A stretch of DNA of 64,000 bases, from NCBI GenBank assembly GCA_965202585.1, contig OZ241832.1:30256001-30320000 (forward strand), in the 5' to 3' direction. Both the position numbers and the translations under genes were made by a program. Positions 1 to 64,000 of this stretch are shown piece by piece (position 1 is the stretch's first letter; the number at the start of each line of letters is the position of its first letter). The notes under the pieces were generated by a model. The model worked only from the letters and a program-made list of their open reading frames with translations. It was not told the origin of the DNA and ran no database searches. Origin of the DNA: Thalia democratica. Taxonomy: Eukaryota.

Positions 1-195
1 GAAAGTTTTAAACGATGAAGAAGAATTTATAGTTCTTAGTTAATAGTTTTCAAGGAGTTCTGAATAAAAAATATTCTTAACGCCAACGATCAAAAATAAA
101 ACAGTTCTTGAAAGGTAAAAGCAGAGTTGTAAAATTGTTTGGATTGGAGAGAAGCATGAAAATTCTTAAGTAATAATTGGTAGGATTTTTTTATA

Positions 196-456
196 ATGCA
201 TACAAACTTCAACAGGTTTGTCAGAACGCATTTCAAGAACATTTTCGACTTGAAGTTTTTAGTGACTCGTCACTCCCATTTCGAAGGGGTGAAACACCGT
301 GGGCTGATGACTATTATGAAGAATGTCGGTTTGGAAGTAAAGAAAGGCCATCACGGTGGAAGAGACGCTGAAATGGCGATGGATCTTTTTTTCTACTGTG
401 CTAAGAATGTTCCAGACTATCGCAACTACGAGAACCAGCTTTGGAGTTTGTGCTAA
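196..456 (+). pseudogene. C-terminal fragment of a CAF1/POP2-family (DEDDh) nuclease, copy 1
   Basis: ORF reads HFKNIFDLKFL...RGL..IM..VGLEV..GHHGGRDAEMAMDLFF, matching the CAF1-family pattern F..IyDvK.l and H.AG.D..lT..lFF. The upstream frame is broken by stops. Confidence 0.6.
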
Positions 457-1879
457 GATACGAAGAAATAACTCTCGAAAATTATTAGGACATTTATAGG
501 AATTTTTGTTGTTCGTCTAATAAACTTTATTAGTAAATAGAAAAACTTTTAACAGTCATTCTTAAAAGTGTCAAGTAAACTTAAATAATATTTCAGTTTA
601 GATAAATGTACAGATTCGGTATCTGATAAGAATTTAAACAGATTAATTTTATAGAATTAATTTTAACTTATAAGTTTGGTCATAGCATAAAAGAAAGAAA
701 AATGTTAAACATAATTCTTTTGAAGAAATTGGTTAGTCAATTTCGACAAAAATTATGAATCAATAAATGGTGTTCCTTTATTATGTCAAGATTGACAAAC
801 AACTTGACACTTTTGTATTTTTTACCCGGAGAACAAAATTAACCAGGATATATTAATTTTAATTGTACTATTCATCATTTTTGTTTATCTAAATTTTGTC
901 CGATTTTTCAAGTATTTCTATTTCTTTATTTTAATCGTTGGGTATGATAATTTAAATTGCACTGTTCGTTATTTTCGTTAAATAGACAAACGTAATATGA
1001 TTGTTTTAAATTAAATAACTCAATACTGAATACTAAAATAAAATACTCAGTAAATGCAGAAAGATCAAACAATTCAATTACAAAACAACCCGACAACGTT
1101 AGTAACATCAACAGTAAATTGACATTAGTAACAGAAAAATTGATCGATGTAAGTGAAGGAAAACTTAAAAAGAAAAAAGCTTTAAATGTCATAAATTTTT
1201 ATGTTCCTGAAAATTGTAACAGTCCATCAGTTTACACAATTCAATTGCTAAAAAACACCTCAACTTAATTTAAGATAGCTTAGGTTCTAACTAGTTGACT
1301 GAGACTGAACTAAATACTTTATACCGTTTGAGTTAATATATCAGCAATAAAACAAGACAAGTTATTCTGAAACTAAGAAGTCAATCTATTAGAAAAAGAC
1401 TACTGAGTTTAAGAAACCTTAAAACATTCCACCATGGAAGAGGAATTAAAATATACATTTATGTTGACCGTACAAATCAAGAAATGGATAATTTTAGAAG
1501 ATTAAGAGCTGAACTGAAGGAAAAAACAAGCAGAAGCTGAAGTTTGAACATTAGCTACATGATTAAGCAATTAAGAATAGTTGAAAACTTTGGACAGCAC
1601 TTTTGTTTCAACACCCATGATCTGTGAGTCTACTAAGTCAAATTTCTTTAGTTTTAACAAAGAGCTTAAAATATAACAAAGACAAAAAGTTTCATTACAA
1701 TTATACCAAAAATATATTCAGTTTTTTTTTAGTGGTTGTACTTAAGCCTCAAGCACAGTTATTTGTAATAATTTTAACTTTAGTAAAAGTATTGTAACCT
1801 TTTGTATAAAAATTTATAAAATAATTTTGTATAAAAAAATTGTATAAAAATAGGCAAACACATCATTTCGTATATCAAC

Positions 1880-2100
1880 TAAGTTACTTACTACTGTTTA
1901 TAGAAAACCAACTTTTGCCCGCCAATATATTCCTTTTCAGTCGCCTTTATCACAAAAAATGGCTTTATTTCCTGTTTAATTATCAGAGCACACAAGATTT
2001 GTTCAAAGAAGTTGTTTAAGGAAGAATTAAATAAAAATTTTAAAGGAGTTTTACAGCTCTTAGTTATCCGTCACATATCATCAGTATAACAATTTACAAT
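1880..2100 (+). mobile_element. Penelope-like retroelement RT C-terminal fragment (copy at ~30350-30560)
   Basis: Frameshifted translation VYRKPTFARQYIPFQS...RAHKICSKKLFKEELNK...SYP, typical of the region after the RT core in Penelope-like elements. Confidence 0.7.
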
Positions 2101-2129
2101 ACAATCTCCTAATTGGAAAAACCTATTAT

Positions 2130-2352
2130 ACAAAAACCGAAGCATGCCAGAACACTCCGAGCGACGCAACCTCTGGGCCACGGAGGCCGGGGGAACCTGC
2201 AGAACTACTGGCGGTAGCGGCTACAAGGATGAGCTTGGAGAGGACGGTTCTTGAAGCTCTGTCGGTTTTGGCATGGACCGCCAAGATAGTTTTGTATTGG
2301 AACCGCAACCCGCGAACCCACAGGCCGCCAACGGGGAGGTGAACGCGGACGC
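2130..2352 (+). mobile_element. R2-like non-LTR retrotransposon 3' ORF fragment (degraded copy of 30594-30830)
   Basis: GC-rich island homologous to LE.TVLEAL.VEVLAWTAK.V.YWNRN.RTHR of the RLE fragments at 19655 and 30594. Confidence 0.7.
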
Positions 2353-2499
2353 CGAACTCAGGATCAAAAACTACTTTTAAATATTTAGAAGCGGGTGCAT
2401 AGAAAAGTTAAGCCTTAAGTAGAAAAGTATCCAAATAACCGAACTACCACTTATATGTCTCAGCACTTATCAGAAAAATAATCGAGAAAAATACTCTTT

Positions 2500-3290
2500 C
2501 AAATAGCAGAACGAAAAGTTAGAATGGATATCGATAAAGAAAGTGAACAACCAAAACAGTTCTTGTTAGACGCAAGAAAAGCTTTATTAATAAAATTTAG
2601 AGAGGATTGTTAAAATAAAAGAAGGCTTACTTTGACCAAACATCAAGATTTTAGAATCATCTAATTATTTTTTAAGCACCTGTAATATGAATATGTGTTA
2701 CAAAAAAGTGAACAACAACATTTTAATTAAAATGAAGCTTTATTATCAATGACAGATGATTCATAGTTGAAAATGGTTTGAAAAAATACTAAAGATTCAA
2801 CTTGATTTATAAATTTAATTATTTCCGCAGTTTTTTGAATTAAAACAAGGTCAAGATTTCAAAAACAAAATAGAGCTTTTACAGCCTGGCTTGTTAAGAT
2901 GCAGTAGAAGGTTGGCACAGAATGTTTAAATCTGTCATGCAGTGTTCCAACACTGAAGTTTTGAATTGTATTGCTACCACAATAAATGAACAAAAAACCT
3001 AAAACAAACACATGGAAAAACTAAATCATAATAGAAGTACTAAACCAATGTATTAAAAACTTGAAAAATGTTTCAAATTTTTTTTAGAAAAAGCTTGGCT
3101 AATCTAAGGTTTAAGAGAATTACAAAAATGTTAACTTGGCAGATAAAAGATTAACTTTTAAGTCAGCTCAGTTACATATTCTCCTGATAAATAACTAGAA
3201 TCTAACGAAAGAGACATTGATAATGAAATAGACGCAGTTAACAAAAAAAGTATTCAAAAACTGTTTTTAACATAAGAACTACTTAAGGAT
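2500..3290. repeat. Recurrent module X (decayed coding sequence of unknown family); paralogs at ~13572-14350, ~31585-32170, ~39205-39610
   Basis: Shared blocks such as tagcagaacgaaaagttagaatggatatcgataa and cctgg(c/t)ttgt(t/c)aagatgcagtaga(a/g)ggttgg at these positions. Confidence 0.8.
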
Positions 3291-3333
3291 AATTTTTTTG
3301 GTATAACATATTTTTAGATATTCTGAAAACAAA

Positions 3334-3820
3334 TCGGTGGCGATAGCGTGAGGCCCAAGAGCCGCCGATGCGGAAGCGCGGTAAGGGAGCCGCGCCCAAT
3401 CTGACCCGGGTCGACAAGCGTCGTTTGGAGCAGAAGCGCTGGCGGAAAGCGTTCGAACGACTGCCACGGGATATCGCCAAGCGGATCCTGCAAAACAAGC
3501 CGTTGGCCAAGGAGGGCTCCCTGCCGGAGGGCGCGCACGCCTTCTGGAAGGGTCTGTACAAGGGCGACGAAGAAGCTTTGCAAGGCGCCTGGTGTACACA
3601 GAAAGACCGGCACCGAGTTGTCTCGGGGATGAGGTTAAAACGGGCGAGACCTCATCCAATGGAAACGGTTGAGGGAAAACGCCGTGCGTCCCGACGGCCT
3701 CAATCGGGAAATGGTTCGTGCGGTCGACTTGGAAACTCAGGTTCAACCAGTTTCTTGACTGCGGGCATCTGCCGAAGATGCTGCGGCGGTTCAAACTAAC
3801 GCTCATTCCCAAGGTTGAAC
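3334..3820 (+). mobile_element. R2-like non-LTR retrotransposon fragment: pre-RT linker and start of RT (frameshifted)
   Basis: KRRLEQKRWRKAFERLPRDIAKRILQ...HAFWKGLY (R2 linker pattern), then in other frames AVRPDGLNREMV and FLDCGHLPKMLRRFKLTLIPK (RT N-terminal PDG and LIPK motifs). GC-rich island. Confidence 0.8.
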
Positions 3821-4400
3821 TAGAAAATAGAACGCTGTAAAACCTTGATTTTATGGCTCAATATGAAGTTGTAAAAATTGTGACTTGATTTTAATTTTTT
3901 CAAATTCTTATTAAACTTTAAAACTAAAAAGGACTAATTTAAACATCAATAAAATTTATAACTTTTTTGAAAGGCCTTAAATAATAGGACTCCGGACATT
4001 GAAAGTTTTTTACAACATCAAAAAGTTAAACAATTGTTTAAAATGTGCGACAGTTAAACGATCATACTACAATACATAAGTTGGCATGGAATTTATCTAA
4101 GAAGTATCAGTTGGTAAATAGAAAGTATAATAAATATTTAGTATTTATTTATGCTTTTAAGTTTTTAATGGTATTGTAAATTAAACTATATTATTGTGTA
4201 AACACTATAAATTGACATTGACTCAGTTTTAATAATAAAACTAAATGTTTTATTCACTATTTTTATTGCTAATTATTTTTATAAATGAAAACTTATCAGC
4301 TTAAATGTTTACAGATAAACCAACGGACGTAAATTTTGGATAAGTTTTTCCATAGAACACAAACAACTTTTAGAGTTAATGATAAAAATGCAAACGATCC
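3820..4400. repeat. Recurrent non-coding module M; paralogs at ~6140-6690, ~36520-37060 and partial ~35370-35480
   Basis: Shared aaccttgat(t/a)ttatggctcaa, ttttttgaaaggcc(t/c)taaata and gacattgaaag blocks. Confidence 0.85.
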
Positions 4401-4414
4401 CCTTTTAATAATAC

Positions 4415-5190
4415 TCAGAGTCACGAAGAAAAGTCCTTAAAATAGTTATTGTATCAAAAGACACAATAGATAATTGTCTTATTCAGAACAAAAGTGGAAG
4501 TGCAAACCAGTTCAAAACTCTAGATTCTATGTTTATGTTCAATTTCTTCAGAAGCGAACATACTAGATACTTCACTCCAAAGTTCAGGTGGAGATTGTTT
4601 TCTCATTAGAAAAACAACTACCATGAAAAAAAGTTTGTTTGGAAAAAGTTAATCTGGAGATTTTTTCATGTTACCGAATCTTAGAAACTTTTTTAAAACA
4701 TTTAAAAGGGAAACTGAACGTCCTGATCTGGAGAGTAACTTATTAAGATTGTTAATTAATCATTTTAACCTTCTTAATGACAACTTTTCTTCATGTTTCC
4801 CAAAAAGCATATCAAAAGATTGTAAAAAATTAGTGGATTAAGAATCCACTTATCTAAAAGAATTATAAAGACTACAATCTAGATATAACCAGTGAAGATT
4901 TTCTTATAGAGATCAGTAAAGATGGAGTTAAAGAAGCTAGCTTCCATGGATTCAAAAATTCTCCTGGTTTGAAGTTGTACAAAATTCTCGATACAACTGA
5001 CTTGCGACAATAGCAATAATAAACTGGTCATAATGGCAACCACTTATCTTGCAGAAGGAGGTTTCTCAGGTTTAATTGACATCAAAAACAAAAAATAGAA
5101 GCTTAGAAAAGTAGATGAAATGATGCATGAAGCCTTAGACATCCCACCTCAAATTAAAATTAAAAATGAAGCACAATCAAGCAGCAGTTC
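4415..5190 (+). mobile_element. hAT (FAM200/ZBED5-like) transposase remnants, including C-terminal dimerisation motif
   Basis: SRRKVL (cf. WLSRGKVL) at ~4420; ATTYLAEGGFSGLIDIK at ~5035-5090 (cf. TTYLCExGFS). Many stops and frameshifts. Confidence 0.7.
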
Positions 5191-5559
5191 CAATAAACGG
5201 CTGTTTGTGGTAAAATAATTTTAGAATAATATTTCTCTTGGAATTTTAGTCTCTATTATTACACTAAAAAAAATTTATGTACCTTCAACTGGAAAAAAGA
5301 GTCAACTTTAAATAAATAACCTACTTTTGTCAAAACCTCGTCTAACAATAGACTTCAAACCACAATCTGTAAAGAGATTGTACAGTTTTATAAGCACGGA
5401 GCATTTTGTAATGCAACAGAGCAGCACTATACTCACCGAGACGCGCACAATGGAATACCTCAGCCAAGCCAATTTAACATAATGTGCCGAACAGTATTGA
5501 TCGAATTCAGCCAAGTAATAACGAACATAACGTGCAAGTTGAGCCAAAACTGCTTTGGT

Positions 5560-5870
5560 ATAAGTTGAACAAACTTTTAGGAGAAGTAAGTTATAAACTC
5601 TATGGAAAATTTTTTGTTTTGAACTAACTTCTACAAGTAAAAAATTTAAACCTTCTATAAGTCCAGACTAGTTTAATCAGCTTTACAAACAAACTGGAGC
5701 TGTTTGAAAAAAGATTTTAAAGATTTATCAATTATACCAGTTTTCAAGCTTAGAAAACTCAAAGTATCAGTTAAGTTAAGATAAAGTAGAAATTTAATCA
5801 TTCCACTTGAAAGAGCTTAAAATTCATATGGATCAAAGATTTTAAGATTTAACATATTATTTTAAACTTT
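5560..5870 (+). mobile_element. hAT transposase remnant (KLELF...HLKEL region); paralogs at ~7620-7790, ~18690-18870, ~36270
   Basis: Homologous to the 3' part of the 7160-7800 transposase fragment (aaactggaactg...ccacttgaaagagc). Confidence 0.65.
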
Positions 5871-6689
5871 CATATATTTTATTTAATTTTTTCATCATAA
5901 AACAAAATATCCAAGTAATCATATCTAGGTTTTCCTATTTACATACACAACATACATATATGTATTTTCTTAAATATTGTTAATAATTTTGTGTATTAGA
6001 CGTGAAAAATTACTGTAATAACAAACTACGTTGTAATCCTTTGTTAACATTTCTATAATTTTTAAGGTTTAATAATTATTTGTTTGAAATATGTCAAAAA
6101 TATTTTTACAAGTTTTGTGCAAGCATTTATCAAGGAATTTGAAAATAGAGTGCTGAAAAACCTTGATTTTATGGCTCAAAATTTAGTTGTAAACGATGTT
6201 ACTTGATTTTTATTTTTTCAAATTCTTTCTGAATTTTTAAATAAATAGGACTAATTTAAGCACCAATAAAATTTATAACTTTTTTGAAAGGCCTTAAATA
6301 TAAGGACACCAGACATTGAAAGTATTTTACAACATCAACAAGTTAAACAATTGTCTGAAATGAACAACAGTGATACGATCATACTTCAATACTTAAGTTT
6401 AACAGGAATTTATCAAACAAGTATTGGCTAGTTTTTAAAGTTATTGTAAAACAAATTATACTTTTATGTAAACATTATAAATCGACATAAACTCAGTTTT
6501 AATAAATTTATCACATGTTTTATTATTTTAATAGTATTATTCACTTCTATTATTTATGTATAAATAAAAAGTTATCAGCTTTAATTTTTTCAGATAAACC
6601 AACGAACGTTAAATTTTGGATCAGTGTTCCCATAGAATATAAACAACTTTATGAGTAAATGGTAAAAATGCAAACCATCCCCTTGCTTA

Positions 6690-6790
6690 AATAGAGCGAG
6701 ATTTTTCACTGATGAACAACACAAAAAATATAAGGCAATATAATACGAGCAATGACTTGTTTAACTCTTTAATGATTCATAAGTTGAGAC
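6690..6790 (+). mobile_element. hAT C-terminal remnant of a different family (paralog at ~37060-37145)
   Basis: ERDFSLMNNTK...LFNSLM resembles the hAT dimerisation motif ERxFS.MN.iK...L..Lm. Confidence 0.55.
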
Positions 6791-6839
6791 AAAAAAAAAG
6801 CTACTCGATAGTCAGAAGTATTTAACTGCAAAAAAAAAA

Positions 6840-6990
6840 GTCCAGCACGAACAAGTATAAATCAAAAATTGTTATTCACAAAGCAGATACAAAGCAAAGA
6901 CGATATATCATATATTGGTACCACTCGATGACTTTTCAAGAACAGATTATACGATCATAGAACATTAAATGAAATATCGTATTTAGAGAA
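6840..6990 (+). mobile_element. GIY-YIG endonuclease remnant (Penelope-like); paralogs at ~17960-18110 and ~26000-26150
   Basis: SYIGTTR, then FKNRLYDHR after a frameshift (YIG.T...F..R...H motif). Confidence 0.6.
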
Positions 6991-7159
6991 TTACGAAGCT
7001 TACACGGAAGAAGGTCAGCAAGATCAGCTTGAATTAGACAGAGAAAACGATGCCGAGACTTTTTATTCTGATGAGTTCCAGAAAACCGCTAGGATATGTC
7101 ACAAAGAATAATGAATCTGATAATATAATTAATCAAATTAAATTTCTTAGAAAAAAATC

Positions 7160-7800
7160 ATAGGTAAATCAAAAGATGGTCCATGGTAGGTAGGCATATT
7201 GAGTTAATCACTTTTTAAAAATGAAGTCAACTTATTTACAATACATTGCATAATACATTTGCAACATTTAGTTGCTAAAAAGATAAGTTATCATCTACAC
7301 ACCCCATTGATTTTGGAGATTCAAGCTGTGAACAAAGTAAAAAGGCATGGTTTGCAGACTCGTTTGTTTAAAGAAGTCATGTATGTCAATGAGTAGGAGT
7401 TTGACAACTTAACTCTACACACTCAAGTCCGATGGGAAAAGGTTATTAGCAGTTTTTGATACAGTAATTGAATTTTTTCTACAAAGAACAGTAAATTACT
7501 AAATAAGCTTTAAGAAAGAAAAAGCGAAATTGCATACTTGTCTTACCTTCTATGGAAAATTTAATGTTCTGAACAAACTCCACCAAGGAAAAAACTTAAA
7601 TCTCGTAAAGGTCAAGGCTAGTTTACAAACAAACTGGAACTGTTTGAAAGAAATTAAAAAAAATGACCTCTACCAGTTCTCAAGCTTAGAAAACTTTATG
7701 CATCAGTAAAGTAAAGATTAAGTAAAAATTTATTCATTCCACTTGAAATAGCTGAAAATTGATGTGAATCAAAAATTTAAATTTAATTTCAAAACTTTCA
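7160..7800 (+). mobile_element. hAT (FAM200/ZBED5/SCAND3-like) transposase pseudogene fragment
   Basis: DGPW/SMVGRH, TIHCIIH..HLVAK, RHGLQTRLFKE, LHTQVRW, EIAYLS, NKLHQGKNLNL and KLELFE motifs across shifting frames. Confidence 0.85.
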
Positions 7801-7829
7801 TACGTTTTACTAAAAACGCACAGAAAAAA

Positions 7830-8430
7830 TTATCCAATAAGACCAGTATTATCAGCTATCAACACTCCTGAGTACAATCTAGCTAAATGCTTAGAAAAAC
7901 AAATATTAAGTTGTTTGTATGAAAAATAGTGTTTTATCATCAAATGAATTTGTTAACAAAATATCCAAGCTAAATATAAAACATTCTAACGATTTTGCTA
8001 GTTTAGACATCAAAAGCCTATATACTCACCTTCCGCTTAAAGAAGTAATTGAAGACATATTAACAACAATTTATGACACAAATATCAAATCAATTTTCAA
8101 AGAAACTAAATTAACTAAAAATGTATCAAGTAAAATTTTACAGTTGCGCTCCTAAAGTTTTTCCTTTATGGTGAAAAAGTTTACAAACAAATAGACTGTG
8201 TTGCAATGAGCAGGCCATTGGCCCCAATCTTAGCCAATTGGTTTGTAGCATCAAAAGAAAGTTACCAATTACAAGCAAATTCATAAAAAAACCTCTATTG
8301 TACACAAGATACGTAGATGATAAATTCGTAGTCACTCAAAACAAAACTGAACTAACAAACTTCTATCATGAAATAATTACTTTACACCCAAACTTAGAAT
8401 TCACTGTTCAAGAAAAATGTAACTATTACA
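7830..8430 (+). mobile_element. Penelope-like reverse transcriptase fragment (5' part repeated at ~18900-19045 and ~26944-27090)
   Basis: RPVLSAINTPEYNLAK, FASLDIKSLYTHLP, AMSRPLAPILAN and LYTRYVDD catalytic motif, followed by HPNLEFTVQE. Confidence 0.85.
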
Positions 8431-8829
8431 ATACTGACAGTATTTCAGATGTTTAACACAGCAAATACAGTAACTTTAAAGCTATTAGAAATCCATAACT
8501 GTTCTAAACACCTCAATGATGCGGATAACGACCATATTTAAGAGTTATAAAACAATCTAAAATTAGAAAAGACAGCAAAGAATCACCTAAAAAATAATTT
8601 TGCTGACTTCAAAAAATCAAATTTTAACGTTTGAATTAAGAAAAAAATAGGTTAAACTGCTCCGAAAGGAAAAGTAGCTCTTGCTTAAGGTTATATTTAT
8701 TTTACATTGTGCTCGTACTTAAGCAATTAAGTGTAATAAAAACATTAAAATAAAACTTACTGGAGACTTTTGGTCAAATCTAGTGATTCAATGTGTGAGT
8801 AGCATTAACAGTAGATCCAGAAATTAAAA

Positions 8830-9420
8830 TCGATGTTAGAATTACAATTTAAGTTACAACAAAATCCTAAACAATTCGAAACAAAAAAGTGTATAGCAGA
8901 ACACGACACACTTATCTTTCAATCAGAAGTTTGGTTTTTGTCACGAAGAAAAGTCCTCAAAAGATTTGTTGTATTAAAAGAAACAAAAGAAATCTTTCTT
9001 ATTCAAAACAAAAGTGAAAGTGCAAATCACTTAAAAAATCTTAAGTGGCTAGGTGGACTTCACTACTTATGTTCTATTTTTTTATTAAGGAACATACTTA
9101 ATACTTTACTCAAAAGTTCAGGTGGAGATTTTTTCATTGGAAAAACAACTACCATGAAAAAAAATTTAAAAGCTTGAGTTGACAAAAGTTAACTGCGCAA
9201 ATTTTATATGTTAGCAGATTTACAAACTTTTTGCAAAACTTAACAAAGGAAATTGGACATGCTGATCTAGGGAGGAAATAAAAGAGATAGGTAATAAATC
9301 ATTTCAACCTTCTGACAAATTTTCTTTATAATTCCTAAAAAGTTTATCAGATGATTGTAAAAAATTTAAGTGAATTATGATACCATTTATCTACAAAGAT
9401 TACAGATATTTCAGAGATAC
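8830..9420 (+). mobile_element. hAT (FAM200-like) transposase fragment; includes ORF 8833-9177
   Basis: EHDTLIFQSEVWFLSRRKVLKRFV...KWLGGLHYL...LNTLL (cf. L.HTEVRWLSRGKVL.RF...WL..L.YL). Confidence 0.85.
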
Positions 9421-10169
9421 CAATGCTTAAGCAGAGAACTGGTTTATAACTTTAAAACATCAAATTTTGAAGAAAAATTAAGATTGAAGCCACAATAACT
9501 TTAAATAAAAAACTTTTTAAAATCTTACTAAAAGTTGTCCTGCAACATTGACTTCTATATTGTACAAATAGATTACAGGATGCCACAAAACCTAGATTTT
9601 ATGAAGTCATACGAAGTTATTGAACAAGGTAGTTGTTTAAAGACCTTTGTCGGATGCAATCAGATATTAACATTTTATTCAATATAAAAACGTCAATGTT
9701 ATGTACAACTTGTCAGATAAAAAAAAATATCCAACAGTATAATCAATTACGTTAACCAAACAAATTAATGCTAAAATTTTTGTTCTTCATAAAAATTATA
9801 GGCTTGCTGAAAACGAACGCATAGACGAACTGCTCCTTAGCTACGAAGTATGAAAATCTAACCGATTTCAACTCCAAACCAGCTATCATTTACAATTAAG
9901 TTTGGCTTTAAATTAAAATATAGTTTTACAAAAATTAACTTTAAGATAATAAAATCTTTATTTTTTGGTCAAAATAAGTCTGAAATGGCCTGACCGACTC
10001 AAACACTGCAACAGGCAATTTTAGCTGCATCTCTTATGCAAACTTATGGTTGAATTAATATCATCATTTCAAAATTTTTGTTTGCCTTGTCAGCTCTTTG
10101 GCAAGAAAGAAGCTTGTTTACTTTTGAGCATCGCTTTAGCGTGAAACAATTGTCAAGTAATAAACCTTT

Positions 10170-10870
10170 GTCTTAATTGTAGAAAGTAGCTTGGACTAAA
10201 ACTGGCTTCATTAACATTTCTTACCTATCTGCAAGATGCAAAAGTCATGAAAATTCACTGAGCCATAAAAACAGCATGGTCTCGTCTAACTTATTAGGAA
10301 AAATACTATTAATAACTTATTAAGTGTAAGCTATAAGGACAGTATTGATAAGCACAATGCTAAAGTTCAGAAAAACAGAAAAATTTATGTCAATAATTAT
10401 TAAGATTATTCTTTTTTGTTGTTTGCAAGAGATTGCACTTTAAGGAAGTAATGAAAAATGAGACTCAATAAATCTTAATTGTTTCAGATCTTTGCTAAAT
10501 TTTGCAAGCATTCTAGATGAAGATATTAGTGACCACCTGGATAACAGTACAGTGTTTTAAGGAAATTCAGCTACAATACAAAATGAAATATTTGAACGTG
10601 TTCTTCTAACTTAAAAAACTAAGTTATTGCTCAAGTCAGTGAAACATTTTCTTAACTGCAATTACTGATGAAATCATAGACGTTTCTGTCCAAAATCAAT
10701 TATCATTATTCATTAGATATATACATAACTGCAAAGTTGTAGAAAGATTTTGGGGCTTTTTTCAGCCAGACAGAGTCAATGCTGATAGGACAGCAAATGT
10801 TATTCTGACAGAGCTAGAAAAAAAAAGAGGATAAAAAGAAAGTTGTGCGCACACTTATGATGGTGCTTCA
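10170..10870 (+). mobile_element. ZMYM1/THAP12-type hAT transposase fragment (partial copies at 21395-21550 and ~36110-36250)
   Basis: WTKTGF...CKSHENSLSHKN, QEIAL.G, SATIQNEI, ITDEIIDVSVQNQLSLFIRYI...VERFWGF and CAHTYDGAS motifs (DUF4371-type pattern). Confidence 0.8.
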
Positions 10871-12299
10871 ACTTGTGTGTTCAATTAAAAAATTTTAAAG
10901 CCAATGATGCTGAACTATATATTTTTAAAACAGTACTAATATGCATCTGATAAACAAGTTTACTCTTTTCAAACATTTAAATTAGTATTAGCAAAAAAAC
11001 GTATAAAGCAACACTTTGTTTGCAGAAATAATCAAATTAACCATCGAAAAACAAGTCATAAACACGCATGTGAAGAAACACACAAAGAATATAAAAAAGG
11101 CATTTTAAAAAATTGAGCTGTTTCAGATAGCAAACTAAAAATAATTCTACTGGGAATGAAACAAACGGGTATTCAATTAAGTTCTAGTATACCAAAAGTA
11201 GATACGTTATACTCAATTAATAACAGTTAAAAAATATAACCACCAAGTACCATACAATAATAGGGGATGTATGAATAAAAAGAATTTTTAAGCACTCAGA
11301 AGGGATTTACTAATGTAAAAGAATATTCAGAAGTTCTCAAGGATATTTTGATTTATTATGATAACTATTACTAAGCTAATGTTTCCAAATCACTATGCAA
11401 TAGGGGGCTTACTACTCATTTTTTTACTATTAGTGACTATTATTTGTCTTGATTTATTTTATAAACTAAAGCTGACTATAAATTATGTAATCTCACATAA
11501 GGTTGATGAAAAACCTTTCCAGACATATGACACCACATAAATATAGGGAATATAAAGAAAAAGATATATAAACTTTAGGTATAGAGATACCAATTTCAGA
11601 TTGGAGAATTCAGTTATAAACCTTTAAATTAGCCACACTCCTTTAATAAAATATTGACTTACCAAAGAAAAATGTGCTTAAAAGCAATGTCTTTAAGATC
11701 ATTCTACCTTAGTAATGATTACACTCCACGTCAAAAACTTAAAAAATCTGTTTTTTATCAAAAACATTACAATACGATTCATACAGCGTATTTATTTCTA
11801 AGAAATGCCGTGCAAGTGTTTTAAAGGACGGGTCAGATGAATGTTCAACATAAGATGTTAATTCAAAGTTCAGTTTATAATTTCGTTCCCCAAAAGAAAA
11901 ACATAACAACCCAATAACTTAAGCTTAAATAAGGAATTAATATCAACTAATATAACAGAGTTGATATTAAGCTCCCAAAGAATTATCAAAGATCATCTAT
12001 GAGCAAATAGTCTAAAACCAAGCATTTGGTAAAATTTCTGTTTTTTTTGTACTTGGTTAAATTTTAACTTGTGCTCATGTAAATCCTTGTGTGAATAAAA
12101 ATCGACCTGACTAAATTAAATACTAATTCAATGTTAATAACTTGAACAAAAATACTAATATATATTTAACATAGTTTAACTGCCAGAAACAAACAATTTT
12201 TAGGCCAAAAGTTTGAGGAACAATTTGTATATAAGAAGAAATCCCGTTCAAATTTATTAAGTAAAACGTGAAGCTACAAACAGCAGCTGCTATGGTTTA

Positions 12300-12680
12300 A
12301 ATGCTTATTAAAACAAAAGAATCCCGGTTGTCAGATTCTTCACTGCATGTTACTCTAGTAGCTAAAAATGAAATAAAAAGAATCTAAACAACGTATGACT
12401 AAAAACTCTGACGTTGTGATGATTATAAATGAAATTAGTACAAAATCTAAAGTACTTCGTGAAAAAAAAAGTATTTAGCAGAACACGACACACTTATCCT
12501 TCAGTCAGAAGTTTGAATTTTGTCACGAAGAAAAGTCCTCAAAATATTTATTGTACTACAAGAAACAATATATTATTTTCTTATTTAGAACAAAAGTGAA
12601 AGTGCTTATCATTTCAAAAATCTAGAGTTGCTTGGTGGATTTCACTATATATTTTCTATTTTTCAATCTGCACATATTAA
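12300..12680 (+). mobile_element. hAT (FAM200-like) transposase remnant
   Basis: PGCQILHCMLL and EHDTLILQSEV*ILSRRKVL; paralog of 8830-9420. Confidence 0.75.
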
Positions 12681-13157
12681 ACAGAAGCATAAAATTATGG
12701 ACAAAAAACTAAATCGAGAGAAGATCTAGATGATTTCGACAGTGGCAGTAGGTAGAACTACCACATTTATAAATAAAATTAGATAAAATTTACAGGTAAA
12801 ATTATTGTTGTTAGGTTCATATTTTGTATTTCTTTTAAGATTAAATTCATATATATCAGCGTATGAATATTTGAAAATTTTCTGAACAAAAGAGTCAAAG
12901 GAGAAAATGGAATCTTTGATGAGAAAAACAGCTCCAAATAGCATGTTGAAGAACTTATAGATATCACCCATTGTGGTTGCCTGCGAGCTTACTTTCTGTG
13001 TCTTTCTCGCATGGTTGACAGATCTGATGCCGGCATTACTAATATTTGTTCGCCGCCAAGATCTGTTCAACCACATGCAAGAAAAACAAAAAGAAGATTT
13101 TGATTTGCCAAAAGGTGTCACAGCTCTCAGTCCTTAAGATAATTTCATTCAGAACGC

Positions 13158-13571
13158 ACCCAGAGAGCGGCCTCTGGTACATCGCCAGCAAGCCGAAAAT
13201 CACAGTGTATGGCGAGCGGGTCGCCAACATGAATGCAGAACAGCACTACCGCTACCTGGGCATCAAGTTGCACCCTGAAGGGAGCACTCACGTGAACCTC
13301 AACATCGACCGTTTGTTTGAACGGAATCGTGCAAGCTAACCGTGGAAGCTGCACATCGTGAGAAACAAAGTGCTAGCCACGTAACGTCGTCGACCTAGGC
13401 AAGGTGGGGGACGGGTACATGAGGTACTGTGATGTCCGGGAGTGCATCCAAAGGCTCTGCGATCTAGATCGGTCCGTTCTGGGCGCTTACATCCATGCCA
13501 ACGCCAGGCATGGCGATATGGGAATACCGCGGTTGGTCGAAACCACCAACCGAAACAGGTCGCGTCGCAGG
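13158..13571 (+). mobile_element. R2-like retrotransposon fragment: RT domain 7 and thumb
   Basis: LWYIASKPKITVYGERVANMNAEQHYRYLGIKL (YLG motif) and AYIHANARHGDMGIPRL (cf. R2 AYFHA...GGLGIP). GC-rich island. Confidence 0.85.
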
Positions 13572-16532
13572 TAGCAGAACGAAAAGTTAGAATGGATATC
13601 GATAAGGAAAGTGAACAACTAAAACAGTTCTTGTTAGACGCAAGAAAAGCAGATTTAGAGAGGATTGTTATAATAATGATAAGGCTTACTTTGACCAAAT
13701 ATCAAGATTTTAGAATCATCTAATTATTTTTTAAGCACCTGTAATATGAATATGTGTTACAAAAAAGTGAACAACAACATTTTAATTAAAATGAAGCTTT
13801 ATTATCAATGACAGATGATTCATAGTTGAAAATGGTTTGAAAAAATACTAAAGATTCAACTTGATTTATAAATTTAATTATTTCCGCAGTTTTTTGAATT
13901 AAAACAAGGTGAAGATTTAAAAAACAAAATAGAGTTTTCACAGCCTGGTTTGTCAAGATGCAGTAGAGGGTTGGTACAGAATGTTTAAACCTGTTATGCA
14001 GCGTGCCAACCCTGGAGTTTTCAAATGTATTGCTACTACAATTAATGAACAATAAACTTAAAACAAACAGATGGAAAATTAAATCATAATAGAAGTACTA
14101 AAGCAAAGTACAAAACACTTAAATAAATGTTTCTAAAACTGTTTGGAAAAAGCTTGGCTGATGTAAGCTTTAAAAAAATTATAATAATAATGACACAATA
14201 GATAAAATATTAACATTTCTTCGACAAATAGTCAGCTTGGTTACATATTCTCCTTATAAATTACTAGAATCTAATCACAGAACATAGATAAAGAACTAGA
14301 CGCAAGTCACAAAAAAAAATTCAAGAACCCCTTATGAAAAATTTTATGGTAAAAAATATTTTACTAATACAACCATTTTATTAAACTTAACTTAAATAAG
14401 CACATTTAAAACAGGACTCTAAAATGAAACTCTACAAGCAACCTCACAACAAAAGTAAAGCGTTGAGAGAATTAGTTTGACTTAAACGTAAACAGAAAAA
14501 AAGGTTTTTACGTAAGTTGCTGGACATTCCAGAGTTTCTAGTGGAAATAGAAAAGTCAATAAGATTGAGGTTAAAATTTTTAATTACAACTATAAAAGTA
14601 AATATACTTTGTAAACGCTATTTGGTAGATGTATAAACCATGTGAATGATAATCCAACGTTGAAGGTAAATTTATATAAGATGTACATAACTTTTATTTA
14701 AAAAGAAAGATGAGCGAAACGTAAAAAACAAGTGGTCAAATATCATACAAAAATGCAAAATGTTTTAACATAATTGACTTAGAAAAGGTACTTATTTTGT
14801 TAAAACATTATAGGTAAAAAATTGTATTATAAGCGTTATAATGCTTATCTTTGAGGGTAACAAAATAAAAATCAAAAATGAAAAAAATAAAAAACATAGC
14901 CGACTTTAAAAATAAAGAAAGTTGTTGTTATTATTAATAGTTTCAACTTAAGAGCTTTTTAATAACATTCAACTGCTTATTATCAGAATATTTTCGACTG
15001 CTTTCCGTTTGTAAAAGTTTTCAAGTTATGGCCCAATATGCTCCCTTGTAACCTTGTTAAAAGTTACAAAAACTATTGTAGTTTTACGCATTTCTTAACA
15101 AGTCATAGTTTGTTAAGTAAAAATAAATCACTTATATTTGGAGCAAACACTTTCGACCATGAACATAAACAAAAGTAAGCTACGTTCATATCTTACTGTT
15201 AGCAATCTGCAGTCATTACTGAGAATATATACTTCAAATTACTTTCAGATTTTTAACAGCTTGTTTAAGACTTTTATAATCCACATATGTTTGTTCTTAA
15301 AGCTACTTTTTCAATTATGTAAATGCATGGATTGTCGATCAGAGATCAGAAGAAGATAAATGAAATGTCAGAAATAAAAAAAAAACAAATTACATCGTTT
15401 CAAACTGGAAATGTTATTGATAATGTGAAACCGAGACTTTAAAGGTCGTAACTGCAGTGGACATGTTTGCAACAAAATATGATGATTACTGGGGCGTGCA
15501 GATTCGAAACCGTTGTGTCCCGAGATAAAAACAATTCTGGGTGTTAGCTTAGAGATCTTAGAAGAGCAACTTTCAGTACAAGAGCTTCAAACATGGATCA
15601 AACAATAAAAAACAATTTGAAAAGCGTCAGCTTAATGGCTTTGAAGCTTATCACTATGCAAAATACAGAGACCAAAATAATATGGTAAGAGAAGAAGTTG
15701 AAAGCTTGAAATCTATAAACAATACATGAAGCAAAATACAGAGACCCTGAATGGGACCCACCGACTCAAACACTGCAACAGGCAATTTGAGCTGCATCTC
15801 CTAACAGGTTGATATATAAGAAAATTTCAGTGAAATTTAATGATAACAATTTAGCAAGAATGACTTATCATTTTAAGTGATGTAGTAGTATTTGTTAGTA
15901 ATTAGTACTTTTAATTATTTAATAATACTTAAAACTGGTGACAAATACACTTGAACAACTTGAAATATATTTCTTAGTTTTTCTTTAACTTTTCATAAGT
16001 TGAAGAATAAGATCTTTTTTAATAACTGAACTGTTTTTAAAACTTGAAATAATACTTTTATCTACTTAAATAAGCCTGTTTCATATTTTTGTTTTCTTTG
16101 ACTGTTCTATACATATAAATTTTTTTGTGAAATACATGAGATTGCTTTAAGATGTGATTGATTTCATTTATACTCATTTGAACATGAAACTTATTCTTGA
16201 GTGGATTATTTCAGTTAAGTATAGACTCGAGTGTATTAACAACAAAACTTTTTTACACCACAAGAGCTTACAAGCTTTTCCAACACGAAAAAAAAAACTT
16301 ATTTTAATGCAATTCAATGTGTTTAAATTTAACACATTATGTAGAGCAATGTTACAATGCAATTTAACAAGCAATATTTCAAGTAAAACAATATTTTTTC
16401 ATGTTTTAATTTGTAAAAGAATTCCCGTTGAAAGAAGAAATTGATGCTACAAAAACTGTATTTGCTAAAAATTATACAAATTAACTTTTTTTTTCTTAAA
16501 TTCTTATGTTATTAATTTGTCAGCTTGTTTTT

Positions 16533-16544
16533 CAGGGTTGCCAA
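16533..16544. mobile_element. Possible DNA-transposon terminal motif CAGGGTTGCCAA (also ~24577, ~34308)
   Basis: Resembles (C/T)AGGGTTGCCA termini of DNA transposons. I found no inverted partner. Confidence 0.3.
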
Positions 16545-18229
16545 ATGTTTTTAGCAAATTTGCTCTAGGTTTTCAAAAGTACACATTTTTGGGTCTGTTT
16601 TTAGTTTAAAGCTAAGTTTAAGATGAAAAACTGATTTAAATAGTATAACAAACATTGAAAAGAAACTGTAAAACTAGTTAAGATGTGCTTTTTAACTAAA
16701 AAAATTGTTTAATGATGACAAAATAATTTTATTTATATGTTAGATTTTTTGAGTAATTTACCATAAATAACATCACCAATAGACAACACGACATTGGAAG
16801 GGAAGTAACAGGAGAACAGGATGATAATATATAAGATCAGTATTTTAAGGGAAAGCTATCTGTTGCCTATTGGTGTGCTTCAGTCATTCAAAGAAAACAC
16901 TGTAGTCCGTGTCGAAAAAAACTTAATAGGTTTATTTGCTATCGTTTTTTTTTTACATTGCAATGATACCTTTGTCAAACTACAAGTTCTACTTTTAAAC
17001 TGAGTTTAATTTTTTTGATTAAGATTACAAAACATGGGAAGTAGATTTTGATAATGATAGTTTAGTTTCTTTATTAGAAATTTATGAATTAAGAGACCAA
17101 GATTTTTTTTCATGTCAACATAATATGAGTGTGAAAAACTTAAGTTGTTTGAAAACAGCAAAAGACAACATCCAACTTTATTTTAAGAAAACATTCAAAA
17201 AAAACTAATTTGAAGAAGACCTATTACAATTTAGTCATTTCTACCTGTTTGGTTGAGGTACGGAAATGTTAATTTAGTTGCCTGTTGACTAGCTGAAAAA
17301 TAACTACAGTCCAGAAAAATATACATTTAATTTATGTTATTATAATTGAGCTATCTTTCAAAATCAAGTGAAGCAGTTAAAGTTTTAAGGTATTATCATG
17401 AAGTGACGATGGCTAAAGAGGAAGATACAGGTTACATTAACAGGTACGGTTGAAGGTACAAAACTTCAATTTAAAATACTTTATCAAAGAAATCGATGTT
17501 CACCTGTGCTACCTCATGCGATGAAAATTTTTAATAACGCATCTTGATAGGAAGAAGCATATAAGAACTTCAACTCGGCTGATGTAACTCTTCCTTTCAT
17601 ACGTTGAAAGGTAAAATAGCTCAACGTTAAGAAGAAATACGAGTTATAAATATGAACGAGATGTGCGATGAAAAGTTTAAAAAATTGTTATCAACGCATC
17701 TTGATATGATCGCTTACCCCTTTAGAAGGTCTATCAACAATCCTTGACTTTGTACATCAGTTTGAGTGGTGTTATGAGAAAAAAGTAGTATGCTCTCACT
17801 GCTTTTTCAGCGCTTGCCTGTGAGATTTTTTATGAAAACTATAAGGATATCAACGCTAGGATAAGCTGACATTCAATATCTTACCAAAAATGATAACGTT
17901 GTTAAGCGTCAGCTTGATGGCTTCGAAGCTTATCTCTGTTACAAAAGGAAAAAAAAGTCCAGTCATGAACAAGTGTAAACCAAAAATTCTAATTTACTAA
18001 GCAGTTGTCTTATATAATAAAAAAGACGATTTATCTTATTTAATTAAATCGGTACAACTCAAAACCTTTCAAGAACAGATTATACAATCATAGAACATCA
18101 ATAGAATGAAATATCGTATTTAGAGTAATACGAAGCTTACACGGAAGAAGATCAACAAAATCATCTTGAATTAGTGATTATATAATTAATCAAATTAACT
18201 TTCTTAGAAAAAATCATAGGTAAATCAAA

Positions 18230-18870
18230 AGATGGTCCATGGTAGGTAGGCATATTGAGTTAATCACTTTTTTAAAAGGTGAACCTTAATTTATTTACAA
18301 TACATTGCATATTACATATGAACCATTTAGTTGCTAAAAAGATAAGTTATCATCTACACACCCCATTGATTTTGGAGATTCAAGCTGTGAACAAAGTAAA
18401 AAGGCATGGTTTGCAGACTCTTTTGTTTAAAGAGCTTTGTATTGTCAATGAGGGGGAGTTAGACAACTTATTTTTACACACTAAAGTCCGATAGAAAAGG
18501 TTCTTAGCAGTTTTTGATACAGTAATTGACTTTTTTCTACAAAAAACAGTGATTTACTAAATAAGCTACCAGAAAGAAAAAATGAAATTGCATACTTGTC
18601 TTACCTTCTATGGAAAATTTAATGTTCTGAACAAACTTCTACAAGGAAAAAATTAAAATCTCGCAAAGGTCAAGGCTAGTTTAACCAGCTATATAAACAA
18701 ACTGGAACTGCTTGAAGAAAATTTGAAAAAAGATATATTCTACCAGTTATCAAGCTTAGAAAACTTAAAGCATCAGTCAAGTAAAGATTAAGCAAAAATT
18801 TATTCACTCCACTTGAAAGAGCTTAAAATTGATATGGATCAAAGATTTAAAAATTTATTTCAAAACTTAC
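18230..18870 (+). mobile_element. hAT (FAM200-like) transposase fragment (copy at ~26275-26915)
   Basis: NLFTIHCILHMNHLVAK...RHGLQTLLFKELC...LFLHTKVR; diverged paralog of 7160-7800. Confidence 0.85.
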
Positions 18871-19654
18871 ATGTTTTACTAAAAACGCACAAAAAAATTA
18901 TCCAATAAAACCAGTATTATCAGCTATCAACACTCCAGAGTACAATCTAGCTAAATGCCTAAAAAAACTAATAAATTTGTTTATATGAGAAAGTTAGTGT
19001 TTCATCATCAAATGAATTTGTTAACAAAATATCCAAGCTAAATATTAAAACAGACATACTTAACATAACATTTAGTACATGTTAACTATATTGTTAATTT
19101 TTAAGTATTTTTTCTTATTGATTATTATGTCACTTTATAAAAATGCCACTTGTTAATAGAAAATTATTAAGATATATTAATATGTGTGTTTTAAAACTGA
19201 GAGCACTGATTTTACTTATCTCAATTAGGCCATACAACTGTATAGGAGTTATATAGTTGATAGCAAACTAAAAATGAAAACTATTCTACTGGGAATGAAA
19301 CAAACGGGTACTCAATTAAATTTTAGTATACTGAAAAGTAGATATAATATACTTAATTAATTACAGTCATAACACTTATAGAAATATAACCATACAATAC
19401 TAGGGGATGTATGAAGAAAGAGAAAACTCAAGCGCTCAGAAGTGCTTCACTAAAGTAAAGGAATATCCAAAAGTTCTTATGAATGTTTTTATTTATAATG
19501 TTAACTGTTCCTAAGATAAAGTTTCCAAATCACTATGTAAAAAAAAGGCTTACTACTCATTTTTTTACTACTAGTGACTTTTACTAGTACTTGATTTTAT
19601 TTTATAAATAAAACCAGATTATGAATAATGTTATCTCCCAGATGATTGATGAAA

Positions 19655-20124
19655 AACTATCCATCATAACCATCTCAAAGAGTGTCACATCACCGAGGAC
19701 CTGGTCGCACAGAGGTACAAGGCAGTGATGGAGAAGCTTTGGGATAGATACGACCGAATCGAGAGAATGTATTGGAGAGGAGAGTCCGGAGAATACGGTG
19801 CCGACTTCTACCTGCAGGACCCACAGGGGTTCCGAAAGACCGTGAGCTTTGCCATTATGGATTCCGGAGTGAACCTATGCAAGGTCAGAGACCGCTTCTA
19901 CGGGAAAGAGGCGACGGTGTACGCGCATTCCAACGGTGCGGAGGAAGTGGTCTTCCTAGTGATGGATGATCGAGGGGCCTGGGCGAGAGGCAGCCGGACC
20001 GATTTGAGAAGAATTGGTTTGGAGAAAACGGTTCTTGAAGCTCTGACAGTTGAGGTTTTGGCATGGACCGCCAAGACAGTTGCGTATTGGAATCGCAACT
20101 CGCGAACCCACAGGATACTGGCCG
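19655..20124 (+). mobile_element. R2-like retrotransposon fragment: end of CCHC knuckle plus restriction-like endonuclease (RLE)
   Basis: TI.H.HLKECHITEDLVAQRYKAV (cf. ET..H...C......RH..V), then VVFLVMDDRGAW...LRRIGL (cf. RLE C-terminal p.vvgsRGaW...L..lG). Confidence 0.75.
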
Positions 20125-20330
20125 ATAGTTAAAGTCTGAATGCAGAAACTGAAATAGAAGTGTTGATGGCAGCAATCACATGGTTGAATTCAGGTAATGG
20201 AAGAGAATTTTTCGAAGAACTTTTTTTATATATTCGATTTTCCTTTTTGCACGGAAAACATTAGAACATCTCAGTTAGAAAATTTGTTAAATGATCAGAT
20301 GTTAAGGAACGCTCTAGAAAACAGTTTAAA
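20125..20330 (+). pseudogene. BACK-domain (BTB-kelch) gene fragment; copy at ~28169-28375
   Basis: SLNAETEIEVLMAAITWLNSGNGREFFEELFLYIRFSFL fits the BACK consensus L.v..E..Vf.a...W......R...l..ll..iRf.ll. Confidence 0.75.
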
Positions 20331-20615
20331 TTACACATGTTCAGTCAGTGTGTTAAGATAAAAAGTATATTGAAATTTTCATTTTATTGAAAAACCAGCA
20401 GACAAGGCAATATTTTACAAGAAAGTTTTAAACGATGAAGAAGAATTTTTAGTTCTTAGTTAATAGTTTTCAAGGAGTTCTGAATGAAAAATATTCTTAA
20501 CGCCAACGATCAAAAATAGAACAGTTCTTGAAAGGTAAAAGCAGAGTTGTAAAATTGTTTGGATTGGAGAGAAGCATGAAAATTCTTAAGTAATAATTGG
20601 TAGGATTTTTTTATA

Positions 20616-20876
20616 ATGCATACAAACTTCAACAGGTTTGTCAGAACGCATTTCAAGAACATTTTCGACTTGAAGTTTTTAGTGACTCGTCACTCCCATT
20701 TCGAAGGGGTGAAACACCGTGGGCTGATGACTATTATGAAGAATGTCGGTTTGGAAGTAAAGAAAGGCCATCACGGTGGAAGAGACGCTGAAATGGCGAT
20801 GGATCTTTTTTTCTACTGTGCTAAGAATGTTCCAGACTATCGCAACTACGAGAACCAGCTTTGGAGTTTGTGCTAA
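20616..20876 (+). pseudogene. CAF1-family nuclease fragment, copy 2
   Basis: Identical translation to 196-456. Confidence 0.6.
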
Positions 20877-21394
20877 GATACGAAGAAATAACTCTCGAAA
20901 ATTATTAGGACATTTATAGGAATTTTTGTTGTTCGTCTAATAAACTTTATTAGTAAATAGAAAAACTTTAAACAGTTATTCTTAAAAGTGTCAAGTAAAC
21001 TTAAATAATATTTCAGTTTAGATAAATGTACAGATTCGGTATCTGATAAGAATTTAAACAGATTAATTTTATAGAATTATTTTTAACTTATAAGTTTGGT
21101 CATAGCATAAAAGAAAGAAAAATGTTAAACATAATTCTTTTGAAGAAATTGGTTAGTCAATTTCGACAGAAATTATGAATCAATAAATGGTGTTCCTTTA
21201 TTATGTCAAGATTGACAAACAACTTGACACTTTTGTATTTTTTACCCGGAGAACAAAATTAACCAGGATATATTAATTTTAATTGTACTATTCATCATTT
21301 TTGTTTATCTAAATTTTGTCCGATTTTTCAAGTATTTTTATTTATTTATTTTAATCGTTGGGTATGATAATTTAAATTGCACTGTTCGTTATTT

Positions 21395-22464
21395 CATTAG
21401 ATATATACATAACTGCTAAGTTGTAGAGAGATTTTGGGGCTTTTTACAGCCAGACAGAGTCAATGCTGATAGGACAGCAAATGTTATTCTGACAGAGCTA
21501 GAAAAAAAAAGAGGATAAAAAGAAAGTTGTGCGCACACTTATGATGGTGCTTCAACTTGTGTGTTCAATTAAAAATTTTTAAAGCCAATGATGCTGAACT
21601 ATATATTTTTAAAACAGTACTAATATGCATCTGATAAACAAGTTTACTCTTTTCAAACATTTAAATTAGTATTAGCAAAAAAACGTATAAAGCAACACTT
21701 TGTTTGCAGAAATAATCAAATTAACCATCGAAAAACAAGTCATAAACACGCATGTGAAGAAACACACAAAGAATATAAAAAAGGCATTTTAAAAAATTGA
21801 GCTGTTTCAGATAGCAAACTAAAAATAATTCTACTGGGAATGAAACAAACGGGTATTCAATTAAGTTCTAGTATACCAAAAGTAGATACGTTATACTTAA
21901 TTAATAACAGTTAAAAAATATAACCACTAAGTACCATACATCTAGAGTTGCTTGGTGGATTTCACTATATATTTCCTATTTTTCGAACTGAACATACTAA
22001 ACAGAAGCATAAAATTATGGACAAAAAATAAAATCGAAGAGAAGATCTAGATGATTTCGAGTATATTCAGTATGTAGAACTACCACATTTATAAATAAAA
22101 GTAGATAAAATCTACAGGTAAAATTTATTGTTATTAGGATCATATTTTGTAATTCATTTCAAAGATTTAAGTCATATATAACAGTGAACGACTATTTGAA
22201 AAGTTTATTTAACAAAAGAGTCAAAGGAAAAATGTAATCTTTGATGACAAAAATAGCTTGTTAAAGAACTTGTGGATATCATCTATTGTGGTTGCCTGCG
22301 AGCTTACTTTCTGTGTTTTTCTTGCGCGGTCAACAGATCTGATGCCGGCATTACTAATATTCGTTTGCCGCATAGATCTGTTCAACTCATGCAAGGAAAA
22401 CAAAAAGAAGATTCTGATTTGCCGGAAACAGTTCTCACTCCTGATAAGAGAACATTCAGAACGC
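21395..22464. repeat. Junction zone made of a close copy of 10711-11256 (21395-21940) and a diverged paralog of 12621-13155 (21941-~22464)
   Basis: Direct sequence comparison at both breakpoints. Confidence 0.85.
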
Positions 22465-25400
22465 CTACAAACTCTACAAGCAACCTCAAAACAAAAGTAA
22501 AGCTTGGGAATTAGTTTCGACTTTTAAGAAACAATATTTTATAGAAACAAAAAAAAGGTTTTTAAGTAAGTTGCTGGACATTCCAGAGTTTCTAGTGGAA
22601 ATAGAAAAGTCAATAAGATTGAGGTTAAAATTTTTAATTACAACTATAAAAGTAAATATACTTTGTAAACGCTATTTGGTAGATGTATAAACCATGTGAA
22701 TGATAATCCAACGTTGAAAGTAAATTTATAAAAGATGTAGATAACTTTAAAGAAAGATGAGCGAAACTTAAAAAACAAGTGGTCAAATATCATACAAAAA
22801 TGCAAAATGTTTTAACATAATTGACTTAGAAAAGGTACTTATTTTGTTAAAACATTATAGGTAAAAAATTGTATTATAAGCGTTATAATGCTTATCTTTG
22901 AGGGTAACAAAATCAAAATCATAAATGAAAAAAATAAAAAACATAGCCGACTTTAAAAATAAAGAAAGTTGTTGTTATTATTAATAGTTTCAACTTAAGA
23001 GCTTTTTAATAACATTCAACTGCTTATTATCAGAATATTTTCGACTGCTTTCCGTTTGTAAAAGTTTTCAAGTTATGGCCCAATATGCTCCCTTGTAACC
23101 TTGTTAAAAGTTACAAAAACTATTGTAGTTTTACGCATTTCTTAACAAGTCATAGTTTGTTAAGTAAAAATAAAACACTTATATTTGTGAGCAAACACTT
23201 TCGACCATGAACATAAACAAAAGTAAGCTACGTTCATATCTTACTGTTAGCAATCTGCAGTCATTACTGAGAATATATACTTCAAATTACTTTCAGATTT
23301 TTAACAGCTTGTTTAAGACTTTTATAATCCACATATGTTTGTTCTTAAAGCTACTTTTTCAATTTTGTAAATGCATGGATTGTCGATCAGAGATCAGAAG
23401 AAGATAAATGAAATGTCAGAAATAAAAAAAAAAACAAATTACATCGTTTCAAACTGGAAATGTTATTGATAATGTGAAACCGAGACTTTAAAGGTCGTAA
23501 CTGCAGTGGACATGTTTGCAACAAAATATGATGATTACTGGGGCGTGCAGATTCGAAACCGTTGTGTCCCGAGATAAAAACAATTCTGGGTGTTAGCTTA
23601 GAGATCTTAGAAGAGCAACTTTCAGTACAAGAGCTTCAAACATGGATCAAACAATAAAAAACAATTTGAAAAGCGTCAGCTTAATGGCTTTGAAGCTTAT
23701 CACTATGCTAAATACAGAGACCAAAATAATATGGTAAGAGAAGAAGTTGAAAGCTTGAAATCTATAAACAATACATGAAGCAAAATACAGAGACCCTGAA
23801 TGGGACCCACCGACTTAAACACTGCAACAGGCAATTTGAGCTGCATCTCCTAACAGGTTGATATATAAAAAAATTTCAGTGAAATTTAATGATAATAATT
23901 TAGCCGGAATAACTTATCATTTTAAGTGATGTAGTAGTATTTGTTAGTAATTAGTACTTTTAATTATTTAATAATACTTAAAACTGGTGACAAATACACT
24001 TGAACAACTTGAAATATATTTCTTAGTTTTTCTTTAACTTTTCATAAGTTGAATAAGATCTTTTTTAATAACTGAACTGTTTTTAAAACTTGAAATAATA
24101 CTTTTATCTACTTAAATAAGCCTGTTTCATATTTTTGTTTTCTTTGACTGTTCTATACATATAAATTTTTTTGTGAAATACATGAGATTGCTTTAAGATG
24201 TGATTGATTTCATTTATACTCATTTGAACATGAAGCTTATTTTTTAAGTGGATTATTTCAGTTAAGTATAGACTCGAGTGTATTAACAACAAAACTTTTT
24301 TACACCAGAGCTTACAAGCTTTTCCAACACGAAAAAAAAAACTTATTTTAATGCAATTCAATGTGTTTAAATTTAACACATTATGTAGAGCAATGTTACA
24401 ATGCAATTTAACAAGCAATATTTCAAGTAAAACAATATTTTTTCATGTTTTAATTTGTAAAAGAATTCCCGTTGAAAGAAGAAATTGATGCTACAAAAAC
24501 TGTATTTGCTAAAAATTATACAAATTAACTTTTTTTTTCTTAAATTCTTATGTTATTAATTTGTCAGCTTGTTTTTCAGGGTTGCCAAATGTTTTTAGCA
24601 AATTTGCTCTAGGTTTTCAAAAGTACACATTTTTGGGTCTGTTTTTAGTTTAAAGCTAAGTTTAAGATGAAAAACTGATTTAAATAGTATAACAAACATT
24701 GAAAAGAAACTGTAAAACTAGTTAAGATGTGCTTTTTAACTAAAAAAATTGTTTAATGATGACAAAATAATTTTATTTATATGTTAGATTTTTTGAGTAA
24801 TTTACCATAAATAACATCACCAATAGACAACACGACATTGGAAGGGAAGTAACAGGAGAACAGGATGATAATATATAAGATCAGTATTTTAAGGGAAAGC
24901 TATCTGTTGCCTATTGGTGTGCTTCAGTCATTCAAAGAAAACACTGTAGTCCGTGTCGAAAAAAACTTAATAGGTTTATTTGCTATCGTTTTTTTTTACA
25001 TTGCAATGATACCTTTGTCAAACTACAAGTTCTACTTTTAAACTGAGTTTAATTTTTTTGATTAAGATTACAAAACATGGGAAGTAGATTTTGATAATGA
25101 TAGTTTAGTTTCTTTATTAGAAATTTATGAATTAAGAGACCAAGATTTTTTTTCATGTCAACATAATATGAGTGTGAAAAACTTAAGTTGTTTGAAAACA
25201 GCAAAAGACAACATCCAACTTTATTTTAAGAAAACATTCAAAAAAAACTAATTTGAAGAAGACCTATTACAATTTAGTCATTTCTACCTGTTTGGTTGAG
25301 GTACGGAAATGTTAATTTAGTTGCCTGTTGACTAGCTGAAAAATAACTACAGTCCAGAAAAATATACATTTAATTTATGTTATTATAATTGAGCTATCTT

Positions 25401-27698
25401 TCAAAATCAAGTGAAGCAGTTAAAGTTTTAAGGTATTATCATGAAGTGACGATGGCTAAAGAGGAAGATACAGGTTACATTAACAGGTACGGTTGAAGGT
25501 ACAAAACTTCAATTTAAAATACTTTATCAAAGAAATCGATGTTCACCTGTGCTACCTCATGCGATGAAAATTTTTAATAACGCATCTTGATAGGAAGAAG
25601 CATATAAGAACTTCAACTCGGCTGATGTAACTCTTCCTTTCATACGTTGAAAGGTAAAATAGCTCAACGTTAAGAAGAAATACGAGTTATAAATATGAAC
25701 GAGATGTGCGATGAAAAGTTTAAAAAATTGTTATCAACGCATCTTGATATGATCGCTTACCCCTTTAGAAGGTCTTTCAACAATCCTTGACTTTGTACAT
25801 CAGTTTGAGTGGTGTTATGAGAAAAAAGTAGTATGCTCTCACTGCTTTTTCAGCGCTTGCCTGTGAGATTTTTTATGAAAACTATAAGGATATCAACGCT
25901 AGGATAAGCTGACATTCAATATCTTACCAGAAATGATAACGTTGTTAAGCGTCAGCTTGATGGCTTCGAAGCTTATCTCTGTTACAAAAGGAAAAAAAAG
26001 TCCAGTCATGAACAAGTGTAAACCAAAAATTCTAATTTACTAAGCAGTTGTCTTATATAATAAAAAAGACGATTTATCTTATTTAATTAAATCGGTACAA
26101 CTCAAAACCTTTCAAGAACAGATTATACAATCATAGAACATCAATAGAATGAAATATCGTATTTAGAGTAATACGAAGCTTACACGGAAGAAGATCAACA
26201 AAATCATCTTGAATTAGTGATTATATAATTAATCAAATTAACTTTCTTTAGAAAAAATCATAGGTAAATCAAAAGATGGTCCATGGTAGGTAGGCATATT
26301 GAGTTAATCACTTTTTTAAAAGGTGAACCCTAATTTATTTACAATACATTGCATATTACATATGAACCATTTAGTTGCTAAAAAGATAAGTTATCATCTA
26401 CACACCCCATTGATTTTGGAGATTCAAGCTGTGAACAAAGTAAAAAGGCATGGTTTGCAGACTCTTTTGTTTAAAGAGCTTTGTATTGTCAATGAGGGGG
26501 AGTTAGACAACTTATTTTTACACACTAAAGTCCGATAGAAAAGGTTCTTAGCAGTTTTTGATACAGTAATTGACTTTTTTCTACAAAAAACAGTGATTTA
26601 CTAAATAAGCTACCAGAAAGAAAAAATGAAATTGCATACTTGTCTTACCTTCTATGGAAAATTTAATGTTCTGAACAAACTTCTACAAGGAAAAAATTAA
26701 AATCTCGCAAAGGTCAAGGCTAGTTTAACCAGCTATACAAACAAACTGGAACTGCTTGAAGAAAATTTGAAAAAAGATATATTCTACCAGTTATCAAGCT
26801 TAGAAAACTTCAAGCATCAGTCAAGTAAAGATTAAGCAAAAATTTATTCACTCCACTTGAAAGAGCTTAAAATTGATATGGATCAAAGATTTAAAAATTT
26901 ATTTCAAAACTTACATGTTTTACTAAAAACGCACAAAAAAATTATCCAATAAAACCAGTATTATCAGCTATCAACACTCCAGAGTACAATCTAGCTAAAT
27001 GCTTAAAAAAACTAATAAATTTGTTTATATGACAAAGTTAGTGTTTCATCATCAAATGAATTTGTTAACAAAATATCCAAGCTAAATATTAAAACAGACA
27101 TACTTAACATAACATTTAGTACATGTTAACTATATTGTTAATTTTTAAGTATTTTTTCTTATTGATTATTATGTCACTTTATAAAAATGCCACTTGTTAG
27201 TAGAAAATTATTAAGATATATTAATATGTGTGTTTTAAAACTGAGAGCACTGATTTTACTTATCTCAATTAGGCCATACAACTGTATAGGAGTTATATAG
27301 TTGATAGCAAACTAAAAATTAAAACTATTCTACTAGGAATGAAACAAACGGGTACTCAATTAAATTTTAGTATACTGAAAAGTAGATATTATATACTTAA
27401 TTAATTACAGTCATAACACTTATAGAAATATAACCATACAATACTAGGGGATGTATGAAGAAAGAGAAAACTCAAGCGCTCAGAAGTGCTTCACTAAAGT
27501 AAAGGAATATCCAAAAGTTCTTATGAATATTTTTATTTATAATGTTAACTGTTCCTAAGCTAAAGTTTCCAAATCACTATGTAAAAAAAAGGCTTACTAC
27601 TCATTTTTTTACTACTAGTGACTTTTACTAGTACTTGATTTTATTTTATAAATAAAACCAGATTATGAATAATGTTATCTCCCAGATGATTGATGGAA

Positions 27699-28308
27699 AA
27701 CTATCCATCATAACCATCTCAAAGAGTGTCACATCACCGAGGACCTGGTCGCACAGAGGTACAAGGCAGTGATGGAGAAGCTTTGGGATAGATACGACCG
27801 AGTCGAGAGAATGTATTGGAGAGGCGAGTCCGGAGAATACGGTGCAGACTTCTACCTGCAGGGCCCACAGAGGTTCCGAAAGACCGTGAGCTTTGCCATT
27901 ATGGATTCCGGAGTGAACCTATGTAAGGTAAGAGACCGCTTCTATGGGAAAGAGGCGACGGTGTACGCGCATTCCAACGGTGCGGAGGAAGTGGTCTTCC
28001 TAGTGATGGAAGATCGAGGGGCCTGGGCGAGAGGCAGCCGGACCGATTTGAGAAGAATTGGTTTGGAGAAAACGGTTCTTGAAGCTCTGACAGTTGAGGT
28101 TTTGGCATGGACCGCCAAGACAGTTGCGTATTGGAATCGCAACTCGCGAACCCACAGGATACTGGCCGATAGTTTAAGTCTAAATGCAGAAACTGAAATA
28201 GAAGTGTTGATGGCAGCAATCACATGGTTGAATTCAGGTAATGGAAGAGAATTTTTCGAAGAACTTTTTTTATATATTCGATTTTCCTTTTTGCACGGAA
28301 AACATTAG
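27699..28308 (+). mobile_element. Second copy of the R2-like RLE fragment, fused in frame to the BACK fragment (ORF 27769-28308, 179 aa)
   Basis: gat agt TTA agt reads through here, whereas the first copy has gat agt TAA agt at 20130-20132. Confidence 0.75.
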
Positions 28309-28659
28309 AACATCTCAGTTAGAAAATTTGTTAAATGATCAGATGTTAAGGAAAGCTCTAGAAAACAGTTTAAATTACACATGTTCAGTCAGTGTGTTAA
28401 GATAAAAAGTATATTGAAATTTTCATTTTATTGAAAAACCAGCAGACAAGGCAATATTTTACAAGAAAGTTTTAAACGATGAAGAAGAATTTATAGTTCT
28501 TAGTTAATAGTTTTCAAGGAGTTCTGAATAAAAAATATTCTTAACGCCAACGATCAAAAATAAAACAGTTCTTGAAAGGTAAAAGCAGAGTTGTAAAATT
28601 GTTTGGATTGGAGAGAAGCATGAAAATTCTTAAGTAATAATTGGTAGGATTTTTTTATA

Positions 28660-28920
28660 ATGCATACAAACTTCAACAGGTTTGTCAGAACGCATTTCAA
28701 GAACATTTTCGACTTGAAGTTTTTAGTGACTCGTCACTCACATTTCGAAGGGGTGAAACACCGTGGGCTGATGACTATCATGAAGAATGTCGGTTTGGAA
28801 GTAAAGAAAGGCCATCACGGTGGAAGAGACGCTGAAATGGCGATGGATCTTTTTTTCTACTGTGCTAAGAATGTTCTAGACTATCGCAACTACGAGAACC
28901 AGCTTTGGAGTTTGTGCTAA
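28660..28920 (+). pseudogene. CAF1-family nuclease fragment, copy 3
   Basis: One amino-acid difference (P to L) from copies 1 and 2. Confidence 0.6.
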
Positions 28921-30593
28921 GATACGAAGAAATAACTCTCGAAAATTATTAGGACATTTATAGGAATTTTTGTTGTTCGTCTAATAAACTTTATTAGTAA
29001 ATAGAAAAACTTTAAACAGTCATTCTTAAAAGTGTCAAGTAAACTTAAATAATATTTCAGTTTAGATAAATGTACAGATTCGGTATCTGATAAGAACTTA
29101 AACAGATTAATTTTATAGAATTAATTTTAACTTATAAGTTTGGTCATAGCATAAAAGAAAGAAAAATGTTAAACATAATTCTTTTGAAGAAATTGGTTAG
29201 TCAATTTCGACAGAAATTATGAATCAATAAATGGTGTTCCTTTATTATGTCAAGATTGACAAACAACTTGACACTTTTGTATTTTTTACCCGGAGAACAA
29301 AATTAACCAGGATATACTAATTTTAATTGTACTATTCATCATTTTTGTTTATCTAAATTTTGTCCGATTTTTCAAGTATTTCTATTTCTTTATTTTAATC
29401 GTTGGGTATGATAATTTTAATTGCACTGTTCGTTATTTTCGTTAAATAGACAAACGTAATATGATTGTTTTAAATTAAATAACTCAACACTGAATACTAA
29501 AATAAAATACTCAGTAAATGCAGAAAGATCAAACAATTCAATTACAAAACAACCCGACAACGTTAGTAACATCAACAGTAAATTGACATTAGTAACAGAA
29601 AAATTGAATGATGTAAGTGAAGGAAAACTTAAAAAGAAAAAAGCTTTAAATGTCATAATTTTTTATGTTCCTGAAAATTGTAACAGTCCATCAGTTTACA
29701 CAATTCAATTGCTAAAAAACACCTCAACTTAATTTAAGATAGCTTAGGTTCTAACAAGTTGACTGAGACTGAACTAAATACTTTATTCCGTTTGAGTTAA
29801 TATATCAGCAATAAAACAAGACAAGTTATTCTGAAACTAAGAAGTCAATCTATTAGAAAAAGACTACTGAGTTTAAGAAACCTTAAAACATTCCACCATG
29901 GAAGAGGAATTAACATATACATTAATGTTGACCGTACAAATCAAGAAATGGATAATTTTAGAAGATTAAGAGCTTAACTGAAGGAAAAAACAAGCTGAAG
30001 TTTGAACATTAGCTACATGATTAAGCAATTAAGAATAGTTGAAAACTTTGGACAGCACTTTTGTTTCAACACCCATGATCTGTGAGTCTACTAAGTCAAA
30101 TTTCTTTAGTTTTAACAAAGAGCTTAAAATATAACAAAGACAAAAAGTTTCATTACAATTATACCAAAAATATATACAGTTTTTTTTTAGTGGTTGTACT
30201 AAAGCCTCAAGCACAGTTATTTGTAATAATTTTAACTCTAGTAAAAGTATTGTAACCTTTTGTATAAAAATTTATAAAATAATTTTGTATAAAAAAATTG
30301 TATAAAAATAGGCAAACACATCATTTCGTATATCAACTAAGTTACTTACTACTGTTTATAGAAAACCAACTTTTGCCCGCCAATATATTCCTTTTCAGTC
30401 GCCTTTATCACAAAAAAATGGCTTTATTTCCTGTTTAATAATCAGAGCACACAAGATTTGTTCAAAGAAGTTGTTTAAGGAAGAATTAAATAAAAATTTT
30501 AAAGGAGTTTTACAGCTCTTAGTTATCCGTCACATATCATCAGTATAACAATTTACAATACGATCTCCTAATTGGAAAAACCTATTATACAAA

Positions 30594-31030
30594 AAACCGA
30601 AGCATGCCAGAACACTCCGAGCGACGCAACCTCTGGGCCACGGAGGCCGGGGGAACCTGCGGAACCATACTGGTGATAGCTACGAGGATGGGCTTGGAGA
30701 GGACGGTTCTTGAAGCTCTGTCAGTTGAGGTCTTGGCATGGACCGCCAAGAAAGTTTTGTATTGGAACCGCAACCCACGAACCCACAGGATCCTGGCCGC
30801 CAACGGGGAGGTGGACGCGGACGCCAAACCGTCAACGTTTTCTGGTCCGGTGTGGAGATGGGCGGCCAACTTCTCTCACGGCCGACTTGGTCTTGTCTGA
30901 AGACCTTATTGAGAGGGGAGTCTTGGGGGCGCTCGGCAAAAGTCACCTCGGGGCAACCGGAGCATAAGACAATTGGTCGGAAGAACCATAAACAGCATGA
31001 GGGGCAACAGTACGAAAAACGGCTTAAACC
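30594..31030 (+). mobile_element. 3' end of an R2-like element (RLE C-terminus plus probable structured 3' UTR)
   Basis: GLERTVLEALSVEVLAWTAKKVLYWNRNPRTHRILA is homologous to 19990-20124. A GC-rich tail follows, with hairpins such as ggtctt-gtctg-aagacc. Confidence 0.7.
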
Positions 31031-31584
31031 AAATCATATATTTTAAAAGGAAGTTTAATAATTGTCAAAATCTGGAAAGATGGTTGAAAAAACAAAGAAT
31101 GTTGTTAATTGATGCTTTAGTTGAAAATAATCCCTTTCAATAACACCAGAATGACTTATACAAAAAAAAACAGCAATATCAAATGGAAAATATTTTGGTC
31201 AACGCTATAATGATATTAATGTTAGAAAACTTATGGTTTACCAAATTTCATCAAATTTAACCGTTTATAAATAAGTTGAGTTAGTAAAACATTGCCAATA
31301 AAAAAAAGAAGGAAGTTCTTCAGTAAATTATTAAGAAACTTATGGTAAAATTCAGTGTACTGCTTGAATACCAATTATTTTTGGGTTGTTGGAAGAAGTT
31401 TCAACTAATCAAAGGACATGTCAAACTACAATATATAAAATTATTAATTGATTAATATATAGGTTGCAGAACAAGTTGTTCAGAATTTCCCCAATTCACC
31501 AGATGAGACCACACTAAAAATTGTATAGTTGACAGTAATTATCTGCGGAAGAGGTATAGAAGCCGGAAATTATGTACAACAATT

Positions 31585-34500
31585 TTTAATTAAAAATGAA
31601 GCATTATTGTCAATGACAATTAATTCAGAGTTAAAATAGTTGAGACAAAATGGTTGGTAAAAATACACAAGAATCACCTTCATTTGAAAAACTATTTATT
31701 TCTGCAGCTTTTTGATTTTAAACAAGGTGAAGATTTAAAAAACAAAATAGAGTTTTTACATCCTGGTTTGTTAAGATGCAGTAGAGGGTTGGCACGGATT
31801 GTTTAAATAATAAGGAACAAAAAACTTAAAACAAACAGATGGAAAAATTAAATCATAATAGAATTACTAAAGCAAAGTACAAAACATTTAATTAAATGTT
31901 TCAAAAATTGTTTGGAAAAAGCTTTATAAAAAATACAATAATAATGACACAACAGATAAAATATTAACATTTCTTCAATAATTAGTCAGCTTGGTTACAT
32001 ATTCTCATTATAAATTACTAGAATCTAATCATAGAACATAGATAAAGAACTAGACACAAGTAAAGAAAAAAAAATTCAAGAAACCCTTATAAAAAATTTT
32101 TATGGTAAAACATATTTTTCTAATACAACCATTTTATTAAACATAACTTAAATAAGCACATTTAAAACAGGACTCTAAAATGAAACTCTACAAGCAACCT
32201 CAAAACAAAAGTTAAGCGTTGAGAATTAGTTTCGACTTTATAGGAACAATATTTTATAGAAACAGAAATAAAGGTTTTTAAGTAAGTTGCTGGACATTCC
32301 AGAGTTTCTAGTGGAAATAGAAAAGTCAATAAGATTGAGGTTAAAATTTTTAATTACAACTAAAAGTAAATATACTTTGTAAACGCTATTTGGTAGATGT
32401 ATAAACCATGTGAAAGATAATCCAACGTTGAAGGTAAATTTATAAAAGATGTAGATACCTTTTATTTTAAGAAAGATGAGCGTAACGTAAAAAACAAGTG
32501 GTAAAATATCATACAAAAATGCAAAATGTTTTGACATAATTGACTTAGAAAAGGTACTTATTTTGTTTAAACATAATAGGTAAAAAATTATATTATAAGC
32601 GTTATTATACTTATCTTTGAGGGTAACAAAATCAGCATCAAAAACGAAAAAAAATAAAAAACATAGCTGACTTAAAATTTAAGAAAGTTGTTGTTATTAC
32701 TAATAGTTTCAATTTAAAATCTTTTTTAATAACTTTCAGAATCTTATTATCAGAATATTTTGGACTGCTTTCCGTTTGTAAAAGTTTTCAAGTTATGGCC
32801 CGTTATGCTTCCTTGTAACCTTGTTAGAAGTTACAATAACTCCTGTAGTTTTACGCATTTCTTAACAAGTCTTAGTTTGTGAAGTAAAAATAAACCACAT
32901 ATATTTGTGAACAAACACTTTCGACCATGAACATAAACAAAAGTAAGCTACGTTCATATCTTACTGTTAGCAATCTGCAGTCATTACTGAGAATATATAC
33001 TTCAAATTACTTTCAGATTTTTAACAGCTTGTTTAAGACTTTTATAACCCACATATGTTTCGTTCTTAAAGCTACTTTTTCAATTTTGTAAAAGAATGGA
33101 TTGTCGATCACAGATCAGAAGAAGTTAACTGAATTGTCAGAACTAAGAAGAAAAACAAATTACTGCGGTTCCAAATAGAATAGTTATTGGTAATGTGAAA
33201 CCGAGACTTTAAGAAGGTCGTGGCTGCAGTTGACATGTTTGCAGCAAAATATGATGATCACTGCAGATTCGCAACAGTTGTGTCCCGAGATAAAAACAAG
33301 TCTGGGTGAGCTTAGTGATCATAGAAGAGCAACTCAACTTTCAGTACAAAAGCTTCAAACATGGATCAAACAATAAAAAAAAGTTTGAAAAGCGTCAGCT
33401 TGATGGCTTTAAAGCTTATCTCTATGCAAAATACAGAGACCAATAAAATATGGTAAAAGAAGAAGTTGAAAGGCATCAGCTTGAAATCTATAAACAATAC
33501 ATGAAGCAAAATACAGAGACCCTGAATTGGACCCACCGACTCAAACACTGCGACAGACAATTTTAGTTGCATCTCCTAACAGATTGATATATAAGAAAAT
33601 TTCAGTGATATTTAACGATAATAATTTAGCCGGAATAACTTATCATTTTAAGTGATGTAGTAGTATTTGTTACTAATTAGTACTTTTAATTATTTAATAA
33701 TACTTAAAACTGGTGACAAATACACTTGAAGAACTTGAAATATTTTTCTTATTTTTTCTTTAATTTTTCATAAGTTGAATAAGATCTTTTTTAATAACTG
33801 AACTGTTTTTAAAAGTTGAAATAATACTTTATTCTACTTAAATAAGCCTATTTCATATTTTTGTTTTCTTTGACTGTTCTATACATATAAATTTTTTTGT
33901 GAAATACACGAGATTGCTTTAAGATGTGATTGATTTCATTTTTTCTCATTTGAACATGAAGCTTATTTTTTGAGCGGATTATTTCAGTTAAGTATAGACT
34001 CGAGTGTATTAAAACCAAAACTGTTTTACACCACAAGAGCTTATAAGCTTTTCCAACACGAAAAAAAAAACTGTCTCTAATGCAATTCAATGTGTATAAA
34101 TTTAACACACTATGTAGAGCAATGTTACAATGCAATTTAACAAGCAATATTTCAAGTGAAACAATACTTTTTTTCATGTTTTAATTTGTAAAAGAATTCC
34201 CGTTGAAAGAAGAAATTGATGCCACAAAAACTGTATTTGCTAAAAATATACAAATAAACTTTTTTTTTTCTTAAATTCGTATGTTATTAATTTGTCAGCT
34301 TGTTTTTCAGGGTTGCCAAATGTTTTTAGCAAATTTGCTCTGGGTTTTCAAAAGTACACATTTTTGGGTCTGTTTTTAGCTTAAAGCTAAGTTTAAGATG
34401 TAAAACTGATTTAAATAATATCAAAAACATTGAAAAGAAACTGTAAAACTAGTTTAAATGTGTTTTTTAATAAAAAAATGTTTGATGATGACAAAATAAT

Positions 34501-35011
34501 TTTATCTATATGTTAGATTTTTTGAGTAATTTACCATAAATAACATCACCAATAGACAATACATCATTGGAAGGGAAGTAACAGGATAATAATATATAAG
34601 ATCAGTATTTTGAGGGAAAGCAATCTGTTGTCTATTGGTGTGCTTCAGTCATTCAAACAAAACACTGTAGTCCGTGTCGAAAAAAAATTAATGGAAAGGT
34701 TTATTTGCTTTTGTTTTTTTTTTACATTGCAATGATACCTTTGTCAAACTACAAGTCTTCACTTTTAAACTGAGTTTAATTTTAGTGAATAAGATTACAA
34801 AACATGGGAAGTAGATTTTGATAATGATAGTTTAGTTTCTTTATTAGAAACTTATGAATTAAGAGACCAAGATTTTTTTTTATGTCTTCATAATTTGAGT
34901 GTGAAAACTCAAGTTGTTTGAAAACAGCAGAAGACAACATCTAACTTTATTTTAAGAAAACATTCCAAAGAAAAAACTAATTTGAAGAAGACCTATCACA
35001 ATTTAGTCATT
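31585..35011. repeat. Older, more diverged paralog of ~13778-17239
   Basis: Collinear homology throughout, with clearly more substitutions than the 8044-bp duplicate. Confidence 0.9.
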
Positions 35012-35509
35012 GCAATAATATCTCATTGCAATAGAAGAAAATTCAATTTACATTAACTGATACAAGTGAAGGTACAAAACTTCATTTTAAAATGCTTTGT
35101 TTTGGTTATCCAGTAATGTCACAACAGATAAAAAAATTTAAATTTTGGGTTGTTTGATAATTTCAAACTATCCAATGGAAAATTCAAACTACAATATTAA
35201 AAGCCTAATATATACTCTGCAGAAAACAACCTTTCAGAATTGCCCGAATTCACTAGATGAGATCTAATAAAAGAACACATAGGAAGTACAAATTCGTACA
35301 GAAATAAATGAACTATTAAATTAACTTATCTGTTTAATTACTATTAACAATATTATTCTTATTAATTTTTAAATAAAAAAGGACTTACTTAGACATCAAT
35401 AGAATTTATAACTTTTCTCAAAGGCTTTGAATAATAGGAAGCCGGACATTGAAAGCTTTTTACAACATTAATAAGTTATACAATATCTATGAAAGATACA
35501 TAAAACAAA

Positions 35510-35830
35510 AGTACAGAGATCCTTAAGTGGCCCGACCAACCTAAACTTTGCAAATTCAAAAAGAGATGGTATGCACACATTAGTGATATCAAGAATGAAA
35601 ATAACAAGGGAACAGAACTTTCCAAGTACATTTGGAGATTAAAATACAATAACACTTGCTACAATTCAAGTCGGAGCATCATGCATAAGATTATGGAAAT
35701 AAAAAATATAGGTAAATATGCAAGACTTGCAACCTGGAAAAAAATGAAAAATCACTTGCTAACAAGAAACGAGTTTTAAATAAAAGACAAGAACTCTTCT
35801 ACACCTGCCCGCACTTTAGGAAATTTTATT
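35510..35830 (+). mobile_element. GIY-YIG endonuclease C-terminal fragment of a Penelope-like element
   Basis: FKKRWYAHISDIKNENNKGTELSKYIWRLK...CKTCNLEK...LNKRQELFYTCPHFR. Confidence 0.8.
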
Positions 35831-37629
35831 TTAAACCTAGCGTTAACCTTATCATTTATTTTTGTTTTTGCTTGTTCCCTTATTTGTTAAAAGTCATTTT
35901 GTTTTGTGTTGTTATAAGCTAAATCTGTATCTGTATATAATTTTCAAAAAATGCAAAAATTATTTTTTTAGCCAATTTCGCATTTTACAAACATATATAG
36001 TAAAAATTAAAGATGGCATCACAAATCATAAAAAAATATCCTTATTTTTCTGCACAAAATAAAGCTTGAAACATCATATTCTTTATTTTGTTTGCCATGC
36101 TCTTTGGGAAGAAAGTAGCTTGGACTAAAACTGGCTTTAAGAACATTTCTTACATATCTGCAAGATGCAAAAGCTGTGAAAATTCACTGAGCCATAAAAA
36201 CAGTATGGTCTCGTCTAATTTATTAAGAGAAATACTATTAATAACTTATTAAGTCAATTTAATTTAAGATGAAGTAGAAATTTATTTATCCACTTGAAAG
36301 AGATATGGATCATTGATATGGATCATAACTTTCATATATCTTAATAAATTTTTTTGTAATAAAATGTTAAAGTAATTATATTTCTAGTTTTCTTTTTCTT
36401 TTAATGACAAACTACTGTTCAAATTTAATTTTAATATTCCTATAATTCTGAACGTTTTATTAATATTTGTTTAATATAAATCATAAATATTTTTACAAAT
36501 TTTGTGCAAGCAATAAAGGAACTAGAAAATAAAACACTGAATAACCTTGATATTATGGCTCAATATGAAGTTGTAAACAATGTTAGTTGATTTTTTTTTC
36601 TTTTCTAAAATATCTTACTCAATTTTTAAATAAATAAGGACTTATTTAAATATGAATAAAATTTATAACTTTTTTGAAAGGCCCTAAATAGCAGGACCCC
36701 AGACATTGAAAGCTTTTTACAATATCAAAAAGTTAAACATTCTTTTAAATGAACAACAGTGATACGATTATACTACAATACATATGTTGGCCTGGAATTT
36801 TTCAAACAAGTATTGGTTAGTTTTTATAGTTATTGTAAAACAAATTATATTATTATGTTAACATTATAAATTTACACAAACTCAGTTTTTTAAAAAATTT
36901 CAATATGTTTTATTATTTTTATAGTATTCACATACATAAATAAAATTTTAAATTAATATTTAAACCATTAAAATTTTAGTTTAGTGTTCTCATAGAACAC
37001 AATTAACTTTCAGAGTTTATGATAAAAATGCAAACCATCACCTTAAGTAATGCTGAAATAGAGCGAAATTTTTTGCTAGTGAACAACACAAAAATAACAG
37101 GCAATATAATATGAGCAATGATTTGTTTAACTCCTTAATGATTACTAGATATGAAAAATCATATAAGTTTTTGACTCTATGTTTTATTATATTTCTAGCT
37201 GTTTATTTCAAAGCAATGAAACTTTAACGTTTAGTTTTAAATTTCACTTTAATAAACATATTTTTAATGGAGACTTTTAGTGCTATTAGTAAAATATTTA
37301 TTAATATAATGTGTTTAAATTATGAATTTGTAAAACAATGATTTGTTTAGATATATTTGGTTTTTTATCATTTGAGTAAAAAGAAAGAAACATAGAAAGT
37401 ATTTAAATATTTTATTGCTTAGTTTATTGGTGTATGTTCAGAAAAGTTTGAAAGATTATTTCATTAATTAAATTTATTAGAAGTTTTTTATTGTTAAGCA
37501 TATCAGAAAGGGGAAAACAATCATGATCAACTCCTGATCTGATTTGCATTGATAACTTAGTAGATGCAAATGGGGTTCCAAGTACTACTGTCATTACAAT
37601 ATTAACCTAATAATTATTTATCCTTTTAA

Positions 37630-37710
37630 TCATTGGGTACATACCCACACGGTAGAAGGATTCTGGCAAGACCTTAAGGACCATATAATGGGTGGTGGAA
37701 ATGTAGAGTG
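37630..37710 (+). mobile_element. Merlin/ISXO2-like transposase remnant
   Basis: WVHTHTVEGFWQDLKDHI matches the ISXO2 motif vHTntiEgfW..lK. Confidence 0.65.
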
Positions 37711-37829
37711 TTTTTAAAAACTTATTTTCAAATGCATTTGATCAATAACTTATACCATTTGTTATTTTAAAGCGTACATTCATTCCCGTACAAAAAAGAT
37801 TTTTTATAGTTTATCAAAAATATGAAAGA

Positions 37830-38070
37830 TAAAATTGTCTTAGCAAAGCCTGATAAGGGTTTAAGCATAGTGGTGCTTGACAAACAGAGTACTCGAGAAA
37901 AATGTTCGAAATGTTTGATGATAAATCAAAATTTGTTAAAATGAAACCTGTGAGTGATTTTGACATTTTGAATAAAATTGAGAAGGAGATAATTTATATA
38001 ATGACAGACTGGGAATCCAAGAAAGAAATTAGTCAAGTAATGTTTATTGAGGTTAAATCTGCAAGACCAA
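37830..38070 (+). mobile_element. Penelope-like pre-RT fragment
   Basis: IVLAKPDKGLSIVVLDKQ...MFDDKSKFVK (cf. ii..aDKG...Vvldk..Y..km..ll.d...f). Confidence 0.7.
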
Positions 38071-38289
38071 GATCTTAACCTTCATTAACTTTCAAGCTTA
38101 AAAATGTACTAATAAAAGCAATAAAAAGTAATCCCACAACTAGCACCTCAGTAAATTTAAATCTCAAGGTGCTTTATTATTATTTTATGTTTTCATTTAG
38201 TTTGTTATTAAAATTTTTGTTTTTTATATTCTATCAAATTGAAATAGAAGGATTTTAACAGCTGTTTGCAAAAATCATGGCGCTGATGT

Positions 38290-38470
38290 ATTAAAACTAT
38301 ACATTTTTAAGTTCTCATCTGTAAAGCAAATACTAGGAAGTTTAAGTCTGAAAGTAGACACTGAATCAGAAGTGTAGATGGCAGCAATCAAATGGTTGAA
38401 TTCTAGCAATAGGAGAGAACTTGCGGATTTAAAAAACTTAGAATATTGTAGCAGGATATCAAACTGTATT
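38290..38470 (+). pseudogene. BACK-domain fragment, diverged paralog of 20125-20330
   Basis: QILGSLSLKVDTESEV*MAAIKWLNSSNRRE. Confidence 0.7.
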
Positions 38471-38929
38471 TGGTAACTGTTTAAATTCATTTTAGGAGTT
38501 GAATTTCTTGTTCATCCAAGCGTTAAGAGAAAGCTCCCAAGGCTAAGTCTTATACTGATGCAAGCTAACATTACTATGGTACAGCCATATATTTTAACTC
38601 TCAACAGAAGAATTCTAGCCACAGCCTGCTGCAGTTTATATTTTATGCCAGAATAGACATGTATATTGTTTTTTTTGATATACTGAGTATTTTTCTAGTG
38701 TAATGTTACTTTTTCAAGGTCTTTTTTATTACAGTCAGAGTTATAAATTTTTATTTTAGTTTTATTCATTATTCAAGTATTTTTGTGTTTAAAAGTTTAA
38801 AATCAATGTGTTCTTGTGTTTTAAAGTTTTGACCACATTGCAAGTATTTTTAATGTATAATGTTTTTTATACAATTGTTATATAATTTGTTACGCATTAG
38901 GTTTCAACAAAAATTTTTAGAACAAAGAA

Positions 38930-39180
38930 CGAACGTTGAATAAGACTGCTTAATTAACAAATATTATATTCCTGGGTTCTTTGATAACATAACTGACTAC
39001 TTAATGGGCATTGGTCTGTTGTGGAAAAATATTTCAACTTATAACAAAGATAAAAATAGTTCAACAAATGCAGTCTCTGAATCCAGGTTCAAAGTTGAAA
39101 ACATATTATTTTTCCTGATCAAAAGAAACTACAAAAAACCTTATTTATTACTGTTATGTCTCAACACTTAACAGAAAAAT
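38930..39180 (+). mobile_element. Possible MULE/NOF-Foldback-type transposase remnant
   Basis: YYIPGFFDNITDYLMGIGLLW...STNAVSESRFK resembles the YY.P......l..PLW....s.a.vEs.F motif. Tentative. Confidence 0.4.
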
Positions 39181-41520
39181 AATTGAGTACAATAATTATT
39201 CAAATAGCAAAAAAGTTAAACTTAAATTTAAAATGGATATCAATAAGGAGTGAACAACTAAAATAGCAGTTGTTAGACGCAATTAAGCTAGAGTTGAAAA
39301 ACAACTGTTAAAAATAATTGATTAGACCTAATTTGACCAAACACCAACATTTCAAAATCATCCAAGTTAGTTTTTTTAAGATAATATGAAACTATGTTAC
39401 CCAACAATGTACAACAACAACAGTCAAATAAAACTTTATGTTTATTTTCAATACCAGATGATTAAAAGTTGGATTACATAAGTATTAGAGCTTTTACAGC
39501 CTGCCTTGCTAAGATGCAGTAGAGGGTTGGCACAGAACGTTTAAATCAATTATTAAGTGTGCCAACCCTGAACTTTGAAATACATTGCTACCATTTGAAT
39601 GAACAAAAACTCTATACATATTGAAAAAATTTAATTCAAGTGAATCTGAGAAAAAGAAGCACAGAGACCTAGACAATAGTTCTAAATCGATCCTGAAAAG
39701 TTGGAGCATTTTGTACAGTCATAAACTCTCAGGGAGCTGCAAAGCTTTAACCAATGAGTTAGATGACATACAAGATCTTACCATGAGAGACAATGTTGTT
39801 AAGTGTCAGCTTGATGGCTTTCAAGGTTATCTTAGTCAAAATTAACCGTCAAATATTTAGTGATGCATAACAAATAAGAGTTATAATATTAAGATCTACC
39901 TTAAAATATTATATGTGATGTTTTAATATCATATGGCCAAAAACAGCTACTTATAATGATAGTTTAGAAATAGTATACAAGCCTTTCTCTTAATTCTAGT
40001 AAGCTTTTTTTCTAGTACTAATAAAAATAGCAACATTATACGGTATTCTTGTGTGTTTAAAAATTAGTATTGGTTGGCCTGAAATAGGCTTTTTGTAAAA
40101 AAAAACTTTACAAAAATATAGCTGAAATTTTTTTATATTAAGCTAAATGCTCACGTTCCAATGGGCTCAAATTTGCTTTATTAAATGTTTGTACTAAAAA
40201 TACTAAGCTAGAGCGTTGCTGTAAGCTATGTTGGACTAAAATGAATACAAAATTGTAAAGAATGGATTCTAATTATAAATAAAAAATTATATTTTCTAAG
40301 TTAAAACCAAATTTATCTTATTTTTGATCTTATAAGTACTATTAACAAAGTATTAATAACTAATATCAAGATTTTTTTGAAGCTAATTAATAAAAACAGA
40401 CTTAGTAAAGTGTTTTATTATAATACAAAAATGGTGCTCTTTTTAAACTGGATTAAGCCTTTGGATGGTGGAAATGTGGTAACTGTAATAAGTGTAAGAT
40501 TCAGTTTATGACCAAGAAACATTTGCTCATAAGACATGCAAAGACTAATTTGCATCTGATAGGTTAATTGTTATCACTAACTCCAAACAGCAATGCTTTT
40601 TTTAGAGATTTAAAAAATAAGCAACACCAACCAGCACTTGCAAGAATTGCATAACAACATGGTTGTATGAAATCACAAAGTTGATGTTTCACAAGCAAAT
40701 GGCAAACTTCAATAAATTGTACACTTTCGCCAACAAAAAGTATGAATATAACATAATGAAATATAACATGCACAACATTCAGGAATGGCTATTTTGACAA
40801 AATTTCATGATTAACAATTACAACAAAAAATGTTGTGTTTAATACTTAAGGTATAACTCAAAGTCACTAATAAGTAACTTTTATTATTAAGTGCTGGAGA
40901 TTAATTAATAAGTTATTAATAAGTACTAAACATTAATAAGTATTTAAGGTATACTTAACTACAATTGTGTGAATATGATTAACTTAACGGTGCATATAAC
41001 ATAAGTTTTGTTAAGTAATTGAAATAAATCATTTCAACATATAGTAAACAGTACAGTGCTACTTTTTATTTTTGCAAGATTTTCCGCATAAGTTTGCCAA
41101 ATAATACATTAGGTGTTTCATGACTATCCTTGCTAAATAAAATTTAATACAACAGAAGATAATATTATAAAATTGATTTTGTTTCACAAACTTGACAATA
41201 CTAATACAGCTTTTAGCTTCTAAAGTGAAAAACTTTATTAAATTTCACTGATTTCACTTTGAAATGTTTTAATTTTTTTATATTTAACAAATTACTTTAA
41301 TTTATTTCATATAACCCTTTTATTCTCTAAAAATGAATAAAATTTAGGCATCATAGGTTTTATAAATTGTTTATATAACACAGGATAGTAATACAAGATA
41401 ATTTTTAATTTATTCAAAACAATTTTATCATAAATAAATATATCAAATTTTGCTATATATTAATTTTATCAGTCAAGGTAACTTAACTATATTTGTAGAA
41501 GATCTTGGTAAAACACTCAC

Positions 41521-41599
41521 CCAAGTTACAATTTAGTGTTCACAGACTTAATTCATTTTCAGGAGTTGCCCAGTTTTTGCATGAACTTAGAAGCCACAT
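41521..41599 (-). other. Candidate non-coding exon (79 nt)
   Basis: On the - strand: catattttttAG acceptor and tgg|GTGAGT donor flank a GC-richer island. Confidence 0.5.
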
Positions 41600-42478
41600 C
41601 TAAAAAATATGCAATTTTTCAACTTTCATAGTAGAGCTAGATGCCATAAATAATTGTTTTGTTTAAAATAAATATCATAGATAAACAGATTTAAAGAATT
41701 TTAGTTTAAATATAAATAAATATTAGCTCTAATCAAGCATTTCGAGGTAAACAGATTCCAATGTATTTAATTCTAAACATAGCTGTTAAAGCATATTTCT
41801 TGGCTATATGTTTAATTTTAGCACATTTTTTAACTCTTATACTTTTTATTTTTATGCTATTTTTCCAGGTTTTTAACTAATTTAAGTTTTCATTCTTAAA
41901 ATTGCAATGAAAACTAACATTTATTCTACATATGTCATTTAACTAACACCATTACACAAAACTATCATAGCTACTTTTAAAACTTTTCTTAAAAATTTAA
42001 AATTCAACAAAAGATTATATATTTTTTTATTGAAAATCTTTCTTAATACTACTTTACACTTCTTGGTAAAATAAAATAATACCAATATTCAGTCCCAGTA
42101 AATTTTTTTTTTATCTTAGTTGACACTTAATTCATGTCTTGATTAGCAATTACTAGTAGTTGAAAAGGTATCATCATTATTTTCACAAATAAATTCATAA
42201 AAAAAAATTAATTGTAAAGATTAAAACATTGAGCTAAAATTTGCAGTAATCAGCAATATATGAGCTGTATTTTCCTTTTAAGTTTATTTCAGAAAATTTA
42301 TATTTAGAATCTAATAAGTATTTATATTTAAAATATTTGTATAAAAACTGTTAACAAATATGCTTTATCAAATCAAGTCAAATCTGAATATTCTTATTAT
42401 GTTTGTTAATTTTTGTTTTAAATTAGTAAAGTTTAAATAAAGTTCTACAAGAATCTTTAAATAAAAGTTTTAACTCAC

Positions 42479-42724
42479 CAATTGTCCCATGGAGGTAGTA
42501 GCAACTGATGTTTATGAACTGATAGCAAAATCAACTAAATTATAAGTTGAAATTTTACCATGAAATAAAGCAGCAGCTGATTGGCTAAAAGTTCAAGTTT
42601 GTTAACCTTTGACCTCGGTGATTCCATTGATAATTAGCTGCACGGATTTTTAATCAGACATTTCGCCCAACAAAGCGAGTAAGGGTTCTATGGAAAAATG
42701 TCACAAGTGTAAATGTTTGTTATG
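42479..42724 (-). other. Candidate non-coding or pseudo-exon (246 nt)
   Basis: On the - strand: acttttctttAG acceptor and ttg|GTGAGT donor. Stops occur in all three frames. Confidence 0.55.
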
Positions 42725-45700
42725 CTAAAGAAAAGTATAAAGCTACTTTTATAATAAGTTTATAAAGTCAAAAGCATATTAGTTTTTCTTTTTAGACTAA
42801 TTTTACAAATTCTATTTATAACTACATGAATTTTTGTGAACAAAACAATTTTGAAATGTTAATATTTTCTACTTTTTGATAAGTATAGTTATAGTAGTTG
42901 CTTACTACTTCATTGGTAAAAAATCGAAACAAGATCTAGTGTAACATTTTTTTGGCGAATATTAAGTTTTATTAAACTAATAACTTTAACACTATTGTGA
43001 ATACCTAATATATTACACTAGACCTGTTTATTATTATATACATTTACTTCTTATTAGATTATAATTAGTTTGTAACAAAACAATTAAAGTTGATAATTCA
43101 TATCCTCAATAATTATACGATAAAAAATAACAATATAACTAGAATTACATATAACTTTAATACATAAATAACTATATTTTATTGTTCTTTTATAACTTTG
43201 AGTTTGGATCAGCTTAAGTGAGATAACTTTATTTATAAAAACATTAATAAACTTTTTATTCTTCAAAAGTAGATAGAGTTATGAAGGCTTAAAAATAATA
43301 AGATTATTCTAAAATTATTAATTGAGATAATAGTTTAATATATCAAAATTTTAGCTTTTTTCAATTTTTGCGGTTTCCTTTTTAAAATTATTTAGGTATT
43401 GTATACTTTCATAAAAACCTTAATATAAAAACATATGAGTCGAAAATTAAAAAAAAACTTACCAAACGATTTGGCATTTTTTAAATTAAAAAAACTCCGT
43501 TAGTGGATGTTATTGAAATATGAAAGGCTAGTTAGTTTTATTACTTTTCTATAATCTTTTTTTTACAAAATATATGTCTTACATTCTTGAGAGACAATTT
43601 TTTTGCTTTATTTGTTCAAATGAAGTTACAGTTATATATATATATATATATAACAAACAGTTATTTTCTTAAAAATATGTTTTTGTCCTGGACAAGACAT
43701 TAAGAGGAATCCAATACGTACTACTCGATAACCAAAGGTTGTTCTTGCACCGGGTCCTAGGACCAAATACTTTGTGCGCTTTTTTTGTAGTTTAGTAAAC
43801 TATATCTAATTATAACTATTTAAACTTGTTTTATTAGTAAATGTAAAACACATATAGTTTCGGTTTAATTTTGTTGTTTATCCAGTGATGAAAAACTATT
43901 CCAAGTTTAGAAACAAAATCATTTTTGTTTAATCGGCCAACTTTTAAAATTCATACGTGTAAAATAACAAAATTTTTGATTAAATTGAGGTTCTAGTTTT
44001 CAATTAACACACTGAATCAAGATTTAAAAAGCTATTTATTCTAGTTTTATTTTATGTCTCTCAAAACCTTTTGTTACTAAAATCTTTTGAATGTTTCGTT
44101 TGTAAAAAAACACACTAATTATTGTTTATGTTACATCTAATAATCTCTTGCCACGGACTTTAAAGTTATAAACACAATTTTCGGTATACTTTTGAATTTT
44201 TCAATATTTTTACTTACAAGTATTTTAATAAAGCTATAGAATTTTTATATTCATCGAATTGTCAAAATATTAGTAAAATTATTTTCACTATATTGTTATA
44301 GCATTCGACATATTTAGATACCTTTTACAACTTTGTACAACAATTTTTTTGTCTATTTGATATTGTTCCTTATTGAACGAAAAAAAAAGCGCTGAAAATA
44401 TTTGGTCTTATGACGTGGTGCACAAAAAAACCTTTCGGTTATGGAGTCTTACACCACTTGGATACCTTTTAACGTATTGTCCAGGGAAATAAGTGTACTC
44501 GCTCAAAGCTTTTTAAAATCGCATCTTCGATTCTTAGTCAAAAAATTAAAGGAAGTGTAAAACAGCTTCGAATACTTAAAAGTTTTAAATTAGTCATGTC
44601 GTATTTATACAAGGTTATAAAAAAATAAGCTATTTGTATTAAAGTTTAAAACGAACAGGACTTATTGTTTTCAGTAGAGCTATCTTTCCAGATGATCGCG
44701 TGTTCAAAATGGTAAATATATTATATATTAAGTTGCAAAGGCTATTTTGATGCATTAAAATTCCTTCTGACAATATATTTTATACGGTTTTTTAGTAATT
44801 AATTGCATTTTTATTGCTAGCTTAAATTTTCCCCTAATAAAAACTACAGATTTGAACAAAATAAAGAGAGCTTTTAAACTATCAAAAGACATTAAATTAA
44901 AGTCTAGTGTTTTAACTAATGTTTAAATATAGCAAATAAGTTTAGAATGAAACTAGATTGGCATACAAGTAAAATTTTAAAACTTACAGGTTTTTATTAA
45001 GTTGAATGTAAATAAAAAAGTAAAAAAGATATATGTATTAGTTTTTACTTGTTTTAAGCAATTTAAATAGCCAGAGATTATAAAATGTATTTAGAAAAAA
45101 CACTTTATTTAAACATAAGTTAGTAACGGCATTAAAACTACTAATTTTATCTTTATCCATCAAAACACGTGTACATTTTTAACTATGAAAACACTAAAAA
45201 GTTTAACAAGTACAAAAACTTTAGATATATTTTATTATAAATAGCATTAATACTTCTAATAGTGAGTAACAAAATGCATCAACATTTTAACATCAGTTCG
45301 TTTAAAATAGTTTAGAAATTTAAGTATGGTGAGTTATTTGGTCGCCTATGAATATGTAAAATGGTAAAGGGAGAAATATATTTTAGCTTTTAGCTATTCT
45401 GCTAAAATTGTCGTTTAAACCTCAACTTTAGGTATATTACTGCAATATAACAACCTTCAGATATTTATAAAATATTTAAGCTTTTGGTTTGGTGTATAAA
45501 GTGGTTCAAAGCTTGTTCAATAATGTTATTTGTAAAAAATTCTTAAAATTAGATACGCTAAAGAAAATATTTTTTTATTTTTTACATATTACTTATTCTT
45601 GAAAAACTTATAAGCTTTAAAACTGCTGTTTAAATCATCAAATACAAGTTTGTTTATTTTGCCGAATATCTTTAAAAATCTTTTCAATTTGATAACTAAA

Positions 45701-47902
45701 AAGTAAATGACGATGAAAATATTTATTTTAAACAGTATCAATTTAACTAAAGTATTATAAACAAATAAAAAATTACTTCACTTAAATAAACCGCGTCTAA
45801 ATTCTATAAGCAAGGTTGCCACATATCTAACTGAGAAAACAGATCTAGACTTTTCTAAACTAAATTATAATTTAAACCTATTTAATCACACATAACCAAA
45901 GACTTGAAAGTTTTTAATTTATGTCAAAAACTTAATAGACCCTGAAAAAAGATGAATTGCAAAAGCATAACTTTTTAGAAAACGTCATTAGCAAAATGTC
46001 GTTTTTAGTGATGACAAACTTTTTTGATTTAAATTTCCTGAACTTTTTCGAAAACCCCCATTTTTCTCGACTTTTGTTCTTTGTTTTTCATTGGTTTGTG
46101 GCGACCATGTATAAGTCATTATTCATTAAATATTTTTAGATAGGTATCATTATATCTTTCAAAATTTAAATAAACTTTATAATTTTCTAAATTAGCTTGT
46201 AAAAAAAAATCAAAAATAATATGCTTGAAACCGAATCTTTATACTTCAAAAAACTTCAACTATTAAAACATTTACCTAGTATTTAAAAGATCAGTAAAAA
46301 TCGTATAAATTTTATAAATTATAAAAATAGTTAGACTACTTTAATATGTTTTAGACAAAACCCTTTAATTAAATATAAACACTTTCATTATAAACTTCTA
46401 ATATTTTGTATGAAAAGTCGTTTGAATTTCAAATAAATATTTTTATTTTATCAAAATGACATAATGCTCTACTTTAAAACAAGCTTTCAAAAACTTTTAA
46501 GCTTGATAAACAAAAGTTTACATCATCAAAACATATATTTTCATAATACCTTAAGTTTAAATTTCGTTTACACAAGAAACTAGTTTAAACACGAATAAAG
46601 CATCTCCGTTGTTTCGCTGTACAAATAAAAACACCTCACACGATTTAGTTCAGTTTATTTTCAACAACAACAGAAGATAGCCACACTAAAGTGGAACAAT
46701 GAAAAATTGCTAATCTTATTATTTTTATCTTTCATACAAACATATCGAGAGTGCAAACTTTCAATTTGAATACGTGCTTAACAGAGCAAACATTTGAAAT
46801 GACAATTTTTTTTTTTGACAAAATTTAATGTCATTGTTTTTAGGAGAAACAGATTGACATCGCTTTAAAACTTTCGTAAACAACAGGCACTGTCATAATA
46901 AAAAACCATTATTGTTATTCAGCAAATTTATATGAATTAGATTATTTACAAAGCTAGATTGAAAGGAGTAAAAAAAATTCTTAATTTAGACAGGACAAAA
47001 ACTTGTTAAATATTTTTGACTGAAAGGTTTTTGATTAAAAACTAAATTGTTAAGACAGTGGTTACAATGTAAGATTTATTCAGTTGTAGTTTAGCTAACA
47101 ATTTAAAACATTATCGTATTTGAAAAGGTTAATAGCTAAAAAATATAGGAGAGTTAAATTAAAATATATTATAATAAGCGTTGAAAAAATTTGAATTAAA
47201 CTTTAAATAAACAATAAAACAAAACTTTGCTTTAAGTTGCTAAAAATTTAAATGAGCTTCCAATATTTTGTAAAACATTTAAACAAAGTTGTGCTAAAAG
47301 TGCAAACTAAATGTTTGATTGCATAAAAATGATTAAGAAATGCATATAAAAATCAGATAAAAAATGTTTTGTTTCTACTTGTATGAATTTAATTTAAAAA
47401 TATTGCTGAACTTAGAAAATATTTTTCATATTAAACTGGTCAGGTAAAAACAAAAGTAGCATTTGTATACAGTAGTAAGCCAATGTACCAAAATAAAACA
47501 TTAATAACTTTTAATGTATCTTTCAAATTTAAGTTTTTCTAAACGTATGAAATTTTATACAGATGTTACAAAAACCATATTGTACTATTATGGTATATAC
47601 TGTAAAAATTTTGAAAACAAAGTAACTTGGAAAGGCACAAGTAACAACAAAAGAGCGGAAAGAAAAATGTACCAAACGTAAAGTTTTGGCAACTGTAAAA
47701 AAAATACCACACAAAATGAACAATTTTTTTTTTGTAAAAACAAGATCACAATCACCGAAAATATACCAACATTAATTAAAAAAGATCCCTAATAAAAAAA
47801 AAAGTACTATTATAATAAAAAAAGTGCAAACTGACAGTATTATTATATTATTAAAATTATATTATGTTATAATATTCATAATTATTTTTTGACAACTTAT
47901 AC

Positions 47903-48091
47903 AGTCACGTTCTTCGCAAACGCCGAAATGGTAACAGCGGTGGGAATCTGGTCAAAGTCGAAGTTTTCGTAAACCATTTCGTCGGACCTTCTGTCCGGCA
48001 TTCTCAGCTTTTCCATTCCGTAAGCGAAATTGTCATTGGCCGAATCGGACTTGTCGCTGGGAGGCGCCATGTAGCTGGAAATATAGTTACT
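47903..48091 (-). CDS. Candidate coding exon 3 (63 codons, phase 0/0) of the unknown - strand gene
   Basis: TACTAAC branch point, pyrimidine tract and cgcAG acceptor. Stop-free GC-rich frame SNYISSYMAPP...AKNVT, then act|GTATAAGT donor, or a stop at 47897 if unspliced. Confidence 0.55.
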
Positions 48092-49179
48092 CTGCGGAAA
48101 TAAAAGGGAGTTGTTAGTACATAATAAGTGTAGATGTATTAGAATATGTGTTGGAATGTGCAGTGCATGTATACAGTAAATTGGGTTGTTAGTGTATAAA
48201 AAGATGTTATTTTCTACTCTTATCAGTTTATTGATAGACAAACACGCTCAAAATAATTGGTTCTTGGACCTGGCGCAGGAAGATCGGCCATCGAGTCGCA
48301 TGCCACTTGGACACAGTTTAACGTCATTGTCCAGGACATGGCTTATCTCGATATAAGCATAGATATATCAAATTTACCTTTCTTGCTTGCAAATATTTAA
48401 ATAAAAAAAAACATCTATTTAGATATAGATTTGTAACAGGTATTTTCTTTCAAGAACAAAGGGTTTGTATCAATATACTTACTTACCTTTAAAATTAATA
48501 CAGTAAAATGTAATATGTGTATACAAAACAATCTCAAAATACAAGTGGATACAGTTTTAAAACAATATAAAACAAGTATATGTTTCATTTATGAAATGTA
48601 ATAAGTCAACTCAGTTTAGATATTATTAACTTAGTTTAAATACTTAAGTGTGCACAAAATTTTGATGTCTTGAATTTTGAAAAATAAATTAAAAATTATA
48701 CAGCCACAAACAATATGAAGTTAATATACAGTACATTGCACAACTACTTCATATTATTACCGGCTTTTTAATATTTAATTGTGGCTTTTCTTTCACATGT
48801 AAAATACAAAACACAACACACAAAATAAAGAGCTTCAATCAATTAAATATCTTTTATGACTTTGAAAACTTTTATATTGATTAACAGCTTATAATATAGC
48901 TTAAAAGTTAAGAGCGTAAATATAAAAGTAATAAAATTAATGAGGCTTGAACTTTAATAATTTATCAGCATTAAAACAATAAAATGAAGTTTATTTGTAC
49001 ATTTTTGGTATTGTAGATACATAAAAAGGTTTACAGTATTTAGAACATTACATATTATAAACAATATAATTAAGATACAAATTGTATACTTTAATTGATA
49101 ATTTATATGTTTTAAACAATTTAAAACTGAAGTAATTAGTTATTCTTTTACTTGAAAAACTGATTCTATAAATTTTAAG

Positions 49180-50850
49180 TTTTAAACATTTAAAAACCGT
49201 CATCTGTAAATTTAATTTACCATTTGTAAAGTTAAAAAATAAATATGTTTTAATTAGATTTATCACAATATAAGCTATTGGGGAAGAAGATTATGACAAT
49301 AAATATTAATTCATGTTTTCATATTGAAACACAACATTAATACTATTGTATTATTGTTATTAATTATCTATTTAAACTTTTACTATAAAACATAACACAA
49401 ATACTTTTGTATATTTTTTCATTTCAATTAAAAAAAATTTATAACTTAGACTTATGGTTTTAAACTGTATGTAACAACATACATTAAACCTATAGATAAA
49501 AGTATCTTAGAATAAACCACGTATGCAAAAAGTAAGAGAAATACATTACAATATGATAATTTCAATCATTAAAAAAAAAAAGTATTTCAATTGTTCTTCT
49601 TCTAATAAACTATGAAGGTATTAAGGCAGAAAATTATAACCTCGACACCACAAGCATTTTTGTGGAACAAACATCACTTCTGTTTGAATTTGTGTATTAA
49701 ATTTTGCAAAAATAATTGCAACTTTACTTGCAGATTTTTTATCAATCACCAAACTCACAAATTGAGCTGTTAATTGGTGGCAATTGTATTTGTTTAATTA
49801 AGTGCACAAACATAAACTTTATTGGTTATGTTGATTTAATAACATACATAACTGAAAATAAACAATTTGCTGTGCAAACACACGTATTGTGCATTCGCAA
49901 TTATTTTGCAACTAGGAATTAAAAAAAAAAATTAGTTTCACACATCATGACAGGATTGCCACTAACTGAAGAAGAAATGTCTGTGAGTGGCCAAAAACTA
50001 ACATTAGATTGTAAGAATATTTAAAGAAAAAAATTTTAGTAAGAGCTAAAAATATTTCTAATAAAAAGGCTGAAATACTTGGAAAAAAATCTCCTTTTTT
50101 AAATTAAGTTTTAAATACTTAAAATCGTCATCAGTTAATTCAATTAACCATTCGTATAATTAAAAAAAAAACCTTATTTTAATTTGACTAATTCTAAAAA
50201 ATTATTGAGGAAGGAGATTATGACAAAAAATATTTTTTTTAAAGATTTTACAATATACCATAACATAAATACTTTTGTAATTTTTTTAATTTCAAACAAA
50301 AAAAACTTGAAATAAAAACTGTATTTCAACTGTTCTTCATCTAATAAACTATGAAAACAGTGTAAGACTATTAGGCGTAAAATTTTAACCTCGACACCAC
50401 AAGCATTTTTGTGGAATTTAAATTTAAACCATTTACTTCTGTTTAATTTTGTGTATTTAATTTATTTTGCAAAAATAATTGCAACTCAACTTGCAGATTT
50501 TTAACCAATCACTAAACTCACAAAAGTAAGCTGTTAATTGGTGGAAATTGTATTTATTTAATTCAGTGTACAAACATAAACTTTATAAATAAATGTCTGA
50601 TAATGTTGATTTAACAACATGCATAACAGAAAATAAACATTTTGCTGTGCAAACACACATATAATACATTCGAAGTTTATTGTAAAAGTAAAGAATTTTA
50701 TTATGAGTATGAATTTTAGCTTCACATAACAGGATTGCCACTAACTGAACAAGAAATGTCTGTGAGTTACCAAAAACTAACATGAGATAGTGAGAATATT
50801 TAAAGAAAAAATAATGTAGTAAAAGCTAAATAAAATTATAACAAACAATA
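49180..50850. repeat. Degenerate tandem duplication (~750-900 bp units) with a weaker third copy at ~51190-51400
   Basis: Shared aacctcgacaccacaagcatttttgtggaa (~49637, ~50386) and ggattgccactaactgaa (49953, 50732). Confidence 0.85.
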
Positions 50851-53800
50851 TGAAATACTTTGAAAAAAAATTATGATAGTATAAAAGGGTTTTAATCAAA
50901 TAAATAAGCTGTAAGAAAAAAAGTAGTTTTTAAAATCATAAAAGCTAGCCTGAAACCTCGGACAAATCTATCAATTTAATTTACTTAACTTAAGGTTTGT
51001 GGTTACCCTGATAGAAATATTACCAGAAAAACAAAATACTAAAACTTTAAACACTTGACGAGGGCTAAAATATGCAGTTTTAGAAAACCTCAAAATAAAA
51101 ATTACACTCAAAAAAGTTAACATTAAAAATGTATTTTTTTGTATGCTGAACCATTTTTGCTCAACAAACTGCAATAAAATTTGCAGGTGAAACACTGAAC
51201 TTGTAAAAAATAAAGTTACTGTGGGGCAATGGTGTTAATCAAATTTGTTTAATGTGTGAAAACAAACATAAACTCTACAAATAAATGTTTAGTCTGGTAG
51301 TGTTGTTGCATTATCTTTGTGCAAACACACACGCATAGAGTGCAATGCAATTTTAAGCGTGCAGCCAAATAAAGATGATGTAATTGGTTTTACGTGTTAT
51401 ATTATATGGTTTTACAGCTACATTTTCAAGAAATTCAGCATGAAAATAATTATGACAATAGGTTTAAGCAAAGTACAATTTGAACATATAACAAGGGTTA
51501 AAATTTTTCGTTGAAAGTTATATGAAAAAATATGAGAATTTAAAGTAGAGTTAAAAAAAAAAGTTCTAAAACATCTCTGTTAAAATTTTTTTAAGTATAA
51601 AAGTGTTTTTTCAAACTGATTTAATTACACATAAAATTTAATTATAGTAGTATAACTTTAAATAATAAACTAACAAAAAATAAAAACATTAAAAGTAAAA
51701 ACATTGTTTTTAGTGAAACGTTTGCCTTAATAAATATTTCTTTTTTTTTAACACAATAGAACAGCTTAAAAAGGTAAATCAATGAAAAAGCCTCAAATAA
51801 ATGCAATTTTATTGGTTACTGATCAGGGTGTAATTCAATGAACCAAAATGTGTTTGTATACAGCAATAAAAGTTTAAACTTAAAACTTTTTCATCTTAGT
51901 ACAACATGCAATTTTATAGAGTTTTTTTTTTGCAAAAACTCCATGTTCTTTCACTGTTTGCCGGGGTTGAACTAAGTTGAAAAACTTTAAATATAATTGA
52001 AATAACTTTATTTACTCTGAGGAACTTAAAAAGTAATGTTTTTTATATGATTTTATACGAGGAACTTTTGTAACACGAGGTTTTGTAAAAAATCCAAAAG
52101 AAATAGTGAGAAACCTTTTATTTTTAAGATACTAAAACTTATACCTAGATAAAAGTAACTAGTCACGCTAAACGTGACCATTTTAAATTAATTAATATAA
52201 ATGACTCATGTTGAATCTATTTTTTATGTAATTAGTCATGACAAGCCATAAAAACATGAGTTATTACAAATAATTACTCCAACAATAAAAACTATACAAC
52301 TTGATGTGTGTTTTGAATAATAAAAAATTAAGTTGGTACTGGTCAATTTTTATTGTTAATAAATTCAATTACCCTTATACAAAAAAACAAAAACTTTATG
52401 AGTTAAGACCCATGATAAAAACTTTTAAACATAATATAAAACTGTTTTTGCAAAAAGTTCTAAAAAATTTTGTTGAGTGTTTTGTAAACCTCAGAAAATA
52501 ATACTGTTGTTATGGCTGCCAAAATATAACCTCAAGAAAAAGTACGAACAAAAGATTCACTGTCTTCTTTTTTAAGGTAAATAACAACTGTTTAAATAAA
52601 AATCACTGTAAAAACCTTTTCATATTGTAATGTATTCTATTACTAGTTACCTTACTAAATAAGTCAACTACTACTTTTTTTTGCTTAACTTTAATGTAAA
52701 TATGTAAATATCTTTAAAGTTTAATTTCACAAGTAACAAATTTTATAAAATTGACCAATAACATTATGTTTTAATAAAATTATACTGTTTGTTATAATAA
52801 ACTTTGAAAGGTATAGACAGTAACAAAACATCTGCAATTTTAACACCCAAAATAAAAACTTAAAAAATATTAACGTGTTTGATAGATACAAGTAGTAAAA
52901 ATTAAATTAAATGAAAAAAAAAATATATTTGTAAACATACAATCAAAGTTGTAACGCATTAAAATTATAATTATTTCATATACAATAAATTATTTCAAAC
53001 CACAACACCAAAGCTACACTATATCTAATTTAGAAAAATCTTCAACTTTTAAAATCAATGTTTAATCAACTTTACAAAAAATCTAACATACCTAAACACT
53101 GTGCCTAGTTTACTTATTATTTTTTTTATTAATAAGTTTTTTATTAAGTAGATTACCCACTGAAGCTTAACGTCAAATCAAAAACATATAAGAGACTTCA
53201 AATTTTTTTAAACTGTTTCAGTAGTTGAAATATGTCATAAAAAACAACGGTTATAACAACAATAGTAATAAAAAGAATTAGCGTGTTAGAACATTTAGAG
53301 CAGCAAATTTTGTTTCTAAATGTTTAAAAAATAACTAGTTACACAGATTGCTATAAAAACCGGAATTTATTAATTCAGTGGAAATCTTGTTTGTTATAAA
53401 TAATATATTATATAGGACAAAACAAAGTTGTGAATACGCAGCTTATTTTTATAACAACTGTTACTCATATAAGCAGTCAACCCTTAATTGCAAACAAAAC
53501 TGCAATATTATTGGTTTGTTTTCGGGGCGTTATTATAAACAAAAATTATTCAAATAAAATAATTTTGACTGCAGCAATAAAAACTGGTAATTATATTGAA
53601 AAGGTAAAAAAGAATCAAAATGTTTAAAATATATTTGTTTCGATTTTAAGTAAAAAACTTAAAAAAGGGTAACACAATTAAAGCAAAAATAAAATTTAAA
53701 ATTAATTAAATGAAATAAAAATTTATCACATAAAAACGTTTTAGCTACAAACTTTTAATACCTAGTTCTGTTTTAATATAACTTCTAAAAAAATTAGTCG

Positions 53801-54113
53801 ACTTTTTAAATTCTATATAAAAACATTTAATTTGAACATAATTTTTTAACAAAACAGTTTTCTAAAAGTTGTAAATTTTGAATGATATGAATAATCTTAA
53901 TTATTAAGGAATTATTATATTAAATGTAATTTGATTACAGCATTATAATTAGTTGATAAAAATATTATTTAAGTGTTTTTAAGTTTCTTAAAACGAAAAT
54001 AGGAACATAATTATTTGGAAGAGTCTCATTACAGTCATGTTTTAGGTAAAAAACAAAACTGGACAAGCAAATAACTAAGCAATAAACTGCAAGTTTCATA
54101 AATGGGAACCGCT

Positions 54114-54346
54114 CAGTTCCAACTCCCGATCATTTCCCACCCGCGCACAATTCCAACCTGACCAAATCCTAGAACTGCTCACCGACCAAGGGTAAGGGTA
54201 AGAATGATAGTAAAAAAATAAAATAATAATTAAAAATGAAGTAAAAAAGTTAAAGAAATATAAAATTAAACAAACAAAAAACGAAAATTGAAAAGAGTTT
54301 GGGTGGGAATTGTGCAAGTGGGAAATGATCGCGGCTGGGAATTGGT
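54114..54346. mobile_element. MITE-like element with ~50-bp imperfect GC-rich terminal inverted repeats and AT-rich core
   Basis: cgatcatttcccac (54127-54140) is the exact reverse complement of gtgggaaatgatcg (54318-54331); gcacaattcc pairs with ggaattgtgc. Confidence 0.75.
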
Positions 54347-56039
54347 AGTATACTTTCATTTTTAATGTTTAGTTTAATTTAAAAAAATCTTGTTTCTGTA
54401 CTATAAAAAACTACAATACTTAAAACAATGTGTTACAGTTTTAAACAATGGAAAATTTTGATTATAGAATACAACTGCTAAACTAAATAATTTTTTGTTA
54501 ACTAGAGTGTTTTTAATTGTTTAATTTATAAACTAATGTTTTAAATTTAAATAATATTACAAAATAAACATATTTTATAATAGTTACAAAGCAGCTAAAA
54601 ATAAACAAATGAACTCACAAACGAACAGTATTGTGTTTGGAAGCACAAAGAAAATGCTAAATAAACACAATGTGCGAAAAAGTAAAACAACAAGGAACAA
54701 AATACTTTCAGTTACTACTTCCTTTTAACAACATTACTTCCCTGATTAAAGTGTATAACCTTTTACGAACGAATGTTAATTTAAATTTGGAAATTCCAAA
54801 CTGAAATATAAAACAGCAGGCACGTACTGAATGTATGCAAAACATTAAAACAAACAAATAATAAAAAACAAAGTTGGGATGAACCTTTCAGTGAATACTT
54901 TCAGTAAAACAATTGTTAAATTTATCATTAATTTATTTTACTATTTTTATATCTAAACAGGTTTTTTAAAGCTAGGACAAAATTGTGTTCTTTGACTACG
55001 TGGATCAAAAAACTATTTATTGAGAAATCTGAATTTTACTAAACAAATAAGTACATATGGTTACTGAAATAAAAGTTTAATAAACTATACTTAAGATTTA
55101 TTATAATAAAATATTTATAAACTTTTTAAAATTTCTATTTTTAACATCATACTTAAAACAAAAAAAACAGACATAATTTATACTTAAAAGTTTTAATACA
55201 GAATATTAAAGGAAAATTAAAAAAGAGTAGTTGATTCAATTAAAATGTAACAGTTTAATCTAATAATAAAGTTTAATAAAAATGTGTAGGAAAGTACAAA
55301 ACTAAAAGCAGGAATTCTTTGTGCAGTGCGTGGGCTGCAGCAACAGGTTACATGCACAACAAATCAAACATGATTTACATTTTATCGTGTTTGCAATTCA
55401 GTTCTGCTAAATAACATACTTCAAATATTCCACTCGAACAAACAAAGTATTAAAACCAGTTTTGTTTATTTTCAAAGTGAAAAAAGTTGTAAACCCATAA
55501 AACATGTTTCAAACATTCTATTTAAACAAACAAAGCATCAAAACCGTTTAATTTTAAAGTGAACAAGTGAGAGTTTAGGTGCTGGATAAGATCCAAACAG
55601 AAGATTTGTTTAGTAAATGTAGTATACTGTCTTTAGGCTAGGAAGCTAATAAAACTAGTCTGTGATTATGCAGTTAAATTTTAACAACAAGTCATAAAAT
55701 TAACAGTGTTTCGCCTTATAAAGAACTCATTAGAAAGTTATCAGTGAATGTAATTATGTGCACAATAAACTGTAATAATATAATTTTATTGTAGTAAATA
55801 AATTCAGTTGTAAAAAATAGTGGTTTTAATTTTAATGCTCAAAAGGCTTTTGCACTTAAATCCTTTGTTATTTTAGTATGAGAATATAAACTGTTGTGCA
55901 CGAGACGTAGTTAATAATTAACCGAATGAACTGGTACAGAGAATCGCAACTATATTCTTAAACAACCAATAACGTAGTTATTTGTTTTCAAGTTAATTTT
56001 AAACTTAAACTTAGCATTTAATTTGATTATTAACTGACC

Positions 56040-56345
56040 GTTTTTTAACAAACTAATCAAGTAAAATTTTAATTGTTTTTAAAGTATAAAACTTCACTTT
56101 AAGTTTTTATAAAACCCAAAATAGATACTCCAAAAACTTTCTTTTGATTGTAATTTTAATTTTTAGTATTTTGTAAATAGTTGCTTTAAAATTGACTGTT
56201 TTTCAACAAATTAATCAAATAAAACTTTAAATGTTTCTAAAGTATAAAACTTCACTTTAAGTTTTTATATAACTGAAATTGAAACTCCAAAAACTTTCTT
56301 TTGAAAGTAATTTTGTTTTTTAGTATTTTGTAAATAGTTGTTTTA
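56040..56345. repeat. Two-copy tandem repeat, 158-bp period
   Basis: aaagtataaaacttcactttaagtttttat at 56081 and 56239. Confidence 0.85.
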
Positions 56346-56513
56346 ATTTTCAAGCAAACAAAAAAATACTATAACTACATTTTTACTAAGTATCAAAATA
56401 AAACATAACAGAAAAATGTACCAAAGAAATATTCCTCTATCATTGGTCCCTCAGCATAAGCAAGTACAAAAAATCAGTTACATGTTTTAGTATAAAAAAT
56501 AACAATAACTCAC

Positions 56514-56610
56514 ATTAATCCAAATGCTGAGATGAATGAAGAGAACGCCGATGAAGAAGCTTATGCTGAAGAGTGTGAAGAAGTGGAACAGTATGTGCCT
56601 CTCGTGTTGC
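56514..56610 (-). CDS. Coding exon 2 (97 nt) encoding a hydrophobic, probably transmembrane segment
   Basis: tttacAG acceptor and aat|GTGAGT donor. Joins exon 1 in frame to give ...YGLR-QHERHILFHFFTLFSISFFIGVLFIHLSIWIN. Confidence 0.7.
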
Positions 56611-58229
56611 CTGTAAATATTTGATAATAATTATGAATTAATAAACTATAATTGTTATTGTCAGAAATTAAAACTTTTAAGTTTATAAGATATATGGTTG
56701 GGAATTTACATGAGTGCTGAAAGCTTAAAAAAAGAAAACTTTTTTTTATGAATTTAGAACTCGTTGCAACTATGCAAACTACATCTATATTCAAAACTTG
56801 ATAGTTTATACATATTATTACATGAATTAACAAAAAAAAAAAAATTATTTAAATTAACAAAAAGTTTATAATTGTTTTTGTACAACCAAAAATTTACATT
56901 CGTGCTGTGAGTTCAAAAAACAGTAAACATTTTTTGAACGTGAATATTCAATTAATTAATCAACTATGTCAATATAGAATTTGTTATGAATTTGTAAAAC
57001 ACCTCATAGTTGATTATTAAGCTTATTTTAAAAGTATAACATTAAAAATATGAAAATTAAATTAAGTCAATTGTTTCAGATTAAATATTTCTGCTTTTTA
57101 AATTAACTCACATAAGACAGGAAATAAAACCTTAGTCATTAAAATCTTAAGCAAAATAAAACAAAACAAGTTAATAGGTATTAACGAAACAAACTAAATC
57201 AGAGTTTTCTAAATTTAAAGAATAAAAAAAATATTTTTTTTTTTTTATTTATCAGTTAAACGTTTATTTCGAAATTTATTTTTTCAAATTACAACAAAGT
57301 TGAACTATAACATATACATGTGCCCATTAGCAAATATTTTTACAGCTTTGTACCAATTTTTCAAACGTTGCTCTTCATACAAATTTATGTGTTTTAAATA
57401 AAGCCATCAAAAAATATTAAAAGTTTTTTTTCTTGAAAAAATTGTTTAAAATACAATACCTAAATAAAACGTACCTCTACATAATATACTTCTAAGTTAT
57501 AGAACCAATCAAACTTTTAAGTAATTTATTTAACAATTTTATAAACAAATAATTTCACCACAGACACTGTATTACAAACATTTGCACATGGTAGTCTTCC
57601 AAAAACACAGAACAATTATTTAACATTTATATTTAACTCAGTAGAAGTATAAAGACAATCTTTTTTTTTAAATAAGCATGAGTAACTAGACTGGTTTATA
57701 CCAAACAATCCTGATTTTTTGAATAAAATTGAAAGGGTTTTTATTAATTTATGATTAAATTAGTAGTGGAGAAGTGTAATTCTTAAATAGCAATTGAGCT
57801 GTAGCAATTACACAAAACTAAATGAAACAATTTAAATGAATCAATTAAAAAGTTAGTTAAAAAAATGCTAAAAGCATAAAAAATAAACTGAACTATACAT
57901 AAAAGTTAAACTAGTCTTAGCTGTCAAATAAAAAAAACTTTAAAATAGCCCATGTGAGTGATAAGCTAGAAAACTTAATTTAAAATATTCAAATAACTAC
58001 TACAAATTATATATAAGTATGATATTTTAAAAACAGTAAAAGGTGTTTTTTATTTATGTAGAAATATAAGACTAAAAAAATGAGTTATCTAACCCCCTAT
58101 GCTATCAAATTTAAACTATAAAACTTGTTCATATAAAACTTATACCTCCAACCAAACTATAAAATGACTGACTTATCCAGCCCAGTATGCTATCAATTTG
58201 AACTACAAACTTGTTTATAAAACTCATAC

Positions 58230-58414
58230 CTCAAACCGTAGTCATCGGCAGCTGCTTCTCTTGAGCCGGGCGGTTTTCTCTTTGAAGTTTCAGGGCTGCT
58301 GCATGAGTAACTGTCCTCTTTACTCGATTCACTGCTCTGGCCGCTCTCTTGCGGGACTGTTTGGTCTTCTTCACTGTTAGAAACTTGCTTTTCACTCTTG
58401 TGATTTTCGTCCAT
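58230..58414 (-). CDS. Coding part of exon 1 (exon 58230-58464) of an unknown gene; Ser/Glu-rich N-terminus
   Basis: GC-rich island with ttatttatttcAG acceptor at 58465, in-frame upstream TAG, ATG at 58414, and ag|GTATGAGT donor in phase 2 that matches exon 2. Confidence 0.7.
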
Positions 58415-61400
58415 GTGTGATGTGTCTTTCTACGATTGAAGTGAGCATTTAAGCATTAAATCTTCTGAAATAAATAATTACTTTACTTCATAATTTCCTA
58501 TTTAGTGTGTGGTTTTACAGAACTGAATCTAAACTTTCATGATGAACATTGCTAATTTTTAGTTTTCAACAATTTTATTTTGGGATAAACACTGAAATAA
58601 TTGAAAGTTTATTCAAAAGCCCTTTATTGTTTTTGATCTGCTTATTTAATAAAACTGAGAATATTTTTTATTATCATTTTAATTATGGTAAGTAAAAGTG
58701 TCCATTTATGATCTGAAACTTGCTTGATAAAACTTGAAATGGAACATTAACTGAACAACTATAGTTTTTTTTAAATTACAATAGATTTTCTGGTATGGGC
58801 AAAAAATATCCCTTTTTTAATATAAAGTTTATATAACTTAAATTAGTGCTAAGTTACATGTATAGTGTAACCATGTATGTTTTACAAAGTAATTAAACTT
58901 AAGGTAATTTTGTCCTAGAAAATTGGAATCCCATTATTATTCACAAGTATAATGTTTGTTTTGTATATACTAACTTAAAATATTTAACAACCATTCTTAA
59001 GTTATTCAATCACAAGTATTTAATAATTTTTTTTTGTCTAAGTGAAAAAATTTAACATTAAAAAAAATCTTTTTAGTAGAAAACTTTTATTCTAATAAAA
59101 CCAATGGTAAATAACCTTTTCGAATCTTAATTTAGTATTTTGAAAATAATAATGTATGCATACTTTTATTAAAAATATTATTACATATTTTTTGCATTGT
59201 TAGTAGTTTTTAAAATGTTAAAAATTTCTAAACTATTTTATGTATGGATACTAAACTTGTTATAAAAATTTTAAGGTTAATTTTCAAAACTCCTAAGAAA
59301 GGTTTTGCAAAATAATACGAACTGTAAAAGTTTTGAACAAAATAACTCGAAACAAATTATCTAGGGTTCAAAATTATATTTAAAATTGCAATGTCATATT
59401 CAAGTTTACTGAAGTACCAAGGATTTCATGATAAATGATCTTATAAAGGTGTGAAGGAAAATCTACTTTTCAAAACATAGTTATCTCTTATATTTAAATG
59501 TTCAATTTTAAATGACTTTGCAACTAAAAATTAAACTGCAAATTTTATATAAAAATATGATGAAATAATGCAGTATATGTGGGTCCTCACCACATAAAGC
59601 ATGTCACTAGAGACTTTATCTTTGATTAGTTATGATGAATTAGGAAGCAGGTATTAAGTATAATAAACAATAACACAACAGCAACAAACAACATTTAGAG
59701 TGAGAAGAAAATTTAATAGGAAAAACAATATATTCTACTGAACACATTTTAATAAAAAAAACTACTTTGTTTCAGTTTTACCCTTAAAACTAAATTACTT
59801 TTACATTTAAATAATCAACACAAACTTTGAAGAAAACAGTGTAAGTTATAATGTTAAAAATATCCAATAAATAAAGGGTAAGTAAAATTTTATATAACAA
59901 AGATATATACAAAAGGACTTGTCCTTCAAAGGGTAGAATTACTACTGAAAAATATATTTACTAAAATATTGTGTTACTCTTTATTTTTTGTATCCTTCTT
60001 ATGTCCTTTAGTTTAAGTAGCCCAGGTTTTGATTATGAGTTGTAGCATAGGACAATATACTTTCAATAAGAATGTTTAAAATGCTGTTTTGTTTTACTTC
60101 ACAATTGGCTGACAAACAACTAGTATCAGAAAAAACACTTTTAAAAAATTTGCAATGAAAACAACAAACAATAGTTTATATTTAGTTATAGGGCAGTGGT
60201 TCTCAACAATTTCAAATGCTATGTCAGTATGTTAATTGTTTTTTAAAGTTTTTTTAAGACTGATAGTTTTGATTAGTATGCTAAACATTAAAGCAGTTTC
60301 TTGTCCTCATATTATAATTATATTTCAAATTTTTAACTCATTCAAATTCTCCCTCTAACAAAGAATTGATCATGTGTCATTTCTAATTTTCCTAAACTTT
60401 GTGTGGTCTGATGACGTAGAGGTCCTAATGATGATTATAAAAACCCTTTAAGTTGAAAGTTGAAAGATTAAAACCCAGTGGTCAACACATATACAAAAAA
60501 AAAAGCTTTCAATTTACCTTAAACTAACATTACTTCATGATTAAAACTTTTTAATGCTACAAAAGTCAAAAACTTTAAAATGTCTATATTGTAATGTCCT
60601 GGTCAATAAAAAACTAAAAGTTGCAACATCTTCAGTTTTAAGTATAGTTTATTAAACAAAAAAAAATTTTTTGGTTGAAGGACCTGGGTACAAAAATACA
60701 GCTTGGTTATATCAGTTGTATACCCAAATTTAATCAAGTTATAATGAGTTGAAAAATGAAAAAAAAAACTTAACAGTCAAAATCAAACTCTAAAACAAAA
60801 AAATCTGTGAAAAATGAGACTATTAAACATTTAATAATTTCCTTAATAAACATATCCAAAAATATTAAAAAAAAAAATTATATAAAACAGTACTAACTAA
60901 CATTAAACACACATAAAATACATGTTAAAATCTAGGTTAAAAGGTAAATTTTCAATCTGATATGTTTTTAAATTTAAAATTTATCAATAATTTTAGAAAA
61001 TAGTTAAACCTTTTATATGAATGAAAAAACTTAATGTAAAATAAATTTTAAGTTTTGAAAGTATGTTTAAAAATTTGGATTTTACTTTCAACTTATTTTA
61101 ACTTATTAATAATAAAATAAAGCTATAACATTAAAAAAATAGCAAATAAAATAAAGCTGCAATATTTAAAAAATATAGTAAAATAAAGCTGTATTAAAAA
61201 AAATATGCTTAAACTAAATAAAAAGAATTTAATAAATATACCCTTTTAATCAAACCAATTAGTTTTTTAAATTTGAATAAATGTCTAAATATAAGAGTTT
61301 AACCAAAACAATATAATAATGTAAACAAGCACAAAAAACACTTAAAATAGTAAATCAGTTTTTTTTGTAAAAAATAAAAAAAAAACAATAATAATCATAA

Positions 61401-62578
61401 AAACTGTTAATAATCATAACCGTTTATCGTTTTAGAGGGGAGAGTGAGTTAATTCTGATGTTTTTCTGCCTTAAAAAAAAAAAAAAAAGTGAATTTATTA
61501 CTAATTTCAAATTTTATCAGTAATTTCAGCTTATGATTTAATTATTTAACTTTTTTTGGCATAATATATATAGAGATTAATAAGTGAAGAATTAGAATAA
61601 GTACCTTAATTAAACTAATAAAATTTATAAACAAGTCAAATTAAATACTTTCCAACTTGTAATATATTTTTTTAATATCTTACCAAACTTTATGTGCACG
61701 GTAAGTAGATTCTATGCACACTATTGTACACAAAACCTTAGTCTAAAATACAGACATAAAATATTGCACAGCTTTTATAGATAGTTACACTAATTTTTTC
61801 ATTAATTTTTGTGATTCATAGTTGGAAAATCCAAATGCTAGAATAGTAACTTAAAGTTTTTATCACAATATTTAACAAGGTATTTAGTTAGCTTGAATCA
61901 CTTAGTAAACTCATAAAGAATGTAAAAACTCAAATAAGTTTCGCTTTAGGGAAAATAACAAACAATAACAAGTCAATTGACGAACAGCAAAGTATATTTA
62001 AACTAGTTTTAAGATTCTTTCATACAACAATGCTTTAATCTTTTAATTAATGATATTAATAAGATCCTCAGCTACAATTAATTTTCTAAAAAAGTATATT
62101 TTTTTTAAATGTATAACGGAAACGATTGCAAAGCTTCGGAATAAAGGTAACTTTTACAATATTGTAATTAGTTAGTTTTATAATATTAATTTTCGTTATA
62201 ATTAAGAATCTTAACATCATAGAAACTATATAAACAAAACATTGGATGTATTTTATAAAAGCAGATGTTTCTTAAAAGAAAAAGAACTATATTTAGTCTT
62301 TAACTCTTTTTAAACGGTTTGATCATACTGTTGGACATTTATGTGAAATTATACTTTTTTCATCCCAATCGTCCATGTATCGATGCATGCATCAGAATAA
62401 ATTTTAAAACTTTTTTAATTGAAAATTCTTTTTAAAAGACAAGTTTCAAATAAATAATAACAACAGTTCTCCAATTTATATTTTAAATTCTACTCGATGT
62501 TTTTTGATTGACAAAGGCAAAATAAATACAATTATTTTCTTCGGCTTAGGTGAGTATGTAAGCTGGCTAACAAAACCG

Positions 62579-62712
62579 TGCCGAGACACCTGCAGATTCC
62601 AACATGCATATTCCAACATGCCGAAACACTTGCAACTTCCAAAATGCCGAGACACCTGCAATTGTCAACATGTCAAGCCACCTGCAACTGTCAACATGTC
62701 AAGCCACCTGCA
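62579..62712. repeat. 26-bp degenerate minisatellite (five units)
   Basis: Units start at 62579, 62619, 62645, 62671 and 62697; consensus about TG(C/T)C(G/A)AG(A/C)CACCTGCAA(C/T)T...AACA. Confidence 0.85.
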
Positions 62713-62773
62713 AAAGAGAGAGTAAAAATGTATATAAACGATGAAGCACATCTACAAACAGGTTATTATACCT

Positions 62774-62987
62774 CAACTACCCTACGGAGCGGACTTAGGC
62801 CGCTTCAAAGGGGGGACTCTTCCTTTGTGGAAGTAGTTGCAGCTTTTCATGTGAGATTTCAAGGCCGGAAACGTGAATGGCAGTACGATACAAAATAATT
62901 GGCTTGGGACTGCGCGGCCGCAGAGGTTAACTAGAGAATGATATAAAACAGCTTACGTGAGACTTCGAGGCCGAAGACGTAAGCTGT
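62774..62987 (+). ncRNA. Candidate structured RNA or multi-hairpin element of unknown class
   Basis: Six predicted stems within ~215 nt (see findings). G-U pairs in three stems favour folding of the + strand. Confidence 0.4.
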
Positions 62988-64000
62988 GGTACGATATGAA
63001 ACAATTTGGATAGGATTTCTCCGTTCATAATTATCATCTTTTCCACCTTTATCGATATTGAAGTTCGTATAAGATTGATGTGTAGAAAACTGAAGCGTCG
63101 CGCACCATTTTGTAATGTTTGTTTGTGAAAGCAATGAATTTTGCATAGTTTTTGTTGTTTATTTTATAACTAAATTAAGTTGCTATACCTATTTATACCC
63201 GTTAAAGATATAGATATAATAATATCAGTTTTAATTACTTATAAATAAATATGGTATGCAATAATATCAATTCGATCATCAGACCACAAGCTTTTCGGAA
63301 AGCATTACTAAACTTTATTTTTTATTTTGATATTTATCTGAATTAACTTCGAACTGTTTTGTATATATCTTTTTTATAAAATATCAAGAACCTTAGTAAT
63401 GCTTTCCTAGTTATTTGCAAAAGATTTTGATTGAATATAAAAGTTTTTGTTTATTATTAAACAGTTTAGTATTAATTTCGTGAAAGTAAGTTTATATTTG
63501 TACAAGAACAGAAAACTATAATCGAATTTTAATCTGAAAAAATAGTTATAGTTGTTTAGAAATGCTACGTTTTGAAATAAATAAGTGTATTTTTGAATAG
63601 AAACTGAAAACTCTTTATGTATAAAAATTGTTTTATTTGAAATTTCGAATAAGGTTTTTATATAGCTTAAATCAAAAGTTTTAAACTAGGGAAATTTTTT
63701 GAAATGAGTAAATTTTTGTACCCGCTAGCAAACATACCACGCTACACCACTGGTAAAAACAATAATATATTTACTCAAATTGTATACGCTTAAGTGCTCA
63801 ATTGGCATAACAACTTTTAGAATTTTACCAATTTTAGAACAGTTTGAAATTAGATTGTGGATTTTCGTTTAAATTAAAACATTTGCTAAGTACAAGTCAC
63901 TTTAAAGATTTAGTATGTTACAAAAAGTCAACTAACTTGGAATAAGTTGGCTATTTAAAAAGTTTGCTAATTTGAATTGAAACTTTGAATCTAATCGAGG

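Follow-up and report, generated by a model that had tools for sequence, protein, structure and literature searches.

Uni-strand piRNA clusters are characterized by a long single-strand precursor transcribed from a flanking promoter, by small RNAs of 24-32 nt with a 1U bias, by PIWI dependence and by H3K9me3. Clusters of the flamenco type are biased in orientation, 79% of the elements being antisense in D. melanogaster, and contain local duplications (PMC10495008). In mosquitoes, the clusters are produced by transcription that runs on from genes lying upstream (bioRxiv 10.1101/2022.08.22.504762). RNAs of piRNA size (28 nt) are made by salps, and small-RNA libraries of Salpa thompsoni are available (PMC5174732). 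Here we analysed a stretch of the genome of the salp Thalia democratica (assembly GCA_965202585.1, contig OZ241832.1, positions 30,256,001-30,320,000 of the forward strand), which we call the window (64,000 nt) and in whose left part decayed slices of transposons and host genes form a strand-polarised graveyard. The anatomy of this region fits that of a candidate uni-strand piRNA cluster: it resembles Drosophila flamenco and the core clusters of mosquitoes, with their many endogenous viral elements, in being a domain of tens of kb that holds mixed, decayed transposon fragments in one orientation.

Strand polarity of the array

1-39900, + strand: strand-polarised array of decayed transposon and gene slices (excess of open frames, internal direct duplication, purine bias)

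The preliminary description had claimed that the recognisable pieces in this region all read sense on the + strand, and the polarity is borne out over its whole length, coding remnants being confined to that strand. The expected number of stop-free frames was derived from local dinucleotide-preserving simulations, recent duplicates having first been collapsed to leave 24.4 kb. In the collapsed array, the + strand has 62 frames of at least 50 aa for 36 expected (z 4.8; z 5.7 for frames of at least 60 aa) and the - strand 50 for 48 expected (z 0.3), so that the orientation check after collapsing duplicates that had been proposed comes out in favour of polarity. The + excess survives other block sizes, a second-order model and the removal of GC-rich islands, and it persists in the single-copy DNA alone (8.5 kb, z about 3), stretches of which likewise carry + slices. 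The + strand is purine-rich in 36 of the 40 1-kb bins, and all 540 internal tblastn paralogue matches are on the same strand, with 0 on the opposite one. No inverted blastn HSPs and no TIR-like inverted repeats were found in the array and no intact or young transposon insertion was seen there, in agreement with the reported absence of intact elements and paired TIRs. Since the array homology begins at base 1, the array probably extends to the left of the window.

The - strand frames of the array (at least 60 aa in the whole array, 40-59 aa in the collapsed sequence) have no transposon-related Pfam match. A comparable set of - strand fragments had been named as the result that would speak against polarity, and none emerged from these scans. 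The - strand ORFs flagged earlier that were checked are not conserved as coding, one showing 0 synonymous versus 14 non-synonymous changes and another having stops in its paralogue. No exon-like conserved - strand frame was found inside the array either. One-orientation transposon fragments over tens of kb, which are among the sequence features that define uni-strand piRNA clusters, are present here, and this is statistically robust. The right flank (40-64 kb) has a mild excess of - strand frames (z 2.4-3.8); no promoter or coding gene was confirmed there and Pfam revealed no gene on its - strand frames.

Identity of the slices

The slices related to reverse transcriptases and their associated nucleases are the following, all on the + strand:

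1854-2086, +: Penelope-like RT 'thumb' slice in two frames, from motif reading only, no Pfam match; copy at 30312-30545
2117-2356, +: LINE ORF tail with a 98-nt conserved core; longer copy with GC-rich 3' sequence at about 30690-31140
3347-3837, +: GC-rich single-copy slice with the pre-RT region and RT start of a non-LTR element, from motif reading, no Pfam match
7768-8453, +: reverse transcriptase core in three frames, including YVDD (Atlas, NCBIfam, Pfam)
13043-13336, +: GC-rich slice read from its motifs as the end of a non-LTR RT, no Pfam match
19653-20129, +: C-terminal domain slice of a non-LTR RT protein; copy at 27697-28173
35504-35919, +: GIY-YIG-like nuclease slice, from likeness to Tara contig L002, no Pfam match
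37810-38075, +: Penelope-like RT N-terminal slice, from motif reading only

DNA transposons and host genes contributed further slices:

184-453, +: CAF1/DEDDh exonuclease-like C-terminal slice with stop codon; copies at 20604-20873 and 28648-28917
4412-5215, +: C-terminal half of a hAT transposase; its 'WLSR' part has paralogues at 8940-9399 and 12422-12663
7208-7393, +: hAT core slice (HCIIH motif); copies at 18276-18491 and 26320-26535
8815-9399, +: FAM200/GTF2IRD2-type hAT slice (Atlas)
10025-10831, +: ZMYM1-type hAT N-terminal slices (TTF-type zinc finger, DUF4371-like), from motif reading
20133-20261, +: BACK-domain slice abutting a LINE slice; copies at 28177-28305 and 38345-38428
37556-37714, +: Merlin/IS1595-like transposase slice, from motif reading only

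When Pfam was run on all stop-free frames of both strands (at least 60 aa in the whole array, 40-59 aa in the collapsed sequence), only BACK passed the threshold and no complete domain was found, a profile search of this kind being too insensitive for fragments this short. The BACK match (PF07707; 22.1 bits for a cut-off of 20.9, E = 1.7e-4) is partial, covering profile positions 53-95 of 103. Only five identities have support from the tools: BACK, the reverse transcriptase, the C-terminal domain of a LINE, a hAT of FAM200 type and, weakly, a CAF1/DEDD exonuclease. The family names of the preliminary description are supported in part, its R2-RLE, Penelope, GIY-YIG and Merlin coming from motif reading; the probable MULE that it listed could not be located.

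The reverse transcriptase at 7768-8453 is assigned to RT clusters by Atlas (0.93) and resembles NCBIfam RT families (E = 5e-5 and 2.5e-4) and Pfam RVT_1 (E = 0.078). The slice at 19653-20129, formerly described as an R2-like RLE, has an Atlas score of 0.94 with 184 shared features. The model of its top match, with which kinship is not established, aligns to C-terminal parts of RVT_1/zf-RVT proteins, and for the R2 clade (RLE) Atlas points only to the C-terminal domain of RT proteins. An exhaustive comparison of the 204-aa frame with 1.84 billion proteins gave one 87-aa Tara fragment, a spurious ankyrin match and no LINE match, the sole sequence relative of the slice among these proteins being P0001; the PDB has nothing similar by sequence or profile, and the AlphaFold model (pLDDT 40) is unusable. 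For the Penelope-like element, the RT domain is supported, the Penelope-type motifs and the GIY-YIG come from motif reading and the Tara contig only, and the slices are non-contiguous. Positions 35550-35838 are 89.7% identical to this Tara Oceans contig, whose upstream part has GIY/YIG-type motifs.

Among the DNA transposons, 8815-9399 has an Atlas score of 0.94 with 169 shared features, and PF27046 occurs in 23 of 100 matches. Local Pfam finds nothing for the FAM200- and ZMYM1-type hATs; the characteristic motifs are present. The TTF-type zinc finger of 10025-10831 recurs at 36070-36249, where it matches Transpos_assoc (E = 0.028), and neither Pfam nor NCBIfam matches the Merlin-like slice. 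The sole Pfam match of the CAF1-like slice is to CAF1 (E = 0.13, profile positions 235-278, weak); it also has weak NCBIfam matches to DEDDh exonuclease regions (E = 0.03) and no PDB match, and its stop codon is followed by AATAAA. A word-indexed protein search left two of three slices without a match and linked the third to one 76-aa Tara fragment. Rfam and tRNA scans, GC-rich islands and L001 included, gave nothing, and public assemblies have no exact product of the window's ORFs on record.

Growth by duplication and deletion

The main duplicated blocks are the following:

1-2357, +: block X; copy at 28465-30829 (97.6%), partial copy at 20421-21403 (98.8%)
10709-21403, +: source block of the most recent tandem duplication; matches 21393-29448 at 98.5-98.9%
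13768-17239, +: blocks Y-Z; older copy at 31573-35011 (89%)
21393-29448, +: tandem copy of 10709-21403, without counterparts of 11257-12619 and 13158-14426

Most of the growth of the array took place at the DNA level: a single old mosaic unit, 8-11 kb long, was duplicated head to tail in nested fashion, and kilobase-scale deletions have trimmed the result. A direct paralogue inside the array exists for 79% of 1-39900 (9% for the flank); 64% of the region is internally duplicated at 85% identity or more and 47% at 95% or more. As in tandem segmental duplications, copies lie head to tail with shared junctions and none is inverted. The most recent junction (21393-21403) has a short microhomology, and the copy of the 10.7-kb block has already lost two 1.3-kb pieces; the stretch 12620-13157 of the source block is more diverged from its copy (84.6% identity). 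Positions 22469-25282 and 32183-35011 are 92% identical. The differences between the recent copies, at few sites, have no clear strand asymmetry (A/G 36 versus C/T 28), with the sole exception of A/C 16 versus G/T 5.

The many co-oriented pieces are explained by duplication, which multiplies them, and their small size (0.1-0.8 kb) and abutment by deletion. About seven founder families account for the pieces, and the 'about 20 independent fragments' counted previously are not supported. The argument from some 20 independent co-oriented insertions is weakened because duplication and deletion yield most of the multiplicity and the small size. A uni-strand cluster acting as a trap would hold many independent, diverse and recent insertions; the array has its seven or so families, yet is mostly internal duplication. 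The lack of any young or intact insertion counts against an active trap.

Origin of the polarity and comparison with known systems

The explanation that we favour, with a little less than even confidence, is that of a polarised graveyard grown by duplication and deletion, whose founders owed their polarity to orientation-selective retention and which would be a locus of the uni-strand piRNA-precursor type. We infer a founder mosaic of about seven families, all sense on the + strand: one non-LTR, one Penelope-like and one Merlin-like element, two types of hAT, and slices of the BACK and CAF1-like kinds. Its polarity most likely arose from retention relative to a putative - strand transcription. 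The candidate precursor would be read from the right flank on the - strand, which would make it antisense to the elements.

The main competitor is a neutral origin, in which a few old insertions shared their orientation by chance and were then directly duplicated in tandem, with neither transcription selection nor a small-RNA role. We regard it as a serious possibility, if a less probable one. On sequence alone, the locus remains an ordinary-looking duplicated transposon graveyard. The extent of internal duplication and the decay of every piece agree with it, as does the number of founder families, since with one founder per family the chance probability of a common orientation is only about 0.016-0.03. 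Nevertheless, the + frame excess persists in single-copy DNA, and the lack of collinearity among slices of the same family suggests that each family stems from more than a single event.

Alternatively, the array could lie in a long - strand transcription unit, either a large intron or a read-through zone, where sense insertions were purged for their splice or poly(A) signals with no piRNA role. An antisense bias of intronic elements is established in mammalian genomes, and the mild - frame excess of the flank is congruent with such a unit. Yet intronic bias is usually partial and the polarity here is complete, the array has no exon-like conserved - strand frame and the flank no recognisable protein gene, so that this scenario seems unlikely.

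It is very improbable that the founder unit was joined from sense slices, by Helitron-type capture or by template switching of Penelope- or R2-type RTs, and then amplified. Families bearing an RT are present, and coding slices from the interior of host genes and of unrelated elements do adjoin directly, all sense (e.g. LINE/BACK at 20130/20133). Helitron-type capture elements are recognised by a Rep/helicase or by 5'-TC and 3'-CTRR ends with a hairpin. Nevertheless, no Rep/helicase match exists among all frames of at least 40 aa, TIRs, poly(A) tails and target duplications were not found, no terminal hairpin was noticed, the junctions are ordinary DNA duplication/deletion junctions and frames are broken within slices. 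We give similarly little credence to mosaics built by active RNA-templated capture, in which transposon, host and viral cDNA slices would be added in fixed orientation to transcribed archive loci; that such capture would be the acquisition step of a piRNA-type memory, as opposed to whole elements being trapped passively and then decaying, is just as doubtful. Finally, a tandem cluster of multi-exon + strand protein genes, with the 'fragments' as exons, would account for the direct 8-11 kb repeats in a single orientation and for the AATAAA downstream of the CAF1-like stop codon, but was rejected because paralogues gain stops and mostly non-synonymous changes; the slices also have broken frames and belong to transposon families that are unrelated, none has a complete Pfam domain and no predicted protein of comparable length in public databases contains them.

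If - strand piRNAs are made here, as the favoured piRNA-precursor reading would have it, the locus would rank among the earliest piRNA source loci to be mapped in thaliacean tunicates, and one growing mainly via tandem duplication and deletion rather than new insertions. With uni-strand piRNA clusters it also shares local duplications and a possible entry of transcription from a neighbouring opposite-strand unit. It differs from them in that its polarity is complete, theirs being about 70-80%, in that it is known from sequence alone, in consisting mostly of internal tandem duplication with no young or full-length insertion, and in its very short pieces, which include DNA-transposon and host-gene slices. 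The short co-oriented slices of unrelated genes set end to end recall Helitron or Pack-type gene-fragment capture, whose Helitron or MULE hallmarks (Rep/helicase, TIRs) were not found here. With macrosatellite-like tandem segmental duplications, which arise by unequal exchange or replication slippage, the array shares copies of 8-11 kb that follow one another head to tail and are 70-99% identical, a junction with microhomology and deletions peculiar to single copies; in contrast to these, the repeated unit is neither a gene nor simple sequence, but a polarised mosaic of transposon slices.

Duplication and deletion in the array

The array of transposon and gene slices (window 1-39900) grew and was trimmed by tandem duplication and deletion at the DNA level. 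The preliminary description had counted about 20 independent fragments, but most of the array turned out to be direct internal duplication. All 28 long blastn matches within it are direct, all 540 internal tblastn paralogue matches are on the same strand, and no inverted HSPs were found within the array. An internal paralogue exists for 79% of its length (64% at >=85% identity and 47% at >=95%), compared with 9% of the flank. The youngest duplication copied 10709-21403 to 21393-29448 with 98.5-98.9% identity outside 12620-13157, and its tandem junction carries short microhomology. Counterparts of source positions 11257-12619 and 13158-14426 are missing from the copy. Two deletions of about 1.3 kb against a sequence divergence of only about 1.5% between the tandem copies (10709-29448) suggest that this genome loses large pieces at a very high rate compared with its rate of substitution. 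The stretch 12620-13157 is only 84.6% identical to 21940-22464, whereas its neighbours reach 98.5-98.9%; the divergence may stem from gene conversion by a copy beyond the window or from composite descent. Several older layers underlie this event, among them the following.

Older duplication layers of the array
1-2357 and 28465-30829, + strand: block X
13768-17239 and 31573-35011, + strand: blocks Y-Z, 89% identity
4420, 8940 and 12422, + strand: three hAT "WLSR" pieces, 75-82% identity

Since homology is already present at base 1, the array probably extends beyond the left edge of the window. Head-to-tail duplication multiplies pieces and preserves their orientation, which accounts for the many co-oriented pieces, and losses of kilobase size, at a divergence of only about 1.5%, account for the short pieces and the abutting of unrelated slices (for example, a LINE slice ends at 20129 and a BACK slice starts at 20133). 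The extra material found in one copy is itself a mosaic (7984-11125 vs 19053-19258), suggesting that the mosaic is older than the duplications. The only sizeable inverted repeat of the window (43687-44485) is located in the flank; its arms of about 125 nt (43687-43810 and 44355-44485) are 75% complementary and 545 nt apart, and a MITE-like element and a hairpin are both possible readings of it.

Identity of the slices and repeated motifs

Five identities are supported by similarity tools, among them the Atlas.

Slices with tool support
184-453, + strand: CAF1/DEDDh exonuclease tail (weak support)
8175-8453, + strand: reverse transcriptase (Atlas 0.93; NCBIfam RT families, E 5e-5; RVT_1, E 0.078)
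8815-9174, + strand: FAM200/GTF2IRD2-type hAT (Atlas 0.94)
19653-20129, + strand: C-terminal domain of a non-LTR RT protein (Atlas 0.94, 184 shared features)
20133-20261, + strand: BACK slice (above Pfam threshold)

For 19653-20129, the model belonging to the best Atlas hit, which is a candidate relative only, aligns with RVT_1/zf-RVT proteins in their C-terminal parts. The R2-RLE, Penelope, GIY-YIG and Merlin labels are motif readings, and the probable MULE was sought in the array and not found. For the R2-RLE candidate, an exhaustive protein search matched only an 87-aa fragment, the PDB gave no match and the structure model was unusable. The GIY-YIG label has an additional basis in a related Tara Oceans contig (L002) that carries upstream motifs: 35550-35838 is 89.7% identical to its positions 726-1007, and upstream of that match the contig carries sequence that the window lacks. 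As L002 extends past the slice boundary, the GIY-YIG-like piece is truncated at 35550. Two short Tara Oceans metagenome contigs in all show 80-90% nucleotide identity to array pieces, consistent with an oceanic animal. The window as a whole, eukaryotic DNA with a GC content of about 28%, is AT-rich, and Rfam and tRNA scans across it gave no matches.

Two short motifs recur in the array. The first, a GC-rich core of 98 nt, is about 80% identical across four window copies and the other Tara contig (L001), with flanks that vary by copy type; its in-frame substitutions are conservative and suggest a conserved LINE ORF terminus. Inspection by eye also revealed two short hairpins in it, with changes that may be compensatory, and Rfam gave no match to it. 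The second, of 81 nt (core AAGCGTCAGCTTGATGGCTTCGAAGCTTATC), has six copies, two per unit and always on +.

Repeated motifs
20019-20116, 28063-28160, 30693-30791 and 2234-2324 (L001 133-231): 98-nt core
15582-15662, 17864-17944, 23631-23711, 25907-25987, 33350-33430 and 39761-39841, + strand: 81-nt motif

Strand polarity

The claim that the fragments are polarised on + was upheld by a test independent of family recognition, in which stop-free frames were counted per strand after collapsing duplicates of >=85% identity (24.4 kb retained) and compared with simulations preserving local dinucleotide content. On the + strand, frames of >=50 aa number 62 vs 36 expected (z 4.8) and those of >=60 aa number 39 vs 17 expected (z 5.7). 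This strand alone shows an excess: the - strand has 50 frames of >=50 aa vs 48 expected (z 0.3). Changing to 250-base blocks or to a second-order model, or excluding GC-rich islands, leaves the excess in place, and strictly single-copy DNA (8.5 kb) shows it too (z about 3). Purines are enriched on + in 36 of 40 one-kb bins of the array.

Comparable - strand fragments, named beforehand as the observation that would speak against polarity, did not emerge: the - strand frames of the array revealed nothing recognisable by eye and no transposon-related match in Pfam. The previously unassigned - strand ORFs behave as non-coding, judging from their paralogues; one shows 0 synonymous and 14 non-synonymous codon changes, and another has stops in its paralogue. 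The flank (40-64 kb) is biased the opposite way, with open frames mildly in excess on - (z 2.4-3.8). None of ten - strand frames there (39901-64000) matches a Pfam family, and the - strand spliced transcript that had been proposed could not be identified as a protein gene. A 26-nt tandem repeat of 3.9 copies (62591-62713) lies within a Cys-, His- and Pro-rich open frame on +.

Origin of the founder polarity

About seven founder families were counted, every one sense on +. Were each family the product of a single event, a common orientation would arise by chance with a probability of 0.016-0.03; the lack of collinearity among slices of one family makes a larger number of events probable. We infer, tentatively, that insertions lying antisense to a long transcript were retained, which is the best-known cause of such polarity. 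On this reading the transcript would come from the - strand, and a founder mosaic sense on + would result.

The array may thus be a putative piRNA-type locus, a reading that we find plausible and hold tentatively. Counting against it, no young insertion was found in the array, no promoter or gene was identified in the right flank, and recent substitutions show no clear strand asymmetry. A functionless graveyard is a possible and only somewhat less likely explanation of the same slices. An orientation filter acting within an intron or on read-through is improbable, and capture mosaics or a gene cluster are hardly credible. Among the recent copy pairs (1-30829), A/C differences number 16 vs 5 of the complementary G/T (about p 0.03), with symmetric transitions, on too few sites to carry weight.

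The putative piRNA-type locus may be compared with known systems. In flamenco, the antisense orientation accounts for 79% of elements, and there are local duplications (PMC10495008); in mosquitoes, clusters arise by read-through from upstream genes (bioRxiv 10.1101/2022.08.22.504762); and salps produce 28-nt RNAs of piRNA size (PMC5174732).

Follow-up and report, generated by a model that had tools for sequence, protein, structure and literature searches.

A minus-strand locus beside a repeat array in Thalia democratica is most probably an ordinary three-exon gene for a small membrane protein

In a window of the Thalia democratica genome (the whole 64-kb stretch of contig OZ241832.1 that was analysed, with positions counted from its first letter), a block of repeated fragments on the plus strand, hereafter the array, is preceded on the minus strand by five GC-richer islands bounded by splice-like motifs. 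A first-pass annotation had read these islands as exons of one Pol II unit, which could encode a short membrane protein and then continue through non-coding exons into the array, as needed for a small-RNA precursor. The question raised by this locus is hence whether such a transcript reaches the array, or whether a normal gene ends before it. All five islands indeed exist on the minus strand (58230-58464, 56514-56610, 47903-48091, 42479-42724 and 41521-41599), with AG upstream and GT downstream of each and with a GC content of 0.35-0.49 vs a background of 0.25. As proposed, a spliced unit was found whose product is a short membrane protein (158 aa), but a continuation of this unit into the array was not, so that the existence of the transcript was confirmed in part and its interpretation only partly supported. 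Because the RNA stops ~6 kb short of the repeat array, we hold with high confidence that the minus-strand locus is no small-RNA precursor entering the array but an ordinary protein-coding gene of three exons, present in a single copy.

The RNA evidence consists throughout of assembled contigs, in which rare isoforms are dropped and strand, level and exact ends are invisible. The data sets comprised contigs from the organism itself (X4) and two marine metatranscriptomes (X1 and X2), along with DNA of a relative (X7). The X4 record carries no RNA label, and X4 is taken to be RNA because it contains a spliced contig, for which the genome offers no retrocopy as an explanation. The exons of the window were searched separately, and full-length protein evidence comes from database proteins.

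The first exon (58230..58476, minus strand, 5' end approximate at 58476-58480) contains a 5'UTR of ~62 nt, an ATG at 58414-58412 and 61 codons plus 2 nt, and its translation matches the database proteins P0015, P0001 and P0002. It is followed by intron 1 (56611..58229, 1,619 nt, GT..AG), exon 2 (56514..56610, 97 nt), which encodes the invariant juxtamembrane segment and membrane helix (QHERHILFHFFTLFSISFFIGVLFIHLSIWIN), intron 2 (48092..56513, 8,422 nt, GT..AG) and exon 3 (46528..48091), whose extent is given by RNA contigs and cDNA contigs. Exon 3 carries the remaining coding sequence at 48091-47900 (64 codons), the TAA stop at 47899-47897 and a 3'UTR of at least 1,369 nt (~1.4 kb). Joining of the first three islands in frame (185 + 97 + 189 nt) together with one further codon and the TAA gives 158 codons, and both junctions proposed for them are supported. 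The junction 56514>48091 is directly present in X4 as well as in X1 and X2, where the loose contig end at 48091 matches the 3' end of exon 2 in reverse complement. The junction 58230>56610 is carried by the cDNA contigs L001-L004, which come from close relatives (88-98% identity) and are nearly full length. All four contain both junctions, lack intron 1 and share the layout of exon 1, exon 2 and an unbroken block 48091-46528. A search of the 802-Mb genome found this gene once, matching exon by exon.

At the 5' end, the acceptor proposed before exon 1 (58465/58464) is unused. Positions 1-242 of L003 and L004 align to 58476-58229, L001 starts at 58466, and L002 (1,925 nt, with a template-switch-like GGGG at its start and an A run at its end) starts at ~58480 behind a template-switch-like ACATGGGG. 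Since the cDNA contigs stay colinear with the genome past the 58464 acceptor, to 58476 and ~58480, exon 1 is the first exon. The AG ahead of it lies inside the transcript, adjoining the start site. A leader trans-spliced at this AG was rejected, as L003 and L004 still follow the genome sequence 5' of it, and the extra 5' letters of L002 were likewise rejected as a spliced leader, as they resemble homologous genomic sequence behind a remnant of a template-switch oligo. A TAAATA at 58499..58504 (minus strand), which precedes the 5' ends of the cDNAs by ~25 nt, is a possible TATA box.

At the other end of the gene, the donor proposed at 47903 is not used either, and the TAA stop lies one codon beyond it. 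RNA contigs and cDNAs pass this position unbroken to 46675 and 46528, respectively: X4 contigs tile 46675-47966, with one of them (record 19, 47771-47966) spanning 47903 with 0 differences, and positions 339-1864 of L003 form a single block on 48091-46528. As these RNAs run on from 47903 as one block at least as far as 46528, exon 3 is the terminal exon. Orthologue proteins stop where the unspliced reading stops, with KNVTV in P0002 and KNVTA in P0015 and P0003. Furthermore, cDNA lengths of 1.86-1.93 kb (1,864 nt for L003) equal that of the three-exon model (1,908 nt), so additional exons have no space.

The homology of the L002 UTR extends to 46647, followed by a further 150 nt ending in the A run. 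RNA and cDNA contigs, which cannot show ends, stop between 46675 and ~46500 without a visible poly(A) tail, and the true 3' end is probably at 46.45-46.53 kb. An AATAAA at 46654..46659 (minus strand) is conserved in all three aligned 3'UTRs; because the cDNA contigs extend 120-150 nt beyond it, it is an alternative or unused signal. A second AATAAA occurs near 46445. A transcript crossing 40 kb is thus not seen, the RNA ending at ~46.5 kb, which is ~3.8 kb upstream of the fourth island and at least ~6 kb away from the array. Polyadenylation before ~40 kb had been named in advance as counting against an array precursor, and on this point the precursor reading fails. In the sequence of events that explains these data best, transcription would start at ~58476-58480 on the minus strand, introns of 1.6 kb and 8.4 kb would be spliced out to give a mature mRNA of ~1.9 kb, and the coding part of terminal exon 3 would end at TAA, with ~1.4 kb of 3'UTR then ending near 46.5 kb.

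The two remaining islands would have no share in this transcript. The fourth (42479..42724, minus strand), a single-copy GC-richer island, is not part of the gene: its region (42.5-42.9 kb) has depth 0 in X4, X1 and X2, leaving it without evidence of transcription there, and the proposed junction 47903>42724 is absent from the contigs of every run examined (X4, X1, X2). The fifth (41521..41599, minus strand) is unsupported, is also single copy in the genome and has stops in all frames; stops in both islands had already been reported, and they occur in every frame. Minus-strand acceptor-donor pairs 50-300 nt apart number 26 in the window vs a mean of 33 in composition-preserving shuffles, hence exons of the AG...GT kind are not above chance, and the GC content of the islands reaches only the top 5-7% of local windows. 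Both would be chance resemblances to splice sites, in intergenic DNA that is not transcribed. It is very improbable that they instead form a non-coding gene of their own, so far unannotated, or the 5' exons of a further minus-strand gene, either of them silent in the RNA sampled. The region 42467-42748 is a genuine local GC peak (top 5%), and being single copy it is not simply a repeat; however, RNA contigs over the fourth island are absent in all three RNA data sets, no ORF longer than 30 aa is found in it, and scanning the window from end to end for Rfam families and tRNAs returned no matches, this island included. It is not specially conserved, as the bin containing it is covered less than neighbouring bins in X7 at a likeness of at least 85%. 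Neither island was matched by an exact-pattern scan in contigs from metagenomes and metatranscriptomes; this negative is weak, as the scan required full identity and records of this genome may be excluded.

The array itself (1..37150, plus strand) consists mostly of direct segmental duplications with offsets of ~8.0, 20.4 and 28.5 kb. By self-BLAST, 14427-21403 matches 22469-29448 at 98.5% and 1-2357 matches 28465-30829 at 97.6%, and all repeat pairs internal to the array (17/17) are direct; further copies are found mainly at one locus, C9:3.63-3.72 Mb. Co-orientation of the array arises largely from direct segmental duplication. We could not reproduce the claim that the transcript would run antisense to each recognised fragment, since ORFs of at least 55 aa in 1-41.5 kb contain no transposon domain on either strand (Pfam, 89 plus-strand and 68 minus-strand ORFs; shorter or frameshifted pieces would escape). 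Weak Pfam matches in the array comprise a sub-threshold BACK on the plus strand and one DUF2165 on the minus strand. In a word search, the longest array ORF (27694-28305) had no relatives.

Given this, it is very unlikely that the Pol II unit goes on into the array, whether spliced 47903>42724>41599 or reading through, and crosses it antisense as a piRNA-like precursor. Splice-like motifs do exist at the proposed sites, a rare or tissue-specific isoform could be missed by contigs, and one ascidian is reported to have piRNA-like small RNAs (PMC5897368). However, the 47903>42724 joint occurs in no run and the fourth island has no depth, every cDNA passes the donor at 47903 and stops near 46.5 kb, three exons fully explain the mRNA length, the conserved stop codon is that of the unspliced reading, the AG..GT pairs are at chance level, and no transposon domain in ORFs of at least 55 aa marks the array as antisense transposon pieces. 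In flamenco-type uni-strand piRNA clusters of Drosophila, a Pol II promoter and spliced 5' exons give rise to a long transcript antisense to transposon fragments. The present locus resembles them in its proposed geometry only, a minus-strand promoter standing at a distance from a co-oriented plus-strand block, and differs in that its transcript ends ~6 kb or more before the block, its 5' exons are coding and conserved, and the block is a segmental-duplication array without detected transposon domains. Instead of continuous transcription from promoter to array, RNA ending at 46.5-46.7 kb and depth 0 over 42.5-42.9 kb were found, the depth being taken over one 6-kb stretch from 42.3 kb upward. 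Genic piRNAs derived from 3'UTRs also exist, as from traffic jam in Drosophila, and the present gene shares with such genes a long 3'UTR of ~1.4 kb, but long 3'UTRs are common and no evidence of piRNA origin. We likewise give very little credence to a rare isoform, or read-through past 46.5 kb, in germline tissue outside the sampled RNA, entering the tandem array and feeding a piRNA-like pathway. Splicing of exon 3 to far coding exons, with the array as a huge intron, was rejected, as orthologue proteins and cDNAs share one stop and the genome search returns three exons only.

No link between gene and array is demonstrated. The three-exon gene supplies no promoter for the neighbouring array, and therefore claims of small RNAs from the array need a transcript of their own. 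Beyond the correct annotation of a normal gene with a terminal exon ending at ~46.5 kb, the importance of the locus is small; its modest interest lies in a protein family so far seen in tunicates alone, with an invariant membrane helix.

The 158-aa product has a single invariant membrane helix, preceded by an N-terminal part of ~60 aa that is acidic, serine-rich and disordered, and followed by a C-terminal tail of ~65 aa whose last residues form an N-x-S/T sequon. An AlphaFold model of an orthologue contains one helix (residues 55-99, pLDDT up to 96, with 85-96 over the exon 2 segment and tails below 50). The invariant helix motif reads ERHILFHFFTLFSISF...G...IHLS.W.N, and exon 2 carries the family motif R-x-x-E-R-H-I-L-F-H-F-F-T-L-F-S-I-S-F...G...I-H-L-S unchanged. 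Against three orthologues, exon 2 has 2, 10 and 16 nucleotide changes with 0 amino-acid changes (100% identity); full-length identity of orthologues is 76-83%, and 17 columns in or beside the helix are invariant among 10 family members. The reading frame is, by this pattern of substitutions, under purifying selection. A topology with the N-terminus in and the C-terminus out (type II signal-anchor) is suggested by basic residues ahead of the helix and by conserved glycosylation sequons behind it. Because the helix is extremely conserved and has two buried histidines, it may act via helix-helix contacts within a membrane complex. No Pfam family passed its threshold with the three exon translations or with seven full-length family members, an ESM Atlas feature search with exon 3 and P0002 gave no usable match, and a PDB sequence search gave no match. 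Pfam matches to ATG27, TatC and DUF families were all far under the cut-offs.

Judged from its sequence, the protein is a member of an uncharacterised family of small single-pass membrane proteins found so far only in tunicates, and all detectable kin are ascidian or come from marine samples. Members include Phallusia mammillata LOC100186744 (CAB3263027.1), Styela clava LOC120335447 and LOC120344420, and Ciona savignyi H2ZKR9, with a profile search placing ascidian proteins in the family at E values of 2e-9 to 1e-17; for none of these is a function described, and none falls in a Pfam family. The ascidian members are alike in length (134-167 aa), disordered N-tail, the invariant ERHILFHFFTLFSISF...IHLS helix and C-tail N-x-S/T sequons, whereas identity outside the helix is only ~30-39% and an F-Y-Y-T-G-x-Y-F in their C-tail is missing from the protein described here and its close orthologues. 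Invariance of the helix across distant tunicate lineages, while the rest diverges freely, suggests a conserved partner inside the membrane.

Five minus-strand stretches of the 64-kb window (G000:C8:30256001-30320000 of an 802-Mb assembly), whose GC content is ~25-30% and which holds no N, had been proposed by a first-pass annotation as exons of a single transcript that continues antisense into an array of fragments as a small-RNA precursor. All five (58464-58230, 56610-56514, 48091-47903, 42724-42479 and 41599-41521) are indeed preceded by a pyrimidine run with AG and followed by GT, and their GC is 0.43-0.49 in exons 1-3 and 0.35-0.37 in exons 4 and 5 as compared to a local average of 0.246. 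The reading frame continues across exons 1-3 as claimed, with an ATG at 58414, 185 + 97 + 189 nt and then GTA and TAA (47899-47897), yielding 158 codons, and exons 4 and 5 carry stops in every frame. The gene was spotted correctly, with its 3' end over-extended.

Orthologues were retrieved using the exon-3 open frame as query, scoring exon-3 residues only so that full-length proteins fit the length limits, which returned P0001 (159 aa) and P0002 (174 aa), and a profile search added P0015 (156 aa; 89-93% identity exon by exon) and the unspliced fragments P0003 and P0004. The contigs encoding these proteins and fragments come from JGI marine metatranscriptome assemblies, and RNA of the same or a sister species is present in marine metatranscriptomes. 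Among the cDNA contigs of close relatives, L003 (1,864 nt) aligns in three blocks, with positions 1-242 on 58476-58229, 240-338 on 56612-56514 and 339-1864 as a single block on 48091-46528 at 88% identity, and the same pattern is observed in L004, L001 and L002. These three blocks in L001-L004 confirm both junctions (58230>56610 and 56514>48091), and show that the donor proposed at 47903 is read through and that exon 3 is no shorter than 1,564 nt. Read without splicing at 47903, the window gives KNVTV followed by TAA, exactly where P0002 (KNVTV) and P0015/P0003 (KNVTA) end.

A read-set search using exon 3 with its flanks as query returned marine metatranscriptome runs X1-X3, runs X4-X6 of the same organism (organism A) and X7, a DNA run of a relative. 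Contigs of X4 (only 47 Mb in total), X1, X2 and X7 were mapped to 42300-48250, a span that holds exons 3 and 4 with the intron proposed between them. One contig each in X4, X1 and X2 departs from the genome exactly at 48091, and since the unaligned bases beyond that point are the reverse-complemented final 30 nt of exon 2, the junction 56514>48091 is real in these runs as well; with no retrocopy in the genome, X4 has to derive from RNA. X4 contigs tile 46675-47966 unbroken, and the proposed donor at 47903 is crossed by an X4 contig with zero differences (record 19, 47771-47966) and also by one of X1 (record 7, 47856-47929). The predicted junction 47903>42724 is absent among the joints listed for the RNA runs X4, X1 and X2, contigs and cDNAs alike reading through its donor. 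Depth is 0 in these runs over bins 42499-42896, comprising most of exon 4, and the remaining RNA depth in 42300-48250 falls for the most part on a pair of very high-copy repeat arms at 43.7 and 44.4 kb, with low, patchy coverage in a few other bins.

Both ends of the transcript can be placed from the cDNAs. The AG taken as an acceptor before exon 1 is unused, as L003 and L004 follow the genome through it and for 10 nt further upstream and L002 is homologous for ~14 nt (L001 begins at the AG), and hence exon 1 is the first exon, starting at ~58476-58480; a minus-strand TAAATA, a possible TATA box, lies ~25 nt upstream of this start. All three aligned UTRs share an unchanged AATAAA at 46659-46654, and L003 and L002 extend 120-150 nt past it. 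The 3' end is probably at 46.45-46.53 kb, an approximate position since contigs cannot show the exact end. An mRNA built from three exons would measure 1,908 nt, and L002, with 1,925 nt, a template-switch-like ACATGGGG at its start and an A run at its end, looks near full length, so that exons 4 and 5 could not be accommodated. Termination before ~40 kb had been named as the observation that would refute the proposed extended transcript, and the RNA ends at ~46.5 kb, which refutes it. Rare or tissue-specific read-through, which contigs may miss, is very improbable.

Under a loose consensus, the window has 161 acceptor-like and 45 donor-like sites on its minus strand, forming 26 pairs 50-300 nt apart as compared to 33 acceptor-donor pairs after block shuffles. 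Exons 4 and 5 rank in the top 5% and top 7% of local windows in GC, respectively, a peak that is real but mild, and each occurs once in the genome. No ORF of exon 4 exceeds 30 aa, neither exon matches an Rfam family or a tRNA, and both were missing, a weak negative, from metagenome and metatranscriptome contigs scanned for exact matches. In the relative's DNA (X7), coverage of the exon-4 bin is lower than that of the bins beside it. The island itself (42467-42748) is single copy and GC-richer, with no RNA contig found.

Searches of Pfam, the PDB and the Atlas gave no family, relative or neighbour for the encoded protein. Profile searching across 1.84 billion representatives yielded 10 hits only, all of them close orthologues, marine-sample fragments or ascidian 'uncharacterized proteins', the named relatives being ascidians only (Phallusia, Styela and Ciona savignyi). 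Together with the RNA in marine metatranscriptomes, these relatives suggest that the source organism is a marine tunicate, probably a pelagic one. AlphaFold2 predicts a single helix at 55-99 (pLDDT up to 96) with low-confidence tails, and in the ten-sequence alignment all 17 invariant columns lie in or beside it (R60, E63, I66-T72, F74, F78, G81, I85-S88 and N92), with a nearly invariant N in the terminal N-x-S/T sequon. The helix-encoding exon 2 differs from three orthologues by 2, 10 and 16 nucleotides, with 0 amino-acid changes. Basic residues before the helix and sequons after it suggest a single-pass, N-in/C-out topology, and the helix may be the part by which the protein acts within a membrane complex.

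The array, from 1 to ~37 kb, consists of direct duplications in self-comparison, such as 14427-21403 vs 22469-29448 (98.5%), 1-2357 vs 28465-30829 (97.6%) and 13768-17239 vs 31573-35011 (89%). Because all 17 of 17 pairs of at least 300 nt within it are direct, its co-orientation stems largely from tandem copying. For two sampled pieces, additional copies lie immediately ahead of the window (G000:C8:30255230), the array extending past its start, and others almost only at one co-oriented locus on another chromosome-scale piece, a paralogous array of ~90 kb (G000:C9:3632152-3717954; 3.63-3.72 Mb), to which identity is 73-86% vs 98% within the local array. The sampled pieces behave like segmental duplicates of low copy number rather than like dispersed high-copy elements. 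Array ORFs of at least 55 aa showed no transposon domain on either strand; short or frameshifted transposon pieces may be present. The longest ORF (27694-28305, plus strand, 204 aa; copy at 19653-20129) has no relatives by word search and a sub-threshold BACK match at its C-terminus (E 0.0012; 19.4 bits, cut-off 20.9), and may be a degenerate fragment of a BTB/BACK gene.

The inverted arms 43680-43798 and 44370-44492, ~570 nt apart and complementary over 65 nt at 75% and 35 nt at 80%, belong to a very high-copy repeat, with a summed contig depth of 77,000-438,000 vs ~140 for single-copy sequence in the relative's DNA, abundant in the RNA runs too, and look like two head-to-head copies of a SINE/MITE-like element. 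The X4 3'UTR (46675-47800) occurs in two contig versions, one identical to the window and the other ~7% different, nearly all listed variants of the latter being common to X7 and many to X1, which could mean that heterozygosity is very high or that the sample mixes two closely related lineages. Plus-strand A>T skew is +0.05 to +0.16 over the array (1-40000) and the gene span (46000-62000) and ~0 at 41-45 kb; over the gene it fits T-rich introns on the transcribed strand. A GC-richer island within intron 2 (53963-54339) is missing from every cDNA contig, and another at 62449-63165 contains an open frame of 114 aa in which a ...HLQ..TC... pattern recurs.
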